From NCBI GenBank assembly GCA_026770705.1, contig JANJGN010000546.1:310001-374000 (forward strand): a stretch of DNA of 64,000 nt. The letters are read 5' to 3'. This stretch comes from Isurus oxyrinchus (taxonomy: Eukaryota). Below, piece by piece: positions 1-64,000 of this stretch (positions within the stretch are counted from its first letter, which is position 1; each line of letters opens with the position of its first letter). The notes below the pieces were generated by a model. It saw only the letters and a list, made by a program, of their open reading frames with translations. It made no database searches and was not told where the DNA came from. Both the position numbers and the translations under genes were made by a program.

Positions 1-136
1 CAGATTGAATCAGATTAACCAATCAGCTGTGTTGAAGAGCAGACAGGAATGTTAGGCTAATTAGTGATTCATGACGGTGATAATGGGGGGAGTTCTGAGG
101 GCTCCTAATCCATTGTCCTGTCTTGTAAATCAGCAC

Positions 137-348
137 CTTAATACTGACCCTCCAACAGTGCAGCACTCCCTCAGTACTGATCCTCCAACATTGCAGCACT
201 CCCTGATTAATGTCCCTCTGACAGTGCAGCAATCCCTCAGTACTGACCCTCAAACAGTGGAGATCTCCCTCAGTACTGACCTTACAATAGTGAAACACTC
301 GCTCAGTAATGACCATCCAACAGTGTAGCACTTGCTCAGTACTGACAC
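137..348. repeat. 33-bp tandem repeat array (CAGTGCAGCACTCCCTCAGTACTGACCCTCCRA)
   Basis: Direct periodicity; gives the 11-aa repeat HSLSTDPPTVQ in ORF 71..328. Confidence 0.9.
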
Positions 349-575
349 TGGGGAGTTTCAGTCTACTGTGTGGGGCAGAGGTCCCCTGAATCAGGTCTTG
401 AACCCCACAACGTTCTGACCCCCTGAATTTGGCTGTGAAACCCACTGACCCAAAGGAGAAACTCCTGGTCAATGACTGTCCACCTGTGAGCAGAAATATC
501 AACACAGGGACAGGACACAAAGGGTTAACAGTTTACCAGCATCTCAAAACAGGAGCTGCTCTGTCACTTTGATCC

Positions 576-588
576 AACTTCCTCATTT
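576..588 (-). promoter_or_regulatory. Ets/PU.1-type site (AAATGAGGAAGTT) upstream of gene A first exon
   Basis: aacttcctcattt at 576-588; the same site is at 20034-20046 upstream of gene B and matches the PU.1 GAGGAAGT core. Confidence 0.45.
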
Positions 589-631
589 TGTCTCACAGTG
601 ACACATCCACCCTTTCTAATTAAACACACAG

Positions 632-716
632 AGGGAGCAGCACAGGAAGAGGTCATTCAGCCCAAACAGAGCGTGTGAGCAGTTTCTCCCCAGGCGAGCA
701 GTCGGACAGGTCCTGG
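632..716 (+). other. Putative non-coding first exon of gene A (85-nt shared exon); donor +1 mutated
   Basis: Near-identical to 20090-20174, 44432-44516 and 48529-48613, which end TGG|GTAAGT; this copy reads TGG|TTAAGT. Confidence 0.5.
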
Positions 717-1166
717 TTAAGTAACGGAACGATTGGAATTCACTTCCACCACCAACACTGTCCTTTGTTGATGTTGTGACTTTATAAAGACAGATTCCAA
801 TGATTGATGCCTTTGAAAGATTTCTACTGATTATTAAGATCAGGGTGTGAGGCTCAGGTCTGTTGTACAGAACATCTTTCTAGCTCAAAGGATGAGGGAA
901 GAGCAGGGACATGAGCTTTGGGACATCCTGAGGTGGTGAAAGGTGCTATAGAAATGCAAGTCCTTCACTGATTTATTTTTTTACAGCTTTTTAACTCTCT
1001 GCAGAGCACCTATCATCCCACAGAGAACCAAATTAGTCTGTGAAGACATTGTCTAAAAGCAGTTCTGATCTCTTGAGAGCTGTCGGACAAGAGGTGAGGT
1101 CTCATTAACTCCTTTCTCTTTCACAGTTTAAGAGTCAGAAGCTAAAGGCATATCTGGGAGTGGACA

Positions 1167-1206
1167 ATGGTTGGGAAATCTTACTTCCTCCTGTCACTTC
1201 TCCAAG
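1167..1206 (+). CDS. Gene A leader (signal peptide) exon MVGKSYFLLSLLQ
   Basis: ACAATGG Kozak context, hydrophobic stretch, CAAG|GTAATA phase-1 donor; paralogues at 20625 and 49064; joins the V exon to give LLQ-VGLSQ. Confidence 0.8.
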
Positions 1207-2189
1207 GTAATAACATCGTCAGCTTGGACAGACTTATGGCTAATAGTCTTTGTAAAAGAACATTCTTATGGAGCTCTGATAGGGAACTGATTCAGCAGTG
1301 AGTCAGTGTACAAACTCACACCACGTCCCATTCACCCATCACCCCTGTGCTCACTGATATACACTGACTCCCTGTCTGACAGCAGAACTGCAGGACAGCA
1401 GAGACCTCAAAGGGTTTCAGGGCTGGAGGAGGTGACAGTGATAGGGATTAGAGATGGAGAATGGAGGGATAAGGAATCAATGAAGAGATTTTGAAAATTG
1501 AGGCATTGCTGGACTGGGAGCCAGTGTAGGTCAGTGAGTGACAGGGGAGCGATCGGCTGAATAGAGAAGCAGGGATAAAAACTGGGGGATGAAGTCTATC
1601 CTGATGCAAGCACTCCGATATCAATGCCCTGAAATTTTTCTCTCTTGCTGATTTTCATCAGAATTTCCCATGAAGACAACACAGAAGCTCTTAGATTAGA
1701 CAGGCAGTTCAGCGTCACACTTCCTGTCCATTCTCACCATGTTAGAAAATTCGATAAGATAGCAAGATAACTGATAGAGAGAAGGGAGGCAAAGCTGTCT
1801 GTATGTAAAACTGTCAAATATTCTGAGTTATCATGATTGTTTCTGATCTGCTGCAGAGTTTATATTTCATTGAAACTTATCACTTTGCAGCTCAGAGAGA
1901 GACCATTGACTCACTGCCTGAAAGGGCGGTGGAAGCAGATTCAACAGGAACTTTCAGAAGGGGAACTGGATAAATACTTGAAGGGGACATTTTGCAGGGC
2001 TGTGGGGGAGAGAGCAGAGGTGAGAGTGGGACTAATTGGACAGATCTTTCAAAGGCCCAGCACAGGCTCGATGGGCCAAATGGCTTCCTTCAGTTCCGGA
2101 TCATTCCACAATCCGATAAATTAAATCTCTTATCAGTAACACTTCAGGCTCCCGCTGCAGGAATGGATCTTTGAGAAGGATAGGGAACA

Positions 2190-5100
2190 AGCGGTTTCTC
2201 ATATCATGTTCATATTTATTGACAATTACATAAGTGCATGGAACTGTTGAATATTTGACTCTCTAAAGTGTGGATTTAACCTTCTGGTCCACCCAGATCT
2301 TGTGCTGGTTACCTTGTCTGGAGGTGTCTTTAACTGCTCACAGTGGTCTGTGGGATTGTCACCCTTGGATGTTGTTCCTGATTTCATGTGGGATCTTCTC
2401 CTCGATGGAATAGGAGCGGGAATGGATCTGATTTATCCTCGGTTCCGCCTCACCGCTGTGCCCTTGTGTGTTTGACTCCATAGGCCCTTGGTTCTGAACA
2501 AATCCTTGTCACCTCGGCTGGTGGTCATGAACCTTCTGTGGGATCCTGGATGTGAACTTGTCCCAACTCTAAACTTGGCAACTCTGCACCTCCATTTTTA
2601 TCATGAACATTCCTTATCTTCTCTTGTAGTTTTAAAAGCTGCCCTCTGGTTTCTGAGAGAGTAGAATGGGTAAGAGTAGCGAAATTGGTCACTACTGGCA
2701 CACCAAACATGATCTCTGTCAGTGATGGAATAAGGTGAGGTGATGGTGTAGTGGTATTGTTGCTGGATGAGTAATTCAGAGACCCAGGGTAATGTCCTGA
2801 GGATATGGGTTCAAATCCGGCCATAATAGATGATGGAATTTGAATTTAATAAAAATATGAAATTCAAAGTCTAGTGATGACCACAAAACCATTGTTGGAA
2901 ATCCCACCTGGTTCACCAGTGCCCTGTAGGGAACAAAATTGTCTGGCCGACATGTGACTCCAGACTCCACGTCAATGTGGTTGACTCTTACATTAGGGAT
3001 GGGTAATAAATCCTGGCCTCGCCAGTGACTCCCACATCCCATGAATGAATTTAACAAAGTTGCAGTTGTAGGTGTCGATCTCAGATGTAACATTGCAATG
3101 TGTGGATCTTGCTTGGCCTGTCTACATTTGAGAATTAGGGATTTCACTGTGTGAATCATTCATTCAGCTAGGCTGTTAGATCAGGGGTAATGAGGAGAAG
3201 AAGTAGTGTGATTGATATTCCAGATTATCTGTAATCATGTCCCTAGGTTCACCAAATAATCTGAAAATCGTGCTTAGAGTGTGTGCACCAGTTGTGCTCG
3301 GTGTGTTGTGCTATTTTTGAATAACGGGATATCTGGTAAAGCTGTCGACGATGACGATGAAGTCAGTGACATGGACATGAAAGGATTCAGATGTGATTTT
3401 GGACTAAGAATAGGCAGGAATTTCCTGTGGAATCAGTGGTTCTTTGTGTTGACTTGGCTCATCCTCTTGACAAGCCTCGAACTTCCCTACAACAACTTCA
3501 AGGTCATTGTTCATACCCGGCCAGGGACTGTATCTCTTGTGAGTCTCCTTGTCTGATCTGTGCCCATGTGTGAGGGATGAAGTTGTTGAAGAATATAGGA
3601 TCACAAATGTGCCGGTATGATGCCCTGCCTGCCATTAAAAAAGACTCCCTGGGAGATACCTCGCTTATCTCGATGAGGTCAAGTTGAATCAGGCCACCCT
3701 TTCAATGATATTTCCACAGTTCCTGCCGAATTTTTCACTGTTCCCTCTTGTAGCTGCTGGCATTTCTCTTGTGCTAAATGTACTGGATCAATTGACAGAC
3801 TTGCATTCTCCTGCAGGTGTAATGTTGCAGCTCCCTTGAAACTGACAATACTGTTGAAACTTTCTGCATATTTCAATGTTATGTCCATGAACTGAGTTGC
3901 TGGGGTAGTTTCTGAGTTTGACCCATGTGAGGTCTGACAGATTCCATGGATTGTCTCTAGGGTGAGGTCACCGCATGCCGGTAGACTTGCAATTGCTCAG
4001 CCTTTAGTCTCCACGATGTAGAACATCTGTGACACCCAGGAGGATTGATTGTACTTGCACCCCAGGACTATGGATTCTGCACATGGAGTTGGTGAAGTGT
4101 TGTACACAGCAGTAGGTTTTCCCATGGACTCCCATGTCCTTGGATACATGTCTTTGAAAATTTGCTGGGGTGGGCTGTGGGAGGGGAATGTTGGCACTTG
4201 CCCCTGTGTCAATCTTGGTCAATAAAGGGGAGGTTGCAACTTTCTCAGGGCAGAAAATTGGAATCTTGGCCAATAGTGCGGGTGATGTGACAGCATCTGT
4301 TCTCCGTGAGATTGATGGTGTAAAAGGTTTGAAATTGTTCAACAATTGTACAATACGTTGAGCACAAGTGCTGCACAAACTCTAGGCTGGGGTTTTCCGG
4401 CACAGTCATGATGGGCCCTGCCGTGGGAGATTGGACAAACATTGGCTTTCGGCCGGACCGGACAATCCTGGCAGTGGGTGGGGCCAGAAAATCCCACCCC
4501 TATGGGACATTTTCAGTTTATTTGATGTGCCCAGAGAGATCTTTAAAGACAACAATCCACAATTTATTGGCAAGCCACGTCAGGATATGTGTGAGAGGTG
4601 GAATATCGATCACCACTCCTCGTCTCACCGTGTACATCATCGCCATTTCCTGGTTTGTCAGTCACCACATGTATATGTTCCTGATGGGATAGTGGATGGT
4701 CATTCTTATTGCTTGAAGGTTCCCCGTTGTGTAGGGTCTGTTTGGATCAGCGCACGGCTCTTTGTAGCTGCATGAGCCTTTGCTCTAGTGCCCTGCCGCT
4801 GTCAATGGCCCTTTCTGCCACAAGCCTTGCAGGATTGGTGGAAAGCTGGGCATTTCCTTGGTGCCTGCAGAAGGCCACACCTTCCACACTTCTCACTAGG
4901 TTTGGATGTTCTAGTGAGTGTGTCAACAATTGATGTTGTACTGAGGACCTGTAATCTTCGTTGACCTGCGAGGATCACTTCGTATTTATGTCCATCCTTG
5001 AGTAGCTCTTCAATGCTATAGGCTTTGGTCGTATCTAGCAGTTCTCACCATGAGGGATCCGTCTGCTCCCCAGCTCTTTACTTGAGCTCTTTCCCATCAC

Positions 5101-5490
5101 TGTGTCTTCAAAGGTTTCCTGAGCAGTCAGTACACTGTGATTTCAACCCTCTCTGATGCTGTGTCTCTGTTGTGGTCTGACCAAAGCGTCGAAGCATGAC
5201 TCATGTCATCTAGCTCGATCTAAGGTTGTTCACCACGTCATACCTGTACTGAATCTTGCTGCCTGAATGTTTGGCCACCGCTGATCACCATGTTGTGTTT
5301 TTATAATGATATAAAGGCACCAGCCACTGATACGGAATTGGGTAAATACATTGTGGGTTCAGTTATTTAGAATAGGGACATGAGAACAGATATACAAGGA
5401 TAGAAAGCTGGGAGACACCTGCAGCCAAAGTGTGTGAGCTGTGTTCTGCTCACAGGCCAAAGTGAAACTTGGACTGGATGGTGTTATCAT
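2190..5490 (-). mobile_element. Degenerate Ty3/Gypsy LTR retrotransposon in gene A intron
   Basis: Minus-strand fragments: protease-like IDTGASANI (ORF 4004..4378), integrase-region HKEPLIPQEIP and DPHIAMLHLRSTP; LTR-end CA followed by a TGG PBS-like sequence at ~5273-5292. Confidence 0.7.
2740..3051 (+). mobile_element. tRNA-derived SINE nested in the Gypsy remnant
   Basis: A box TGGTGTAGTGG, B box GGTTCAAATCC, and a LINE-like 3' tail (TTAGGGATGGGTAATAAAT...CCCATGAATGAAT) also seen near 39300 and 41815. Confidence 0.75.
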
Positions 5491-7431
5491 CCCAGCTGAT
5501 GTTGCTACTGGGCAAGTCAGATCCCAGGGTGGAGCTCAGCTTGATAGGTCCTAACTTTTATTTTTTATTTAGGAATGAGGAGTGCAGCTACTGAACAGAG
5601 TCACAGGAGTCATCTGATGAACTTCTAACTAAAGAATAAAACATTTATTAAACTAGGAAAGACAAACTATATGACATTTCTCCTTCACCCAGACCTATAC
5701 ATTTACAGATATATACAGATTCATAAAGATCACGCAAGTTACAATAGCTATCTTATACTATCATGTTCACACTAAGTACACAGTCCATGTAAACCAATAG
5801 ACGACCTGTGGTCAGGGACACCAGATTCTAAAATCAAGTGACAGAACCCACTTGAAACAAATGCTATGTCTCCCTCCTCATCTGACCCCAGACGCTTGTT
5901 ACACTGTGAGCCAACCAGTCACACTGAACTGAGATATCCATATGAGGGTTTCCAATCTCAAAGAGAGCCAAGTGCTCTCTTTGGAATCTTCTCCAACATG
6001 ACACTTTCACTCAGACACCTTCCACAAGGGTCCACTTTCACTATTTCAAACTCTCCTTCCCATGTTCCTGCCCCCTGGATCGCCACGTGCATTCAGCCTT
6101 CCTTCCACGCCCTGTCTCTCCAATGCTCAGCCGTGTCAATGGAACACCATGGCTTCACATGGCCGTAGTAATGAGTCACCAACCTGTGGTGTCTCCTAGG
6201 ATCTTCTGGCTTCTCACAAGCCTATTTTGCTTTAGGCCTGTGTCCTGCTGCTTTCTCCCTTTAAGCTTGAAGCCTTCTTCTGCTCCTCACTCTTAACTTC
6301 ACTTAACAGGGCCTTTTTCAGATTTGACAAGAAGGTTTTCTTGGGCCCTTTCTCCTGTTCCACTCGATGGTTTTGGCTTCTTCTTTACTTTGGGACTGAC
6401 TATCTGTCCCGCTCCTTTGCTGCTTCTCCTGGCAACTCCTTTCAACAGAACTGAAAGTACTTTTCTGTTTTTCTCGGTCTCTGTGGGTCCTTCCCTCTGG
6501 ACCACTGTTGCCAGGCAACAGCACAGTTTTTTACACCTTGTGTTTGTTTTGACTTCCTGCAAGAGTCTTAAAACCTCAAAGGAATGCTGGCTTCTTTTTA
6601 GCTCAAGCTCCCCCTTTTCTCAACACCCAAATACAGAAATACAAATTAAAATTAAACATAAATATATACCTTAAAGATACACCTTATGCCTAACACACAG
6701 AAATACACATAGAACTTACTTAAGCCAACCCCAGTTCCTAAAAATCACATGACACACTTCCCCTCGAGTGATGTCATGCTGCTGTCCCTGAAAGGCATAT
6801 TATAACAGTGTTATCACTTGGCAGGTGATGTGTGCCAGGCAGACCAAGTCCCTGAGAGAAACCTGGTCACACTATCATAATGATTTTGCAATTTGTATTT
6901 ATTTTGAGATGTGTGCACTGAATTCAGAAGCAATGACTCCACCAAACTTTCAGAGATTTAAAACAATAAATTAAAATATTTGTCATCAAAATGAAAGATT
7001 TCAAGCACATACATAAGACTACAATGACTGCTATAATAACTCCTAAAATTCCTAATTAACCTGACTCCCAGTTACACTCCATTTAAGGCAACAGACCAAA
7101 ATTATATGTTAGATTTAAAACAAATTCAACAAGTTAACACAATGCCCTGGACAGTGGAATTCCAAATGGATTTTCCCCAACTTCAGTTCTGTTGGATAGC
7201 AGGCTTGTGCACAAACAGGGTCCTGAGGACCATGAGCCAATGTAGAATGAACTTGTCCACTCCTGTGTCCAGGATTCTCTTCCATCCGTTATGAAACATT
7301 GGGGAGTTCCATGTGTGTCCTGTAGATGGTCCACACTGCAGCCACTGTGCCCCAGTGATGGAGGGGGTGGATATCGAGTCTAGTGGATCTACAAACCATC
7401 CAGAGTTAAATATTGATATTTCTCTCCCCAG

Positions 7432-7800
7432 TTGGACTGTCACAAGAGTGGAAAGGTGACACTCCACGAGAGGTGACGGCACAGAAAGGTTCGTGTGTAC
7501 AGATTCCATGTAATTACAATTACCCATCACATTTGTTAGAGAAAACACGTGTTGGAATCTGGAAAATGAGAAGGGACAAATGGCATACATCGTCTATAGC
7601 CTTTCACTCCAAGGATCACAGTCACGAGTTACCACGGTTCCACCATCGGACCCGGCTGTCTGGAGACCTGAAAGATGGTGACTGTTCCCTGATTATAAAC
7701 AACATCAGACGGGAAGATGCAGGACCTTATTTTTTCACGATAAAATTTGGCAATGGTCCGAGCCATAACTATTACCCTGTAACCCAGCTTCACGTTTCTG
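7432..7800 (+). CDS. Gene A Siglec-type V-set exon 1 (outer V, YFFT, essential Arg absent)
   Basis: ctctccccag acceptor, TCTG|gtaagt donor, 369 nt phase 1-1; Siglec motifs GSCVQIPC, GDCSLII, DAGPYFF; ACG (Thr) at 7737-7739. Confidence 0.92.
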
Positions 7801-8039
7801 GTAAGTGCTGTGTTATAATTACTCAACAATTCACATTCAACACTCAATGGGAAATAATAGTGTTTGATTTGCTTGTTTTTTGGCCGTGTTAACCAGCGTC
7901 ACTATTTTTAATGATTTGTCTATTTCTGCTCCCAGATCCATGAGCTTATTGTGTGTGATTGAATCCACATCATAGCTGTAACGTAAACCGAGCTGAGGGG
8001 TGATGACACCTCCCCGCTGAGTGAAGTATCTCCTCCCCA

Positions 8040-9010
8040 CTACACCTTCCACCCCTCACACTGTCCGTGTAAACCCCTGTCCCATCTCCAGCCTCTCTTT
8101 CCCCTCCAAAGTCCTTGAACGTGTTTCCATCTCCCGAATCCGTTCCCATCTTTCCCGGAACTCCATGTTTGAATCCCTCCAATCAGGTTCCCACCCCAGC
8201 CACTGTGCTGAAACAGCTCTTATCAAGGTCACAAATGGCATCCTGTGTGACTGTGACAAAGGTCAACTTTCCCTCCTCGTCCTTCTCGATCTGTCTGCAG
8301 CCTTTGACCCGCTCGACCACACCATCCTCCTCCAACACCTGTCCACTGTCGTCCAGCTGGGTGGGACTGCTCTCCCCTGGCTCCATTCTTATCCATCTCA
8401 TCGTAGCCAGAGAATCACTTGCAATGGCTTTGCAGCATCATCTGAACAGTATTAGTTTTCACCTGTCCACTGAGGATCCCCAGCTCTACCTCACCACCAC
8501 CTCTCTCGACTCCTCCACTGCTGCTAAATTATCAGGCTGCTTATCCGACATCCAGTACTGGATGGGCAGAAATTCCCTCCAATTAAATATTGGAAAGACT
8601 GAAGCCATTGTCTTCATTCCCCACTCCAAACTCTGTTCCCTCGCTACCAACTCCATTCCTCTCCCTGGCAGCTCTCTGAGATTGAAGCCAATCTGTTCAC
8701 AGCTTTGTTGTCCCATTTGATCCTGAGATGAGCTTCCGGCCTCATATCTGCGCCCTCACTAACACCGTCTATTTCCACCTCCGTAACATCGTACGACTTC
8801 ACCCTGTCTCAGCTCATCTGCTGCTGAAACCCTCATCCACGCCTTCATTACCTCCAGACTCGACTGTTCCAACACACGGTCTACACTCCATAAACTTGAG
8901 GCCATCCAAAACTGCTGACCACGTCCTTACTCACACCAAGTCCCATTCCCTTATCACCCGCTCTGCTCGATGACCGAGACTGGCTCCTGGTCAAGCAAAG
9001 TCTCAATGTC
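8040..9010 (+). mobile_element. L2-type LINE RT fragment
   Basis: ORF motifs SKVLERV, ETALIKVTN, LVLLDLSAAFD, LQLNIGKTEAI; frameshifted. Confidence 0.85.
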
Positions 9011-9029
9011 CAAATTTTCATCTTTGTTT

Positions 9030-10135
9030 CCTCACTATCTCTGTAATCTCCTCCTCCTCCTCCGCCAGCCCCTACAACCCTCCCTATCTCTGTAACTTCT
9101 TTCAGTGACCAGAAACCACCCCTATCTCAGAACCTTCCTCCAGCTCCAACAACCCTCCCTTTCTCTGCACCATTCTCCAGCCACTCCAACAAACCCTATC
9201 TCTAAACCCCCTTCCAGTCCCTACAGCAATCTCTATCTATGTATCCTCCTCCAGTCCCTACAACCCTCCCTATCTCTATAAACTCCAGTCCCTACAGCCC
9301 TCCCTATCTCTATAATCTCCTCCAGTACCTACATCCCTCCCTATTTCTATAACCTCCTCCAATCCCTACAGACCTCCCTATGTCTATAACCTCCCCCAGT
9401 CCTTACAGCCCTCCCTATCTCTATAACCTCCTCCAGTACCTACATCCCTCCCTATCTCTATAACCTCCTACAGTTCCTACAGCCCTCCCTATCTCTATAA
9501 CCTCCCCCAGTCCTTATAGCACTCTTTCTCACTGTAACCTCCTCCAATCCCTACAGCCCTCCCTATCTCGATAACCTCCTCCAGTCCCTACATCCCTCCC
9601 TATCTTGATAACCTCCTCCAGTACCTACAGCATTCTCTATCTCTGTAACTTCCTCCAGCCACAACAAACGTCCCTATCTCTGTAACCCAATCCTGTACCT
9701 ACAAACCCCCTATCTCCATAACATTTCCCATTCCCGTCCACCCTCCCTATCTCTGTAACTATCTTTTGCCCCTAAAGCCTCCCTTTCACTGTAAATTTCT
9801 CCAGTCCCTAAAAACCCTCTGTCTCTGTAACCTACTCATGCCCCTAATGCCTCCCTTATCCTTTAACGTCCAACAGTCCCTACAATCCCCTTTTCGCTCA
9901 AAGCTCCTCAAGACCCAACAACGTTCCCTAACTCTGTAACCCCATCCTGCCCCAACAACCCTTCCTTTCACTGTAAGTTCCACCAGCCCCTCCAACCTTC
10001 CCTATATCTGTAACCCCATCCTGCCCCTACAACCCTCCCTGGCTCTGTAAACTCCTACAGCCCCTCCAATCTTTCCTACCTCTGTAGCCTCACTACAGCC
10101 TCTGTACAAAGTACAGCCCCTACAACCCCCCGAGA
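9030..10135. repeat. ~37-bp C-rich minisatellite (CCTCCTCCAGYCCCTACARCCCTCCCTATCTCTGTAA)
   Basis: Direct periodicity, expanded from the L2 3' region. Confidence 0.85.
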
Positions 10136-10984
10136 TCACTGCACTCCTCCAATTCCGGAATCTTGACCATCACCAGATGCTATCGCTCCAAAATTGGCGG
10201 CCGTGCCTTCTGTTGCCTGGGACCCTAAGCTCTGGAATTCCCACCCAAATCCTCACCCTATCTCTCTCTCTCTCTGTCTCTTTGTCTCTTTCTCTCTATC
10301 TCTCCATAACACCGACCTCTTTTGGTCAGCTGTCGCTAATATCGCCACATGTGTCTGGGTGACATACTTTGTTTTATGACGCTCCTGTGTAGCACCTTGG
10401 GGTGATTGGTCATGTTAAAGTTGTTGTGTAAATATAAGTTGTTGCCCTTTGACCCTCGACCCCAGATCGAGTCTTATTTTTGAGGGAATGTACAACCTCC
10501 TTAGATTTCTGACCAAAATGTCATTTGATTATTTTTATTGAGCGAATGCCAAGCCCCGATACCGAGCGAGAGCCTCCTCATTTGCTGAGTTTAAGGTGAT
10601 GAGTCAGCCCCTTAGTCCGTAGAGGGGATTCTCCTGGGTAATGTGCAGCCTTGTTTGTGTCTCTCCACAAGCGCATGAGGGGTTTGTACAGAGGCTGCAG
10701 CGCTGGAGGGGGTCTGCACAGGGGTCCTGGCCTGTCCTGAGCCAGTTTTAGCAAGGACTACTCTGGCCTTGGCAGCTGAAAGCCAGCCATTGGACAGACG
10801 GGGCCTGTCACAAGGAGCCTGTTAGTCACTCCCCCCCGTGTCTCCTGTGCTCAGATCCAGACCATGTTGGCTGGTGGATCTGGCTCAGGAAGGGTCCTCC
10901 CCATGGGACCCCCAGATGGAAGGTGGGTCGAGCGGGTCAGTCACTTGCATGTTTATTCTGCAGCTTTAATATTTTAAGAAGGTA

Positions 10985-11735
10985 AGAATGTAGGAACATA
11001 AGAAATAGGAACAGGAGCAGGCCATTCGGCCCCTCGAGCCTGCTCTCGCTGATCTGGTTGTGGCCTTAACTCCATTTTCCTGCCTGTCCCCCAAACCCTT
11101 GACTCCCTTGTCGATCAAAAACCTGCCTCACTCAGCCTTGAGTTTATTCAATGGCCCAGTCTCCACTGCTCTCTGGGGAAGGGAATTCCACAGGCTAGCG
11201 CCCCTCTGAGAGAGGAAATTCCTCCTCATCTCAGTCTTAAATGGGAAAGCCCTCATTCCGAAACTGTGCTCCCTGGTTCTAGATTCCCCCACGAGGGGGA
11301 AACATCCTCCCAGCATCCACCCTGTCAAGCCCCCTCGGAATCGGATATGTTTCAATAAGGTCACCACTCATTCTTCTAAACTCCAATGGATACAGGCCCA
11401 ACCTGCTCAACATTTCCTCACAGGACAAACCCTTTAATCCCAGGAATCAGCCCAGTGAAGTTTCTCTGAACTGCCTGTACACAATGATCCTGTTACAATC
11501 TCACCAACGCCCTGTGCAGCTGTTGCAAGACTTCCCTCCTTTTATACTCCATCCCTTTGCAATAAAGGCCAACATTCCACTTGCCTTCCTCATTCCGTGG
11601 TGTTCCTGAATGCTGACTTTCTGTGATTCATGTACCAGGACACCCAGATCCCTCTGTACTGCATTCTGCAGCCTCTCTCCATTTTAATAATATTCTGTTT
11701 TACTATTCTTCCTGCCAAAATAATTTGTTGCCATT
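10985..11735 (-). mobile_element. CR1-type LINE 3' fragment
   Basis: Minus ORF FKTEMRRNFLSQRGASLWNSLPQRAVE and a typical tail. Confidence 0.85.
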
Positions 11736-11839
11736 CTCCTCAGTATTGACCATCCTCCAAATTCAGCCACATCTGTAAATATCGGGTTCAGTGGATCCAC
11801 AAACCATCCAGAGTTAAATATTGATATTTCTCTCCCCAG

Positions 11840-12205
11840 CTGAACCCTCACAAGAGTGGAAAGGTGACACTCCACGAGAGGTGACAGCTCAGAAAGGTTC
11901 GTGTGTACAGATTCCATGTCATTACAGTTATCCATTGTGTCTGGAAAACCAACCGCGAGGTGGAGTCTGGTTTAATAATGAGGAATGGAGAACATCGTCT
12001 ATAGCCTTTCACTCCAAGGATCACAGTCATGAGTTACCACGTTTCCACCATCGGACCCGGCTGTCTGGAGACCTGAAAGATGGCGACTGTTCCCTGATTA
12101 TAAACAACATCAGATGGGGAGATGCAGGACCTTATTTTTTCAGAATAGAATTTGACAGCGGAAATAGATACAGCTACTATCCTGTAACCCAGCTTCATGT
12201 TTCTG
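11840..12205 (+). CDS. Gene A V-set exon 2 (inner V, YFFR, extra B-C loop Cys)
   Basis: 366 nt phase 1-1 with canonical splice sites; AGA (Arg) 12142-12144; TGT 11938-11940 in PCHYSYPLC. Confidence 0.92.
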
Positions 12206-12933
12206 GTAAGTGCTGTGTTATAATTACTCAACAATTCACATTCAACACTCAATGGGAAATAACACAAACTGTGCCGTTTACATATTAACACAAAACACAG
12301 CTTATTATAACACACTGTCTGATTCTCAATAACCTGGTGATAGCTTCCAGTTCAGTCCTAAAGCAACATCTAATACTCACTTTAATATCAATGATTAAAT
12401 GTATTGACTGTGTCCATCAGTGTTATCAGGTTATCCACTCGCACCGATCTCTCTAATCCTGTCTCGAAGTCTGACATATCGATAGAAGAAATATTCACAT
12501 TTCTATAGCACATTTCACCATCTCAGCATGGACCAAATCACTTCACAGCCAATGAGCTGATTCCTGAATTGTAGTTACTGTTGTAAAGTGGGAAACACAG
12601 CAGCCAATTTGTGCACAGCAATCTCCCACAAATTGCAAAGTAATAAATGGCCCAGATTGCTGAGGGACTGATGGGGTAGTGCACTCCAAACTCTGGTCTG
12701 CTCCACCACCCTCACCCACTATTATCAGTTCAAGTGTCTCGGAGTGAACGTGTATTAAGCTGAGAGACAGAAACACCAAAGTCTCAAAGCAGGAAATTCT
12801 CTCCTGATCGTTGTAACCTCTCAGTTCTGATATCATCCTTGTAAAAGTGCTTTCTCTTGTGGGACTGTGATTTCTATTTGAACTGATGCTTCACGTTATA
12901 TTTCTCTAAAAGGATCCATTCTCTGTCTGTTAG

Positions 12934-13230
12934 ATTTCACAGATAAACCCACGATATTCCCTGCTGAAATTATTGCAGGAAAGCGTATGGATGTAAGCTG
13001 CACCTTCAACACAACGTGCAATGGAACAGCAGCACCTGTCTTAACCTGGGACACTCCCACTGACGTACCTGGATCAGTCTCAAACACTGTAACTCAGCAT
13101 GGTGTCACTCTGACCTATACTTCTGTTCTGACCCTGATCCCATCACTCAAACACCACGGACACACTCTCAGCTGCAGAGTGAGATATCCATCTGTTTCAT
13201 CGAAGCAGACCCTCGTACTAACTGTGCAAT
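12934..13230 (+). CDS. Gene A Siglec domain-2-type C2-set exon (C2a)
   Basis: 297 nt phase 1-1; DFTDKPTI...SCTFNTTCNGTAAPVLTW...HHGHTLSCRV resembles CD33-type domain 2, including the interdomain Cys. Confidence 0.92.
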
Positions 13231-13552
13231 GTAAGTTGAGATATCCTTCATTCTACATCAGCACTCCCTCAGCGCTGACCCTCTGACAGTGCAGCCTGTT
13301 CTCAGTGTCCACATTCTCATTCCTCTCAAAGTGCTTCACAGTCGATAGAAATTAACTGATCTTTATTTGATTACTGCTGAATGAAGAGACAAGCTGTCTT
13401 AACTTTACACCTCGCACACATTATTTTCCATGGCAACACCTCCTCCAATCAGTGACCACTTGCCAACCAATCAGCACTCTCTTCCCATCAAGTATAAATT
13501 GTTGTTCACTTTCTGTTGGTAAAACTGCGATCTGTCTGTTGAGTCCTGCCCT

Positions 13553-13705
13553 GACATCTGAATATCACAATGAACAGAACAAGTTCCAACAATGAGCTGT
13601 GGTTGGTGATTCCTTACGTTACATCCGGGGACACTGGAGACTATCAGTGTGTGGCAGAGAATGAACATGGACCAGTGGATGGGCTCATAACCATCACTGT
13701 GGAAC
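13553..13705 (+). pseudogene. 5'-truncated C2b pseudo-exon (gene A)
   Basis: 3' half of C2b (MNRTSSNNELWL...ITITVE|gtgagt); the acceptor and 5' half are replaced by a ~180-bp insert. Confidence 0.8.
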
Positions 13706-14531
13706 GTGAGTGGACACAGACTTCAACATCTCTCTCAGATTGAATCATGACACAAACACACACAAATATACAGACCTAAATAGACACCTGCAGACACACA
13801 ATCCCACATGTATGAGCACACACAATGACACACTCACAAACTAACACACTCAAACACATCTCCCCCGTGGGTTACCTGACCTCCATCAGTGCTGCATCGG
13901 AGAGTTGACGTAGATTCTGGGATTTGTGTTCCCATTCATATTTCTGGAAGAACATGGAAATTGCAAATTCTATTAGACACTCAGATGCACAGAGATACTT
14001 ACAGATACTGATTGCCTCTCCAACTCTCTCTCTCCCTTGAAGAATCTTCTTCAAACCAAACCCTTTGACCAGGCATCTGTCCCAACTCCTCCTTCTGTGA
14101 ATCTGTGTGAAATATTGTTTGAGTATCTGAGAGTAAGAGAGAGGTGGAGAGGTTTAGGAAGGGAATTCCTGTTGGTGAAAAGCTTACATCATGTTCCCAC
14201 CTTTCCAGAGCCCATTTTGCACATGATGTCCAATATCCCTGTTCATCATGGGGATTGCCTATGTAAACATCACGCTGTAGTTACACTCTCCTACCAGTGG
14301 TGGCACGGTAGCACTTAACCCTTGCATCTCCCAGATTTTCAAGCAATTTCACTTCCCAATTTGCTACTACTCACCTCAACCACTCCCTGTGGGAGCGAGT
14401 TCCACATTCTCCCCTCTCTCTGGGTAAAGATTGGAACTGTTTATTAAGCGGGGGGTGTAAGTCCGTGGGGGAGTCCATCTCGATCCTGCCCGATTCGCAC
14501 ACGCGTCCGAGATGGATTTCCATCTTGCACT

Positions 14532-14655
14532 AAGAAAAGTGTTGACGTTTCGAGTCCTCATGACCTCAGTTCTGTCGAAGGGTCATGAGGACTCGAAACA
14601 TCAACTCTTTTCTTCTCCCCCGAAGCTGCCAGACCTGTTGAGTTATTCTTAGCTG
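14532..14655. mobile_element. Penelope-like repeat fragment with inverted duplication (34-bp arms)
   Basis: 14532-14565 is the reverse complement of 14581-14614 (32/34); contains hammerhead-like GGGTC-ATGAG-GACTC-GAAAC. Confidence 0.6.
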
Positions 14656-14914
14656 ATGCTCGCTATCAATAACCAAGAGAGACCGACATTAGAACAAGCT
14701 GATTATTTATTGTAACAGAGGGCAGAGCACTAAATCCTTGCCTGCTCCCACAGCCACCTCCAGCTCTAGACTTACAGTTAACCAGTGGCCCACACTGTCC
14801 AGTGATTGGTCAGTACTGTCACATGGTTTATCCACTTGTATTCTCTTAAAGGTACCTGGCACTCCACATTATCACAGGAGGCCTATAGTACACACATAAC
14901 AGCATGTTTGCCTC

Positions 14915-15260
14915 CTCAGCACTGACCCTTCTACAGTGCAGCACTCCCTCATTACTGACTCTCTAATAGTGTAATGATCCCTCAGTAGTGCTCCTCCAAC
15001 ATTGCACTGGTCAATCAGAACTGACGCTCTGACTGTGCAGTTTTATCTCAGCAGTAACCCTCCTACAGTGCAGTGCTCCCACAGTACTGTCCCTCCTACA
15101 GTGCAGCACTCCCTCAGGACTGACCCTCTGACAGTGCAGCACTCCCTCAGTACTGACCCTCTGACAGTGCAGCACGCCCTCAGTACTGACTCTCTGACAG
15201 TGCAGCACTCCCTCAGTACTGACCCTCTGACAGTGCAGCACGCCCTCAATACTGAACTGA
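14915..15260. repeat. 33-bp tandem repeat array
   Basis: Same unit as 137-348. Confidence 0.9.
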
Positions 15261-15387
15261 AGTGTCTGCCTGGATTACGGGCTATGTGGTGAAAGAACCT
15301 ACATTGACATCACACCTTTCACATTCTCAGTGTCTTTCAAAGTGCTTCACAGTCAGTGTAAGTTAACTGATCTGTATTTGTTTTTAG

Positions 15388-15669
15388 ACGCTCCACGGAA
15401 TCTCTCAATTACTTCTCCAGATATGATTAACGCTTCATCAATCAGTATAATTGAGTGGAATTCTGCAGTGATAATCTGCTCTGTCGAGAGCTCCCCAGCT
15501 TCTAACCTGATGTGGCGACATCTTAATGTCCCAATGAACAGAACAAGTTCCAACAATGAGCTGTGGTTGGTGATTCCTCATGTTACATCCAGGGACACTG
15601 GAGAATATCAGTGTGTGGCAGAGAATGAACATGGAGCAGTGGAGGGGTTCATAACCATCACTGTGGAAT
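15388..15669 (+). CDS. Gene A C2b Ig exon
   Basis: 282 nt phase 1-1, tttttag acceptor and GAAT|gtgagt donor; (Y)APRNLS...ICSVES.P...W...DTGEYQCVAENEHG. Confidence 0.9.
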
Positions 15670-17373
15670 GTGAGTGTACACAGACTTTAAAATTTCTCTC
15701 ATCTCCGAACACATATACTCAGATGCTCTCCCACACACACACACAAGCACTCACAAATGTACAGACCCAAAGTGCATGCACACACACAATCCCACACTCA
15801 TGAGCACACAGAAAGACACACTCACACACTAACACAGTAGTACACACTCCCCTGTGAGTTACCTGACCTCCCTCAGTACTGCACTGGAGAGTTCTCCTGG
15901 ATTCTGGGATTTGTGTTCCCATTCATATTTATCGAAGAATATCCAAATTACAAAGTCTATTCCAGAAACTCACATGCACAAAGATTCCAACAGATACTCC
16001 CCACCTCTCCGTGTATCTCTCCCCTCCTTTAAGAAGCTTCCTAATCCCTCACTCTTGCCTGTCCTAACTCCTCCTTATAATGCCCTGTGTCAAATTTTTT
16101 GTGTATCTGAGAGAAAGGGAGCGATAAGGAAGTTTAGGAAGGGATTTCCTGTTAGTGAAAAGCTTACTTCATTTTCTCACCTTTCCAGTGTTCAGTTTTG
16201 CCATCATGTCCAATGACCCTATTTATAATGGGGGCATCCTATGTAAACGTCACACTGTCTTTACATCCTCCCACCAGTGGTGGCACTGTGGTGCTTAACC
16301 TTGCACCTCCCAGCTTTTCAGCCAACTTCACTTCACAATTTGCTACACATGCTGTAAGGTCATCAAAATTAACTTATATATCAAATGGTAGATTTGATAA
16401 TACAGTTTATTGAAAGGTTCATCCGCGCTCTGGGAAGGGTTTACACTCTCCAGGAAGCAGGAATAGGCTGGATGTTGGGGAGTTCATCTTTTCCCAGAGA
16501 GTCGGGATCTTCGGGAATGTGCTGTCAGTGGGTGTGGTGGTTGCTGTTTCTCTGTTGCCTTCAAGAGGGATCTGGAGTGGTTACTAACTGGGGGAGAGAT
16601 CATGGAAGCAGAGAATGGTACAGCACAGGAGGAGGCCATTCAGCCCATTGAGCCTGTGCCAGGTCTTTCAATGTTCTATCCAATCAGATCCACTAACCAC
16701 CACTCCACTTTGCCCCCATCTTCTTCCTTCAAGTGTTTATCCAATTTCCCTTTTGAAAGTTCCTATTGAATCTGCTTCCACCGCCCTTTCAGGCAGCACC
16801 TTCCAGATCACAACAACTCGCTCTGTCAAAACAAATTCTCCTCATCTCCCCCTCCAGTTGGTCAATCTGTGTCCCTCTGGTTACCGACCCTCCTGCCCCT
16901 TAAATACATCGATACTGTTCACCTCAACCACTCCCTGTGGGAGTGAGTTCCACATTCTCCCCTCTATCTGGGTAAAGATTGGAACTGTTTATTAAGCGGG
17001 GGGTGTAACTCCGTGGGGGAGTCCATCTCGATCCTGCCCGATTCGCACACACGTCCGAGATGGATTTCCACCCTGCACTAAACGTTTCCAGAATTTTCTA
17101 CAGCACAATCCTGTACACAGCGATGGAGAGAAACATTGGACAGGGAGTCCAACAGCACAATGATCCATTCTCACCAATGTTCCACGCTAAGGGGAAAGTT
17201 CCGATTGTCCACTCTTAGAGTGTTTACAATGAAAACATTCATTCCACATTGAATCCCAGTGGATGGGTCAATATTACAGCAAATGTTGCAGTGATATGAA
17301 GCTTGATTGTTCAGCCAGAGTGAGAGATTGAAAGCGGAGAGTCAGTGATGATTTCTTTCTGTGTGTTCTCTAG

Positions 17374-17513
17374 ACAGTGGAGGAGAGATTCTGCACGTGA
17401 TCCTGATCCTGGGAATACAAGCTGTGATATTCCTTGTGGCTGTGGTTATCACTATCGCTGGAGTCTGTGTCTGGGAGAGACAAACAGTGAAAGGAAGTCG
17501 ACAGACTGTTTGA
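17374..17513 (+). CDS. Gene A terminal TM + short tail exon (YSGGEILHVILILGIQAVIFLVAVVITIAGVCVWERQTVKGSRQTV*)
   Basis: ttctctag acceptor, phase-1 frame (not the frame shown in the ORF track); long hydrophobic span; TGA 17511-17513; Gln (CAA) at 17418-17420. Confidence 0.85.
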
Positions 17514-17634
17514 AGCTTTGTACAGCAACAATCTGGTCAGTCAGTGCGGACAAATAACGTGTGATGTTGGGTTAAGTTGTAATGAAACTGGTCAGTGTCC
17601 TGGTTAGAATCACCTTCGTATCAGAGAGGCATTC

Positions 17635-18245
17635 CAGCACAGTGGGAGCCCATTCAGCCCATTGAGTCCATGCTGCCTCTCTGTAAAGCAATCCAGTCAG
17701 TCCCATTTCCCCCTCTCTATCCCCGTATCTCTGCAAGTTTATTTCCCCTCAAGTGTCCATCCAATTTCCTTTTGAAATCGTTCATCGTCTCCACTTCCAC
17801 CATCCTCGTAGGCAGCGAGTTCCAGCTCATTACCACTCACTGTGTAAAAAAGTTCCTCCTCACATCCCCCCTCTGCCCAAAACCTTCAATCTGTGTCCCC
17901 CAGTCCTTGTACCATCAGCTAATGGCAACAGCTTCTCTTTGTCTGCCTTATCTAAACCCATCATCATCTCTTACACCTCGATCAGATCCCCCCTCAATCT
18001 CCTTTGCTCCAAGGAGAACAACCCCAGCTTCTCCAACCCAACCTTGTAGCTAAAATCCCTCATCCCTGGACCCATTCTGCTCAATCTCCTCCCCATCCTC
18101 TCAAGGACCCTCACTTCCTTCCCAAAGTGAGGAGACCAGAACTGGACACAATACTCTAGTTGTGACCTAACCAGAGCTTTATAAATGTTCAGCATAACCT
18201 CCCTGTGTTTGTTCTCAATCCCTCGATTTATGAAAAGCTTATTCT
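17635..18245 (-). mobile_element. CR1 LINE 3' fragment in gene A 3' region
   Basis: Minus ORF YKALVRSQLEYCVQFWSPH...LFSLEQRRLRGDLIEV. Confidence 0.88.
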
Positions 18246-18591
18246 TTCCATCAGCACAAACAGCAATTTCCAAGCGGACTCCCATCAGCAGACAGAGTGC
18301 AATGAAACATCGGCATGCCTGCTTCTTAATGTACGGAGAGAAACCTGCAACGAGAGATTCTCCTTCTTCTCCTCAGCAAGCTGAAACTTTTCCTTATACC
18401 TGGTGCTCCCCAGTCCTGCTGTGTGGACACATCATAACCACGGCATTGTCTGGCTGTGTGCAGCCAACATGGTCGAATAGGAATGAACAGAAATGTGACG
18501 TTGCTAAACTCTGTTCTCTGATTGGAATGTGCTTTCTGAATGCTGCACCTTTTTCATGCTGCGATAGATTGTAAGAAGCATTTGGGTTATG

Positions 18592-18597
18592 AATAAA
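18592..18597 (+). terminator. Candidate polyadenylation signal, gene A
   Basis: AATAAA conserved at the paralogous position 54350-54355. Confidence 0.45.
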
Positions 18598-18929
18598 ATT
18601 ACATTGATTTCCTCAAGTGATTAAAATGCTCAGCCTTTTCTGTAGATATTTATAGATTAAAATTCTTATTTTGCAACCAAATTTTTGGCTCAAAGACATT
18701 ACTTCATGTTGTCACATATTCTCTATCATATGAATTCCTGTGCCCATCTTTATAATAAAAATTTCCCATGTAAACATGTCACATTGTAGTTGCACACTCC
18801 TGCCAGTGGTGGTGCCATTCCAAAGCTGTCTTGCTGCACCGACACAGTGAGAAATATTCTCGACGTGTACATGATGTTGTTGTTACACGGACATCAGGCG
18901 GAACCTTGGGCAGTGCCTAGAATGCACTT

Positions 18930-19810
18930 AGGACAGTGCAGACCATGCTCAGAACTGACAGTGCAGCGTTTCCTCAGTGCTGACCCTCCGTCAGTGCAGC
19001 GCTCCCTCATTACTGTCCCTCTGACAGTGCTGCACTACCTCATTATTGACCCTTTTCAAGTGCAGCACCCCGTCAGCACTGACCTTCTGACAGTGCAGCA
19101 CTCCCTCAGTACTCACCCACCCACAGTGCAGCATTCCCTCAGTACTGATCCTCTGATACTTTATCCCTCCCTCACTACTGACCTTACGACAATTCAGCAC
19201 TCCCTCAGTACTGATGCTCCCACAGTGCAGCACACCCTCAATTCTCACCCTCCCACAGTGCAGCCCTCCCTCTGTACACACCCTCCCACAGTGCAGCACA
19301 CCCTCAGTACTCCCCCTCCCACAGTGCTGTGCGAGTTGTTTCAATCAAGACTGGTGCCCAAAGAGGGAGGTTTCATTGCTAAATCATTGAAATAGTTGAA
19401 AATTATTTTTAGGCTTACGGGAACAAGACTTAGTTCCTCAAATCCTTTCTTTTGCAATAACACACAGTACAAGAATCTTTGTTTAAATAAATTCCAGTTA
19501 AACTTTGCCATGAAAGGATATATCCTCATGCTCCACTCTACCTCAGTACTAACCCTCCCACAGTCCGGCACACTCTCAATACTGACCCTCCAACTGTGCG
19601 GAACTCACTCAGTACAGACCCTCCGACAGTGCAGCACTCCCACATTACTTACCCTCTGATAGTGCAGCACTCCCTCATTACTGACCCTCTGATGTTGCAG
19701 CACTCCCTCATTACTGACCCTCTGATAGTGTAGCACTCCCTCATTACTGACCCTCCCACAGTGCAGCACTCCCACAGTAAAGTCATGCTGACAGTGCAGC
19801 ACTCACTCCG
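18930..19810. repeat. 33-bp tandem repeat arrays (two blocks, interrupted ~19330-19540)
   Basis: Direct periodicity. Confidence 0.85.
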
Positions 19811-20033
19811 TAATGATCAGGGATCGTTGAAATGTATCATAGGGCCAGAGACCTGTATTGGGAACTCTTATCGCCTGAGTTTCATCCTCCGAGGTGAGGG
19901 GGAGGAGTCTAAACCCATGGAGCCAATGGAGAAGCTTGATGACTACAGCTGCCCAAATATGAGCTGACAGATCATCACATGGTAAACGTTTTGCTGAGAG
20001 CACAAAACATCCTCGATCTTCTCACTGGTTACC

Positions 20034-20046
20034 CACTTCCTCATTT
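20034..20046 (-). promoter_or_regulatory. Ets/PU.1-type site (AAATGAGGAAGTG) upstream of gene B
   Basis: Good PU.1 consensus match ~45 nt upstream of the shared 85-nt exon. Confidence 0.5.
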
Positions 20047-20089
20047 TGTCTCACAGTGACACATCCACCCTTTCTAATTAAACACACAG

Positions 20090-20174
20090 AGGGGGCAGCA
20101 CAGGAAGAGGTCATTCAGCCCAAGCAGAGCGTGTGGGCAGTTCCTCCCCAGGCGAGCAGTCGGACAGGTACTGG
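20090..20174 (+). other. Putative non-coding first exon of gene B
   Basis: Shared 85-nt exon with TGG|GTAAGT donor, ~450 nt upstream of the leader ATG. Confidence 0.55.
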
Positions 20175-20624
20175 GTAAGTAACAGAACGATTGGAATTCA
20201 CTTCCACCACCAACACCGTCCTTTGTTGTTGTTGTGACTTTATAAAGACAGATTCCAATGATTGATGCCTTTGAAAGATTTCTACTGGTTATTGAGATCT
20301 GGGTGTGAGACTCAAGTCTGTTGTACAGAACATCTTTCTAGCTCAAGGGATGAGGGAAGTGCAGAGACATGAGCTTGGGGACGTCCTGAGCTGGTGAAAG
20401 GTGCTATGGAAATGCAAGTCCTTCCTTGCTTTTCTTTCTTAAAGCCTTGTAACTCTCTGCAGAGCACCTATCATCCCACAGAGAATCAAATTAGTCTGTC
20501 AAGACATTGTCCAAAAGCAGTTCTGATCTCTTGAGAGCTGTCGGACAAGAGGTGAGGTCTCATTAACTCCTTTCTCTTTCAGAGTTTGAGTGTCAGAAGC
20601 TTATGAAATATCTAGGAGTGGACA

Positions 20625-20664
20625 ATGATCGGGAAATCCTACTTCCTCCTGTCTCTTCTCCAAG
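20625..20664 (+). CDS. Gene B leader exon MIGKSYFLLSLLQ
   Basis: Paralogue of 1167-1206, phase-1 donor CAAG|GTAATA. Confidence 0.8.
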
Positions 20665-21659
20665 GTAATAACATCGTCAGCTCGGACAGGTTTATGGCTA
20701 ATAGTCTTTGTAAAAGATCATTTTTATTGAGCTGTGATTGGGAACCGATTCAGCAGTGAGCCAGTGTACAAACTCACACCAAGTCCCATTCACCCATCAC
20801 CCCTGTGCTCAGTGATATACACTGACTCCCTGTCTGACAGCAGAATTGGAGGAGAGCAGAGATCTCAGAGGGTTTTAGGGTTGGAGGAGGTTACAGGGAT
20901 CGGGAGTGTAGAGGGGGGATGGTGGGGTAAGAAATCGATTATGAGAATTTGAAAATTGAGTCATTGCTGGACTGGGAGCCAGTGTAGTTCAGCCAGTGAC
21001 AGGGGAGCGATCGGCTGAATAGAGAATCAGGGATAAAAACTGGGGAATGAGGTCGATCCCGATGTTAGGACTCGGATAACAATGGCCTGAAATTAGTGTC
21101 TTTTGCTGATTTTGTCAGAATTTCCCATGAAGACAGCACAGCAGCTCCTAGAATAGACAGGCTGTTCAGTGTCACACTTCCTGTCCATTCTCACCTTGCT
21201 AGATACTTCAATAAGGGAGCAAGATAACTGAAAGAGAGAAGGAAGGCAAAGCTGTCTGTGTGTAAAACTGTCAAATATTCTGAGTTATCATGATTGTTTC
21301 TGATCTGCTGCAGAGTTTAAAGTTCTCAGAACATTAGCACTTTGCAGCTCAGAGAGAGACCATTGACTCACTGCCTGAAAGGGCGGTGGAAGCAGATTCA
21401 ACAGGAACTTTCAGAAGGGGAACTGGATAAATACTTGAAGGGGACATTTTGCAGGGCTGTGGAGAAGAGAGCAGAGGTTAGAGTGGGACTAATTGGACAG
21501 ATCTTTCAAAGGCCCAGCACAGGCTCGATGGGCCAAATGGCATCCTTCTGTTCCGGATCATTCTACAATCTGATAAATTAAGCCCCACATCAGTAACTCT
21601 TCAGGCTCCTGCTGCAGGGATGGATCTTTGAGAAGGACAGGGAACAAGAGGTTCCTGGT

Positions 21660-24040
21660 ATCATTTTCATATTTCTTGACAATTATATAAGTGTATAGAT
21701 CTGTTGAATATTTGAGTCTCTAAAGCGTAGAGGTAATCTGCTGTTATATCGAGATCTTGTGGTGGCAAAATTGTCTGGAGGTTTCTTTAATTGCTCACAT
21801 TGATCTGTGGGATTGTCATTCTTCGATGTTGTCCCTGGTTTCAATTGACATTACACCCTTGATGCAACTGAGGAGGCTTTAAACTAATATGGCAGGGGAT
21901 GGGATCCCGAGAGGAGGTTCAACAGAGAGAGATGCACGGCCAAAATTAGAAGAGAGAGCAAATGAAACTGGAAGGCATAGAAATTATTGACCATTTAAGG
22001 CTCAAGATAGTGTGGCAAAGTTGGATTGTATTAATTTTAATGCAAGGAGTCTGACAGACTTGCATTCTCCTGCAGGTGTAATGTTGCAGCTCCCTTGAAC
22101 CTGCCAATATTGTTGAATCTGTCTGCATATTTCAATGTTATGTCATGAACTGAGCTGATGGGATAGTTTCTGAGACTGGGACAGACATAAATCCATTGGC
22201 TTTCGGCCGGACTGGACAATCATGGAAGTGGGTGGGGCCAGAAAATCCCACCCCTATGGGAACATTTTCAGTTAATTTGATGTGCCCAGAGAGATCAATA
22301 AAGACCACAATCCACAATTTATTGACAAGCCACGTCAGGATATGTGTGAGAGGTGGAATATCGATCACCGCTCCTAGTCTCGTCGTGTACATCATCGCCA
22401 TTTCCTGGTTTGTCAGTCACCACATGTATATGTTCCTGATGGGATAGCGGATGGTCATTCTTATTGCTTGAAGGTTCCCCGTTGTGCAGGGTTTGTTTGG
22501 ATCAGCGCACGGCTCTTTGTAGCTGCATCAGCCTTTGCTCTAGTGCCCTGCCGCTGTCAATGGCCCTTTCTGCCACAAGCCTTGATGGATTGGTGGAAAG
22601 CTGGGCATTTCCTTGGTGTCCGCAGAAGGCCACACCTTCCACACGACTCACTAGGTTTGGATGTTCTAGTGAGTGTGCCAACAATTGATGTTGTACTGAG
22701 GACCTATAAGCTTCGTTGACCTGCGAGGATCACTTCGTATTTATGTCCATCCTAGAGTAACTCTTCAATGCTATAGGTTTTGGTCTTATCTAGCAGATCT
22801 TTCTGGAAGGCTTCCATGGGAGTGGATGCGATCACCAACTCAACAACTGTGTCTGCAGGCTCTGTGTTTGAAATCACAGTGCGTACCCTTTTCTCTACAT
22901 CGGCTGATGAAGTGGTCTATGGATTGTGTAGGCTGATGAAATGACATAAACTCTAGTTGATGAATATGGAGTTTCACCTGATTCTGAACCTGTCTTCCAA
23001 TGTCGTCCATATCTATTGGGGATCCTTTCGCTCTTCTGCTGTTAATCCTGACGTGTTCAGCCTGTGTAGACCTTCATTCCCAATCGCGAGGTGAATTTTT
23101 ATGGGTGGTTCGTCTGGTTCAGTCACACCTGAATCAGGAAACCAGAGCTCTGTACGCTGTTTAAACATTCTGAATTCAGATAGTCGGTCAGCTACATCCC
23201 AGTTCAAACTGGGGAATTTCGTGGACATTCTGACAATATTCCTTTGACGTTCCTTCTTCTACAGGACCCGGGATGAGTGTCGCTTTAGCCCCTTTTGTGC
23301 GCTTTTCTGAAGCTCCGCCCACGGAGACGGGTTGTGGCAGGAACACACCACGGAGTAATGGAGTCTTTGTTTTTTATTCAATTTGCTGTTCATCAATCTC
23401 AAAGCCGCCCGTTATAATCACTAACTTCTCTGGGCTGATTTTTATAATGGTTTTTGTGTGTTTGAATCTCCCTCGCTCACTATCGATCCAGCCCACACCC
23501 TGGTCACTCGCCTTCCCTGACTGAGCTAACCCGCTGCTGGTCCTGGCAATACACACTGTCCCACTCACTGACCTACAGGCCGTGTGCTGTAATCTCACCA
23601 CGAGGGATCCGTCTGCTCCCCAGCTCTTTACTTGAGCTCTTTCCCATCACTGTGTCTTCAAAGGTTTCCTGAGCAGTCAGTACACTGCGATTTCAACCCT
23701 CTCTGATGCTGTGTCTCTGTTGTGGTCTGACCAAAGCGTCGAGGGTCGTCTCATGTCATGTAGCTCGATCTCAGGCTGTTCACCATGTCATACCTGTACT
23801 GAATCTTGCTGCCAGAATGTTTGGCCACCGCTGATCACCATGTTGTGTTTTTATAATGATATAAAGGCACCAGCCACTGATACGGAATTGGGTAAATACA
23901 TTGTGGGTTGAGTTATTTAGAACAGGGACATGAGAACAGATATACAAGGATAGAAAGCTGGGAGACACCTGCGGCCAAACTGTGTGAGCTGTGTTCTGCT
24001 CACAGGCCAAAGTGAAACTTGGACTGGATGGTGTTATCAT
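21660..24040 (-). mobile_element. Same Gypsy insertion as in gene A, with different internal deletions
   Basis: 22190-22800 matches 4440-5040 and 23595-24040 matches 5045-5490; retains gag-like MSTKFPSLNWDVADRLSEFRMFKQR (23013-23228), which A lacks. Confidence 0.7.
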
Positions 24041-25056
24041 CCCAGCTGATGTTACTACTGGGCAAGTCAGATCCCAGGGTGGAACTCAGCTTGATAGGTC
24101 CTAACTTTTATTTTTTATTTAGGAATGTGGAGTGCGGCTACTGAACAGAGTCACAGGAGTCATCTGATGATCTTCTAACAAAAGAATAAAACATTTATTA
24201 AACTAGGAAAGACAAACTATATTACATTACACCTTCACCCAGATCTATACCTTTGCAGATTCATAAGTAGAACACAAGTTACAATAACTATCTTATATTC
24301 TCATGTTCACACTAAGTGCACAGTCGATATAAACCAATAGACGACCTGTGGTCAGGGACACCACATTCTGAAAGAAACTGACAGAACCCACTTGAAACAA
24401 ATGCCAAGTCTCCCTCCTCATCTGACCCCAGACGCTTGTTACACTGTGAGACAACCAGTCTCACTGACTCTCCAAGAACTCGCTTTGGAATCTTCTCCAA
24501 CATGACACATTCACTCAGACACCTTCCACAAGGGTCCACTTTCACTATTTCAAACTCTCCTTCCCATGTTCCTGCCCCCTGGATCGCCACGTGCATTCAG
24601 CCTTCCTTCCACGCCCTGTCTCTCCAATGCTCAGCCGTGTCAATGGAACACCATGGCTTCACATGGCCGTAGTAATGAGTCACCAACCTGTGGTGTCTCC
24701 TAGGATCTTCTGGCTTCTCACAAGCCTATTTTGATTTAGGCAAAACAAAATCAGCAAGTTAACCCAATGCCCCGGACAGTGGAATTCCAAATGCATTGTC
24801 CCCAACTTCAGTTCTGTTGGAGAGCAGGCTTGTGCACAAACAGGGTCCTGAGGACCATGAACCAATGTAGAATGAACTTTTCCGCTTTTGTGTCCAGGAT
24901 TCTCTTCCATCTGGTGTGATACCTTGTGGAGTTCATTGTGTGTCCTGTAGATGGTCCACACTGCAGCCACTGTGCCCGAGTGATGGAGGGGGTGGATAAT
25001 GAGTCTTGTGGATCAACAAAACATCCAGAGTTAAATATTGATATTTCTCTCCCCAG

Positions 25057-25434
25057 TTGGATTGTCACAAGAGTGGAAAGGTGACACTCCACGAGAGGTG
25101 ACAGCGCAGAAAGGTTCGTGTGTACAGATTCCATGTCATTACAGTTATCCATCAGATTTGGTAAAGAAACCACATGTCGGAATCTGGAAAATGAGAAGCT
25201 ACATACGGAACAAATGGTCTAAATGGTCTACAGCCTTTCACTCCAAGGATCACAGTCACGAGTTACCACGGTTCCGCCATCGGACCCGGCTGTCTGGAGA
25301 CCTGAAAGATGGCGACTGTTCCCTGGTTATAAACAACATCAGACGGGAAGATGCAGGACCTTATTTTTTCACGATAAAATTTGGCAATCGTCCGAGCCAT
25401 AACTATTACCCTGTAACCCAGCTTCAGGTTTCTG
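25057..25434 (+). CDS. Gene B V-set exon 1 (outer V, YFFT)
   Basis: 378 nt phase 1-1; ACG at 25371-25373; begins VGLSQEW. Confidence 0.92.
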
Positions 25435-25669
25435 GTAAGTGCTGTGTTATAATTACTCAACAATTCACATCCAACACTCAATGGGAAATAATAGTGTTTG
25501 ATTTGCTTGTTTTTTGGCCATGTTAACCAGCGTCACTATTTTTAATGATTTGTCTATTTCTGCTCCCAGATCCATGAGCTTATTGTGTGTGATTGAATCC
25601 ACATCATAGCTGTAATGTAAACCGAGCTGAGGGGTGATGACACCTCCCCCCTGAGTGAAGTGTCTCCTC

Positions 25670-28575
25670 CCCACTACACCTTCCACCCCTTACACTGTCT
25701 GTGTAAACCCCCGTCCCATCTCCAGCCTCTCTTTCCTCTCCAAAGTCCTTGAACGTGTTTCCATCTCCCGAATCCGTTCCCATCTTTCCCGGATCTCCAT
25801 GTTTGAATCCCTCCAATCAGGTTCCCACCCCAGCCACTGTGCTGAAACAGCTCCTATCAAGGTCACAAATGGCATCCTGTGTGACTGTGACAAAGGTCAA
25901 CTTTCCCTCCTCGTCCTTCTCGATCTGTCTGCAGCCTTTGACACGCTCGACCACACCATCCTCCTCCAACACCTCTCCACTGTCGTCCAGCTGGGTGGGA
26001 CTGCTCTCCCCTGGCTCCATTCTTATCCATCTCATCGTAGCCAGAGAATCACTTGCAATGGTTTTGCAGCATCATCTGAACAGTTTTAGTTTTCACCTGT
26101 CCACTGAGGATGCCCAGCTCTACCTCACCACCACCTCTCTCGACTCCTCCACTGCTGCTAAATTATCAGGCTGCTTATCCGACATCCAGTACTGGATGGG
26201 CAGAAATTCCCTCCAATTAAATATTGGAAAGACTGAAGCCATTGTCTTCATTCCCCGCTCCAAACTCTGTTCCCTCGCTACCAACTCCATTCCTCTCCCT
26301 GGCAGCTCTCTGAGATTGAAGCCAATCTGTTCACAGCTTTGTTGTCCCATTTGATCCTGAGATGAGCTTCCGGCCTCATATCTGCGCCCTCACTAACACC
26401 GTCTATTTCCACCTCCGTAACATTGTACGACGTCACCCTGTCTCAGCTCATCTGCTGCTGAAACCCTCATCCACGCCTTCATTACCTCCAGACTCGACTG
26501 TTCCAACACACGCTCTACACTCCATAAACTTGAGGCCATCCAAAACTGCTGACCACGTCCTTACTCACACCAAGTCCCGAGACTGGTTCCTGGTCAAGCA
26601 AAGTCTCAATGTCACAATTTTTGAATATTTTTCCTCCCTATTACAGTAATCTCCTCCTCTTCCTTCATCCACGGCAACATTCCCTATCTCAGGAGTCTCC
26701 TCCTGTCCCTACAACCCTCCCTATCTCAGGAGCCTCCTCCAGTCCCTACAACCCTCCCTATCTCAGGAGTCTCCTCCTGTCCCTACAACCCTCCCTATCT
26801 CAGGAGCCTCTTCCAGTCCCTACAACCCTCCCTATCTCAGGAGCCTCCTCCAGTCCCTACAACCCTCCCTATCTCAGGAGCCTCCTCCAGTCCCTACAAC
26901 CTTCCCTATCTCAGGAGACTCCTCCAGTCTCTACAACCCTCCTATCTCAGTACCTTCTTCCAATCCCGAAAACCATTCCTATCACTGCAAACTCCTCCGG
27001 ACCCAACACCCCTCCCTATCTCTTTAACCTCCTCAAGCCCCGATAACCCTCGCGATATTTGTAGCCTCCTTGAGTCCTAACAACCTCCCCTATCTCTGCA
27101 ACCTCCTCCAGACCGAATACCTCTCCCTATCTCTGTAAGCTGCTCCATCTCTTACAACCCTTCATATTTCTGTAACCTCATCCAGCCCACTACAACCCTC
27201 CCTATCTCTGTAACCTCCTCCAGTCCTTAAAAGCTTCCATTATCTCTGTAACCTCCTCCAGCCATTATAACCCTCCCTATCTGTAGCCTCCCTCAGCCCC
27301 AGCCACACTCCATATCTATGTAACCTCGTCCTGCCCCTACAACCCTCCCTATCTCTGTAACCCCATCCTGCCCCAAAAACTCCCCCATCTCTGTAAACTC
27401 CTCCAGTCCCTGCAACCTTCCCTACCTCTGAAACCTCCACCAGCCTTTCCAACCCTCCCTACCTCTGCAATCCGTCCAGCCCCTACAACTCTTCCTATCC
27501 CTGTAAACTCCTCCTGCCCCTAAAACCCTCTCTGCTCTTGCAGCCTCCTCCAGTCCCTACACGCTCCCCATCTCCATAAACTCCTCAAGTCCCTACAGCC
27601 CTCCCTATCTCTGCAACCTCCTCCAGGTCCTACCACCCTCCCTATCTGCGTAACCTCCTCCAGCATCTACAGCCCTCCCTATCTCTGTTACCTCCTCCAG
27701 CCCCCACAAACCTCCCTATCTGTGTAACCTCCTCCAGCCCCTGATGGAAGGTGGGTCGAGCGGGTCAGTCACTTGCATGTTTATTCTGCAGCTTTAATAT
27801 TTTAAGATGGTAAGAATGTAGGAACATAAGAAATAGGGACAGGAGCAGGCCATTCGGCCCCTCACTGATCTGGTTGTAGCCTTAACTCCATTTTCCTGCC
27901 TGTCCCCCAAACCCTTGACTCCCTTGTCGATCAAAAACCTGCCTCACTCAGCCTTGAGTCTATTCAATGGCCCAGCCTCCACTGCTCTCTGGGGAAGAGA
28001 ATTCCACAGGCTAGCGCCCCTCTGAGAGAGGAAATTCCTCCTCATCTCAGTCTTAAATGGGAGAGCACTCATTCCGAAACTGTGCTCCCTGGTTCTAGAT
28101 TCCCCCACGAGGGGGAAACATCCTCCCAGTATCCACCCTGTCAAGCCCCCTCGGAATCGGATATGTTTCAATAAGGTCACCCCTCATTCTTCTAAACTCC
28201 AATGGATACAGGCCCAACCTGCTCAACATTTACTCACAGGACAAACCCTTTAATCCCAGGAATCAGCCCAGTGAACCTCCTCTGGACTGCGTTCAATGCA
28301 ACTCTATCCCTCCATAAGTAAGGAGACCAGAACTGTACACACTGCTCCTGATACAATCTCACCCTGTGCAGCTGTTGCAAGACTTCCCTCCTTTTATACT
28401 CCATCCCTTTGCAATAAAGGCCAACATTCCACTTGCCTTCCTCATTCCGTGGTGTTCCTGAATGCTGACTTTCTGTGATTCATGTACAAGGACACCCAGA
28501 TCCCTCTGTACTGCATTCTGCATCCTGTCTCCATTTAAATAATATCCTGTTTTTCTATTCTTCCTGCCAAAATAA
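25670..28575. mobile_element. Intron block: L2 fragment (+), 37-bp minisatellite, CR1 fragment (-)
   Basis: Paralogous to 8040-11735. Confidence 0.85.
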
Positions 28576-28691
28576 TTTGTTGCCATTCTCCTCAGTATTG
28601 ACCATCCCCCCAATTCAGCCTCATCAGTAAATTTTGAGTCTAGTGGATCCACAAACCATCCAGAGTTAAATATTGATATTTCTCTCCCCAG

Positions 28692-29060
28692 CTGAACCCT
28701 CACAAGAGTGGAAAGGCGACACTCCACGAGAGGTGACAGCGCAGGAAGGTTCGTGTGTACAGATTCCATGTCATTACAGTTATCCATCGTGTCTGGAAAA
28801 CCAAACGCGAGGTGGAGTCTGGTTTAATAATGAGAAAGAGATTCCCTGGGCTCCCATTGCCTTTCACTCCAAGGATCACAGTCACGAGTTACCACGGTTC
28901 CACCATCGGACCCGGCTGTCTGGAGACCTGAAAGATGGCGACTGTTCCCTGATTATAAACAACATCAGACAGGAAGATGCAGGACCTTATTTTTTCAGGA
29001 TAGAATTTGACAATGGTCCGAGACATAACTATTACCCTGTAACCCAGCTTCACGTTTCTG
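28692..29060 (+). CDS. Gene B V-set exon 2 (inner V, YFFR, extra Cys)
   Basis: 369 nt phase 1-1; AGG 28997-28999; TGT 28790-28792. Confidence 0.9.
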
Positions 29061-29299
29061 GTAAGTGCTGTGTTATAATTACTCAACAATTCACATTCAA
29101 CACTCAATGGGAAATAATAGTGTTTGATTTGCTTGTTTTTTGGCCGTGTTAACCAGCGTCACTATTTTTAATGATTTGTCTATTTCTGCTCCCAGATCCA
29201 TGAGCTTATTGTGTGTGATTGAATCCACATCATAGCTGTAACGTAAACCGAGCTGAGGGGTGATGACACCTCCCCCCTGAGTGAAGTGTCTCCTCCCCA

Positions 29300-32130
29300 C
29301 TACACCTTCCACCCCTCACACTGTCCGTGTAAACCCCCGTCCCATCTCCAGCCTCTCTTTCCCCTCCAAAGTCCTTGAACGTGTTTCCATCTCCCGAATC
29401 CGGTTCCATCTTTCCCGGAACTCCATGTTTGAATCCCTCCAATCAGGTTCCCACCCCAGCCACTGTGCTGAAACAGCTCTTATCAAGGTCACAAATGGCA
29501 TCCTGTGTGACTGTGACAAAGGTCAACTTTCCCTCCTCCTCCTTCTCGATCTGTCTGCAGCCTTTGACACGCTCGACCACACCATCCTCCTCCAACACCT
29601 GTCCACTGTCGTCCAGCTGGGTGGGACTGCTCTCCCCTGGCTCCATTCTTATCCATCTCATCGTAGCCAGAGAATCACTTGCAATGGCTTTGCAGCATCA
29701 TCTGAACAGTGTTAGTTTTCACCTGTCCACTGAGGATCCCCAGCTCTACCTCACCACCACCTCTCTCGACTCCTCCACTGCTGCTAAATTATCAGGCTGC
29801 TTATCCGACATCCAGTACTGGATGGGCAGAAATTCCCTCCAATTAAATATTGGAAAGACTGAAGCCATTGTCTTCATTCCCCGCTCCAAACTCTGTTCCC
29901 TCGCTACCAACTCCATTCCTCTCCCTGGCAGCTCTCTGAGATTGAAGCCAATCTGTTCACAGCTTTGTTGTCCCATTTGATCCTGAGATGAGCTTCCGGC
30001 CTCATATCTGCGCCCTCACTAACACCGTCTATTTCCACCTCCATAACGTCGTACGACTTCACCCTGTCTCAGCTCATCTGCTGCTGAAACCCTCATCCAC
30101 GCCTTCATTACCTCCAGACTCGACTGTTCCAACACATGCTCTACACTCCATAAACTTGAGGCCATCCAAAACTGCTGACCACGTCCTTACTCACACCAAG
30201 TCCCGTTCCCTTATCACCCGCTCTGCTCGATGACCGAGACTGGCTCCTGGTCAAGCAAAGTCTCAATGTCCAAATTTTTGAATATTTTTCCTCCCTATTA
30301 CAGTAATCTCCTCCTTTATCTTCATCCACGGCAACATTCCCTATCTCAGGAGCCTCCTCCAGTCCCTACAACCCTCTCTATCTCAGGAGCCTCCTCCAGT
30401 CCCTACAACCCTCCCTATCTCAGGAGCCTCCTCCAGTCCCTACAACCCTCCCTATCTCAGGAGACTCCTCCAGTCCCTACAACCCTCCTATCTCAGTACT
30501 CTCTTCCAATCCCGAAAACCATTCCTATCACTGCAAACTCCTCCGGACCCAACACCCCTCCCTATCTCTTTAACCTCCTCAAGCCCCGATAACCCTCGCG
30601 ATATATGTAGCCTCCTCCAGTCCTAACAACCTCCCCTATCTCTGCAACCTCCTCCAGACCGAATACCTCTCCCTATCTCTGTAAGCTGGTCCATCTCTTA
30701 CAACCCTTCATATTTCTGTAACCTCCTCCAGCCCACTACAACCCTCCCTATCTCTGTAACCTCCTCCAGTCCCTAAGAGTTTCCTTTATCTCTGTAACCT
30801 CCTCCAGCCATTATAACCCTCCCTAACTCTGTAGCCTCCCTCAGCCCCAGCCACACTCCATATCTATGTAACCTCGTCCTGCCCTTACAACCCTCCCTAT
30901 CTCTGTAACCCCATCCTGCCCCAAAAACTCCCCCATCTCTGTAAATCCTCCAGTCCCTGCAACCTTCCCTACCTCTGAAACCTCCACCAGCCTTTCCAAC
31001 CCTCCCTACCTCTGCAATCCGTCCAGCCCCTACAACTCTTCCTATCCCTGTAAACTCCTCCTGCCCCTAAAACCCTCTCTGCCCTTGCAGCCTCCTCCAG
31101 TCCCTACGCGCTCCCCATCTCCATAAACTCCTCAAATCCCTACAGCCCTCCCTATCTCTGCAACCTCCTCCAGGTCCTACCACCCTCCCTATCTGCGTAA
31201 CCTCCTCCAGCATCTACAGCCCTCCCTATCTCTGTTACCTCCTCCAGCCCCCACAAACCTCCCTATCTGTGTAACCTCCTCCAGCCCCTGATGGAAGGTG
31301 GGTCGAGCGGGTCAGTCACTTGCATGTTTATTCTGCAGCTTTAATATTTTAAGAAGGTAAGAATGTAGGAACATAAGAAATAGGGACAGGAGCAGGCCAT
31401 TCGGCCCCTCGAGCCTGCTCTCACTGATCTGGTTGTGGCCTTAACTCCATTTTCCTGCCTGTCCCCCAAACCCTTGACTCCCTTGTCGATCAAAAACCTG
31501 CCTCACTCAGCCTTGAGTCTATTCAATGGCCCAGCCTCCACTGCTCTCTGGGGAAGAGAATTCCACAGGCTAGCGCCCCTCTGAGAGAGGAAATTCCTCC
31601 TCATCTCAGTCTTAAATGGGAGAGCCCTCATTCCGAAACTGTGCTCCCTGGTTCTAGATTCCCCCACGAGGGGGAAACATCCTCCCAGTATCCACCCTGT
31701 CAAGCCCCCTCGGAATCGGATATGTTTCAATAAGGTCACCCCTCATTCTTCTAAACTCCAATGGATACAGGCCCAACCTGCTCAACATTTACTCACAGGA
31801 CAAACCCTTTAATCCCAGGTATCAGCCCAGTGAAGCTTCTCTGAACTGCCTTCAATGCAACTCTATCCCTCCATAAGTAAGGAGACCAGAACTGTACACA
31901 CTGCTCCTGATACAATCTCACCCTGTGCAGCTGTTGCAAGACTTCCCTCCTTTTAGACTCCATCCCTTTGCAATAAAGGCCAACATTCCACTTGCCTTCC
32001 TCATTCCGTGGTGATCCTGAATGCTGACTTTCTGTGATTCATGTACAAGGACACCCAGATCCCTCTGTACTGCATTCTGCAGCCTGTCTCCATTTAAATA
32101 ATATCCTGTTTTTCTATTCTTCCTGCCAAA
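29300..32130. mobile_element. Duplicated intron block: L2, minisatellite, CR1
   Basis: Near-identical to 25670-28575. Confidence 0.85.
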
Positions 32131-32250
32131 ATAATTTGTTGCCATTCTCCTCAGTATTGACCATCCCCCCAATTCAGCCTCATCTGTAAATTTTGAGTCT
32201 AGTGGATCCACAAACCATCCAGAGTTAAATATTGAGATTTCTCTCCCCAG

Positions 32251-32619
32251 ATAAACCCTCACAAGAGTGGAAAGGTGACAGTCCACGAGAGGTGACAGCG
32301 CAGGAAGGTTCGTGTGTACAGATTCCATGTCATTACAGTTATCCATCGTGTCTGGAAAACCAACCGCGAGGTGGAGTCTGGTTTAATAATGAGAAACAGA
32401 TTCCCTGGGCTCCCATTGCCTTTCACTCCAAGGATCACAGTCACGAGTTACCACGGTTCCACCATCGGACCCGGCTGTCTGGAGACCTGAAAGATGGCGA
32501 CTGTTCCCTGATTATAAACAACATCAGACGGGAAGATGAAGGACCTTATTTTTTCAGAATAGAATTTGACAATGGTCCGAGCCATAACTATTACCCTGTT
32601 ACCCAGCTTCACGTTTCTG
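32251..32619 (+). CDS. Gene B V-set exon 3 (inner V, YFFR, extra Cys)
   Basis: 369 nt phase 1-1; AGA 32556-32558; TGT 32349-32351. Confidence 0.9.
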
Positions 32620-33431
32620 GTAAGTGCTGTGTTATAATTACTCAACAATTCACATCCAACACTCAATGGGAAATAACACAAACTGTGACGTTTACATATT
32701 AACACAAAACACAGCTTATTATAACACACTGTCTGATTCTCAATAACCTGCTAATAGCTTCCAGTTCAGTCCTAAAACAACCTCTAATACCACTTTAATA
32801 TCAATGATTAAATGTATTGACTGTGTCCATCAATGTTATCAGGTTATCCACTTACATCAATCTCCCTAATCCTGTTTAAAACTTTTACATATCAACAAAA
32901 GAAAGATTTGCATTTCTATAGCACCTTTCACCACCTCTGGACGTCGCAAATGGATTCACAACCATTGAAATAATTCTTGAAATGTAGCCCTTGTTGTAAT
33001 CTGGGAAACACAGCAGCCAATTTGTGCACAGGAAGCTCCCAGAAACAGCAATGTGATCAATAACCTGATCGTCTGCTTTAGATGCCGGTTCAGTGATTGG
33101 TTCAAATGGATTCTCTCCTGCTGGGATCTGGATAGAATTTAAATCTGGCAGATTTCGGAGAAAGTAACAAGCCAGTGTGTCAGGAACTGTGAGCTGATCC
33201 CCCACCCTCACCCGGGATTGTCAATTCAATTGTCTCAAAGTGGAAGTGAATTCATCTGAGTGACAGAAACTCCACTAAGTCTGAAAATAGGAAATTCTCT
33301 CCTGATCATTGTAATCTCTCAGTTCTGATATCATCCTTGTAAAAGTGCTTTCTCTTGTGGGACTGTGATTTCTATTTGAACTGATGCTTCACGTTATATT
33401 TCTCTAAAAGGATCCATTCTCTGTGTGTTAG

Positions 33432-33728
33432 ATTTCACAGATAAACCCATGATATTCCCTGCTGAAATTATTGCAGGAAAGCGTGTGGATGTAAGCTGCA
33501 CCTTCAACACAACGTGCAATGGAACAGCAGCACCTGTCTTAACCTGGGACACTCCCACTGACGTACCTGGATCAGTCTCAAACACTGTAACTCAACATGG
33601 TGTCACTCTGACCTATACTTCTGTTCTGACCCTGATCCCATCACTCAAACACCACGGACACACTCTCAGCTGCAGAGTGAGATATCCATCTGTTTCATCG
33701 GAGCGGACCCTTGTACTAACTGTACAAG
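33432..33728 (+). CDS. Gene B C2a exon
   Basis: 297 nt phase 1-1, almost identical to 12934-13230. Confidence 0.92.
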
Positions 33729-34099
33729 GTAAGTACTGACACCCTTGATTCTATATTAGCTGTAATAGGATACAATGTGCAGAGCAAGATCCCACAAACA
33801 TCACTGGGTTGAAGACAAAACAGGTCCTTTTTTATTAGTGATATTGACCAGGGAGAGCTCTTCCTGTATTGAGCCTTGGGATTGTTTATGCCTACCTGAT
33901 AAGGCAGAGGGGGCCAAGGTTGAACTTAAAAGACAATATAGGATAATATAAATATTGTCTTCATTGATGTCAAAGATTTTGGGGGAGATGTAGTATAAAA
34001 GTTTAATATTAACAATGTAAATAGATAGTATTTATCATCAGTTACTCAAGGTCACATGAGAATAGAACACGGAGAGAGATAGTTCTATAGATACCTAGG

Positions 34100-36150
34100 T
34101 ACATAGAAACTAGGAGCAGGATTAGGACATTCAGCCCTTCAAGCCTTCTCCGCCATTCAATATGATCAAGGCTGACCCTCTATCTCAAAGCCTTATTCCC
34201 GCTTTCTCTCCGTACCCTTTGATGCCCCTAATATCAAAATATTTATCAGTTTCTTTCTTGAATACACTCAGTGACCCGGCCTCCACAGCCTCTGTGATGG
34301 AGAATTCCACAGATTGACCACCCTCTGAGTGAAGAAATGTTTCCCTATCTCAGTCCAAAATGGCCTGCCCTGTATCCTGAGATTGTCGCCCTTGGTTTTA
34401 GACTCCCCAACCAAGGGATGCATCCTCCCTCCATCCAGTCTGTCTATCTCTGTTAGAATTTCTTACGTTTATTCAGGTCTCCTCTCATTCTTCTAAACTC
34501 TAGTGAATACAGACCCAGTCGTACCAATTCTCCTCATACGACAGTCCTGCCGCCCCTGGTATCAGCCTAGAGAACCTTCTCTGCGCTCTCTCGACAGCAA
34601 GTCTATCCTTTTTTAGGGAGGGAGAGCAAATCGGCACGTAGTATCCCATGTGCAGTCTCACCAAGACCTTGTATAACTGCAGTAAGACATCCCTACTCCT
34701 GAACACAAATCCTCTTGCAATGAAGGCCAACATACCATTTGCCTTCCGAATTACTTGCTGCACCTGCCTGTTTACTTTCATTGGCTAGTGCACAAGGACA
34801 CCCAGATCCCTTTGTACATCCACATTTCCCATTATATCACCATTTAAATAATACTCTGCCTTTCTGTTTTTCACACCAAAGCCTACAATGTCACATTCAT
34901 CCACATCATCTGCCATGTGTTTGCCCACACACACAACATGTCTAAATCGCCTTGAAGCCTCTTTGCATCCTCCTCACAGCTCACACCCTTACCCAGCGTT
35001 GTGTCATCAGAAAACCTGGAAATATTGCACTTGGCTCCCTCACCCAAGTCATTTATATATATCGTGAATAGTTAGGTCCCAAGCACGGATCCCTGTGGTA
35101 TACCACTAGTTAACGCCTGCCACTCAGATAAAGACTAATTTATTCTGACCCTCTGTTTCCTGTCTATCGACCAATTCTCAATCCATGCCAGTAAATTACC
35201 CGCAATCCCATGGGCTTTAATGTTGCGCACTAGCCTCACGTAGGACCTTATCAAAAGCCTTCTTGAAATCTAAATACACCACATCCACTGGTTATCCCTT
35301 ATCTATTCTACTCGTTACATCTTCAAAATCTCCAATAGATTAGTTAACCATGATTTTCCTTTCATTAACCCATGCTGATTTTGTCGAATCCCATTAATGC
35401 TTTCCAAGCGTTCCGTTAGCACACCTTATATAATAGGCTCTAGCGTTTTCCCCATGTTAGACTAACTGATCTGTAATTCCCAGTTTTTTTCTCTCCCTTC
35501 TATTTTAAATAGTGGGGTTACAATTGCCACCCTCCAATCTATAGGAACTGCTCCAGAGCCTATAGGATTTTGGAGGATGACCACCAGTGCTTCCAATATT
35601 TCCAGGGTCACTTCCGTTAGTCTCTGGGATGTAGATTTTCAGGCCCTGGGGACTGTTCAACCTTTAACCCATTAATCTCTCCAGATTCATTTTTTAAAAC
35701 TAATCCTGATTATCTTCAATTCGTCCCTCTCACTAGACACTTGGTTCCCTAACATTCCTGGGAAATTATTTGTGTCCTCTTTTGTGAAGACAGAACCAAA
35801 ATATATGTTCAGTTCTTCTGCCATTTCTTTGTTTCTCATTAGAATTTCCCCCATTTCTGACTGCAAGGAACCTACATCGGTCACTGCTAATCTTTCTCTC
35901 TTCACATATTTATAGAAGCTTTTACAGTCGGTTTTTACGTTCCCTGCAAGTTTACTCCCATGTTCCATTTTCCCCTTCTTGATCAATCTTTTTGTCCACT
36001 TTTGCTGAATTCTAAACTGCTCCCAATCCTCAGCATTGCTGCTTCCCCTGGCAATTTTATGTCTCCTCTCTGGATCTAATACTATCCCTAATTTCTTTTG
36101 TAAGCCCTGGTTGAGCACCATTTCCTGATTTATTTTTACGCCAGACAGAA
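34100..36150 (-). mobile_element. CR1 LINE ORF2 remnant (~2 kb)
   Basis: Minus ORFs KTDCKSFYKYVKR...EMAEELNIYFGSVFTKED and KANGMLAFIARG...LQLYKVLVR. Confidence 0.88.
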
Positions 36151-36284
36151 ATGGATAATTGTTGTAGCAAATGCTTCAGCCTTATCTTTTGCCCTGATGT
36201 GCTGGGCTCCCCCTTCATTGAGGATGGGGATATTTGTGGATTCCCCTCCTCCAGTGAGCTAATTGTCCGTTACCATTGGATACG

Positions 36285-37260
36285 AGCATTAGTGGACTGT
36301 GTTAGACCATTATCGAAAATGAAAGCCGGACTCCAGTATGGCCTCACTATGATGGATATGACAACTCGATTTCCAGAGACCATCCCTTTAGGAACAATTA
36401 CAGCTAAAGTAGTATTAGGGAAGTTAACCCAATTTTTTACCCATTATGGATTACCGCTGGAGATCCAGTCAGATCAAGGTTCCATCTCTATGTCTTAAAA
36501 TTTTCCGAACATAATGAGTAATTTGGGTATAAAACAGTTAAAGTCCACAGCATATCATCCATAGACACAGGGATCTTTAGAGAGGGACCAACAAACCCTC
36601 AAAACAATGATTGAAGCTATTGTCATGAACTCCCCATGACTGGGACAAAGGACTGGATTTTCTTGTATTTCCCACACGAGATTCACCAACTGAATCGGCA
36701 GGTTTTAGTCTTTTTGGAATAACTTATGGACACGAGATAAGAGGCTGTCTGAAATACATCAAAGAAAGATATTCCGGACAGAGGGATTTCAGATGATGTG
36801 TCCACGTTTCAGGAACGGCTCATGGGAGCCTCCAAAGTGGCACAAGAACATCTTATAGTTTCTCAAACAGAGATGAAGGAATGGGGCAGACAGGCAAGCT
36901 GTGACCCGAACATCACAACCAGGGGGATGACGTGTTAGTATCATTGCCTTGGCAGGGGGAGCCTCTGAAAGCGCGGTTCAGTGGTCCCCACAAGGTAATT
37001 AGGAGTGTTGGTCAAGTAAATTAATTGATAGACACCCCAGATTGTAGAATAAAGAATCGGCTGTGACACATCAATATGTTAAAACGATACCATCGTAGGG
37101 AGGGAGGTAAAAAGGAGCAGGTATTTCATTTCTAACCAGATTCTGCATAGATTACAGAAAGGTTAATGCAGCAATAAAACCAGATTCCTACCCAATCCCC
37201 TGTTTAGAAGATGGTATTGACGAGGTTGGCAGTGCCATGTTCCTTACTGAGATAAATTTG
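36285..37260 (+). mobile_element. Gypsy pol fragment with integrase upstream of RT (Gmr1-like order)
   Basis: Integrase DMTTRFPETIPL...YGLPLEIQSDQGS followed at ~37141 by RT N-terminus FCIDYRKVNAAIKPDSYPIP. Confidence 0.75.
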
Positions 37261-37262
37261 TT

Positions 37263-37298
37263 GGTAGTGGGGGGTGTTCGTGACCATCAGTGTGGAAG
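37263..37298 (+). pseudogene. Remnant 3' end of a C2b exon (gene B)
   Basis: GTAGTGGGGGGTGTTCGTGACCATCAGTGTGGAAG resembles the C2b exon end GCAGTGGAGGGGTTCATAACCATCACTGTGGAA and is followed by the CA tract that follows C2b exons. Confidence 0.55.
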
Positions 37299-37451
37299 GG
37301 TTAGGTTTACAGGTTACACAGACCAGACACACACCAACAGACACACACACACATGTAAGCACGCACATTCACACGCACACGTGCACACACACAACACACA
37401 CACGCACACACACACACACGCACATACGCACACACACGTAAGCACGCACAT

Positions 37452-37579
37452 NNNNNNNNNNNNNNNNNNNNNNNNNNNNNNNNNNNNNNNNNNNNNNNNN
37501 NNNNNNNNNNNNNNNNNNNNNNNNNNNNNNNNNNNNNNNNNNNNNNNNNNNNNNNNNNNNNNNNNNNNNNNNNNNNNNN
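37452..37579. other. Assembly gap (128 N) inside a CA-rich microsatellite
   Basis: Run of N flanked by (CA)n-like sequence. Confidence 0.99.
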
Positions 37580-38091
37580 GTGCAGAAACACAAACACACA
37601 CATACACACACACAAACACACTCACTTGTGCAGAAACACAAACACACACACATACACACATGTGAGCTCCCTCTCCTCACTCAGTGCTGCACTGGAGTCT
37701 CGGTGTCAGCTCCGATTCTGTGTTGAAGGAAGGTAAACTCCAGATCAACAAGACCCTGAATTGGATGAGCAACCTCCTGAACAGAGAATTGTAGATTTAC
37801 CCCTCAGTGCTCCATCAATCAAATACAATTCATTGCCTGTCAAGCCCTTGGGGACATTCTGAGGATGTGAAAGGCAGTTTCTTTAAATCTGGATGGGCAG
37901 GGTCTCTGGTGGGAGAATGCTCCTGCAGTGTGACAGTTTACATAGGCAGTGCCCATTGTAAATGTGACATAGGAACTTATCTTGAGAGAAGGTGCCTAGA
38001 AATGCACACAGGCATCAGTTACAGTGAGATGATACAGGAAGTTTTGCTGTGCACTGTGATTGCTCACATTAAAATCTTTATATATTTTTAG

Positions 38092-38373
38092 ATGGACCAC
38101 AGAATCTCTCAATTACTTCTCTTGATGTGATTAACGCTTCATCGGTCAATATAATTGAGGAGAATTCTGCAGTGATAATCTGCTCTGTCGAGAGCTTCCC
38201 AGCTTCTAATCTGACGTGGCGACATCTTAATGTCCCAATGAACAGAACAAGATCCAACAATGAGCTGTGGTTGGTGATTCCTCACGTTACATCCAGGGAC
38301 ACTGGAGACTATCAGTGTGTGGCAGAGAATGAACATGGAGCAGTGGAGGGGTTCATAACCATCACTGTGGAAT
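38092..38373 (+). CDS. Gene B C2b exon 1
   Basis: 282 nt phase 1-1, open, canonical AG/GT. Confidence 0.9.
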
Positions 38374-39505
38374 GTGAGTTAAAGCAAACTTCAACATCAC
38401 TCTCACATATTCACACACACACACATACACATACACACATGCATACAAACAAGCATTCATGTGCAATCCCACATGTGCACAGGTGTGCACGCCTGTATGC
38501 TCACACACAGAAGCATACATACAGAATCACACGTGTGCTTGCTCACACACACACAGACATGTGTGAGTTGTCTGTTCTCCCTGTGCTGCACTGGAGTGTT
38601 GCTCCAGATTCTGCTCTGAAACACTGACGACATCAGCTGAACAAGACCCTGTATTGGACGAGCAGCCCCCTGCACAGAGAATTGTAGGTTTATCACTCAA
38701 TACCCCATTATTCTAAAGCAATTCCTCCACTGTCAAATCCCTGTGAACATCCTGATGATGTGAAAGACATTTTCTTTTCTTCTAGCCTGACAGTGTCTCC
38801 TCTGGTGGAAGGCTGTAATTACAGCGTGACAGTTTACATATCCACACGCAGCAAGAGCTGAGCAACACTCAGCTTGGGCTGAGAAATGACAAGTAACGTT
38901 CACACCACACAAGCACCAGGCAGTGATCATGTCCAACAAGAGAGAATCTAACCATCTCCCCTTGATATTCATTGAATTTACCATCACTGAATCTCCCACG
39001 ATCAACATCCTGGGGGATGTTAACCAAACACCGAACTGGACTGGCCATAAATACTGTGGCTACAGGGGCAGGTCAGAGGCTGGGGAGTCTGTGGGGGGGA
39101 ATAACTCACCACCACCTTCTATAAGACCATAAGACATAGGAGGAGAAATTAGGCCATTCAGCCTATCGAGTCTGCTCCACCATTCAATCATGGTTGATAA
39201 GTTTCTCAACCCCATTCTCCAGCCTTCTCCCCATAACCTTTGATCCCCTTACCTATCAAGAATCTATCTATCTCGGTCGTAAATACACTTCACCAGGGCA
39301 ATTAGGGATGGGCAATAAATGCTGGCCTAACCAGCGACACCCACTTCCTTTGAATGTACAGATAGAAAAATACATGCAGTGACCATCATTAATGTTGACA
39401 TAGGAACTTATAATGGGGAAGATACTTTGGAATGCACATGGACACCAGAAAGAGAGAGACGAAGCATTGAGTCTTCCTCACAATGAAATCTTTATTTGTT
39501 TTTAG

Positions 39506-39787
39506 ATACACCACGGAATCTCTCAATTACTTCTCTTGATATGATTAACGCTTCATCGATCAATATAATTGAGGGGAATTCTGCAGTGATAAACTGCTCT
39601 GTCGAGAGCTTCCCAGCTTCTAACCTGATGTGGCGACATCTTAATGTCCCAATGAACAGAACAAGTTCCAACAATGAGCTGTGGTTGGTGATTCCTCACG
39701 TTACATCCAGGGACACTGGAGATTATCAGTGTGTGGCAGAGAATGAACAAGGGGCAGTGGAGGGGTTCATAACCATCACTGTGGAAC
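39506..39787 (+). CDS. Gene B C2b exon 2
   Basis: 282 nt phase 1-1, open. Confidence 0.9.
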
Positions 39788-39813
39788 GTGAGTTACTGTA
39801 AACTTCAACATCA

Positions 39814-39854
<41 letters not shown>

Positions 39855-40757
39855 ATAAACAGGTGCACGCAAACATGCGTTCATATTTAATCCCATGTCT
39901 GCACAGGTGTGCACGCCTGCATGCTCACACACACAAGCATACATACAGAATCACACGTGTGCTTACTCACACACACACAGACATGTGTGAGTTGGCTGTT
40001 CTCCCTGTGCTGCACTGGAGTGTTGCTCCAGATTCTGCTCTGAAACACTGACGACATCAGCTGAACAAGACCCTGTATTGGACGAGCAGTCACCTGCACA
40101 GAGAATTGTAGGTTTATCACTCAATACCCCATTATTCTAAAGCAATTCCTCCACTGTCAAATCCCCGTGAACATCCTGATGATGTGATAGACATTTTCTT
40201 TTCTTCTAGCACAACAGTGTCTCATCTGGTGGAAGGCTGTAATTACAGCGTGACAGTTTACATATCCACATGCAGCAAGAGCTGAGCAACTTTCAGCTTG
40301 GGCTGAGAAATGACAAGTAATGTTCACACCACACAAGTACCAGGCAGTGAACATCTCCAACAAGAGGCAATCTAACCATCTCACCTTGATATTCAATCAC
40401 TTTCCCATCGCTGAATCCCCTACCATCAACATCCTGGAGGATGTTAACAAAACAACTAACTGGACCGGCCATAATAACTGTGGCTTTAGGAGCAGGTCAG
40501 AAGCTGGGAAATCTGTTGGGGTGAAAAACTCACCACCAGCTTCTCAAGGACAATTAGGGATGGGTAATACATGTTGGCCTAACCAGTGACACCCACTTCC
40601 CATGAATGTCCCTAAAGAAACACACCAGCCGTGACCATTATAGATGTTGACATAGTAACTTATAATGGGTAAGATACCTTGAAATGAAAGCAGATACCAG
40701 ATAGAGAGAAATGAAGCGTGGAGCCTTGTTCACAATGAAATCTTTATATGTTTTCAG

Positions 40758-41039
40758 ATGCACCACGGAATCTCTCAATTACTTCTCTTGATATGATTAA
40801 CACTTCATCGATCAATATAATTGAGGGGAATTCTGCAGTGATAATCTGCTCTGTCGAGAGCTTCCCAGCTTCTAACCTGACGTGGCGACATCTTAATGTC
40901 CCAATGAACAGAACCAGTTCCAACAATGAGCTGTGGTTGGTGATTCCTCACGTGACATCCAGGGACACTGGAGATTATCAGTGTGTGGCAGAGAATGAAC
41001 ATGGAGCAGTGGAGGGTTTCATAACCATCACTGTGGAAT
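40758..41039 (+). CDS. Gene B C2b exon 3
   Basis: 282 nt phase 1-1, open. Confidence 0.9.
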
Positions 41040-41074
41040 GTGAGTTAAAGCAAACTTCAACATCACTCACATAC

Positions 41075-41111
<37 letters not shown>

Positions 41112-42036
41112 TGCATACAAACAAGCATTCATGTGCAATCCCACATGTGCACAGGTGTGTACGCCTGCATGCTCACACACACAGAAGGAAACATACACAG
41201 AATCACACGTGTGCTTGCTCACACACACACAGACATGTGTGAGTTGTCTGTTCTCCCTGTGCTGCACTGGAGTGTTGCTCCAGATTCTGCTCTGAAACAC
41301 TGACAATATCAGCTGAACAAGACCCTGTATTGGACGAGCAGTCACCTGCACAGAGAATTGTAGGTTTATCACTCAATACCCCATTATTCTAAAGCAATTC
41401 CTCCACTGTCAAATCCCTGTGAACCTCCTGATGATGTGAAAGACATTTTGTTTTCTTCTAGCCTGACAGTGTCTCCTCTGGTGGAAGGCTGTAATTACAG
41501 CGTGACAGTTTACATATCCACATGCAGCAAGAGCTGAATAACACTCAGCTTGGGCTGAGAAATGAGAATTAATGCATCACAAGCACCAGGCAGTGATCAT
41601 GTCCAACAAGAGAGAATCTAACCATCTCCCCTTGATGTTCAGTGAGTTTACTATCACTGAATCCCCCACAATCAACATCCTGGGGGATGTTAACCAAACA
41701 CCGAACTGGAAAAAATATATATTATATATTTAATAAATACTGTAGCTACATGAGCCGGTCAGAGGCTGGGAATCCTCTGGAGGTGAAAAACTCACCACCA
41801 CCTCCTCAAGGGCAATTAGGGATGGGTAATAAATGCTGGTCTAGATAGATACATCCACTTCCCATGAATATGCAAAAAGGAACACACTGGCAGTGTCTGT
41901 TACAAATGGTGACATAGAAACTTATAATGGAGAAAGAAGCCTTGACATGCACATAGACACCAGATGGAGAGAGATGATACCTGGAGTCTTGCTGTGCACT
42001 GTGTTTGCTCACAATGAAACCTTTATTTGTTTTTAG

Positions 42037-42318
42037 ATGCACCACGGAATCTCTCATTTACTTCTCTTGATTTGATTAACGCTTCATCGATCAATATAAT
42101 TGAGGAGAATTCTGCGGTGATAATCTGCTCTGTCGAGAGCTTCCCAGCTTCTAACCTGACGTGGCGACATCTTAATGTCCCAATGAACAGAACAAGTTCC
42201 AACAATGAGCTGTGGTTGGTGATTCCTCGCGTTACATCCAGGGACACTGGAGACTATCAGTGTGTGGCAGAGAATGAACATGGAGCAGTGCAGGGGTTCA
42301 CAACCATCACTGTGGAAT
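42037..42318 (+). CDS. Gene B C2b exon 4
   Basis: 282 nt phase 1-1, open. Confidence 0.9.
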
Positions 42319-42349
42319 GTGAGTTACACAGAGTTGAACGTTCTCTTGT

Positions 42350-43385
42350 TATTAGCTCATGGGATGTGGGCATTGTTGACAAGGCCAGAAATTATTGCCC
42401 ATCTGTAACTGCCCCTTGAGAAGGTGGTGGTGAGCTGCCTTCTTTAACCACTGCAGTCCATGTGGTGTAGGCACACCCACAGTGCTGTTAGGGAGGGAGT
42501 TCCAGGATTTTGACCCAGCAACGGTGAAGGAACGGCCGATATAGTTCCAAGTCTCATAGAAGATCAACACCTCAAGTTCACCTCCAAGTCACACACCACA
42601 CTGACTTGGAACTGTCTTGGTGGAAGAGGTTAAGGGTTTGGAAGGTGCTGTCGAAGGAGCCTTGGTGTGTTGCTGCAGTGCATCTTGTAGATGGTGCACA
42701 CTGCTGCCATTGTGTGCCAGTGGTGGAGGGTATGAATGTTTATGCTGTTGGATGGGCTGTCGATCAAACAAGCTGCTCCTGGATGGTGTTGAGCTTCTTG
42801 AGTGTTGTTGGAGCTGCACTTATTCAGGAAATTGGAGATTATTCCATCACACTCCTGACTTGTGCCTTGTCGATGGTGGAAAGGCTTTGGGGAGTCAGGA
42901 GGTGAGTAACTCACCGCAGAGTTCCCAGCCTCTTACCCGCTCTTGTAGCCACATTATTTCCTGTTGCCGGGTTGTTGCCAGGGCCAATAGCATTTGCTGT
43001 ATCCAGTATCATCAGCTGATTCCTGATGTCACGTGGAGTCAATCGAATTGTCTGAAAGCTGACATCTGTGATGCTCGGACCCTCTGGAGGAGGCCGAGAT
43101 GGATCATCCACTCAGCACTTCTGGCTGAACATGGTTGCCAATGCTTCAGACTTGTCGTTTGCACTGATGTGCTGAGCTCCCCCATCATTAAGGATGGGGA
43201 TATTTGTGGAACATCCTCCTCCTGTTAGATCTTTAGTTGTCCATCACCATTCATGACTGGATGTGGCAGGACTGCAGAGCTTAGATCTGACCCGTTGGGA
43301 TCGCTTTGCTCTGTCTATAGCATGATGTTTCCGCTGTTTGGTGTGTATGTAGTCCTGTGTGTCACCTCAGCAGCTTGGCACCTCT
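42350..43385 (-). mobile_element. CR1-like LINE fragments
   Basis: Minus ORFs AGSKSWNSLPNSTVGVPTP and SITDVSFQTIRLTPRDI...GPGNNPA; homologous to 56575-58545. Confidence 0.75.
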
Positions 43386-43576
43386 GTTATATGTGAATCC
43401 TCCTTATAGAAACCTGCATGTACATGGATATTATCAATAAATATTACATAGATAAATGTTATTTGTATAGACCTTTCATGCATAGACAATATCACTTCAC
43501 AAGTTCAGAATTACTACATGTACATAGGGAACCATTCTCAAACTGTACCGGAGTCATTCATTGGCTGATTTTACAG

Positions 43577-43673
43577 GGCGAGATTCCAATGAATGGAAAG
43601 CAGGATTGCTTGGAGCTGGAATCTGTTTGAGTGTTGGACTGAGTGGATTCTTCATCTTCAAGTGTGTGAGAAA
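43577..43673 (+). CDS. Gene B transmembrane exon (W)RDSNEWKAGLLGAGICLSVGLSGFFIFKCVRK
   Basis: ttttacag acceptor, AAA|gtaagt donor, phase 1-2; uncharged Gly-rich 20-aa hydrophobic span followed by basic KCVRK. Not called in the ORF track. Confidence 0.82.
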
Positions 43674-44431
43674 GTAAGTGTGAAGGTTTAATTGGTTGTT
43701 TTTGAACATGTTTTCTCCAACCTTCTCTCCGTATAGAAAGAACTTGCATTTCTATAGCACCTTTCACAACCCAAAACCCTCCACAACCCCTGAAGAGCTT
43801 TGATGTTCACTCACTGTTTAACATCTCATCCAACACTCAATGTTTCACAACTCAGTCCTGTAACTGGCAGTGTTGACCTGGACCATAAAATACCTTGTGA
43901 CTTCCTGAGGATGTGAAAGGGGATATATAAATGAAGACATTTCTTTTGTTAGTGAATGCAATCTCTTTCCATTTTCACTGTTTAATACACTCTCTCTCTT
44001 ATCTCCACTAATTCTCTCCTTCTCATTCTCTCTCTCATTCACTCTCTCTCCAAACTCCACTAATTCTCTACTTCTCATTCTCTCTCTCATTCACTCTCTC
44101 TCCAAACTCCACTAATGCTCTCCTTCTCATTCTTTCTCTCGTCCTCTTACACAATGTTCAGTCTCACACATTTTAAACGAGCGCTGAGCAACATCTGCTC
44201 CTTCAGAAGATCCACCTCAACACCTGGAGTGAGCAGTGAATTGAAACTCGCTCAACGACTGCTCAGCTTTACACAGGAATCACGTCACAGAGTCAGGACA
44301 CAAAGGGTTAACAGTTTGCTTACAACACAACACTAAGGCCCTAAGTTTCAGTGAAAGGGTTTTCACAATTGTTCCCCAATTCCTGATTTGACTCACAGAG
44401 ACACATCAACCCTTTCTCATTAAATACACAG

Positions 44432-44516
44432 AGGGAGCAGCACAGGAAGAGGTCATTCAGCCCAAGCAGAGCGTGTGGGCAGTTCCTCCCCAGGCGAGCA
44501 GTCGGACAGGTCCTGG
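44432..44516 (+). CDS. Gene B candidate cytoplasmic exon 1 (K)GSSTGRGHSAQAERVGSSSPGEQSDRSW, a copy of the shared 85-nt exon
   Basis: acacag acceptor, TGG|gtaagt donor, phase 2-0, open; bridges the phase-2 TM exon and the phase-0 exon at 45028. A 22-nt exon at 44207-44228 would also bridge. Confidence 0.55.
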
Positions 44517-44689
44517 GTAAGTAACGGAACGATTGGAATTCACTTCCATGACCAACACCGTCCTTTGTTGATGTTGTGACTTTATAAAGACAGATACCAA
44601 TGATTGATGCCTTTGAAAGATTTCTACTGATTATTGAGATCTGGGTGTGAGGCTCAGGTCAGTTGTACGGAACATCTTTCTGGTTAAAT

Positions 44690-44958
44690 TGTGCAGACAG
44701 GTTACACAAAGTCTACGATTATATTCCCTCGGGTCTAGAAGATTAAGGAGTGATCTTACTGAGGGGTTCAAACTGATTAAACACTCGATAGGGTCGATAG
44801 AGAGAAGCTATTCCCTCGGGTGGGGGTGGGTGGTGGGGGTCGGGTGGAGTCCAGAACAAGGGGGCTGGAACTTCAGATTGGAGCCAGGCCGTTCAGGGGT
44901 GATGTCAGGAAGCACTTCTTCACACAAAGGGGAGTGGAAATCTGGAACTCTCTCCCCA
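44690..44958 (+). mobile_element. CR1 3' fragment
   Basis: LYSLGSRRLRSDLTE and FRGDVRKHFFTQRGVEIWNSLP. Confidence 0.8.
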
Positions 44959-45027
44959 ATAATCAAACCCAACATCGAATACACATCATGTTGATTGTCA
45001 CTCTGTCCATTTCCATCTCTATTACAG

Positions 45028-45132
45028 AAGAGAGGCGAGGGGAAAGCAGGAATCAAATCGAACCACCGTGTTGATGAATATCGAGGTCCTGTTTATGAAA
45101 ACTGTGAGCGTGGTTGGGCTTTGAGGAATCAG
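45028..45132 (+). CDS. Gene B cytoplasmic exon 2 KRGEGKAGIKSNHRVDEYRGPVYENCERGWALRNQ
   Basis: ctctattacag acceptor, CAG|gtgagt donor, 105 nt phase 0-0; tyrosine motif PVYENC. Confidence 0.72.
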
Positions 45133-45261
45133 GTGAGTCACACACCACAGGATCCCCAGCCTCTCAGCTGCTCCAGTAGCCTGGTTATTGATATGGCTGC
45201 TCCAGTCCTGTATCTGCAATGTTTTATACAGTCACTCCCAAACCCAACCAAACTCACACCC

Positions 45262-45642
45262 AACACCGTTCAGAATCAATAATCAAACCCCGTTCAGTAT
45301 CAATAATCAAACCCCGTTCAGTATCAATAATCAATCCCCATTCAGTTTCAATAATCAAACCCCGTTCAGAATCAATAATCAATCCCCATTCAGTTTCAAT
45401 AATCAAACGCCGTTCAGAATCAATAATCAATCCCCATTCAGTTTCAATAATCAAACGCCGTTCAGAATCAATAATCAAACCCCGTTCAGAATCAATAATC
45501 AAACCCCGTTCAGATTCAATAATCAAACTCCGTTCAGTATCAATAATCAAACCCCGTTCATTATCAATAATCAAACTCCGTTCATTATCAATAATCAAAC
45601 ACCGTTCAGTATCAATAATCAAACCCCCTTCAGTATCAATAA
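45262..45642. repeat. 24-bp minisatellite (AATCAAACCCCGTTCAGTATCAAT), ~16 copies
   Basis: Direct periodicity; 8-aa repeat ORFs in three frames. Confidence 0.95.
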
Positions 45643-45741
45643 TTAATGTATCTATTGTGGGTGGAATTTTCGATTTGGTTCAATAATTCTAAACACTGAT
45701 CACTCTGATTGTCACTCTGATCATTTCTGTTTCTATTACAG

Positions 45742-45858
45742 CAGAAAGATGAGAAGGATCTGGAAATGAAATCTAACCGCGGAGTCAATCCTGATACAGA
45801 TGATGATCTTTACGCAAACTGTGATTTTGCCAAGGATTCTGTTTATGGGAATTTATAA
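45742..45858 (+). CDS. Gene B terminal cytoplasmic exon QKDEKDLEMKSNRGVNPDTDDDLYANCDFAKDSVYGNL* (C-terminal ITIM)
   Basis: ttctattacag acceptor (NAGNAG), phase 0, TAA 45856-45858; SVYGNL fits (S/I/V/L)xYxx(L/V/I). Confidence 0.8.
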   Translation, partial: QKDEKDLEMKSNRGVNPDTDDDLYANCDFAKDSVYGNL

Positions 45859-46619
45859 ACTGAGCAAGAATGAGACACACACAGTGTGGGGAGAATACAG
45901 AACGGGAGAATCATTCAAAACTCCAATTTACCTTCCTAATATCCACAGGAACTCACTCCCAGGAAATAGATTTAAACCTCTTGTTACAATCTGATGGAAT
46001 TTCTTCGGAATGATCTATCCAGGATGATTGTCTGTGGGTTTCAATTCGAACATCCTCCTTCAGATTTGTCCCTCACTGTTGGAAACATACTTCTCTCCAA
46101 TCTGATTGTAAATGTCTTTAGATATCGTTCGATGATGTACCAGGACAGAACGGACAAATTCAATCCCGTGTCCATGATTATGAGTTAATTTTCATTCTGT
46201 TATTCACCTTCCTGTCTGTCAGTGTTTACAGAATATTCATCAGCCAGTGTAGACTTCAGGAAATGCAGGATCGGTGGATAATTGGAGCAGAGGAGATTGT
46301 TAAAATTTACTCACCATTTTGTAGTCAAAAGTATTTTCAGATATATATTTGGATTTTACACTTCATCGTTAAAGAGCAATCCCGGAAACAGGGAAACAAT
46401 TTGATTGGAGATTTGAGAAATTCTCTGCAGCTCAGAGGATAACAGATGTGCTACAGTGCCACCACTGGTGGCAGGACATCATTTCAGCGTGACATGTTTA
46501 CATTGATGTTGCCAATGAACATTGGAAATTATGATGTGAAAAATTGGTTGCAGGTTTACCTTCTTCAATATGTCATGGATGGATGAGACAGCTTTGATAA
46601 CAGAATGAGACAGAGCTGC

Positions 46620-46625
46620 AATAAA
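46620..46625 (+). terminator. Candidate polyadenylation signal, gene B
   Basis: First AATAAA noticed downstream of the stop (~760 nt). Confidence 0.4.
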
Positions 46626-46964
46626 CCACCATGTTAGTCTTTCACACTTGGAGAGTACAATTAGCATCCATCCTGAAGGCTGAGTGGATGGGTGGACTAT
46701 GCGATGTGTTACAGATCACAGAGACCAACATCCTTGATCCTGGTTCTGCTCTGTGTTTGATGATATACTTGGATAAAAGATTGGGAAAATAAATAATCCT
46801 CCTGCATTAACCTGTAACTGGTCTCTCCTTCTGTCAATGTCGTGAGGAGACAATTGGGTTTGAGGTCCAAAATCAGACATTCTTTGACTGCCCATTGAAT
46901 AGGAACAGGAGGAGGCCATTCAGCCCCCTCGAGCCTGCTACACGGGAACAAGAGGGCACCTGAT

Positions 46965-47176
46965 ACAAAAACAGAAAATGCTGGAGAAACTGAGTAGGTC
47001 TGGCAGCATCTGTGCAGAGATAAACAGAATTAGCATTTTGTGTCCTTATGACCCTTCTTCAGAGTCTATAAGCAAAAACTCTGTTTCTCTCTCCACAGCT
47101 GCTACCAGACCTGCTGAGTTAATGCAGCATTTTCTGTTTTTATTTCAGATTTACAGCATCTGCAGTATTTATTTTT
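46965..47176. mobile_element. Short element with inverted arms (Penelope/MITE-like)
   Basis: AAAAACAGAAAATGCTG...AGGTCTGGCAGCATCTGTG pairs imperfectly with CACAGCTGCTACCAGACCT...CAGCATTTTCTGTTTTT; same family as 50300-50431. Confidence 0.6.
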
Positions 47177-47179
47177 AAT

Positions 47180-48375
47180 GACAGGAGGACATTCAGCCTC
47201 TTGATCCTGTTACACAGGAACAGCAGGAGGCCATTCAGCCCCCTCGAGCCTGTTACACAGGAACAGGAGGAGGCACATTCAGCCCCCTCGAGCCTGTTAC
47301 ACAGGAACAGGAGGAGGCCCATTCAGCCCCCTCGAGCCTGTTACACAGGAACAGGAGGAGGCCCATTCAGCCCCCTCGAGCTTGTTACACAGGAACAGGT
47401 GGAGGTCCAATCAGCCCCCTCGAGCTTGTTACACAGGAACAGGAGGAGGCCCATTCAGCCCCCTCGAGCTTGTTACACAGGAACAGGAGGAGGCCCATTC
47501 AGCCCCCTCGAGCTTGTTACACAGCAAGAGGAGGAGGTCCATTCAGCTACTCAAGCCTATTACACAGGAACAGGATTAGGACAATACAGCCCCTCGAGCC
47601 TGTTACACAGGAACAGGAGGAGGCCTATTCAGCCACTCAAGCCTGTTACATGAGGACAGGAGAAAGCCCATCAGCCTCTTGAGCCTATTATACAGGAACA
47701 GGAAAAGGACATTCAGTCCCTCAACACCCTTCCACAGGAACAGGAGAGACTCTCAGCCTCTCGAGCCTGTTACCCAGGAACAGGAAGAGCACATTCAGTC
47801 TCTCAACCCACTTACACAGGAATAGGAAACCCATTCAGTCACTCGTGACTGTTACACAGGAACAGGAGGAGGCCCATTCAGGCCCCTCGAGCCTGTTACA
47901 CAGGAACAGGAGGAGGTCCATTCTGTCCCCTTGAGCCTGTTACACAGGTACAGGAGACCCATTCAGCCTCCACAAGCTTGTTACACAGGAACATTAGGGG
48001 CTCCATTCAGCCCCATCAAGCCTGTTACACAGGAACAGGAGGAGGCCATTCAGCCCCTCGAGCCTGTTACACAGGAACAGGAGGAGGCCCATTCAGCCAC
48101 TCAAGCCTGTTACACAGGAACAGGTGGAGGCCCATTCAGACCCTCTAACCTGTAACACAGGAACACAAGGAGATCCATTCAGCCCCTCGAGCCTGTTACA
48201 CAGGAACAGGAGGAGGCCTATTCGGACACTCGAGCCTGTTACACAAGGACAGGGGGAGGGCATTCAGCACCTGGAGCCTGTTACACAGGAACAGGAGGAG
48301 GTCCATTCAGCTACTCACACCTGTTACACAGGAACAGGAAGAGGCCCAGTCAACCCCTCGAGCTTGTTGCATGTG
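47180..48375. repeat. 44-bp minisatellite (ACACAGGAACAGGAGGAGGCCCATTCAGCCCCCTCGAGCCTGTT)
   Basis: Direct periodicity; the unit resembles the CR1 tail at ~11008-11045. Confidence 0.92.
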
Positions 48376-48528
48376 AACAGTCGATGGCCCTTCAACCACA
48401 TTCTTGGCACGCAAAGGGCTAACAGTTTTCTAACAGTGCGAGGCAAAGAGCTGCTTTCACACTTGGTACCAAGCACTTCCAATTTTGTCTCACAGAGACA
48501 CATCCACCCTTTCTAATTAAACACAAAT

Positions 48529-48613
48529 AGGGAGCAGCACAGGAAGAGGTCATTCAGCCCAAGCAGAGCGTGTGGGCAGTTCCTCCCCAGGCGAGCAGTC
48601 GGACAGGTCCTGG
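48529..48613 (+). other. Putative non-coding first exon of gene C
   Basis: Shared 85-nt exon with intact GTAAGT donor. Confidence 0.5.
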
Positions 48614-49041
48614 GTAAGTAACGGAACGACTGGAATTCACTTCCACCACCAACACCGTCCTTTGTTGATGTTGTGACTTTATAAAGACAGATTCCAATGA
48701 TTGATGCCTTTGAAAGATTTCTACTGATTATTGAGATCTGGGTGTGAGGCTCAAGTCTGTTGTACAGAACATCTTTCTAGCTCAAGGGATGAGGGAACTG
48801 CAGAGACATGAGCTTTGGGGTGTCCTGAGGTGGTGAAAGGTGCTATAGAAATGCAAATCCTTCATTATTTGTCTTACTTAAAGACTTGTAACTCTCTGCA
48901 GAACACCTATCATCCCACAGAGAATGAAATTAGTCTGTGAAGGCATTGTCTAAAAGCAGTTCTGATCTCTCGAGAGCTGTCGGACAAGAGGTGAGGTCTC
49001 ATTAACTCCTTTCTCTTTCACAGCTTGAGAGTGAGAAGTGG

Positions 49042-49102
49042 ATGGAATATCTGGGAGTAGACGATGGTCGGGAAATCTACTTCCTCCTGTCACTTCTCCA
49101 AG
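49042..49102 (+). pseudogene. Gene C leader exon with 1-nt deletion (frame restorable only from upstream ATG 49042)
   Basis: GGGAAATCTACTTC versus GGGAAATCTTACTTC (A) and GGGAAATCCTACTTC (B); ATG 49064 gives MVGKSTSS, ATG 49042 gives MEYLGVDDGREIYFLLSLLQ. Confidence 0.7.
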
Positions 49103-49792
49103 GTAATATCATCATCAGCTCGAACAGATTTATGTTTAACAGTCTTTGTAAAAGATCATTCTTATCTCTTTATCTCTGTAACCTCCTGCAACTCACCCAA
49201 ACAACTTCCCAGATCTCTGTGTTACTCCAATTCCGGCCTCTTGACCATCCCCCGATTCCCATCACTCCAATACTGGCGGCCGGGCCTTCAGCTGCCTGGG
49301 GCCTGAGCTCTGGAATTCACTCCCTAAACCTCGGGGATGGAGGAGATGAGAGGGTTTCATTTTACTGACAATCACCACGACAACATCACAGCTGCAGTCA
49401 GAATAGACAGAGAGTCCAGCCCTCACACTTCCTGCACAGTTTCACCATAGCAACCACAATAAAGAAGTAAAATAACTGAAAGTTAAACCGAAGCCAAACC
49501 AGTCGGTGTAGAGAGATGAGATGTTTACACAGTTTCCCTGTGTATCTTGTAGACACTGTGTTGGGTGGAAGACTGGCTTCACTAAACATGGTCCTGAGGA
49601 CCATGAGCCAATGTAGAATGAACTTGTCCACTCCTGTGACCAGGATTCTCTTCCATCCATTGTGAAACCTTGGGGAGTTCCTTGTGAGTCCTGTAGATGG
49701 TCCACACAGCAGCCACTGTGCCCCAGTGATGGAGGGAGTGGATATCAAGTCTAGTGGATTGACAAACCATCCAGAGTTAAATATTGACATTT

Positions 49793-49824
49793 CTATTACC
49801 CTGTAACCCGGCTTCATGTTTCTG
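49793..49824 (+). pseudogene. Gene C V-exon remnant (deletion junction)
   Basis: Pre-acceptor sequence TAAATATTGACATTTCT is fused directly to the last ~30 nt of a V exon (ATTACCCTGTAACCCGGCTTCATGTTTCTG|gtaagt). Confidence 0.88.
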
Positions 49825-50299
49825 GTAAGTGCTGCGTTATAATTACTCAACAATTCACATTCAACACTCAATGGGAAATAACACTAACTGTGACGTTTAC
49901 ATATTAACACAAAACACAGCTTAATATAACACACTGTCTGATTCTCAATAACCTGGTGATAGCTTCCAGTTCAGTCCTAAAGCAACCTCTAATACTCACT
50001 TTAATATCAATGATGAAAAGCATTAACTGTATTATCAGGTTATCCACTCCCATCAATCTCTCCTGTCCTGTTTAAAAGTCTCACGTATCGATAAAAGAAA
50101 GATGTGCATTTCTGCAGCGCAATTTACCACCTCAGGAGGATCCAAATCCCTTCACAGCCAATGACATTATTCCTGAATTGTAGTCACAGATGTTAAACAC
50201 AGCAGGCAGTTTGTGCACAGCAAGATCCAACAAACCACAAGGTGATAAATCACCCAGATCACTGAGGAAATGAGAGGCCAGTGAACTCAAACCTCTGGT

Positions 50300-50431
50300 C
50301 TGATGAAGAGTCATACGGACTCGAAACGTTAACCCTGTCTTCCTCTCCACTGATACTGTCAGACCTGCTGAGCCTTTCCAGCAATTTTTGTTTTTGTTTC
50401 AGATTTCCAGCATCTGCAGTATTCTGCTTTT
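50300..50431 (+). mobile_element. Penelope-like terminal-repeat fragment with hammerhead core
   Basis: CTGATGA-A-GAGTC-ATACG-GACTC-GAAAC; flanked by ~20-bp direct repeats (50284-50303, 50432-50451); empty site at 12682-12700. Confidence 0.7.
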
Positions 50432-50683
50432 AACTCCAATCTCTGGTCTGAGCCTCTTCTCTCATCCAGTGTTCTCAATTCACATGTCTCGGAGTGAACG
50501 TGTATTAAGCTGAGAGACAGAAACACTACTGCCAAAGAGCAAGAAAATCTTTCCTGATCATTGTAACCTCTCAGTTCTGATATCATCCTTGTAAAAGTGC
50601 TTTCTCTTGTGGGACTGTGGTTTCTATTTGAACTGATGCTTCACGTTATATTTCTCTAAAAGGATCCATTCTCTGTCTGTTAG

Positions 50684-50980
50684 ATTTCACAGATAAACCC
50701 ACGATATTCCCTGCTGAAATTATTGCAGGAAAGCGTATGGATGTAAGCTGCACCTTCAACACAAAGTGCAATGGAACAGCAGCACCTGTCTTAACCTGGG
50801 ACACTCCCACTGACGTCCCTGGATCAGTCTCAAACACTGTAACTCAGCATGGTGTCACTCTGACCTATACTTCTGTTCTGACCCTGATCCCATCACTCAA
50901 ACACCACGGACACACTCTCAGCTGCAGAGTGAGATATCCATCTGTTTCATCGGAGCGGACCCTCGTACTAACTGTGCAAG
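50684..50980 (+). CDS. Gene C C2a exon (open)
   Basis: 297 nt phase 1-1, near-identical to A and B; the host gene is probably defective. Confidence 0.75.
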
Positions 50981-51303
50981 GTAAGTACATACACCTTTCA
51001 TTCTACATCAGCACTCCCTCAGCGCTGACCCTCTGACAGTGCAGCCCGTTCTCAGTATCCACATTCTCAGACCTCTCTAAGTGCTTCACAGTCGATAGAA
51101 GTTAATTGATCTTTATATGATTATTGCTGAATGAAGAGACAAGCTGTCTAAACTTTACATCTCGCACACACCATTCTCCATGGCAACACCTCCTCCTATC
51201 AGAGACCACTTGCCAACCAATCAGCACTCTCTTCCCATTAAGTATAAATTGTTGTTCACTTTCTGTTGGTAATCCTGTGAACGGGCTTCTTGATTCCTGC
51301 CCT

Positions 51304-51456
51304 GACATCTTAATGTCCCAATGAACAGAACAACTTCCAACAATGAGCTGTGGTTGGTGATTCCTCACATTACATCCAGGGACACTGGAGACTATCAGTG
51401 TGTGGCAGAGAATGAACATGGAGCAGTGGAGGGATTCATAACCATCACTGTGGAAC
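51304..51456 (+). pseudogene. 5'-truncated C2b pseudo-exon (gene C)
   Basis: Same truncation and upstream insert as 13553-13705. Confidence 0.8.
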
Positions 51457-53134
51457 GTGAGTGTACACAGACTTCAACATCTCTCTCAGATTCGAACACG
51501 ACACAAACAACCTCAAACATACACATCTAAGTAGACACATGCAGACACACATATATGACCACACAGAAAGACACACTCACACACAAACACACTAACACAC
51601 ACTCCCCTGTGGGCTACCTGACCTCCCTCAGTACTGCCCTGGAGAGTTGGCCTGAATTCTGGGATTTGTGTTCCCATTCATATTTATGCAAGAATATGGA
51701 AATTACAAAGTCTATTACAGACAGTCAGATGCATAGAGACACTCACAGATACTCTCTGCCTCTCCAACTCTCTCTCTCCCTTTAAGAAGCTTCCTGAAAG
51801 CTCACCCTTCGAACAATCACCGGTCCCAAATCCTCCTTATCTGATTTGTGTGATTTTCTTTGTGTATTTGAGAGTAAGAGAGAGGTGGAGAGGTTTAGGA
51901 GGAGAATTCCTGTTGGTGAAAAGCTTACATCATGTTCTCACCTTTCCAGTGCCCATATTTCACATGATGTCCAATGTCCTTGTTCATAATGGGAATTGCC
52001 TATGTAAACATCACGCTGTAGTTACAGTCTCCTACCAGTGGTGGCATTGTAGCACTTAATCCTTGTGTTTCCCAGCTTTTCAAGCAACTCCACTTCCCAG
52101 TTTGCTCCACAAGCTGTGAGTTCATTGGAATTCAATTATTTCTCAAACGGTAGATTTGATGTCATTTTATTGAAAACTTCCTCAGTGCCTCCCTGAAGGG
52201 TTTACACTCTCTGGGAAGCAGGAATAGGCTGGATGTTGGGGAGTTCATCTTTTCCCAGAGAGTAGGGATCCTCGGGAATGTGCTGTCAGTGGGTGTGGTG
52301 GTTGCTGATTCTCTGTCGCCTTCAAGAGGGATCTGGAGTCGTTACTGACTGGGGGAGAGATCATGGAAACGGAGAATGATACAGCACAGGAGGAGGCCAT
52401 TCAGCCCATTGAGACTGTGCCAGGTCTTTCAATGTGCTATCCAATCAGATCCACTAACCACCACTCCACTTTGCCCCCATCTTCCTCCTTTAAGTATTTA
52501 TCCAATTTCCCTTTTGAAAGTTCCTATTGAATCTGCTTCCACCGCCCTTTCAGGCAGCACCTTCCAGATCACAACAACTCGCTCTGTCAAAACAAATTCT
52601 CCTCATCTCCCCCTCCGGTTCGTCAATCTGTGTCCCTCTGGTTACCGAGCCTCCTGCCCCTTAAGTACATTGATACTGTTCACCTCAACCACTCCCTGTG
52701 GGAGCGAGTTCCACATTCTCCCCTCTCTCTGGGTAAAGATTGGAACTGTTTATTAAGCGGGGGGTGTAAGTCCTTGGGGGAGTCCATCTCGATCCTGCCC
52801 GATTCGCACACGCGTTCGAGATGGATTTCCACCCTGCACAAAACGTTTCCAGAATTTTCTACAGCACAATCCTGTACACAGCGATTGGGAGAAACATTGG
52901 ACAGGGAGTCCAACAGCACAATGATCCATTCTCACCAATGTTCCACGCTAAGGGGAAAGTTCCGATTGTCCACTCTTAGAGTGTTTACAATGAAAACATT
53001 CATTCCACATTGAATCCCAGTGGATGGGTCAATATTACAGCAAATGTTGCAGTGATATGAAGCTTGATTGTTCAGCCAGAGTAAGAGATTGAAAGCGGAG
53101 AGTCAGTGATGATTTCTTTCTGTGTGTTCTCTAG

Positions 53135-53274
53135 ACAGTGGAGGAGAGATTCTGCACGTGATCCTGATCCTGGGAATACGAGCTGTGATATTCCTTGTGG
53201 CTGTGGTTATCACTATCGCTGGAGTCTGTGTCTGGGAGAGACAAACAGTGAAAGGAAGTCGACAGACTGTTTGA
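53135..53274 (+). CDS. Gene C terminal TM + short tail exon with intramembrane Arg (ILILGIRAVIFLVAVV)
   Basis: Matches 17374-17513 except CGA (Arg) at 53179-53181. Confidence 0.75.
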
Positions 53275-53394
53275 AGCTTTGTACAGCAACATGCTGGTCA
53301 GTCAGTGCGGACAAATAACGTGTGATGTTGTGTTAAGTTGTAATGAAACTGGTCAGTGTCCTGGTTAGAATCACCTTCGTATCAGAGAGGCATT

Positions 53395-54000
53395 CCAGCA
53401 CAGTGGGAGCCCATTCAGCCCATTGAGTCCATGCTGTCTCTCTGTAGAGCAATACAGTCAGTCCCATTTCCCCCGCTCTATCCCCGTATCCCTGCAAGTT
53501 TATTTCCCCTCAAGTGTCCAACCAATTTCCTTTTGAAATCATTCGTCTCCGCTTCCACCATCCTCGTAGGCAGCGAGTTCCAGCTCATTACCACTCGCTG
53601 TGTAAAAAAGTTACTCCTCACATCCCCCCTCTGCCCAAAACCTTCAATCTGTGTCCCCCAGTCCTTGTCCCATCAGCTAATGGCAACAGCTTCTCTTTGT
53701 CTGCCTTATCTAAACCCATCATCATCTTGTACACCTCGATCAGATCCCCCCTCAATCTCCTTTGCTCCAAGGAGAACAACCCCAGCTTCTCCAACCCAAC
53801 CTTGTAGCTAAAATCCCTCATCCCTGGACCCATTCTGCTCAATCTCCTCCCCACCCTCTCAAGGACCCTCACTTCCTTCCCAAAGTGAGGAGACCAGAAC
53901 TGGACACAATACTCTAGTTGTGACCTAACCAGAGCTTTATAAATGATCAGCATAACCTCCCTGTGTTTGTTCTCAATCCCTCGATTTATGAAAAGCTTAT
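53395..54000 (-). mobile_element. CR1 LINE 3' fragment shared with gene A 3' region
   Basis: ORF 53618..54088; paralogous to 17635-18245. Confidence 0.88.
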
Positions 54001-54694
54001 TCTTTCCATCAGCACAAACAGCAATTTCCAAGCGGACTCCCATCAGCAGACAGAGTGCAATGAAACATCGGCATGCCTGCTTCTTCATGTACGGAGAGAA
54101 ACCTGGAACGAGAGATTCTCCTTCTTCTCCTCAGCAAGCTGAAACTTTTCCTTATACCTGGTGCTCCCCAGTCCTGCTGTGTGGACACATCATAACCACG
54201 GCATTGTCTGGCTGTGTGCAGCCAACATGGTCGAATAGGAATGAACAGAAATGTGACGTTGCTAAACTCTGTTCTCTGATTGGAATGTGCTTTCTGAATG
54301 CTGCACCTTTTTCATGCTGCAATAGATTGTAAGAAGCATTTGGGTTATGAATAAAATTACATTGATTAACACAAGTGATTAAAATGCTCAGGCTGTTCTG
54401 TAGATATTTAAAGATTAAAATTCTTGTTTTGCTGCAAAATACTTGGTTCAAAGACATTACTTCATATTGTCATGTTTTCCAATCAGATGAATTCCTCTGT
54501 CCATCTTTATAATAGAAATTTCCAATGTAAACATGTCACATTGTAGCTGCACACACTTGCCAGTGGCTGGTGTGATATCAAAGCTGTCTTGCTGTCGAGA
54601 AACAGCGAGAAATATTCCTGTTGTGTGCATGAACTTCATGTTAGCATGAGACACAGGCATCAGATACAATTTTGTGCAATTTGTTCTTTAGACA

Positions 54695-55078
54695 GCGGAG
54701 CACTCCCTCAGTACTGACCCTCCAACAGTGCAGCACTCCCTCAGTTCAGACCCTCCTACAGTGCAGCACTCCCTCAGATCAGACCCTCCGACTGTGCAGC
54801 ACTCCCTCAGTTCAAACCCTCCGACAGTGCAGCACTCCCTCAGTTCAGACCCTCCGACTGTGCAGCACTCCCTCAGTTCAAACCCTCAGACAGTGCAGCA
54901 CTCCCTCAGTTCAGAACCTCCGACAGTGCAGCACTCTCTCAGTTCAGACCCTCCGATAGTGCAGCCCTCCCTCATTTCAGACCCTCCGACAGTGCAGCAC
55001 TCCCTGAGTTCAGACCCTCCGACAGTGCAGCACTCCCTCAGTACTGAACCTCCGACAGTGCCGCACTACCTCAGTACT
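54695..55078. repeat. 33-bp tandem repeat array (AGTTCAGACC variant)
   Basis: Direct periodicity. Confidence 0.9.
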
Positions 55079-56574
55079 TCTCTGCCGATGCTGCCAGACC
55101 TGCTGAGTTTTTCCAGGTATTTCTGTTTCTGTTTCTGTTTTGAATTTCCAGCATCTGCAGTTTTTTTGCTTTTAGTGCTGGGCAGTTCCTCAGCAAGGAT
55201 TCGGGCCACAAAACATTGCGAGTGCTGTGGGTCTGCGCCACGATTTAGAGAGCTGTGCTTGGCATGCCTATTCTAGTCCCAGTCCAGTGTGGTGGGGAGA
55301 GCCTGGCAGTCCTGGGTTGGTGGTGCCCAGCATGGTGTGAGTGACGTGGTCAGTCCCTCACACACGTACATCCTGGGGGTGGGTGGCTTGATACTAGGCC
55401 GCAGGTGGCACAATCCCAGTCAGGGGAGGCATCTGCAGCCTGTCAGTGGGGAGCAGGTAATATAGAGAGTAGGGGTGGGGGTGGGAATCGAGGGGGGCCG
55501 GTGGTCTCTGTAAGTCACAGTACAATGGGCCTCTAGTTGGAGAGAGGTCAGGTCTACATGGGGCATTGGGATGTCAACATCAGACAGTCTAGGGAGGAGG
55601 ACTGGGATGTCAACCCCCAACACAATAAGATCAAGGATTAGAGAGGAAGGGAGGAGACTGATTGGAAGGAGGGGAATGTGCACATTATGCTCCTCCAGCA
55701 CGATGGGAGGGACTGTGATGGTTACAGGGGTGGGGGGGGGTGACGTGTGAGGGGATAGACGCTTACCTGGTGGTATTGCCTCAGCCTCACCCTTTTTCAA
55801 GCTGATCCAATGTCGCAGTTGAAGAATAAGCTACAAAACAAATTGGCAGGGGAGGTCTCCCAGGGCCTGTGGGAGACATCACCCACTGCATCTTCGGCCT
55901 GTTTGAAGGGGCACCCGAACAATTCCGGCTTTTCCAAATGATGAGGAAGACACAGCTGCACCCCGAGTCCCCTACTGGGGATCCAGAAGGTTGCAATAGC
56001 GCTGCGAGGGACTCATGGGTTCCACAGTGACTCCCTAATTAGCGACTGGAAGGTTTATGTTCATTTATCTTTATTATCCGTTCATATTGAGCAATGGAGC
56101 TCCTGATTTGTCACCTTTCTGTACCTCGTCCAATGCTTCTGTTATCAGGACTTCCACATCGATGTGAAAGAGCCATGATGATAGCAGACAGTCGCACAAT
56201 GGGAATGGCACTAGGCCAGTGATCCAGAGGCCCAGGTGAATGCTTTGAAGGCACGGGTTCAAATCCCACCACGGCAGCTGGAGGAATTTCAATTCGATTA
56301 ATCAATAAATTTAATTGATTGATACATTTTTTTCTTATTCATTTCAGGGATGTTGGTGTCGCTGACTAGGCCAGTATTTGTTGCCCATCCCCATTTGCCT
56401 TTGAGAACATCTGGATATCTGAGTTAGGATCAGGAGTAGGTCACTCAGCCCCTCGAACCTGCTCCGCCATTCAGTAAGATCATGGCTGATCTGATTGTCA
56501 CCTCAACCTCACATTCCTGCCTACCCCCAATGACCTTTCACCCCATTGTTAATCAAGAATCTATCTAGCTCTGT

Positions 56575-58545
56575 GGAAGGGGAGCCAATCAATCGGGCTG
56601 CTTTGTCCTGGATGGTTTCGAGCTTCTTGAGTGTTGTTGGAGCTGTGCTCATCCAGGCATGTGGAGAGTATTCCATCACACTCCTGACTTGTGCGTTGTA
56701 GATGGTGGACAGGCTTTGGGGAGTCAGGAGGTGAGTTACTGTCTGCAGGGTTCCCAGCCTCTGACCTGCTCTTGCAGCCACAGTGTTTATATGGCTGGTC
56801 CAGTTCAGTTTCTGCTCAATGGTAACTCCCAGGATGTTGATATTGGGGGATTCATTGATGGTAATGCCATTGAATGCCAAGGGGCGATGGTTATGAATGG
56901 TCTGTGGGATATTCTGTTACAAAATTTCAACACTCGGACTCCAGATGCAATATTCAAGTGGTTCCTTTATTAGGCATGTGGGGAGCAAACGCTGGGCAGT
57001 ACAGGCGCTTCTCCACCGAGGTTCAAATGAGCACAGTTTATATATTTTTTACTCTCAGTTACAAGGTAATGGTATTAGTTAGACAAAGGCCACAGCACAA
57101 TGACCCTCCGGTGGGCTGATAATTGTGTTCTTGTTCAGTAATTACAGGGCAGAGACTGGCTATTGTCCTTTTGAGACAGCAAAGAATCTATGTTTGTTCG
57201 ATACAAAAGGTTACCGGAGGCTGACTGGATGTGGTTCAAGGCCATCGGACGGTGTGAAATAACCTTCCCCATTTCTTGATTGAGTCACCCTGTGTCCTTG
57301 TGTGTGTGTCTCCCATTTCCTCATTGCAAATTTACAGCTGAGCCCTTTGTACAGGTTTTTAGCTTTCACGTAAGGATGTGATTGTCTGTGTACGCTTTGT
57401 CACCCTAGCTGCTGGTCCTGACTGGCTCTTTAAAATAAATCCAAATTTTCTGCGCCTTCAGTTAAATTCTCTCTTGTTGGAGCTGGTCATTGCCTGGTAC
57501 TTGTGTGGCATGAATGTTACTTGTCACCTGTCAGCCCAAGCCTGGATGTTGTCCAGGTCTTGCTGCATTTGGACATAACTTGCTTCAGTATCTGAGGAGT
57601 CGTGAATGATGCTGAACATTGTGCAAACATCAGCAAACATCCCCACTTCTGACCTTATGATGGAAGGAAGGTCATTGATGAAGCAGCTGAAGATAGTTGA
57701 GCCTCGGACACTACCCTGAGTAACTCCTGCAGTGATGTCCTGGAACTGAGATGATTGACCCCCAACAATCACAACCATCGTCCTTTGTGCTGGGTATGAC
57801 TCCAAGCAGCGGAGAGTTTTCCCCCGATTCCCATTGACTCCAGTTTTGCTCGGGCTCCTTGATTTGCCACACTCAGTCAAATGCTGCCTTGATGTCAAGG
57901 GCAGTCACTCTCACCTCACCTCTGGAGTTCAGCTCATTTGTGCATGTTTGAACCAAGGCTGTAATGAGGCCAGGAGCTGAATGATCCTGGTGGAACACAA
58001 ACTGAGCGTCAGTGAGCAGGTTCTTGGTAAGCAGGTGCTGCTTGCAAGCGCTGTTGATGACCCCTTCCATCACTTTAGTAATGATCAAGAATAGACTGCT
58101 GGGGAATTGGCTGGGTTGGATTTGTCCTGCTTTTTGTGTACAGGACGTACCCCATAGACAGGTAGTTGCCAGTGTTGCAGCTGTACTAGAAAATTCCAGA
58201 AAAGCTTGGCTAGGGGCGCAGCAAGTTCTGGAGCACAAGTCTTCAGTACTATTGCCGGAATAATGTCAGGGTCTGGAGCCTTTGCAATATCCAGTGCCTT
58301 CAGCCCTTCCTTGATGTCACGTGGAATTAATCGAATTGGCTAAAGATTGGCATCTCTGATGCTGGGGACCTCAGGAGGAGGCCGAGATGGATCACCCACT
58401 CAGCACTTCTGGCTGAAGATTGTTGCGCATGCTTCAGTCTTGTCTTTTGCACCGATGTGCTGGGCTCCTCCATCATTGAGGATGGGGATATTTGTGGAGC
58501 CTCCTCCTCCAGTGAGTTGTTTAATTGTCCACGACTGGATGTGAC
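56575..58545 (-). mobile_element. CR1-like LINE RT remnant interrupted by a solo LTR
   Basis: LDIKAAFD, TQGSVRGSTIFSCFINDL, MFADVCT, ILGVTIEQKLNWTSHI. Confidence 0.85.
56894..57460 (-). mobile_element. Solo LTR (567 bp) with 4-bp TSD GTTA
   Basis: TGAA...TTCA termini, GTTA at 56890-56893 and 57461-57464; removal restores LINE sequence; minus-strand TATA-like (~57040) then AATAAA (~56967). Confidence 0.8.
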
Positions 58546-60409
58546 ATCTGGAATGCGAAGCTAGTCTCAGTAATGGTGACCATGAAACTAACGCCAATTG
58601 TTGCAAAAACCCATCTGGGTCACTAATGCCCTTTGGGGAAGGAAACCTGCCGTCCTTACCCATTCTGGCCTACGTGTGACTCCTGACCCACAGAAATGTG
58701 GTTGACTCTTAACTGGCCCCTGAAATGGCCGAGCAAGCCACTGAGTTATATCAAAACCCGCCACAGACCAGTCAAACCAGGTGAACTGCAGCACTTCGAA
58801 AAGGCAGCTCAGCACCCCCTTCTCAAGGGGTCAGTCAGGAACAGGTAACAAACGCTGTCCACATCCCGTGAAAGAATTTTGGTAAAAAGGTAGCCGTGTA
58901 TCACCACCCACGGCCAGCGCCAACCCCCCCACCCCTACCTGATTGCACCAGTTTCAGATGACACCAGGTCAATGAACGGATAGAAACCCAAACCAATGAG
59001 ATGAGCACAGAGAAGGATCAAGCCAGAGAGAGTTGGTGGGAAGAATTGGGAAAGCAACAAAAAAGGCAGAGCGGACACTAACACTATAACAAAGTAAAGA
59101 CCAGAGGAGGAAGGAAGCAAGTGCGAAGAGGAATTGAGAGTAGAGCTGGTAGGCTGCTTGTCAAAGCCATGAAACATCCATAGGTCACACGCACTGTGCG
59201 TTTGGGGAGGGAGTTACATGATTTTGACCCACGATCATCAAGTTTTGCACTGGCAGAGCCGTTAAAGAAAAGGGACCTTCACTACCCGTGTCCCCTGCCC
59301 AACAAAGCTGTTAACATGCCGAGTCCACCTGTACAGGCAACCACTAGACAGTTGACTACAAAGGCCATTGCAGCTACTGAATATGACTTCCAGTTTCAAA
59401 ACCTTCATGAATACAAGGATGGGGGATTCAGCAGGAATATTCCTGCACACCCTGTGGCAGATCCTGTAAATAAAAGGGACATTCACTCACTCCTCAAAGC
59501 TGCTGACCTGCTGATTCACATCTACAGGCAACCTCCAAACAGTCGACTAGAGAAGACAATGCAGCTGCTGAATGTGACTCCTAGTTTCAAACCCTTCACT
59601 CTGGAAAGAAGGAATCCAGAGCAATGGGCCTCACTATAATACTTGACAGAAACTGATTTTAACTCTCATCTCTAAGTATTATTTTTCCTTTGCTTACATT
59701 TTAATCCCTGCACCTGATGGCTTTATTGCTTCAACTTAAATAACTTTCAGCAGGAGCCAGGTTCAAATTGAATGGACAAGCAGGCTTGGGGGGCCAAAAG
59801 GCCTACTCCTGCTTCTGTTTATTTATGTTGGTGTTGTTATGTAGTGGAACTAGAGAGGTTATAGCAGTTATGAGAGCATTAAGCAAACAGCAGCAAGAAT
59901 TGAACACCTACGTTGTGGTTTATGAAAAGCTTTTCTACCTGGTCAACTGGTAAAATCTGTTGAAAGTGGGCTATCATGGCGTGTGCCCTTTGTGAGATAT
60001 TTGTAACAACATTCTCGATGTCGGAACAGTTTGCATTGAACAAAGCTGATCTTTACCCAGAACTTCAGAGGAAGGGGGGACAATTGTTCCCTGGTGTGGG
60101 GGGCATGGTGGGGGGGGAGGGTGAGGGGGAGACAAGTAGCCTGAAATACCAAGCCAGACACTTTGTGAAGACAGAAGTTGTTTATTCATTTTTTTTTACA
60201 AATCATAATCTTTACAATTAAAGTCCCGACAAGATAATGGTGAATCATGAACACATTGTCGGGGTGAATCTGTGCCCGGGAGCATAAAGCAGCAAAATCA
60301 GCAGCCCGCTTTACATCTCTCTGAATTTTAACTATCATTAACCCCAGTAACATCCATTCAAATGACTTAGTCATAAGATTCCTCACACATTCACTTGCAC
60401 ACTCACACA

Positions 60410-60850
60410 CCCACACCCACACAGACACACTGACACACTCACTCATTCACATTGACACACACTGACACAGTCACACACACCCACACAGACACACTGACAC
60501 ACTCACTCATTCACATTGACACACACTGACACAGTCACACACACCCACACAGACACACTGACACACTCACTCATTCACATTGACACACACTGACACAGTC
60601 ACACACACCCACACAGACACACTGACACACTCACTCATTCACATTGACACACACTGACACAGTCACACACACCCACACAGACACACTGACACACTCACTC
60701 ATTCACATTGACACACACTGACACAGTCACACACACCCACACAGACACACTGACACACTCACTCATTCACATTGACACACACTGACAGTCACACACACCC
60801 ACACAGACACACTGACACACTCACTCATTCACATTGACACACACATATTG
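60410..60850. repeat. 62-bp CA-rich minisatellite, ~7 near-perfect copies
   Basis: Unit CACACACCCACACAGACACACTGACACACTCACTCATTCACATTGACACACACTGACACAGT. Confidence 0.92.
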
Positions 60851-61789
60851 ACAGTCACACACACACACACACACGCTCATAAAGACAGACACAAACACAG
60901 TCACGTGAGGTGAATAGTGTCGATGTATTTAAGGGGAAGCTGGATAAACACACGAGGGAGAAATGAATAGAAGGATATGGTGATGGGGTGAGATGGAGAA
61001 GGGGTGGGCGGAGACTCGTGTGGAGCAGAAACTCCAGCATGGAACAGATGGGCCGAATGGCTCCTTTCCCTGCTGTAAAACGCAGGTAAAGTTTCAGTTG
61101 GAATTAATGAACAGGGCCTGTGTGAAATAGATTGCTAAGCAGTAGATAAGGAGGGGAGAGGCTGTGGCATGGTGCAGGAGGACCTTGCGTGAATGAGGCC
61201 AGGGTCTAATATCTACAGCAGAGACCACAAGTCTCATTTGATTCTCTCCAATTACAGCAGTGACAGCAGAATCTGCAGAGCTGCTGTCTGCTCATTCTGT
61301 TCTGGTGCTGCAGCAAGGAGCCCTGGAAAAGCAGGAGCACAATAGGTGAGAACATTCCGGAAAGAAAGAAGGCATCATTTCAATCAGGCGCGTCATTGGA
61401 AGGAGGATGGCGCATTTCTATAGCGCCTTTCCCCTCCTCAGGATGGCCCAAAGTGTTCAACAGCTGAAGGAAGGACTTTTTCTGAAGTGGGCTCACCGCT
61501 GTAATGTAGGAAACGCAGCAGGCAATTCACGCACAGCAAGATCCCACAAACAGAAATGTGATAATGGCCCCGATTTTCAGTTTTTTACCAATGTCAGTTG
61601 AGGGATAAATGTTTGCCCCAGGAAAGCGGACATAACTCCACCCATCCAGCCCCCACCACCCCCTCCACACATACCCCCCAACTCCTGACGCACTTCATTT
61701 AAATTGTGGCCATGGAATCCTCTATATCCACCTGAGAGGGCAGATTGGTTGCCCCAGTTTAATGTCTCATCTGAAAGACAGCGCCTTCA

Positions 61790-62120
61790 ACAGTGCAGCA
61801 CCCCCTCAGTACTGACCCTCCGACTGTGCAGCACTCCCTCAGTACTGACTCTGACAATGCAGCACATCCTCAGTACTGACCCTCCAACAGTGCAGCACTC
61901 CCTCAAGACTGACCCTCTGACAATGCAACACTCCCTCAGTACTGACCCTCCGACTGTGCATCCCCCCGCCGGTACTGACCCTTCGACAGTGCAACACTCC
62001 CTCAAGACTGACCCTCTGACAATGCAGCACTCCCTCAGTACTAACCCTCTGACAATGCAGCACTCCCTCAGTACTGACCCTCTGACAATGCAGCACACCC
62101 TCAATACTGACCCTCCGATA
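61790..62120. repeat. 33-bp tandem repeat array
   Basis: Direct periodicity. Confidence 0.9.
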
Positions 62121-62969
62121 GCTCGGTCATTCCTCAATTACGCCTGGTGGTCCTTTTAACTCAGAGCTGAGAGTCGCAGAGAATCGAGCAGACACCCTGA
62201 ACTGACACTTGCAGTGCAAGTACTGGGAGCGCGCTGGTCATTATCATGCTGCTGTCTGTGGGATCTTACTGTGCGCCAATGGCTGATTCTTTTCCCACAT
62301 TACATCAGTGACCTCACATGAAAGAAAAAAGCACTTGATTGTCTGCGAAACACTTTGGGACGTCCTGATGTGTTGGAAGGCGCTAGAGAAATGCAAGTCC
62401 TCTTTGTCTTTCACTCGATCCTCTAAGGTGTCTGTTGATTAACCAGCCTCTCGGTGTTTGATGTAGGCCTGGTTATAAACAGTTAGAAGGATCAAATATC
62501 AAAAATGCTTTGGCTGACAGTCAAACCGATTGTGCATTCGGAGAGATGAGATACGGTCTGCGCACAATGACTCCAGTCTCTGGCACTGACTGCCGCCTGG
62601 GATCTCCCTTCCACATAACACTCACAACTTGCATTTACACAGCGCCTCTGGCATTGCAAAATGTCCCAGCCCACATTACTGGAGCGTAAATCAGAGAGAA
62701 GTCTAACACTGAGTCACATATGGAGATATTAGGGTTAGGTGACCAAAAGCTTGGTCAAAGATGTCAGTTTTTAAGGAGCGTCTTAAAGGAGAGAGAGAGA
62801 GAGAGGCAGAGAGGTTAAGGGAGGGTATTCCGGAGCTCAGGGCCCCAGGCAGCTGAAGGCACGGCCACCAATGGTGGAGCGATGGGAATCAGGGGGACCC
62901 GGGAGATGCAGTAATGTCAGAGATTTTGGAGGAACATCGGGACCGGAGGAGGTGTTCTCCTGCTCCATA

Positions 62970-63390
62970 TCTCTCTCTCTCTTCCTCTCTTCCACTCCTC
63001 CTCTCCCTGTCTCTCTCTCTCCTACTCTTCCGCTCAATTGCCCTCTCTCCCAATCTTTCTCTCCTCTCTCCCTTTTCCTGTCTCTCTCCCTCTCTCTCTC
63101 CCTGTCTCATTCTCCCACTCTGTATCTCTCCCTCTCTCTCACACTATTTTTGTACCTTTCGCTCACTCTGTAACTCTCCCTTTCCTGTTAATTTCTCTCT
63201 CTTGGACAATCTCTCTTCCCTTTTCACTTTCCCTCACTCTGCATCTCTTCTTTAATTTCTCCCTCTGTCACTCTCTCCCACCTATGTTCTTTCCCTTTCA
63301 CCCCTCCCCGTCCCACTCTCTGTCTCTCTCTTCCAATCCCTCCCTCCCTCATTCCATCCCTCTCTCCGACTCTCGACTCCCAGCCTCTCT
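62970..63390. repeat. CT-rich low-complexity tract
   Basis: Composition. Confidence 0.85.
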
Positions 63391-63665
63391 TTAACCCACT
63401 CCCAGGCTGGATCAGTCTCCCTCTCACTATTCCCGGCGTGGGTTACATTTAAAATTCCTGTGGGGATATGTTCACTTCCTTGGAATTGCCTCTTCCCAGC
63501 TTTGCAAAAAAGTTGGGCGGGGGCGGGGGGGGGGCTCGATTTCAAACATGCCTCCTGAGTATAACCGAGACAGACTGCCACTGAAATCAGCTTGAAATCA
63601 GAAAACTTTCTGTGGAAGAAACGAGCAGGGAGAAACCTTAAAATAAGGAATGAATTTCCACCTAC

Positions 63666-63722
63666 CGTGTCCGGGGAATCCACAGATTTCTCAATCGTCG
63701 AAGAACCTAAAGCAGTGTCAAC
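63666..63722 (-). other. Possible 57-nt exon of a convergent neighbouring gene (VDTALGSSTIEKSVDSPDT)
   Basis: Minus-strand ttctttctttttgcag acceptor and ACG|gtaggt donor, open; no homology recognised. Confidence 0.3.
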
Positions 63723-64000
63723 CTGCAAAAAGAAAGAATTTATCAGGGAGAAAGTGAGAGGAGGATTGAGGGAGAGGGAGAGAGAGAGAGAGAGGTACAG
63801 GAGATACAGGGGGAGGAGGACAGACTTGCATTTCTCTAACGCCTTTCACCACATCCCAAAGCATTTCACAGCCACTGAAGGATGTTTTTGAAGTGCACTC
63901 ACACTGTAGGAAATGTGGCAGCTGATTTGTGCACAGCAAGATCCCACAAATAGCAATGTGATCATGGCCTAGATCATCTGTTTTTGGTGATGTTGGGTGA

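Follow-up and report, generated by a model that had tools for sequence, protein, structure and literature searches.

In humans, Siglec-5/Siglec-14 and Siglec-11/Siglec-16 are adjacent paired genes, one partner having an uncharged transmembrane (TM) segment and a tail with Tyr motifs, the other a basic residue in the TM and a tail that is short (PMC13358205, PMC4042635). The binding domains of these pairs are described as nearly identical, and in many cases the activating one of the two is null or a pseudogene (PMC13358205, PMC4042635). PILR-alpha and PILR-beta form a sialic-acid-dependent V-set pair in which one receptor has an ITIM and the other couples to DAP12 (PMC13358205).

The window analysed here, a 64,000-nucleotide stretch of DNA from Isurus oxyrinchus, holds three tandem Siglec-type receptor units, A, B and C, arranged head-to-tail on the + strand (Table 1). 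Like the human Siglec pairs, they are adjacent genes of one cluster with two tail types and a conversion-like homogenisation of part of the ectodomain, and the frequent loss of the human activating partner has a parallel in A (Gln in the TM) and C (truncated). They differ from the human pairs in that the V domains of the partners are just 87-89% identical, in that each gene has two or three tandem V exons, and in the inhibitory tail, which carries one C-terminal ITIM and YxN tyrosines where the human pairs have an ITIM and an ITIM-like motif. Also unlike the human pairs, the activating TM residue is missing from the only structurally complete partner, A. The PILR pair is far less similar to the window than the Siglecs are; PILR has a single V and no C2-set domains, and was found among the weak PDB matches in the V exon search (E about 1e-4).

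The explanation that we favour, and that we consider probable when taken as a whole, is that the three units arose by segmental duplication in a multigene cluster of Siglec (CD33-related-like) genes belonging to a lamniform-type shark; that gene B is an expressed inhibitory-type receptor; that C is a decayed copy with neither signal peptide nor V exon and with half an Ig exon; and that inhibitory/activating pairing is real for the shark Siglec family, its activating arm within the window being impaired or at least unproven.

Table 1. Features of the three receptor units in the window (positions counted from its first letter).
Feature	Position	Strand	Remarks
85-nt exon copy	632-716		donor GT>TT
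A leader exon (MVGKSYFLLSLLQ, phase 1 donor)	1167..1206	+	ATG at 1167; matches N-termini of shark RefSeq Siglec models
A V-set exon 1 (distal, V1-type)	7432..7800	+	Thr for canonical Arg, YFFTIKF
A V-set exon 2	11840..12205	+	Arg kept, YFFRIEF
A C2-set exon (domain 2, C-x5-C pattern)	12934..13230	+	within 97-100% identity island vs B and C copies
A relic, 3' half of Ig exon	13555..13737	+	donor kept; homologous acceptor absent
A Ig (I-set/C2) exon	15388..15669	+	
A terminal exon, TM with Gln, 12-aa tail, stop	17374..17513	+	CAA at 17418-17420; conserved shark Arg-TM cassette, Arg lost
85-nt exon copy upstream of B leader	20090..20174	+	AG and GT intact
B leader exon (MIGKSYFLLSLLQ)	20625..20664	+	
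B V-set exon 1 (V1-type)	25057..25434	+	Thr for Arg
B V-set exon 2	28692..29060	+	Arg kept
B V-set exon 3	32251..32619	+	Arg kept; query in PDB, family and fold tests
B C2-set exon	33432..33728	+	
Assembly gap (N)	37452..37579	.	inside CA-rich microsatellite, B intron between C2 end 33728 and first Ig start 38092; touches no exon
B Ig exon 3	38092..38373	+	
B Ig exon 4 (ends ...GGAAC)	39506..39787	+	Ig exon ending in C joined to 40758 and 43577 in RNA contigs
B Ig exon 5	40758..41039	+	RNA joint 41039->42037
B Ig exon 6	42037..42318	+	exon map and RNA contigs
B TM exon, uncharged (AGLLGAGICLSVGLSGFFIF)	43577..43673	+	starts phase 1, ends phase 2
B 85-nt cytoplasmic exon (GSSTGRGHSAQAERVGSSSPGEQSDRSW)	44432..44516	+	RNA joints 43673->44432, 44516->45028; orthologous exon in Carcharodon, Cetorhinus and Chiloscyllium models
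B cytoplasmic exon (KRGEGKAGIKSNHRVDEYRGPVYENCERGWALRNQ)	45028..45132	+	RNA contigs, frame
B last coding exon (...DLYANCDFAKDSVYGNL, stop)	45742..45858	+	ends SVYGNL, stop
85-nt exon copy	48529-48613		acceptor lost
C leader exon, 1-nt deletion (MVGKSTSSCHFSK)	49064..49102	+	frameshift; signal peptide lost
C V exon relic, 30 nt (last codons and donor)	49795..49824	+	acceptor deleted with V exon
C C2-set exon, intact	50684..50980	+	
C relic, 3' half of Ig exon	51306..51488	+	full Ig exon absent from C
C terminal exon, TM with Arg (CGA), 12-aa tail, stop	53135..53274	+	

The original prediction described three near-identical tandem genes. Three units are indeed present and the exons that it named are real, including the leader ATG, the TM and tail exons of B and the terminal exons of A and C, all at the positions given; however, the units are not equivalent, instead of three intact V exons there are five, of which A has two and B three, and the 85-nt exon of B had been missed. 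The Ig exons are all phase 1-1 with good AG/GT sites, far above chance expectation. None of the three units unites a working leader with both a V domain and a basic residue in the TM.

Membership of the Siglec family and an origin in cartilaginous fish were both supported. When B V-set exon 3 was searched against the PDB, the best 18 sequence matches were all Siglec V-sets, headed by Siglec-5 (3.9e-15) with the Arg and three Cys aligned, and Pfam assigned V-set and Ig_CD22. Its AlphaFold model (pLDDT 88) gave Siglec V-sets as the top 47 Foldseek matches (TM 0.79-0.87). The top protein matches were shark and ray RefSeq models, the closest among these being Carcharodon carcharias with up to 97.5% identity per exon; none was identical to the window, which indicates a differing species or a paralogue.

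In gene B the leader is followed by three V-set exons, a single C2 exon and at least four Ig exons; after these come the uncharged TM and a tail of about 100 aa encoded by three exons. RNA contigs from four runs under two organism labels joined an Ig exon to 43577 and 45132 to 45742, in addition to the joints listed in Table 1, with the frame verified, so that the predicted splicing of the Ig exons to the 43577, 45028 and 45742 exons was observed. These exons and the terminal SVYGNL are real, but they are out of frame without the 85-nt exon at 44432-44516, which is needed because the TM exon ends in phase 2. Contig coverage of the 3'UTR extends at least to 46683, and AATAAA occurs at 46620 and at 46788. 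Those reaching the TM exon have C at the last Ig-exon base, as in Ig exon 4. They are 96-99% identical to the window, and since the genome holds many similar clusters, some may come from paralogues or sister species. Continuity of B over the N gap was assumed from orthologous domain order, and further copies of a repeat of about 1.3 kb containing an Ig exon, or a mis-join, could be hidden there. The ITIM was called by consensus alone; the tail has three further Tyr, of which two sit in a YxN context. Shark and ray models of at least eight genera carry [SV][VI]Y[GA]N[VIL] at the C-terminus; among the orthologues, one of Carcharodon (PVYVNV) and one of Chiloscyllium (AVYGNI) deviate at position −2. 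Isoforms P0181 and P0182 of Cetorhinus maximus 'Siglec-13' chain TM, 85-nt, cyt1 and cyt2 exons as gene B does and end in SVYGNV. In the B protein, a signal peptide would be followed by as many as three V-set domains (the distal one without and two with Arg), then by a C2 domain, Ig domains in variable number and the uncharged TM. Ligand binding would be expected to lead to tyrosine phosphorylation and recruitment of an SHP-type phosphatase, and the YxN tyrosines may add Grb2-type signalling.

Leader, V and C2 exons had been described as almost identical between units, and the architecture likened to that of the human pairs, whose ectodomains are homogenised by gene conversion. This was borne out for the A and B leaders and for the C2 exons, which are 96-97% identical in protein and form an island of 97-100% identity against flanks of 57-92%, but not for the V exons of A and B, where the figure given above also refers to protein. 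Judged from these alignments, homogenisation looks confined to the C2 exon.

The two signalling modules are unrelated, as predicted, and each is conserved in other sharks. Also as predicted, the terminal exons of A and C specify a 12-aa tail lacking Tyr and a TM with Gln in A and Arg in C, reading ...ILHVILILGI[Q/R]AVIFLVAVVITIAGVCVW followed by ERQTVKGSRQTV and a stop. Unit A has, by its exon content, the apparent architecture of an activating partner (V1-V2-C2-Ig and an Arg-TM-type short-tail exon) in which the Arg codon reads Gln in the assembly; the change would have arisen by one transition at a CpG. In the form sequenced, A is not expected to dock an acidic ITAM adaptor. We regard it as unlikely that A (and perhaps C) is nevertheless a working activating receptor paired with B, the Gln being a sequencing error, one Arg/Gln allele or a residue tolerated by the adaptor. 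The leader, V, C2, Ig and TM exons of A are intact with good splice sites, over the 141 nt compared at the terminal exon A departs from C in nothing but CAA versus CGA, and the identity of 98-100% to Arg-bearing C around the TM exon (95-100% over 16540-18640) implies that the change is very recent. The Arg is present in all eight orthologous RefSeq models (Carcharodon and two Scyliorhinus species), and in both genera Arg-TM and ITIM/ITSM proteins occur with near-identical V domains. However, the assembly reads CAA, the A TM has no basic residue elsewhere, with just a His near its outer end, C is incapable of giving a secreted or V-bearing protein, and the V domains of A and B share no more than 87-89% identity.

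Unit C had been thought to share leader and V exons with A and B, which its frameshifted leader, deleted V exon and half Ig exon contradict. Its C2 and TM exons are nevertheless intact and match those of A and B at 97-100% identity, apparently kept so by conversion-like exchange with A and B, as the identity pattern suggests. Given that C follows the B stop codon on the same strand at a distance of 3.2 kb, these exons might instead serve as an alternative 3' cassette, with read-through from B splicing the B ectodomain exons to the C2 exon of C, its Arg-TM exon or both, to give inhibitory and activating isoforms from one locus. Such splicing between neighbours is modelled in Cetorhinus, where RefSeq isoform P0180 joins the 85-nt exon of one gene into the upstream copy and leader exon of the next. 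We consider this very unlikely, however, as the RNA contigs run into the B 3'UTR to at least 46683, with the two AATAAA signals noted above, no joint from a B exon to C was seen in the contigs over the B stretch, which end before C, and conversion alone could preserve the C exons.

Human Siglec-12 has two V-set domains and has lost the essential Arg in humans. The window shares with it the tandem N-terminal V-sets and the loss of the canonical Arg in one of them, a likeness that accounts for the RefSeq name 'Siglec-12' of several shark models; here the loss is confined to the distal V and there are as many as three V exons, and orthology is not implied. The A V-set exon 1 groups with lamniform 'V1 of 2' domains in a 95* clade. 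The Carcharodon V1-type domain keeps the Arg (YFFRIKF). It is very unlikely that the receptors are Siglec-fold proteins that are no longer sialic-acid lectins, to which the paired-Siglec logic of sialoglycan self-recognition and pathogen mimicry would be inapplicable: the Thr at the sialic-acid-binding Arg position in the outermost V of A and B (about 6 of 100 family V domains lack the Arg), the 76-80% identity of V1-type exons to Carcharodon against 93-97% for V2-type, and a dN/dS of 0.68 for A_V1 versus B_V1 are outweighed by A_V2, B_V2 and B_V3, in which the Siglec fold and Cys pattern are preserved and the predicted F strand still carries the Arg, and by a dN/dS of about 0.3 between the V2-type exons of A and B.

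Automatic annotation had been expected to overlook the pairing, but RefSeq models of related sharks already carry both exon types, and RefSeq already predicts Arg-TM Siglec-like proteins in sharks and ITIM forms in sharks and rays. Carcharodon carcharias 'Siglec-12' (P0177, P0179) and 'CD33-like' (P0185) have the V-C2-Arg-TM order and 12-aa-type tail of A and C, and their TM carries Arg at the position of the Gln of A. In the literature, we found no paper describing Arg-TM/ITIM Siglec-like shark proteins. The proposed paired inhibitory/activating Siglec system accordingly holds at the level of the family in sharks and not as an intact pair in this stretch. The 'on/off pair' design of primates is present in sharks, though not intact in the window.

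The exon inventory comes from searches, made exon by exon, in which translated exons and full-length sequences of shark relatives were the queries; frames across junctions were checked by script. Three head-to-tail duplicated units, designated A, B and C in 5′ to 3′ order, were found on the plus strand, with an overall identity of about 90% in a self-comparison of the window. Every Ig exon is of phase 1-1 and has consensus AG/GT sites. In these searches, which covered the whole window, no exon was recovered from the minus strand and none of Ig type past 53.3 kb. An assembly duplicate as the source of the units was ruled out because they are about 90% identical and structurally different. The original prediction of three genes with almost identical leader, V and C2 exons stands in part: it does not extend to C, in which the leader is frameshifted and the V exon deleted, and five V exons are present (two in A and three in B) instead of the three implied.

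Exons, relics, exon copies, repeats and other features of the window
Feature	Position	Strand	Remark
Gene A leader	1167-1206	+	
Gene A V exons (A_V1, A_V2)	7432-7800, 11840-12205	+	
Gene A C2 exon	12934-13230	+	
Gene A relic	13555-13737	+	3′ half of Ig exon only
Gene A Ig exon	15388-15669	+	
Gene A terminal TM/tail exon	17374-17513	+	
Gene B leader	20625-20664	+	
Gene B V exons (B_V1, B_V2, B_V3)	25057-25434, 28692-29060, 32251-32619	+	
Gene B C2 exon	33432-33728	+	
Gene B Ig exons	38092-38373, 39506-39787, 40758-41039, 42037-42318	+	
Gene B TM exon	43577-43673	+	
Gene B cytoplasmic exons (85-nt exon, cyt1, cyt2)	44432-44516, 45028-45132, 45742-45858	+	
Unit C leader	49064-49102	+	
Unit C V relic	49795-49824	+	
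Unit C C2 exon	50684-50980	+	
Unit C half-Ig relic	51306-51488	+	
Unit C terminal exon	53135-53274	+	
Copies of the 85-nt exon	632-716, 20090-20174, 48529-48613		about 450 bp upstream of each leader
Homology blocks (~300 bp) around the 85-nt copies	574-881, 20019-20339, 48475-48778		
N run	37452-37579		inside an impure CA microsatellite extending on both sides
V-exon insert	8021-10086, 25655-27742, 29281-31290		3′ of A_V1, B_V1 and B_V2
33-bp minisatellite family	142-346, 14914-15255, 18955-19327, 19541-19808, 54691-55075, 61790-62118		consensus near CAGTGCAGCACTCCCTCAGTACTGACCCTCC
24-bp array	45262-45643		16 copies, last intron of gene B
44-bp array	47183-48368		28 copies, between B and C
LINE-type element	56521-58238	-	reverse-transcriptase-like ORFs, downstream of the cluster

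The N run lies 3.7 kb 3′ of the B C2 exon and 513 bp 5′ of the first B Ig exon and thus touches no exon or reading frame. Since the ~1.3-kb Ig-exon repeat array starts directly after it, further Ig units could hide in the gap. B is read as one gene across the gap because its exons share a strand, are compatible in phase and follow the domain order of Cetorhinus models. Several mobile or repetitive sequences accompany the units. An insert was duplicated together with three of the five V exons; it consists of a reverse-transcriptase-like ORF fragment and, after it, a 37-bp repeat whose 25-29 copies span about 1 kb. The 33-bp minisatellite occurs six times, including at both window ends and 3′ of the terminal exons of A and C.

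Membership of these domains in the Siglec family is well supported by PDB and Pfam matches, by fold and by the patterns of Cys and Arg residues. The V exon B_V3 matched Pfam V-set and Ig_CD22, and in a phmmer search of the PDB its best 18 matches were all Siglecs (3.9e-15 to 1.2e-8), in the order Siglec-5 (3.9e-15), Siglec-8, CD33, Siglec-7, Siglec-10, MAG, sialoadhesin and Siglec-15, with the first non-Siglec match at 6e-8. When an AlphaFold model of this exon (39 aligned sequences, pLDDT 88) was compared with the PDB by Foldseek, the top 47 matches were Siglec V-sets (TM 0.79-0.87). The Siglec-like nature originally proposed for the domains was therefore borne out by both sequence and fold. 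Siglecs bind the carboxylate of sialic acid through a conserved Arg in strand F. Its predicted counterpart is the Arg of YFFRIEF, a motif present in A_V2, B_V2 and B_V3 that lines up with YFFRVE in Siglec-5 and Siglec-8; this Arg is located in predicted strand 98-106. Siglecs also share an unusual Cys pattern: the V-set domain has C-x4-C in strand B and a further Cys in strand E, and an extra Cys in domain 2 (C-x5-C) forms the interdomain disulfide. All five V exons contain SCVQIPC and GDCSL without variation, and their three V-set Cys align with those of Siglec-5. The C2 exon contains a C-x5-C pattern (VSCTFNTTC) and matched domain 2 of MAG, CD33, Siglec-8, -10 and -5 in the PDB, with nectin domain 2 alongside. 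Bit scores for the V exon were 59 for Siglec-5, 58 for Siglec-8, 55.5 for CD33, 53 for MAG, 49 for sialoadhesin, 38 for Siglec-15 and 25 for CD22; because CD33-type Siglecs and MAG score so closely, these values do not separate the CD33-related subgroup. Siglec subgroups are also mixed in the fold-match ranks of the V model.

A full HMMER scan found 1245 relatives. The best are shark and ray RefSeq models named Siglec-8, -10, -12, -13, -14 or CD33-like, and the relatives' RefSeq models have two to six tandem V domains. The closest are from Carcharodon carcharias (at most 97.5% identity, for one exon), followed by Cetorhinus. No identical protein was found among the database relatives, which points to a lamniform-type shark whose own proteins are absent from the database, or to unmodelled paralogues. 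More remote relatives annotated as Siglec-like come from osteoglossiform teleosts, turtles, a frog and mammals.

Gene B appears to be expressed and is predicted to be an inhibitory-type receptor, with an uncharged TM and a putative ITIM, and its tail exons are spliced to the ectodomain. Logan contigs from four runs with two organism labels, which we guess to be RNA, were placed on 40701-46700; in one of the four runs the depth on exons far exceeds that on introns. Junctions were observed from 41039 to 42037, from an Ig exon (last base C, as in Ig exon 4) to 43577 in three runs, from 43673 to 44432 in two runs (a third has a contig beginning at 44432), from 44516 to 45028, and, on a contig of 1131 nt reaching 46683, from 45132 to 45742. 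The exons starting at 43577, 45028 and 45742 are hence joined to Ig exons, as had been anticipated. The contigs match the window at 96-99% identity; some could derive from paralogues. The TM exon is 97 nt long and ends in phase 2, such that the tail is in frame only with the 85-nt exon. The original prediction was correct in its coordinates and in the uncharged TM, but it missed this exon, and the three exons it named are out of frame by themselves. With the 85-nt exon included, the tail reads CVRK-GSSTGRGHSAQAERVGSSSPGEQSDRSW-KRGEGKAGIKSNHRVDEYRGPVYENCERGWALRNQ-QKDEKDLEMKSNRGVNPDTDDDLYANCDFAKDSVYGNL followed by a stop codon. A broken B tail, with a TM exon ending in phase 0, a surplus G in the 85-nt exon and the donor of cyt1 placed at 45103, was ruled out by the junctions and a recount, with cyt1 ending at 45132.

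The C-terminal SVYGNL of B fits [S/I/V/L]xYxx[I/V/L], and comparison supports the ITIM call since the motif recurs across elasmobranch models. Two Cetorhinus models (P0181 and P0182) have exactly the exon chain of B and end in SVYGNV, and a C-terminal [SV][VI]Y[GA]N[VIL] is present in models from Mustelus, Chiloscyllium, Pristiophorus, Heptranchias, Mobula and Rhinoraja; two B-tail orthologues differ from the ITIM at position −2. Tails of CD33-related Siglecs have a membrane-proximal ITIM and a distal ITIM-like motif or ITSM. The C-terminal motif is the only ITIM in the B tail, where LYANC aligns with the LLYANI ITIM of relatives and is degenerate. Relatives elsewhere have LLYANI...TEYAQI tails; tblastn of the whole window with tail peptides detected none of these classical tail exons, and each of the B exons TM, cyt1 and cyt2 was found only once.

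One run (X15) contains a junction from 43673 to 45028 that skips the 85-nt exon. The resulting frame shift gives a short tail, REARGKQESNRTTVLMNIEVLFMKTVSVVGL and a stop, without tyrosine, and this isoform is possibly non-signalling or NMD-targeted. Contigs of the same run that lead into the 45028 exon read ...GGTACTG where the window has ...GGTCCTG (loose end 45027), and contigs extending past 45132 have AAGAAAGATGA in place of CAGAAAGATGA. A transcribed allele or near-identical paralogue with the same tail architecture is their probable source. In all four runs, contig depth is very high around Ig exon 6 (41500-43300, comprising the upstream intron and the Ig6-TM intron), where non-canonical joints and loose ends are also numerous, as is typical for interspersed repeats that are abundant and transcribed, rather than for the Siglec gene.

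A and C end differently from B. Their terminal exon encodes ...ILHVILILGI[Q/R]AVIFLVAVVITIAGVCVW and then ERQTVKGSRQTV before the stop, a tail of 12 residues lacking Tyr; the tail, the Gln in A and the Arg in C were as predicted. Arg is found in all eight RefSeq models that end in this exon (P0177, P0179 and P0185 from Carcharodon, P0184 and P0195 from Scyliorhinus canicula, and P0006, P0071 and P0158 from S. torazame). By sequence, this exon is a cassette conserved among sharks. Between A and C, identity is 95-100% over 16540-18640, which covers the exon and the 3′UTR to the AATAAA signals, compared to 73-90% in the flanks. Their sole difference in 141 nt at the terminal exon is CAA in A (position 17419) versus CGA in C. 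The change to Gln in A is a CpG transition and hence very recent, and could be fixed, allelic or an error. A is a complete gene but has Gln in its TM, whereas C has the Arg but no signal peptide, V exon or whole Ig exon. A 1-nt deletion in the C leader removes the signal peptide, the V exon and its acceptor are deleted except for 30 nt, and no complete Ig exon was found in this unit. As sequenced, none of the three units has a signal peptide, a V domain and a basic TM residue together. The complete activating partner that had been envisaged, which relatives do have, is therefore absent from the window as sequenced, as are genes for the ITAM adaptors (DAP12, FcR-gamma and CD3-zeta) with which a basic TM residue would associate. 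The putative activating arm of the locus appears impaired.

Homogenization of the ectodomains by gene conversion had also been proposed and is seen for the C2 exon and not for the V exons. The C2 exon and about 130 bp of its upstream intron are 97-100% identical across A, B and C, with neighbouring sequence at 57-92%, and this island looks like a conversion tract. Protein identity between A and B is 96% for C2, 88-93% for the Ig exons, 87% for V1 and 87-89% for the V2-type domains, so the ligand-binding domains of the two partners are not near-identical as expected. A_V2 and B_V3 share 91% DNA identity and the intron directly upstream 95-98%; with the intron more alike than the exons, the V region is a mosaic and not homogenized. 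In a quick tree with SH-aLRT support, A_V1 and B_V1 formed a distinct lineage with the first of two V domains of lamniform proteins (95%). Both have Thr at the position of the essential Arg (YFFTIKF), which is missing in only about 6 of 100 V domains of the family. The V1-type domains are 76-80% identical to their Carcharodon counterparts and the V2-type domains 93-97%.

The same tree placed B_V2 and B_V3 in a tight group (branch lengths 0.03-0.09) that includes both Carcharodon proteins with the Arg-containing TM and lamniform ITIM/ITSM proteins. In S. torazame, the first V domains of one Arg-TM model and one ITSM model are identical. Ends of both activating and inhibitory type on nearly the same V domain are therefore a property of the shark family. 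The paired system originally proposed is thus partly supported, by the inhibitory-type B and by the pairing within the family, but its activating partner appears impaired at this locus.

The copies of the 85-nt exon upstream of the leaders raise a different reading. The copy before B has intact AG and GT sites, that before A has GT changed to TT, and that before C has lost its acceptor; a pyrimidine tract and AG precede every leader exon. In a Cetorhinus RefSeq isoform (P0180), an 85-nt-type exon is followed by a second copy and then by the leader exon of the next gene in a different frame. Together with the copies seen here, it suggests that adjacent Siglec genes are linked by read-through or conjoined splicing. 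The cluster would then swap tails, with the intact C2 and Arg-TM exons of the otherwise dead C serving as alternative 3′ cassettes for B and the 85-nt copies as splice bridges between genes, which we consider very improbable. If true, read-through splicing, and not a pair of genes, would supply one ectodomain with either type of end, inhibitory or activating.

Pairing between members of a shark gene family extends beyond the setting in which it is known, as paired activating and inhibitory Siglecs have been described as mammalian, mainly primate. Fish genomes were said to be without CD33-related Siglecs in a 2020 study of fish Siglecs (PMC7226832), and the whale shark genome paper merely lists Siglecs among the Ig families of jawed vertebrates (PMC8455134). 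Our literature search found no paper on shark CD33-like or paired Siglecs and nothing usable on shark ITAM adaptors. The shark Siglec genes described here are new to the literature yet already automatically annotated, and the finding is not unique: RefSeq models of sharks predict these proteins, contrary to the concern that automatic annotation could overlook the pairing. The window and many shark and ray RefSeq models reveal that cartilaginous fish have a large Siglec family in which multi-V ectodomains are combined with any of three interchangeable ends for signalling; this moves the paired design (or the repeated invention of it) some 450 million years back. Loss of the activating arm is visible at this locus too, through a single CpG change that cost one copy its arginine and through deletion of half of another copy, which echoes the frequent pseudogenization of activating Siglecs in primates.

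Follow-up and report, generated by a model that had tools for sequence, protein, structure and literature searches.

The 64-kb stretch of DNA analysed here (the window) is a shark CD33-like Siglec cluster of three genes, A, B and C, all on the + strand (Table 1). Gene A has a V-V-C-C architecture with a short tail, in which a leader exon is followed by two V-type domains (V1 and V2), the first C-type domain (C1), a truncated relic of a C2 exon, an intact C2 exon and a membrane exon. Six of these exons are intact and flanked by canonical splice sites, and their joined frame stays open for 497 codons. The ectodomain of gene A is thus as whole as the initial annotation had described it, yet V1 lacks the "essential" arginine of Siglec V domains. 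The second, intact C2 exon was either gained or kept by gene A, and no white-shark model with the membrane arginine has one. In both genes A and C a stop codon lies 12 residues past the membrane segment, and the tail contains neither a tyrosine nor an ITIM.

Table 1. Features of the Siglec-like cluster, in positions of the window.
Feature	Positions	Strand	Remark
Gene A leader exon	1167..1206	+	Start identical to white-shark gene models
Gene A V1 exon, Siglec-type V-set	7432..7800	+	Thr replaces essential Arg
Gene A V2 exon, Siglec-type V-set	11840..12205	+	Essential Arg kept; Siglec-5 match E 1e-13
Gene A C1 exon (first C-type Ig)	12934..13230	+	
Gene A 5'-truncated C2 exon relic	13553..13705	+	Without acceptor, presumably skipped
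Gene A intact C2 exon	15388..15669	+	
Tract of A/C similarity	16475..18670	+	~97% identical to 52236-54430; flanks 80-87% identity
Gene A last coding exon: membrane segment, short tyrosine-free tail, stop	17374..17513	+	Acceptor position supported by joint in related run and white-shark proteins
Gln codon CAA, gene A membrane segment	17418..17420	+	Derived state; Arg in 24/24 homologues
Gene B, inhibitory-type partner	20625..45858	+	Leader, three V, one C1, four C2, membrane exon, three cytoplasmic exons
Gene C leader	49064..49102	+	One base shorter than A and B leaders; stop at codon 34 from homologous ATG
Gene C V exon relic, 33 bases of 3' end	49794..49826	+	Acceptor and most of exon deleted
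Gene C intact C1 exon	50684..50980	+	
Gene C 5'-truncated C2 relic	51304..51456	+	Same breakpoint as A relic
Gene C membrane and tail exon with Arg	53135..53274	+	
Arg codon CGA, gene C membrane segment	53179..53181	+	Ancestral state, CpG site

The assignment to a Siglec-like family, made in the initial annotation, is supported by V2 of gene A, for which the best 18 matches among solved structures are all Siglecs, sialoadhesin or MAG (including Siglec-5 and CD33). The cysteines of V2 align with the Siglec cysteine pattern of Siglec-5, the domain matches Pfam V-set and Ig_CD22, and C2-set domains follow the V domains, as in the Siglec family. The essential F-strand arginine of Siglec V domains is present in V2 of gene A and in V4 and V5 of gene B. 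It is replaced by threonine in the outermost V domain of both gene A and gene B (25057-25434), and is found in 81 of 83 motif matches in homologues. The F-strand position of this residue and the ITIM consensus are used in their usual sense, and the former agrees with the Siglec-5 alignment. Sialic-acid binding is a predicted property.

Gene B has an open frame of 994 codons. Its membrane exon (43577-43673) encodes an uncharged segment, and the three cytoplasmic exons that follow carry tyrosine motifs, the tail terminating in an S-x-Y-x-x-L motif. Exon by exon, the ectodomain of gene A has 91-97% DNA identity with its closest counterpart in gene B (V1 to V3, 93.8%; V2 to V4, 91.0%; C1 to C1, 97.3%). 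V4 (28692-29060) and V5 (32251-32619) of gene B are 97% identical and lie within a recent duplication of ~3.6 kb, which made this a three-V Siglec-like gene. A 128-base gap of Ns (37452-37579) falls inside CA repeats in an intron of gene B, so that its exon count could be incomplete. Copies of its first cytoplasmic exon stand just upstream of every leader in the window (636-716, 20097-20174 and 48530-48613) and mark the edges of the duplication units. A hydropathy scan had given only two membrane segments in the window, and gene B was considered to have no membrane exon of its own and to splice to the arginine exon of gene C, yielding an intact activating receptor. This was dropped as the main reading once homologues revealed the uncharged exon and the three tail exons of gene B, although splicing from B to C could still happen as an occasional event.

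Gene C has lost its V domains, as had been noted before: only 33 bases of a V exon are left, without an acceptor, and to this are added a 1-base deletion in the leader and a truncated C2. With this damage, gene C is probably a pseudogene. An upstream ATG at 49042 is brought into frame by the leader deletion, whereas the matching ATG of gene B is out of frame and gene A has none. From it, a V-less protein of 165 residues with an odd N-terminus is predicted. If this ATG is used, the V-less isoform of human CD33, CD33m, may serve as a model, although CD33m is an exon-skipped product of an intact gene and bears an inhibitory tail, while gene C has its deletion in the genome itself, together with a frameshifted leader and an arginine-bearing membrane segment. 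The truncated C2 relic of gene C has a breakpoint identical to that of the relic in gene A. It seems to be old, since a contig from a related organism (organism B) joins such a relic, with a 1-base deletion, to the membrane exon.

The membrane exons of genes A and C are 140 bases each and differ at a single base, A at 17419 in gene A and G at 53180 in gene C. The codon difference that drew attention to this locus, glutamine (CAA) against arginine (CGA) through a CpG-type transition, is thus real in the assembly and is the sole mismatch in the exon. The exon lies within a longer tract in which genes A and C differ at 58 of 2,195 aligned bases. CpG transitions account for 11 of these 58 differences, and CpG sites in the tract have changed ~5.5 times as often as other sites. 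With ~97% identity inside and 80-87% outside, the tract is likely the product of gene conversion between A-type and C-type copies. From the tract, ~3.9 differences would be expected in the exon, compared to the one observed (P ~0.10). A lone difference in the exon would land in the arginine codon ~7% of the time by chance, so its position is not by itself above chance and gives no strong sign of selection.

Homologues were collected as a set of 112 proteins, from word-index searches, cluster look-ups and a full scan of representatives, and 24 of these contain the membrane segment, as found with a pattern that fixed the flanking residues and left the residue at the Arg/Gln site free. The census leaves out P0110, whose frame is a repeat lacking the motif, and P0094, a ray protein whose arginine sits in a distant membrane segment (E 0.024). 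Searching by region with the catshark exon yielded no further protein. All 24 homologous segments, from eight shark species in three orders, have arginine at the site, and none has glutamine. Carcharodon carcharias accounts for 12 of these proteins, Scyliorhinus canicula for 2, and S. torazame and Chiloscyllium punctatum for 3 each, with one each from C. plagiosum, Hemiscyllium ocellatum, Rhincodon typus and Mustelus asterias. The same exon also ends CD22-like and SLAM-like proteins (P0106, P0107, P0109, P0111 and P0112) in bamboo, epaulette, cat and smooth-hound sharks. This arginine exon would be one putative activating module common to these receptor families.

Eight of 24 listed sequencing runs of related organisms were also compared with the window, and four of them (three samples of organism A and one of organism B) cover site 17419. 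The base is G in all contig depth of all four. Together with the arginine in 24 of 24 homologues, this makes glutamine the derived state. The outgroup comparison that had been set as a test of direction thus returns arginine as the ancestral and constrained state, and glutamine as the product of a CpG transition. The glutamine codon itself is absent from the four runs, whose contigs, possibly of other species, also miss other letters private to the window. Contigs drop rare variants, and the best run contained 63% of the words, so the runs are a poor gauge of polymorphism. Run X1, for example, lacks letters private to gene C and one letter common to genes A and C, which means that the runs are not from the assembled individual or that rare copies were dropped. 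Where the runs differ from gene C, gene A agrees with them at 15 of 21 tested sites (the 21 being part of the 25 rows shown in the tract, four from one contig end being unscored and 152 further rows standing outside the comparison). This suggests that gene C has drifted more, and that the glutamine of gene A is recent.

The same runs bear on whether assembly or polishing wrongly introduced the A at 17419, in a multi-copy region of 97-99% identity. No protein or run carries this base, and one contig is identical to gene A over 301 bases except there. An error is nevertheless improbable, as the change is of the commonest natural type in the tract and the runs that lack it also miss the C-private letters and the letter shared by A and C. 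Runs presumed to be RNA contain C1 joined to the membrane exon (29 letters on the short side of the joint, plus a loose end), so splicing of copies with the arginine seems to occur in a related organism. The joints seen are of this C1-to-membrane form rather than the C2 form of gene A, and no transcript specific to gene A was found in the runs. The depth of run X2 at the exon is ~2,200-2,400, beside variants at 18, 522 and 613, which hints at several copies, depth being no measure of copy number. The raw reads of run X21 gave CA repeats only.

The best explanation of these observations, which we hold with about even confidence, is that gene A is an activating-type gene whose ancestral membrane arginine was replaced by glutamine, that its product has likely lost adaptor pairing and would bind without signalling, and that it is one damaged copy in a family in which other copies likely keep the arginine. 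One may ask instead whether gene A is a dying copy that makes little or no folded protein, with the glutamine as a neutral passenger. The C2 exon of gene A has four private amino-acid changes, one of them at a site that is phenylalanine or leucine in 33 of 33 homologue matches, and its C1 exon has two, so that the protein may be impaired. The loss of the essential arginine from V1, the threefold breakage of the neighbouring gene C and the ~7% chance of a lone change reaching the arginine codon fit a dying copy as well. Against this stand the intact leader, the six exons with all splice sites, and the 497-codon frame. The four C2 copies of gene B have one to four private non-synonymous changes each, so gene A is not an outlier, and the V1 arginine loss is common to V3 of gene B. 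The counts of private changes are too few to reveal any relaxed selection in the C1 and C2 exons. On balance, we consider a dying gene A unlikely.

Reading gene A as a charge-loss copy, the question becomes how much of the activating arm is affected. The initial annotation had the arm disabled on this haplotype by two independent losses. This cannot be extended beyond the two copies in the 64 kb at most, as the white shark has ~10 gene models (12 proteins, isoforms merged) with V, C1 and the arginine exon on six contigs, some of which may be haplotype duplicates. These models, named automatically as "sialic acid-binding Ig-like lectin 7/12/13" and "CD33-like" (for example XP_041037236.1 and XP_041037190.1), have the same leader, V, C1 and membrane exons as gene A, with 89-93% identity in the membrane exon, but all 12 proteins have arginine and none has the extra C2. 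With so many arginine copies in a close relative, damage to two genes is not enough to silence the arm. Other white-shark models are truncated, and in one copy (P0011) an aspartate stands mid membrane segment, besides the arginine, where five valines are normal (Val to Asp), as expected for birth-and-death evolution. We infer that the losses in genes A and C are routine birth-and-death events and not a selected shut-down; gene A is likely a charge-loss copy in a paired-receptor family of this kind, and the finding looks like ordinary gene turnover rather than the loss of a whole activating arm.

The locus resembles the primate Siglec-5/-14 and Siglec-11/-16 pairs, where adjacent inhibitory and activating-type genes have similar ectodomains, signs of conversion and damaged activating copies (PMC4042635, PMC5701461, PMC6288428). 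The activating members of these pairs have a basic membrane residue and a short tail, as does the shark activating type. Measured against Siglec-14 and Siglec-16, gene A has the short tail and the neighbouring inhibitory gene but not the basic residue, while gene C has the arginine but no V domain. The likeness to human null alleles of activating Siglecs that the initial annotation had proposed is borne out to this extent, with the difference that the human nulls delete the gene (the SIGLEC14/5 fusion, PMC4042635) or frameshift it (SIGLEC16P, a 4-base deletion, PMC5701461) and leave no membrane protein, whereas gene A has a point change in a full frame. The human nulls also segregate at high frequency (PMC6288428), while the shark glutamine is known from one haplotype. 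The shark family is multi-copy with tandem V domains, and the likeness does not imply orthology to the primate genes.

From this likeness comes the view, held in the initial annotation, that the glutamine allele segregates under selection as a null or decoy, dampening activation by competition for ligand. The sole change in the exon strikes a residue that is invariant in 24 of 24 homologues, in a gene with an intact frame whose V exons share 91-94% identity with those of the inhibitory gene B, and human nulls of this kind are reported as frequent (PMC6288428, PMC5701461, PMC4042635). On the other side, the many arginine copies in a close relative would buffer such a loss, and no glutamine is seen in the four runs, a weak point, since further letters private to the window are absent from their contigs as well. 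A selected null is, in our estimation, distinctly unlikely; a decoy function for gene A, which would require both expression and selection, is possible.

Returning to gene A as a copy that has lost its charge, the proposed mechanism begins with the CpG transition, which replaced the ancestral membrane arginine by glutamine. Based on mammalian receptors, this arginine is expected to pair with the two aspartates of an ITAM adaptor, and glutamine, based on mammalian mutants, likely breaks the pairing. If gene A is expressed and its product reaches the surface without an adaptor, the result would be a surface receptor predicted to bind ligand but not to signal. Receptor-adaptor assembly rests on a single basic residue, and even arginine to lysine cuts assembly of FcalphaRI with Fcgamma; passages of the same source contain no arginine-to-glutamine experiment (PMC1440944). 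In mouse CD33, surface expression requires DAP12, and the K252A mutant is described as highly expressed without the DAP12 limit and with phagocytosis not suppressed (PMC6890642). The likeness is that removal of a Siglec membrane charge frees surface expression from the adaptor, which makes a non-signalling surface form of gene A plausible by analogy. The mouse change is engineered, from lysine to alanine, and concerns DAP12, while that of gene A is natural, from arginine to glutamine, with a putative adaptor.

As to the adaptor, an FcR-gamma-like partner seems more likely than DAP12. An arginine at the outer end of the helix goes with Fcgamma and a central lysine with DAP12 (PMC1440944), and both FcalphaRI and KIR2DL4, whose ectodomain family differs from that of the shark genes, have an arginine near the outer side of the helix with a long stretch of uncharged residues after it, as appears to be the case here (PMC1440944, PMC1318474). 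Position -5 from the shark arginine is polar (Gln or His) in 13 of 24 homologues, suggesting that the arginine is at about residue 5 and favouring an outer position with an FcR-gamma-like partner. The best hydropathy windows place it at 7-8. As the arginine can be residue 5 or 8 depending on where the helix starts, DAP12, which human Siglec-14 is reported to use (PMC4042635, PMC13358205), may still be the partner.

It is also conceivable that signalling persists in the glutamine form, or that this form has taken on a new role, through self-association or residual weak adaptor binding. One Gln, Asn, Asp or Glu residue can be enough for model membrane helices to form dimers or trimers, and some Fcgamma-coupled receptors have no basic residue, according to a source that also describes assembly as highly sensitive to the basic head group (PMC1440944). 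KIR2DL4 is reported to induce cytokine signalling without its membrane arginine, by way of its tail (PMC1318474), but a tail of this type is absent from gene A. No natural glutamine occurs among the 24 homologues and the gene A tail has no motif, and we give signalling by the glutamine form a low probability. Less probable still is that the CGA codon acts as a reversible switch, with CpG decay giving an adaptor-free decoy (CAA) or a secreted form (TGA), conversion from a dead C-like neighbour restoring arginine, and glutamine segregating under pathogen pressure. If this were true, a cartilaginous fish would have an equivalent of the human SIGLEC14 and SIGLEC16 nulls that arose by point mutation and keeps its full length.

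No paper on the membrane residues of shark Siglecs was found in the open literature, as covered by listings and the opening parts of abstracts. The weight of the finding is modest, as it concerns one change on one assembled haplotype in a multi-copy family. If the base is real and gene A is expressed, the gene would provide a natural one-residue test of the coupling between a shark Siglec and its adaptor, and would suggest that activating paired Siglecs have been lost repeatedly beyond the primates. A better-supported by-product is the invariant arginine exon itself, which is common to Siglec-, CD22-like and SLAM-like receptors across three shark orders.

Follow-up and report, generated by a model that had tools for sequence, protein, structure and literature searches.

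Three parts of the picture reported here are already known, namely frame-shifting tail exons, hybrid first-internal exons and gene conversion in Siglec pairs. For the first, exon 7 of CEACAM1 has a length that is not a multiple of three; its inclusion yields an ITIM-bearing long tail, and its skipping leads to an early stop and a short tail (accessible part of PMC2490704). For the second, the available text of PMC11797052 describes hybrid exons in which one exon sequence is used both at the 5' end and internally, with transcription starts centred on the 3' splice site. For the third, the paired receptors SIGLEC11 and SIGLEC16 have conversion tracts that include 5' untranslated sequence, as given in the accessible part of PMC5701461. 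A search of titles and abstract beginnings, with most subscription journals and supplements lying outside it, returned no publication on the structure of shark Siglec genes. At the same level of titles and abstract beginnings, no publication was found on an exon duplicated between a 5' UTR and a cytoplasmic tail, a point on which genome-paper supplements may bear.

The window analysed in this work, a stretch of 64,000 nucleotides from Isurus oxyrinchus (contig JANJGN010000546.1), holds three tandem immunoglobulin-superfamily genes (A, B and C), all on the + strand. Our reading of this locus, which we regard as probable, is that positions 44432-44516 form a spliced and skippable tail exon of gene B, that the near-identical copies lying 410 nt before the leader exons are likely non-coding 5' exons, and that gene conversion has likely kept these similar to the coding copy. 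If true, one exon sequence would be held under two constraints, as untranslated sequence ahead of genes and as coding sequence of a signalling tail, and the two constraints would have been coupled by sequence exchange throughout shark history. The main exons of the cluster are given below.

1127..1206, + strand: leader exon of gene A, with its ATG at 1167
17374..17513, + strand: transmembrane (TM) plus short tail exon of gene A, a different tail type, without the 85-nt exon
20585..20664, + strand: leader exon of gene B, with its ATG at 20625
25057-25434, 28692-29060 and 32251-32619, + strand: V-set exons of gene B
33432-33728, 38092-38373, 39506-39787, 40758-41039 and 42037-42318, + strand: C-type exons of gene B
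43577..43673, + strand: TM exon of gene B, phase 1-2
45028..45132, + strand: tyrosine-motif exon Y1 of gene B, with a single YENC motif
45742..45858, + strand: last coding exon Y2 of gene B, with a YANC motif, the ITIM-like SVYGNL and the stop
49024..49102, + strand: leader exon of gene C, with a 1-nt deletion and an in-frame ATG at 49042
53135..53274, + strand: TM plus short tail exon of gene C, with an intramembrane Arg

The translated exon chain of gene B, with the 85-nt exon in place, is an open reading frame of 994 aa whose sole stop stands at the end. The Y2 acceptor could be 45742 or 45745, and a loose contig end behind 45132 fits the start of Y2. The third V domain of gene B matches Pfam V-set (5.6e-12) and Ig_CD22 (9.2e-09), and the best matches of a gene B V domain among solved structures (PDB) are human Siglec-5, Siglec-8, CD33, Siglec-7 and MAG. 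Using the last C-type domain of gene B as the query, 101 proteins were retrieved, 100 of them shark or ray models that are Siglec/MAG/CD22-like or unnamed, and the closest (88-93% identical) come mostly from white shark and basking shark. The arginine conserved at the sialic-acid site of Siglecs is present in V2 (aligned to Siglec-5) and in V3. Across the cluster the layout is that of Siglecs, with C2-type domains, one TM and either an ITIM-like tail (gene B) or a charged TM (gene C). The intramembrane residue is Arg, of the activating type, in gene C and in three database homologues, and Gln in gene A. Judged from its predicted protein, gene B encodes a Siglec-like receptor.

By analogy, the cluster resembles the paired inhibitory/activating Siglec cluster of PMC13358205, as far as the accessible part of that paper describes it. 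Gene B shares with the CD33-related and MAG-like Siglecs presented there the V-set plus C2-type domains, the TM and the ITIM-like tail, its SVYGNL fitting the ITIM pattern given in that text, but differs in having three V-set exons, the first of which lacks the conserved arginine. Inhibitory-type and activating-type members stand side by side in the shark cluster as they do for SIGLEC11/SIGLEC16 in the available part of PMC5701461. Some further observations concern the individual genes. Thr occupies the Siglec arginine position in the most N-terminal V domain of gene A (7432-7800) and of gene B (25057-25434), and the later V domains keep Arg. Of the V exon of gene C only the 3' end is left (49559-49830), and genes A and C have in common a C-type exon without its 5' half (13555-13710 and 51306-51461); gene C may be a pseudogene or a V-less form. 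The leader exon of gene B contains an out-of-frame upstream ATG at 20603, and the equivalent ATG of gene C (49042) is put in frame with the signal peptide by the 1-nt deletion.

Between the TM and Y1 exons of gene B lies the 85-nt exon, which recurs before each of the three genes as part of a larger block.

44432..44516, + strand: coding copy of the 85-nt exon, first cytoplasmic exon of gene B, phase 2-0, 28 codons
632..716, + strand: upstream copy before gene A, 82/85 identical, a GT 1 nt earlier replacing the lost usual donor
20090..20174, + strand: upstream copy before gene B, 83/85 identical, both splice sites intact
48529..48613, + strand: upstream copy before gene C, 85/85 identical, an AG 2 nt later replacing the lost usual acceptor
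44362..44681, + strand: block common to the internal and the three upstream copies, extending to 44243 against copy A
44207..44228, + strand: 22-nt candidate exon, not supported

The first-pass annotation, made from the sequence alone, had noticed four exon copies within a shared block, and this observation stands, with identities to the internal copy of 82-85/85 over the four copies (blastn E 3e-36 to 1e-40). The identity of block 44362-44681 to the upstream copies of genes B and C is 92-93% (about 320 bp), and that of block 44243-44681 to copy A is 84% (442 bp). Relative to the exon, the block spans about -70 to +250 (to -190 for copy A), and the likeness of the upstream copies to the internal copy ends at +250. 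The block had been placed ~450 nt upstream of each leader exon; its recurrence there is correct, and the distance needs adjusting, as each of the upstream copies A, B and C ends 410 nt and starts about 495 nt before its leader exon. The donor of copy A was lost through a G>T change at 717. A second acceptor is found 33 nt upstream of the exon in all four copies, the internal one ending at 44398. Moreover, a purine-rich GAGGAAGT site on the minus strand at -55, which we take to be PU.1-like, is intact in copies A and B and degenerate in copy C and the internal copy, exactly as had been annotated.

The use of the internal copy in the gene B tail was examined in contigs of 4 of 22 candidate runs, probably of RNA, compared over positions 43450-45255, where X1 and X2 belong to organism A and one sample, and X5 and X6 to organism B and two studies. 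The intron parts of these contigs differ from the window at 4/161 and 4/209 sites (organism B) and at 12/294 sites (organism A), and with this difference of about 2-4% the contigs represent alleles, paralogues or relatives. The internal copy is bounded by AG and GT and links TM to Y1 in frame. Joint 43673>44432 (GT..AG) was found in X5 and X6, and joint 44516>45028 in X2 and X6, X1 having a loose end that fits the latter, so that both joints of the chain 43673>44432>45028 are present, each in 2/4 runs. The 28-aa exon peptide also follows the TM in database models of 12 shark species (Carcharodon, Cetorhinus, Scyliorhinus canicula, Mustelus, Heterodontus, two Chiloscyllium species, Hemiscyllium, Stegostoma, Rhincodon, Pristiophorus and Heptranchias), which presumably represent six orders. 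Whole or in part, the peptide occurs in 30/32 database proteins of the gene B tail type, a count that takes isoforms separately and in which 12 peptides themselves built the profile; the other two proteins are from skates. A profile search of 1.84 billion representative proteins gave 6 matches, from sharks or rays wherever they were named, 2 of which had also come from the C-type domain search, and the peptide matches no Pfam family. All six ray tails of the gene B type match the shark exon no better than shuffles do (z -0.8 to 0.95), and the same holds for eight control tails of another type.

These joints and shark proteins support the 85-nt exon 44432-44516 as the spliced, in-frame first cytoplasmic exon of gene B, and the annotated bridge, open in phase 2-0 and fitting its neighbours exactly, is borne out by the 994-aa frame with its single terminal stop. 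The annotation had named the 22-nt exon 44207-44228 as the competing link between TM and Y1, which is in frame on paper. No joint among those listed in the 4 runs uses it, its peptide is in none of the database proteins checked, and its donor carries G>C at 44229 in the contigs of organism A; used together with the 85-nt exon, it would break the frame. A tail-only transcript starting from the internal copy had likewise been proposed. In X1 and X2 the exon is joined to Y1 and no joint from TM to the exon is seen, and since contigs drop variants this is no evidence for such a transcript.

Exon skipping, which is absent from the earlier annotation, would make this exon a long/short tail switch. 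The joint 43673>45028, leading from TM directly to Y1, was found in X1 and X2, thus in one sample, with a depth of 1856 in X1 and of 132 in X2, the latter against 13.6 for the exon-to-Y1 joint of the same run; the skip joint could come from a paralogue without the exon instead of from gene B. Computed on the window sequence, skipping shifts the frame and gives a 32-aa basic tail without tyrosine motifs, the stop of which lies 8 nt before the last junction. Under the 50-nt rule of nonsense-mediated decay, the skipped mRNA would therefore escape decay. Inclusion would lead to a long tail with three tyrosine motifs, predicted to be inhibitory. The two forms are also represented at a catshark locus, where isoform X1 (P0155) includes the exon and has a long tail and isoform X2 (P0073) omits it and has a short, frameshifted tail, so that a frame-shifting cassette exon has been seen both included and skipped, in contig joints (the skip in one sample) and in the catshark pair. 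As in CEACAM1, so far as the accessible part of PMC2490704 goes, a frame-shifting exon is included for the ITIM-like tail and skipped for the short one, whereas the shark receptor is Siglec-like, its exon is the first after the TM, and copies of it also stand before genes, a second use of which that text gives no sign. If true, shark Siglec-like receptors would possess a CEACAM1-like long/short tail switch. Two observations relate to the donor of this exon. With the donor unused, reading could run on through 20 further codons before reaching a stop (44517-44579), a possible further tail without tyrosine motifs, and X5 and X6 contain upstream-type contigs with a changed donor, T>A at 44518.

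As to how one sequence came to occupy both positions, we lean towards capture of a 5' exon into the tail rather than the reverse, a small share of the judgement staying undecided. A 5' exon with working splice sites would catch the TM donor of the upstream gene by read-through splicing, the caught exon would happen to be in frame with that donor, and a copy of the 300-400 bp block would have been fixed between the TM and tyrosine exons in a shark ancestor. Capture is favoured because genes of all three tail types have an upstream copy before them and the coding copy is found in one type only, because rays with the gene B tail type have no detectable exon, and because the read-through model P0031 has a TM donor spliced in frame to an upstream copy. 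If true, read-through splicing in a tandem array would offer a concrete route from 5' exon to coding sequence. Furthermore, the upstream copy of gene B is not the remnant of a gene A tail, since genes A and C are of a different tail type. The absence of the exon in rays may reflect sequence divergence, the ray TM segments differing as well.

The best surviving alternative, rather unlikely in our estimate, has the exon arise in the tail; an ancient duplication or deletion would have left a copy stranded before a neighbouring gene, and this copy would have spread along with the 5' unit and later become a UTR exon or acquired promoter elements. An acceptor, a polypyrimidine tract and a donor are kept in the block, copy A and the internal copy have intron sequence in common back to 44243, and the coding exon goes back as far as living sharks do, all of which would suit an origin in the tail, and human hybrid exons are, in the available text of PMC11797052, internal exons that gain promoter elements. 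The spread of the upstream copies over all three tail types, set against the single type of the coding copy, speaks against such an origin, as do the ray tails of the gene B type.

The source of the exon itself has one lead, confined to 27-40 nt, as its 5' third (44438-44464) resembles the antisense end of a common repeat. Nucleotides 7-33 of the exon match at 25/27 positions at 16621 and 52382 and at 22/27 positions at 17635 and 53396, compared with at most 19 in 30 shuffled windows. These four sites make up the distal end of minus-strand repeats located behind a decayed open reading frame, which we assume to be the end of a CR1-type LINE. Three repeat-derived pieces of open reading frame matched no Pfam family, and one of them gave only unnamed Atlas clusters. 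A similar 22-nt word is carried by a 44-bp satellite array at 47183-48368, just upstream of copy C.

For the upstream copies, database models, which may be purely computed predictions, connect the exon to the front of genes. White shark P0069 and five isoforms start inside an exon copy and run on into the leader; the basking shark P0027 cluster joins exon copy to leader in 15/15 listed of its 20 members, and P0071 and P0105 (basking shark) and P0031 do so too. In sevengill P0052 and white shark P0114 an exon copy runs into a V exon instead. In the contigs, depth steps up just before the acceptor, from 151 to 4836 in X1, from 6.5 to 117 in X2 and from 0 to 6.8 in X5, with no step in X6, and depth on the 85-nt exon exceeds that on the TM exon in 4/4 runs; contig depth is a poor measure of expression, so the step is a hint only. 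Contigs cannot show transcription starts, and over the compared stretch, which contains no leader exon, no exon-to-leader joint was observed. Shifts of 1-2 nt in the splice sites are tolerated in the upstream copies. A search in the other reading frame yielded just 3 basking shark proteins from 5 candidates and recovered neither P0052 nor P0114, and is therefore insensitive. Given the exon-to-leader models, the use of the second acceptor (below) and the depth step, the upstream copies are likely non-coding 5' UTR exons, first, internal or both, and they would start, or lie within, the 5' UTR of paralogues of every tail type.

Use of the upstream copies purely as spliced internal exons of farther-starting or read-through transcripts, with neither a first exon nor a promoter among them, is in our view unlikely. 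Most exon-to-leader models of the P0027 cluster, P0071, P0105 and P0031 are read-through from the gene upstream, and in the basking and white shark models concerned (P0114 among them) the copy is attached to tail or leader exons of the gene before it. The X5 contig begins its match at 44400, beside the second acceptor, after 86 other letters, the models P0139 and P0141 use that acceptor, and the retention of two splice acceptors in the block would be needless for a pure first exon. Against this reading stand the intact GAGGAAGT site 55 nt upstream, in A and B only, the beginning of P0069 and its isoforms within the exon and, as a weak hint, the sharp rise in depth before the acceptor in X1 and X2. 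The 5'-UTR role that had been annotated is supported indirectly, by the exon-to-leader models and the coverage hints, a first exon with a promoter being a candidate role only, with the amendment that some transcripts use the copies as spliced internal exons. An A allele at 44418 was considered as a marker of transcripts from upstream copies and was dropped, as all X2 depth there carries A, yet an internal-type contig spans the site.

The preferred reading of the upstream copies as likely 5' UTR exons invites comparison with hybrid exons (available text of PMC11797052). The shark depth step would fit starts near the 3' splice site, but one locus serves two uses in the hybrid exons, whereas the shark has separate genomic copies, one coding and the others likely not; neither 'duplicat' nor 'paralog' occurs in the text available from that paper. 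The two roles of the shark exon lie mainly on different copies, the upstream ones being internal in the read-through models. If true, the frequent fusion of database models across genes in such clusters would be explained.

If both positions are old, the copies would be expected to have drifted apart, and their divergence was measured as the smallest number of nucleotide differences over 78 nt that an upstream peptide, read in one frame, and a coding peptide, read in the following frame, allow between their sequences. Counted in this way, as peptide-derived lower bounds for a single sevengill model and with small margins (1 vs 3-6), the sevengill upstream copy differs from two sevengill coding copies by a minimum of 1 and 1, from six mackerel-shark-type coding copies (window included) by 3-6 and from nine other coding copies by 6-14, and shuffled controls give at least 18. 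Six mackerel-shark-type upstream copies differ by 0-4 from coding copies of their own lineage and by 4-6 from those of sevengill. Within the window, the internal copy differs from the upstream copies at 12-16/290 sites, and the upstream units differ from each other just beyond the block at 31-36/323-324 sites; Fisher tests of block vs flank (n=6) give p 0.001-0.07, with two values above 0.05 and one at 0.05, and selection may contribute to this contrast. Exon position 81 carries a variant that upstream copies (window B, basking shark P0027) share with coding copies (white shark P0028, the X1 loose end).

These patterns suggest that upstream and coding copies have likely been homogenised by gene conversion, a conclusion for which one deep comparison is the basis. 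The block had been annotated as homology for recombination that swaps or deletes tails; exchange of sequence between copies is what the within-lineage match and the block-to-flank contrast favour, and tail swapping gains no such support. In SIGLEC11/SIGLEC16, as described in the accessible part of PMC5701461, equivalent positions convert, whereas the exchange in the shark would link a 5' non-coding exon with a coding exon of the cytoplasmic tail. Recent repeated re-duplication, or slow evolution with regulatory constraint, in place of ongoing conversion is the least probable of the alternatives and unlikely, although repeated re-duplication would leave a similar signal, for, even with a cluster full of recent segmental duplications and several flank sites that group the three upstream copies against the internal one, the position 81 variant is found in upstream and coding copies alike, and a slow rate alone is insufficient for the within-lineage match given that sevengill and window coding peptides differ at 10/28 residues.

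With homogenisation by conversion as the preferred account, a broader scheme can be sketched, which we offer tentatively and consider somewhat doubtful as a whole. Since the common ancestor of living sharks, one module, perhaps seeded by the antisense 3' end of a LINE, would have supplied the whole cluster with its myeloid promoter and 5' exon and, as a captured copy, provided the coding switch exon on which the making of an inhibitory tail depends. Conversion would tie the two together, such that changes in the UTR rewrite the tail and the reverse, and read-through into the next copy would still yield short-tailed or fused forms.

Several other features were observed around the exon and in gene B. 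A decayed fragment at 44690-44960, presumably LINE-like, starts right at the end of the shared block in the internal copy. An intron of gene B holds a piece of open reading frame (36115-36495) that weakly resembles an integrase (Pfam rve, E 0.0005, which misses the curated cut-off). Finally, a 24-bp tandem array of about 16 copies (45262-45643) fills the intron between Y1 and Y2.
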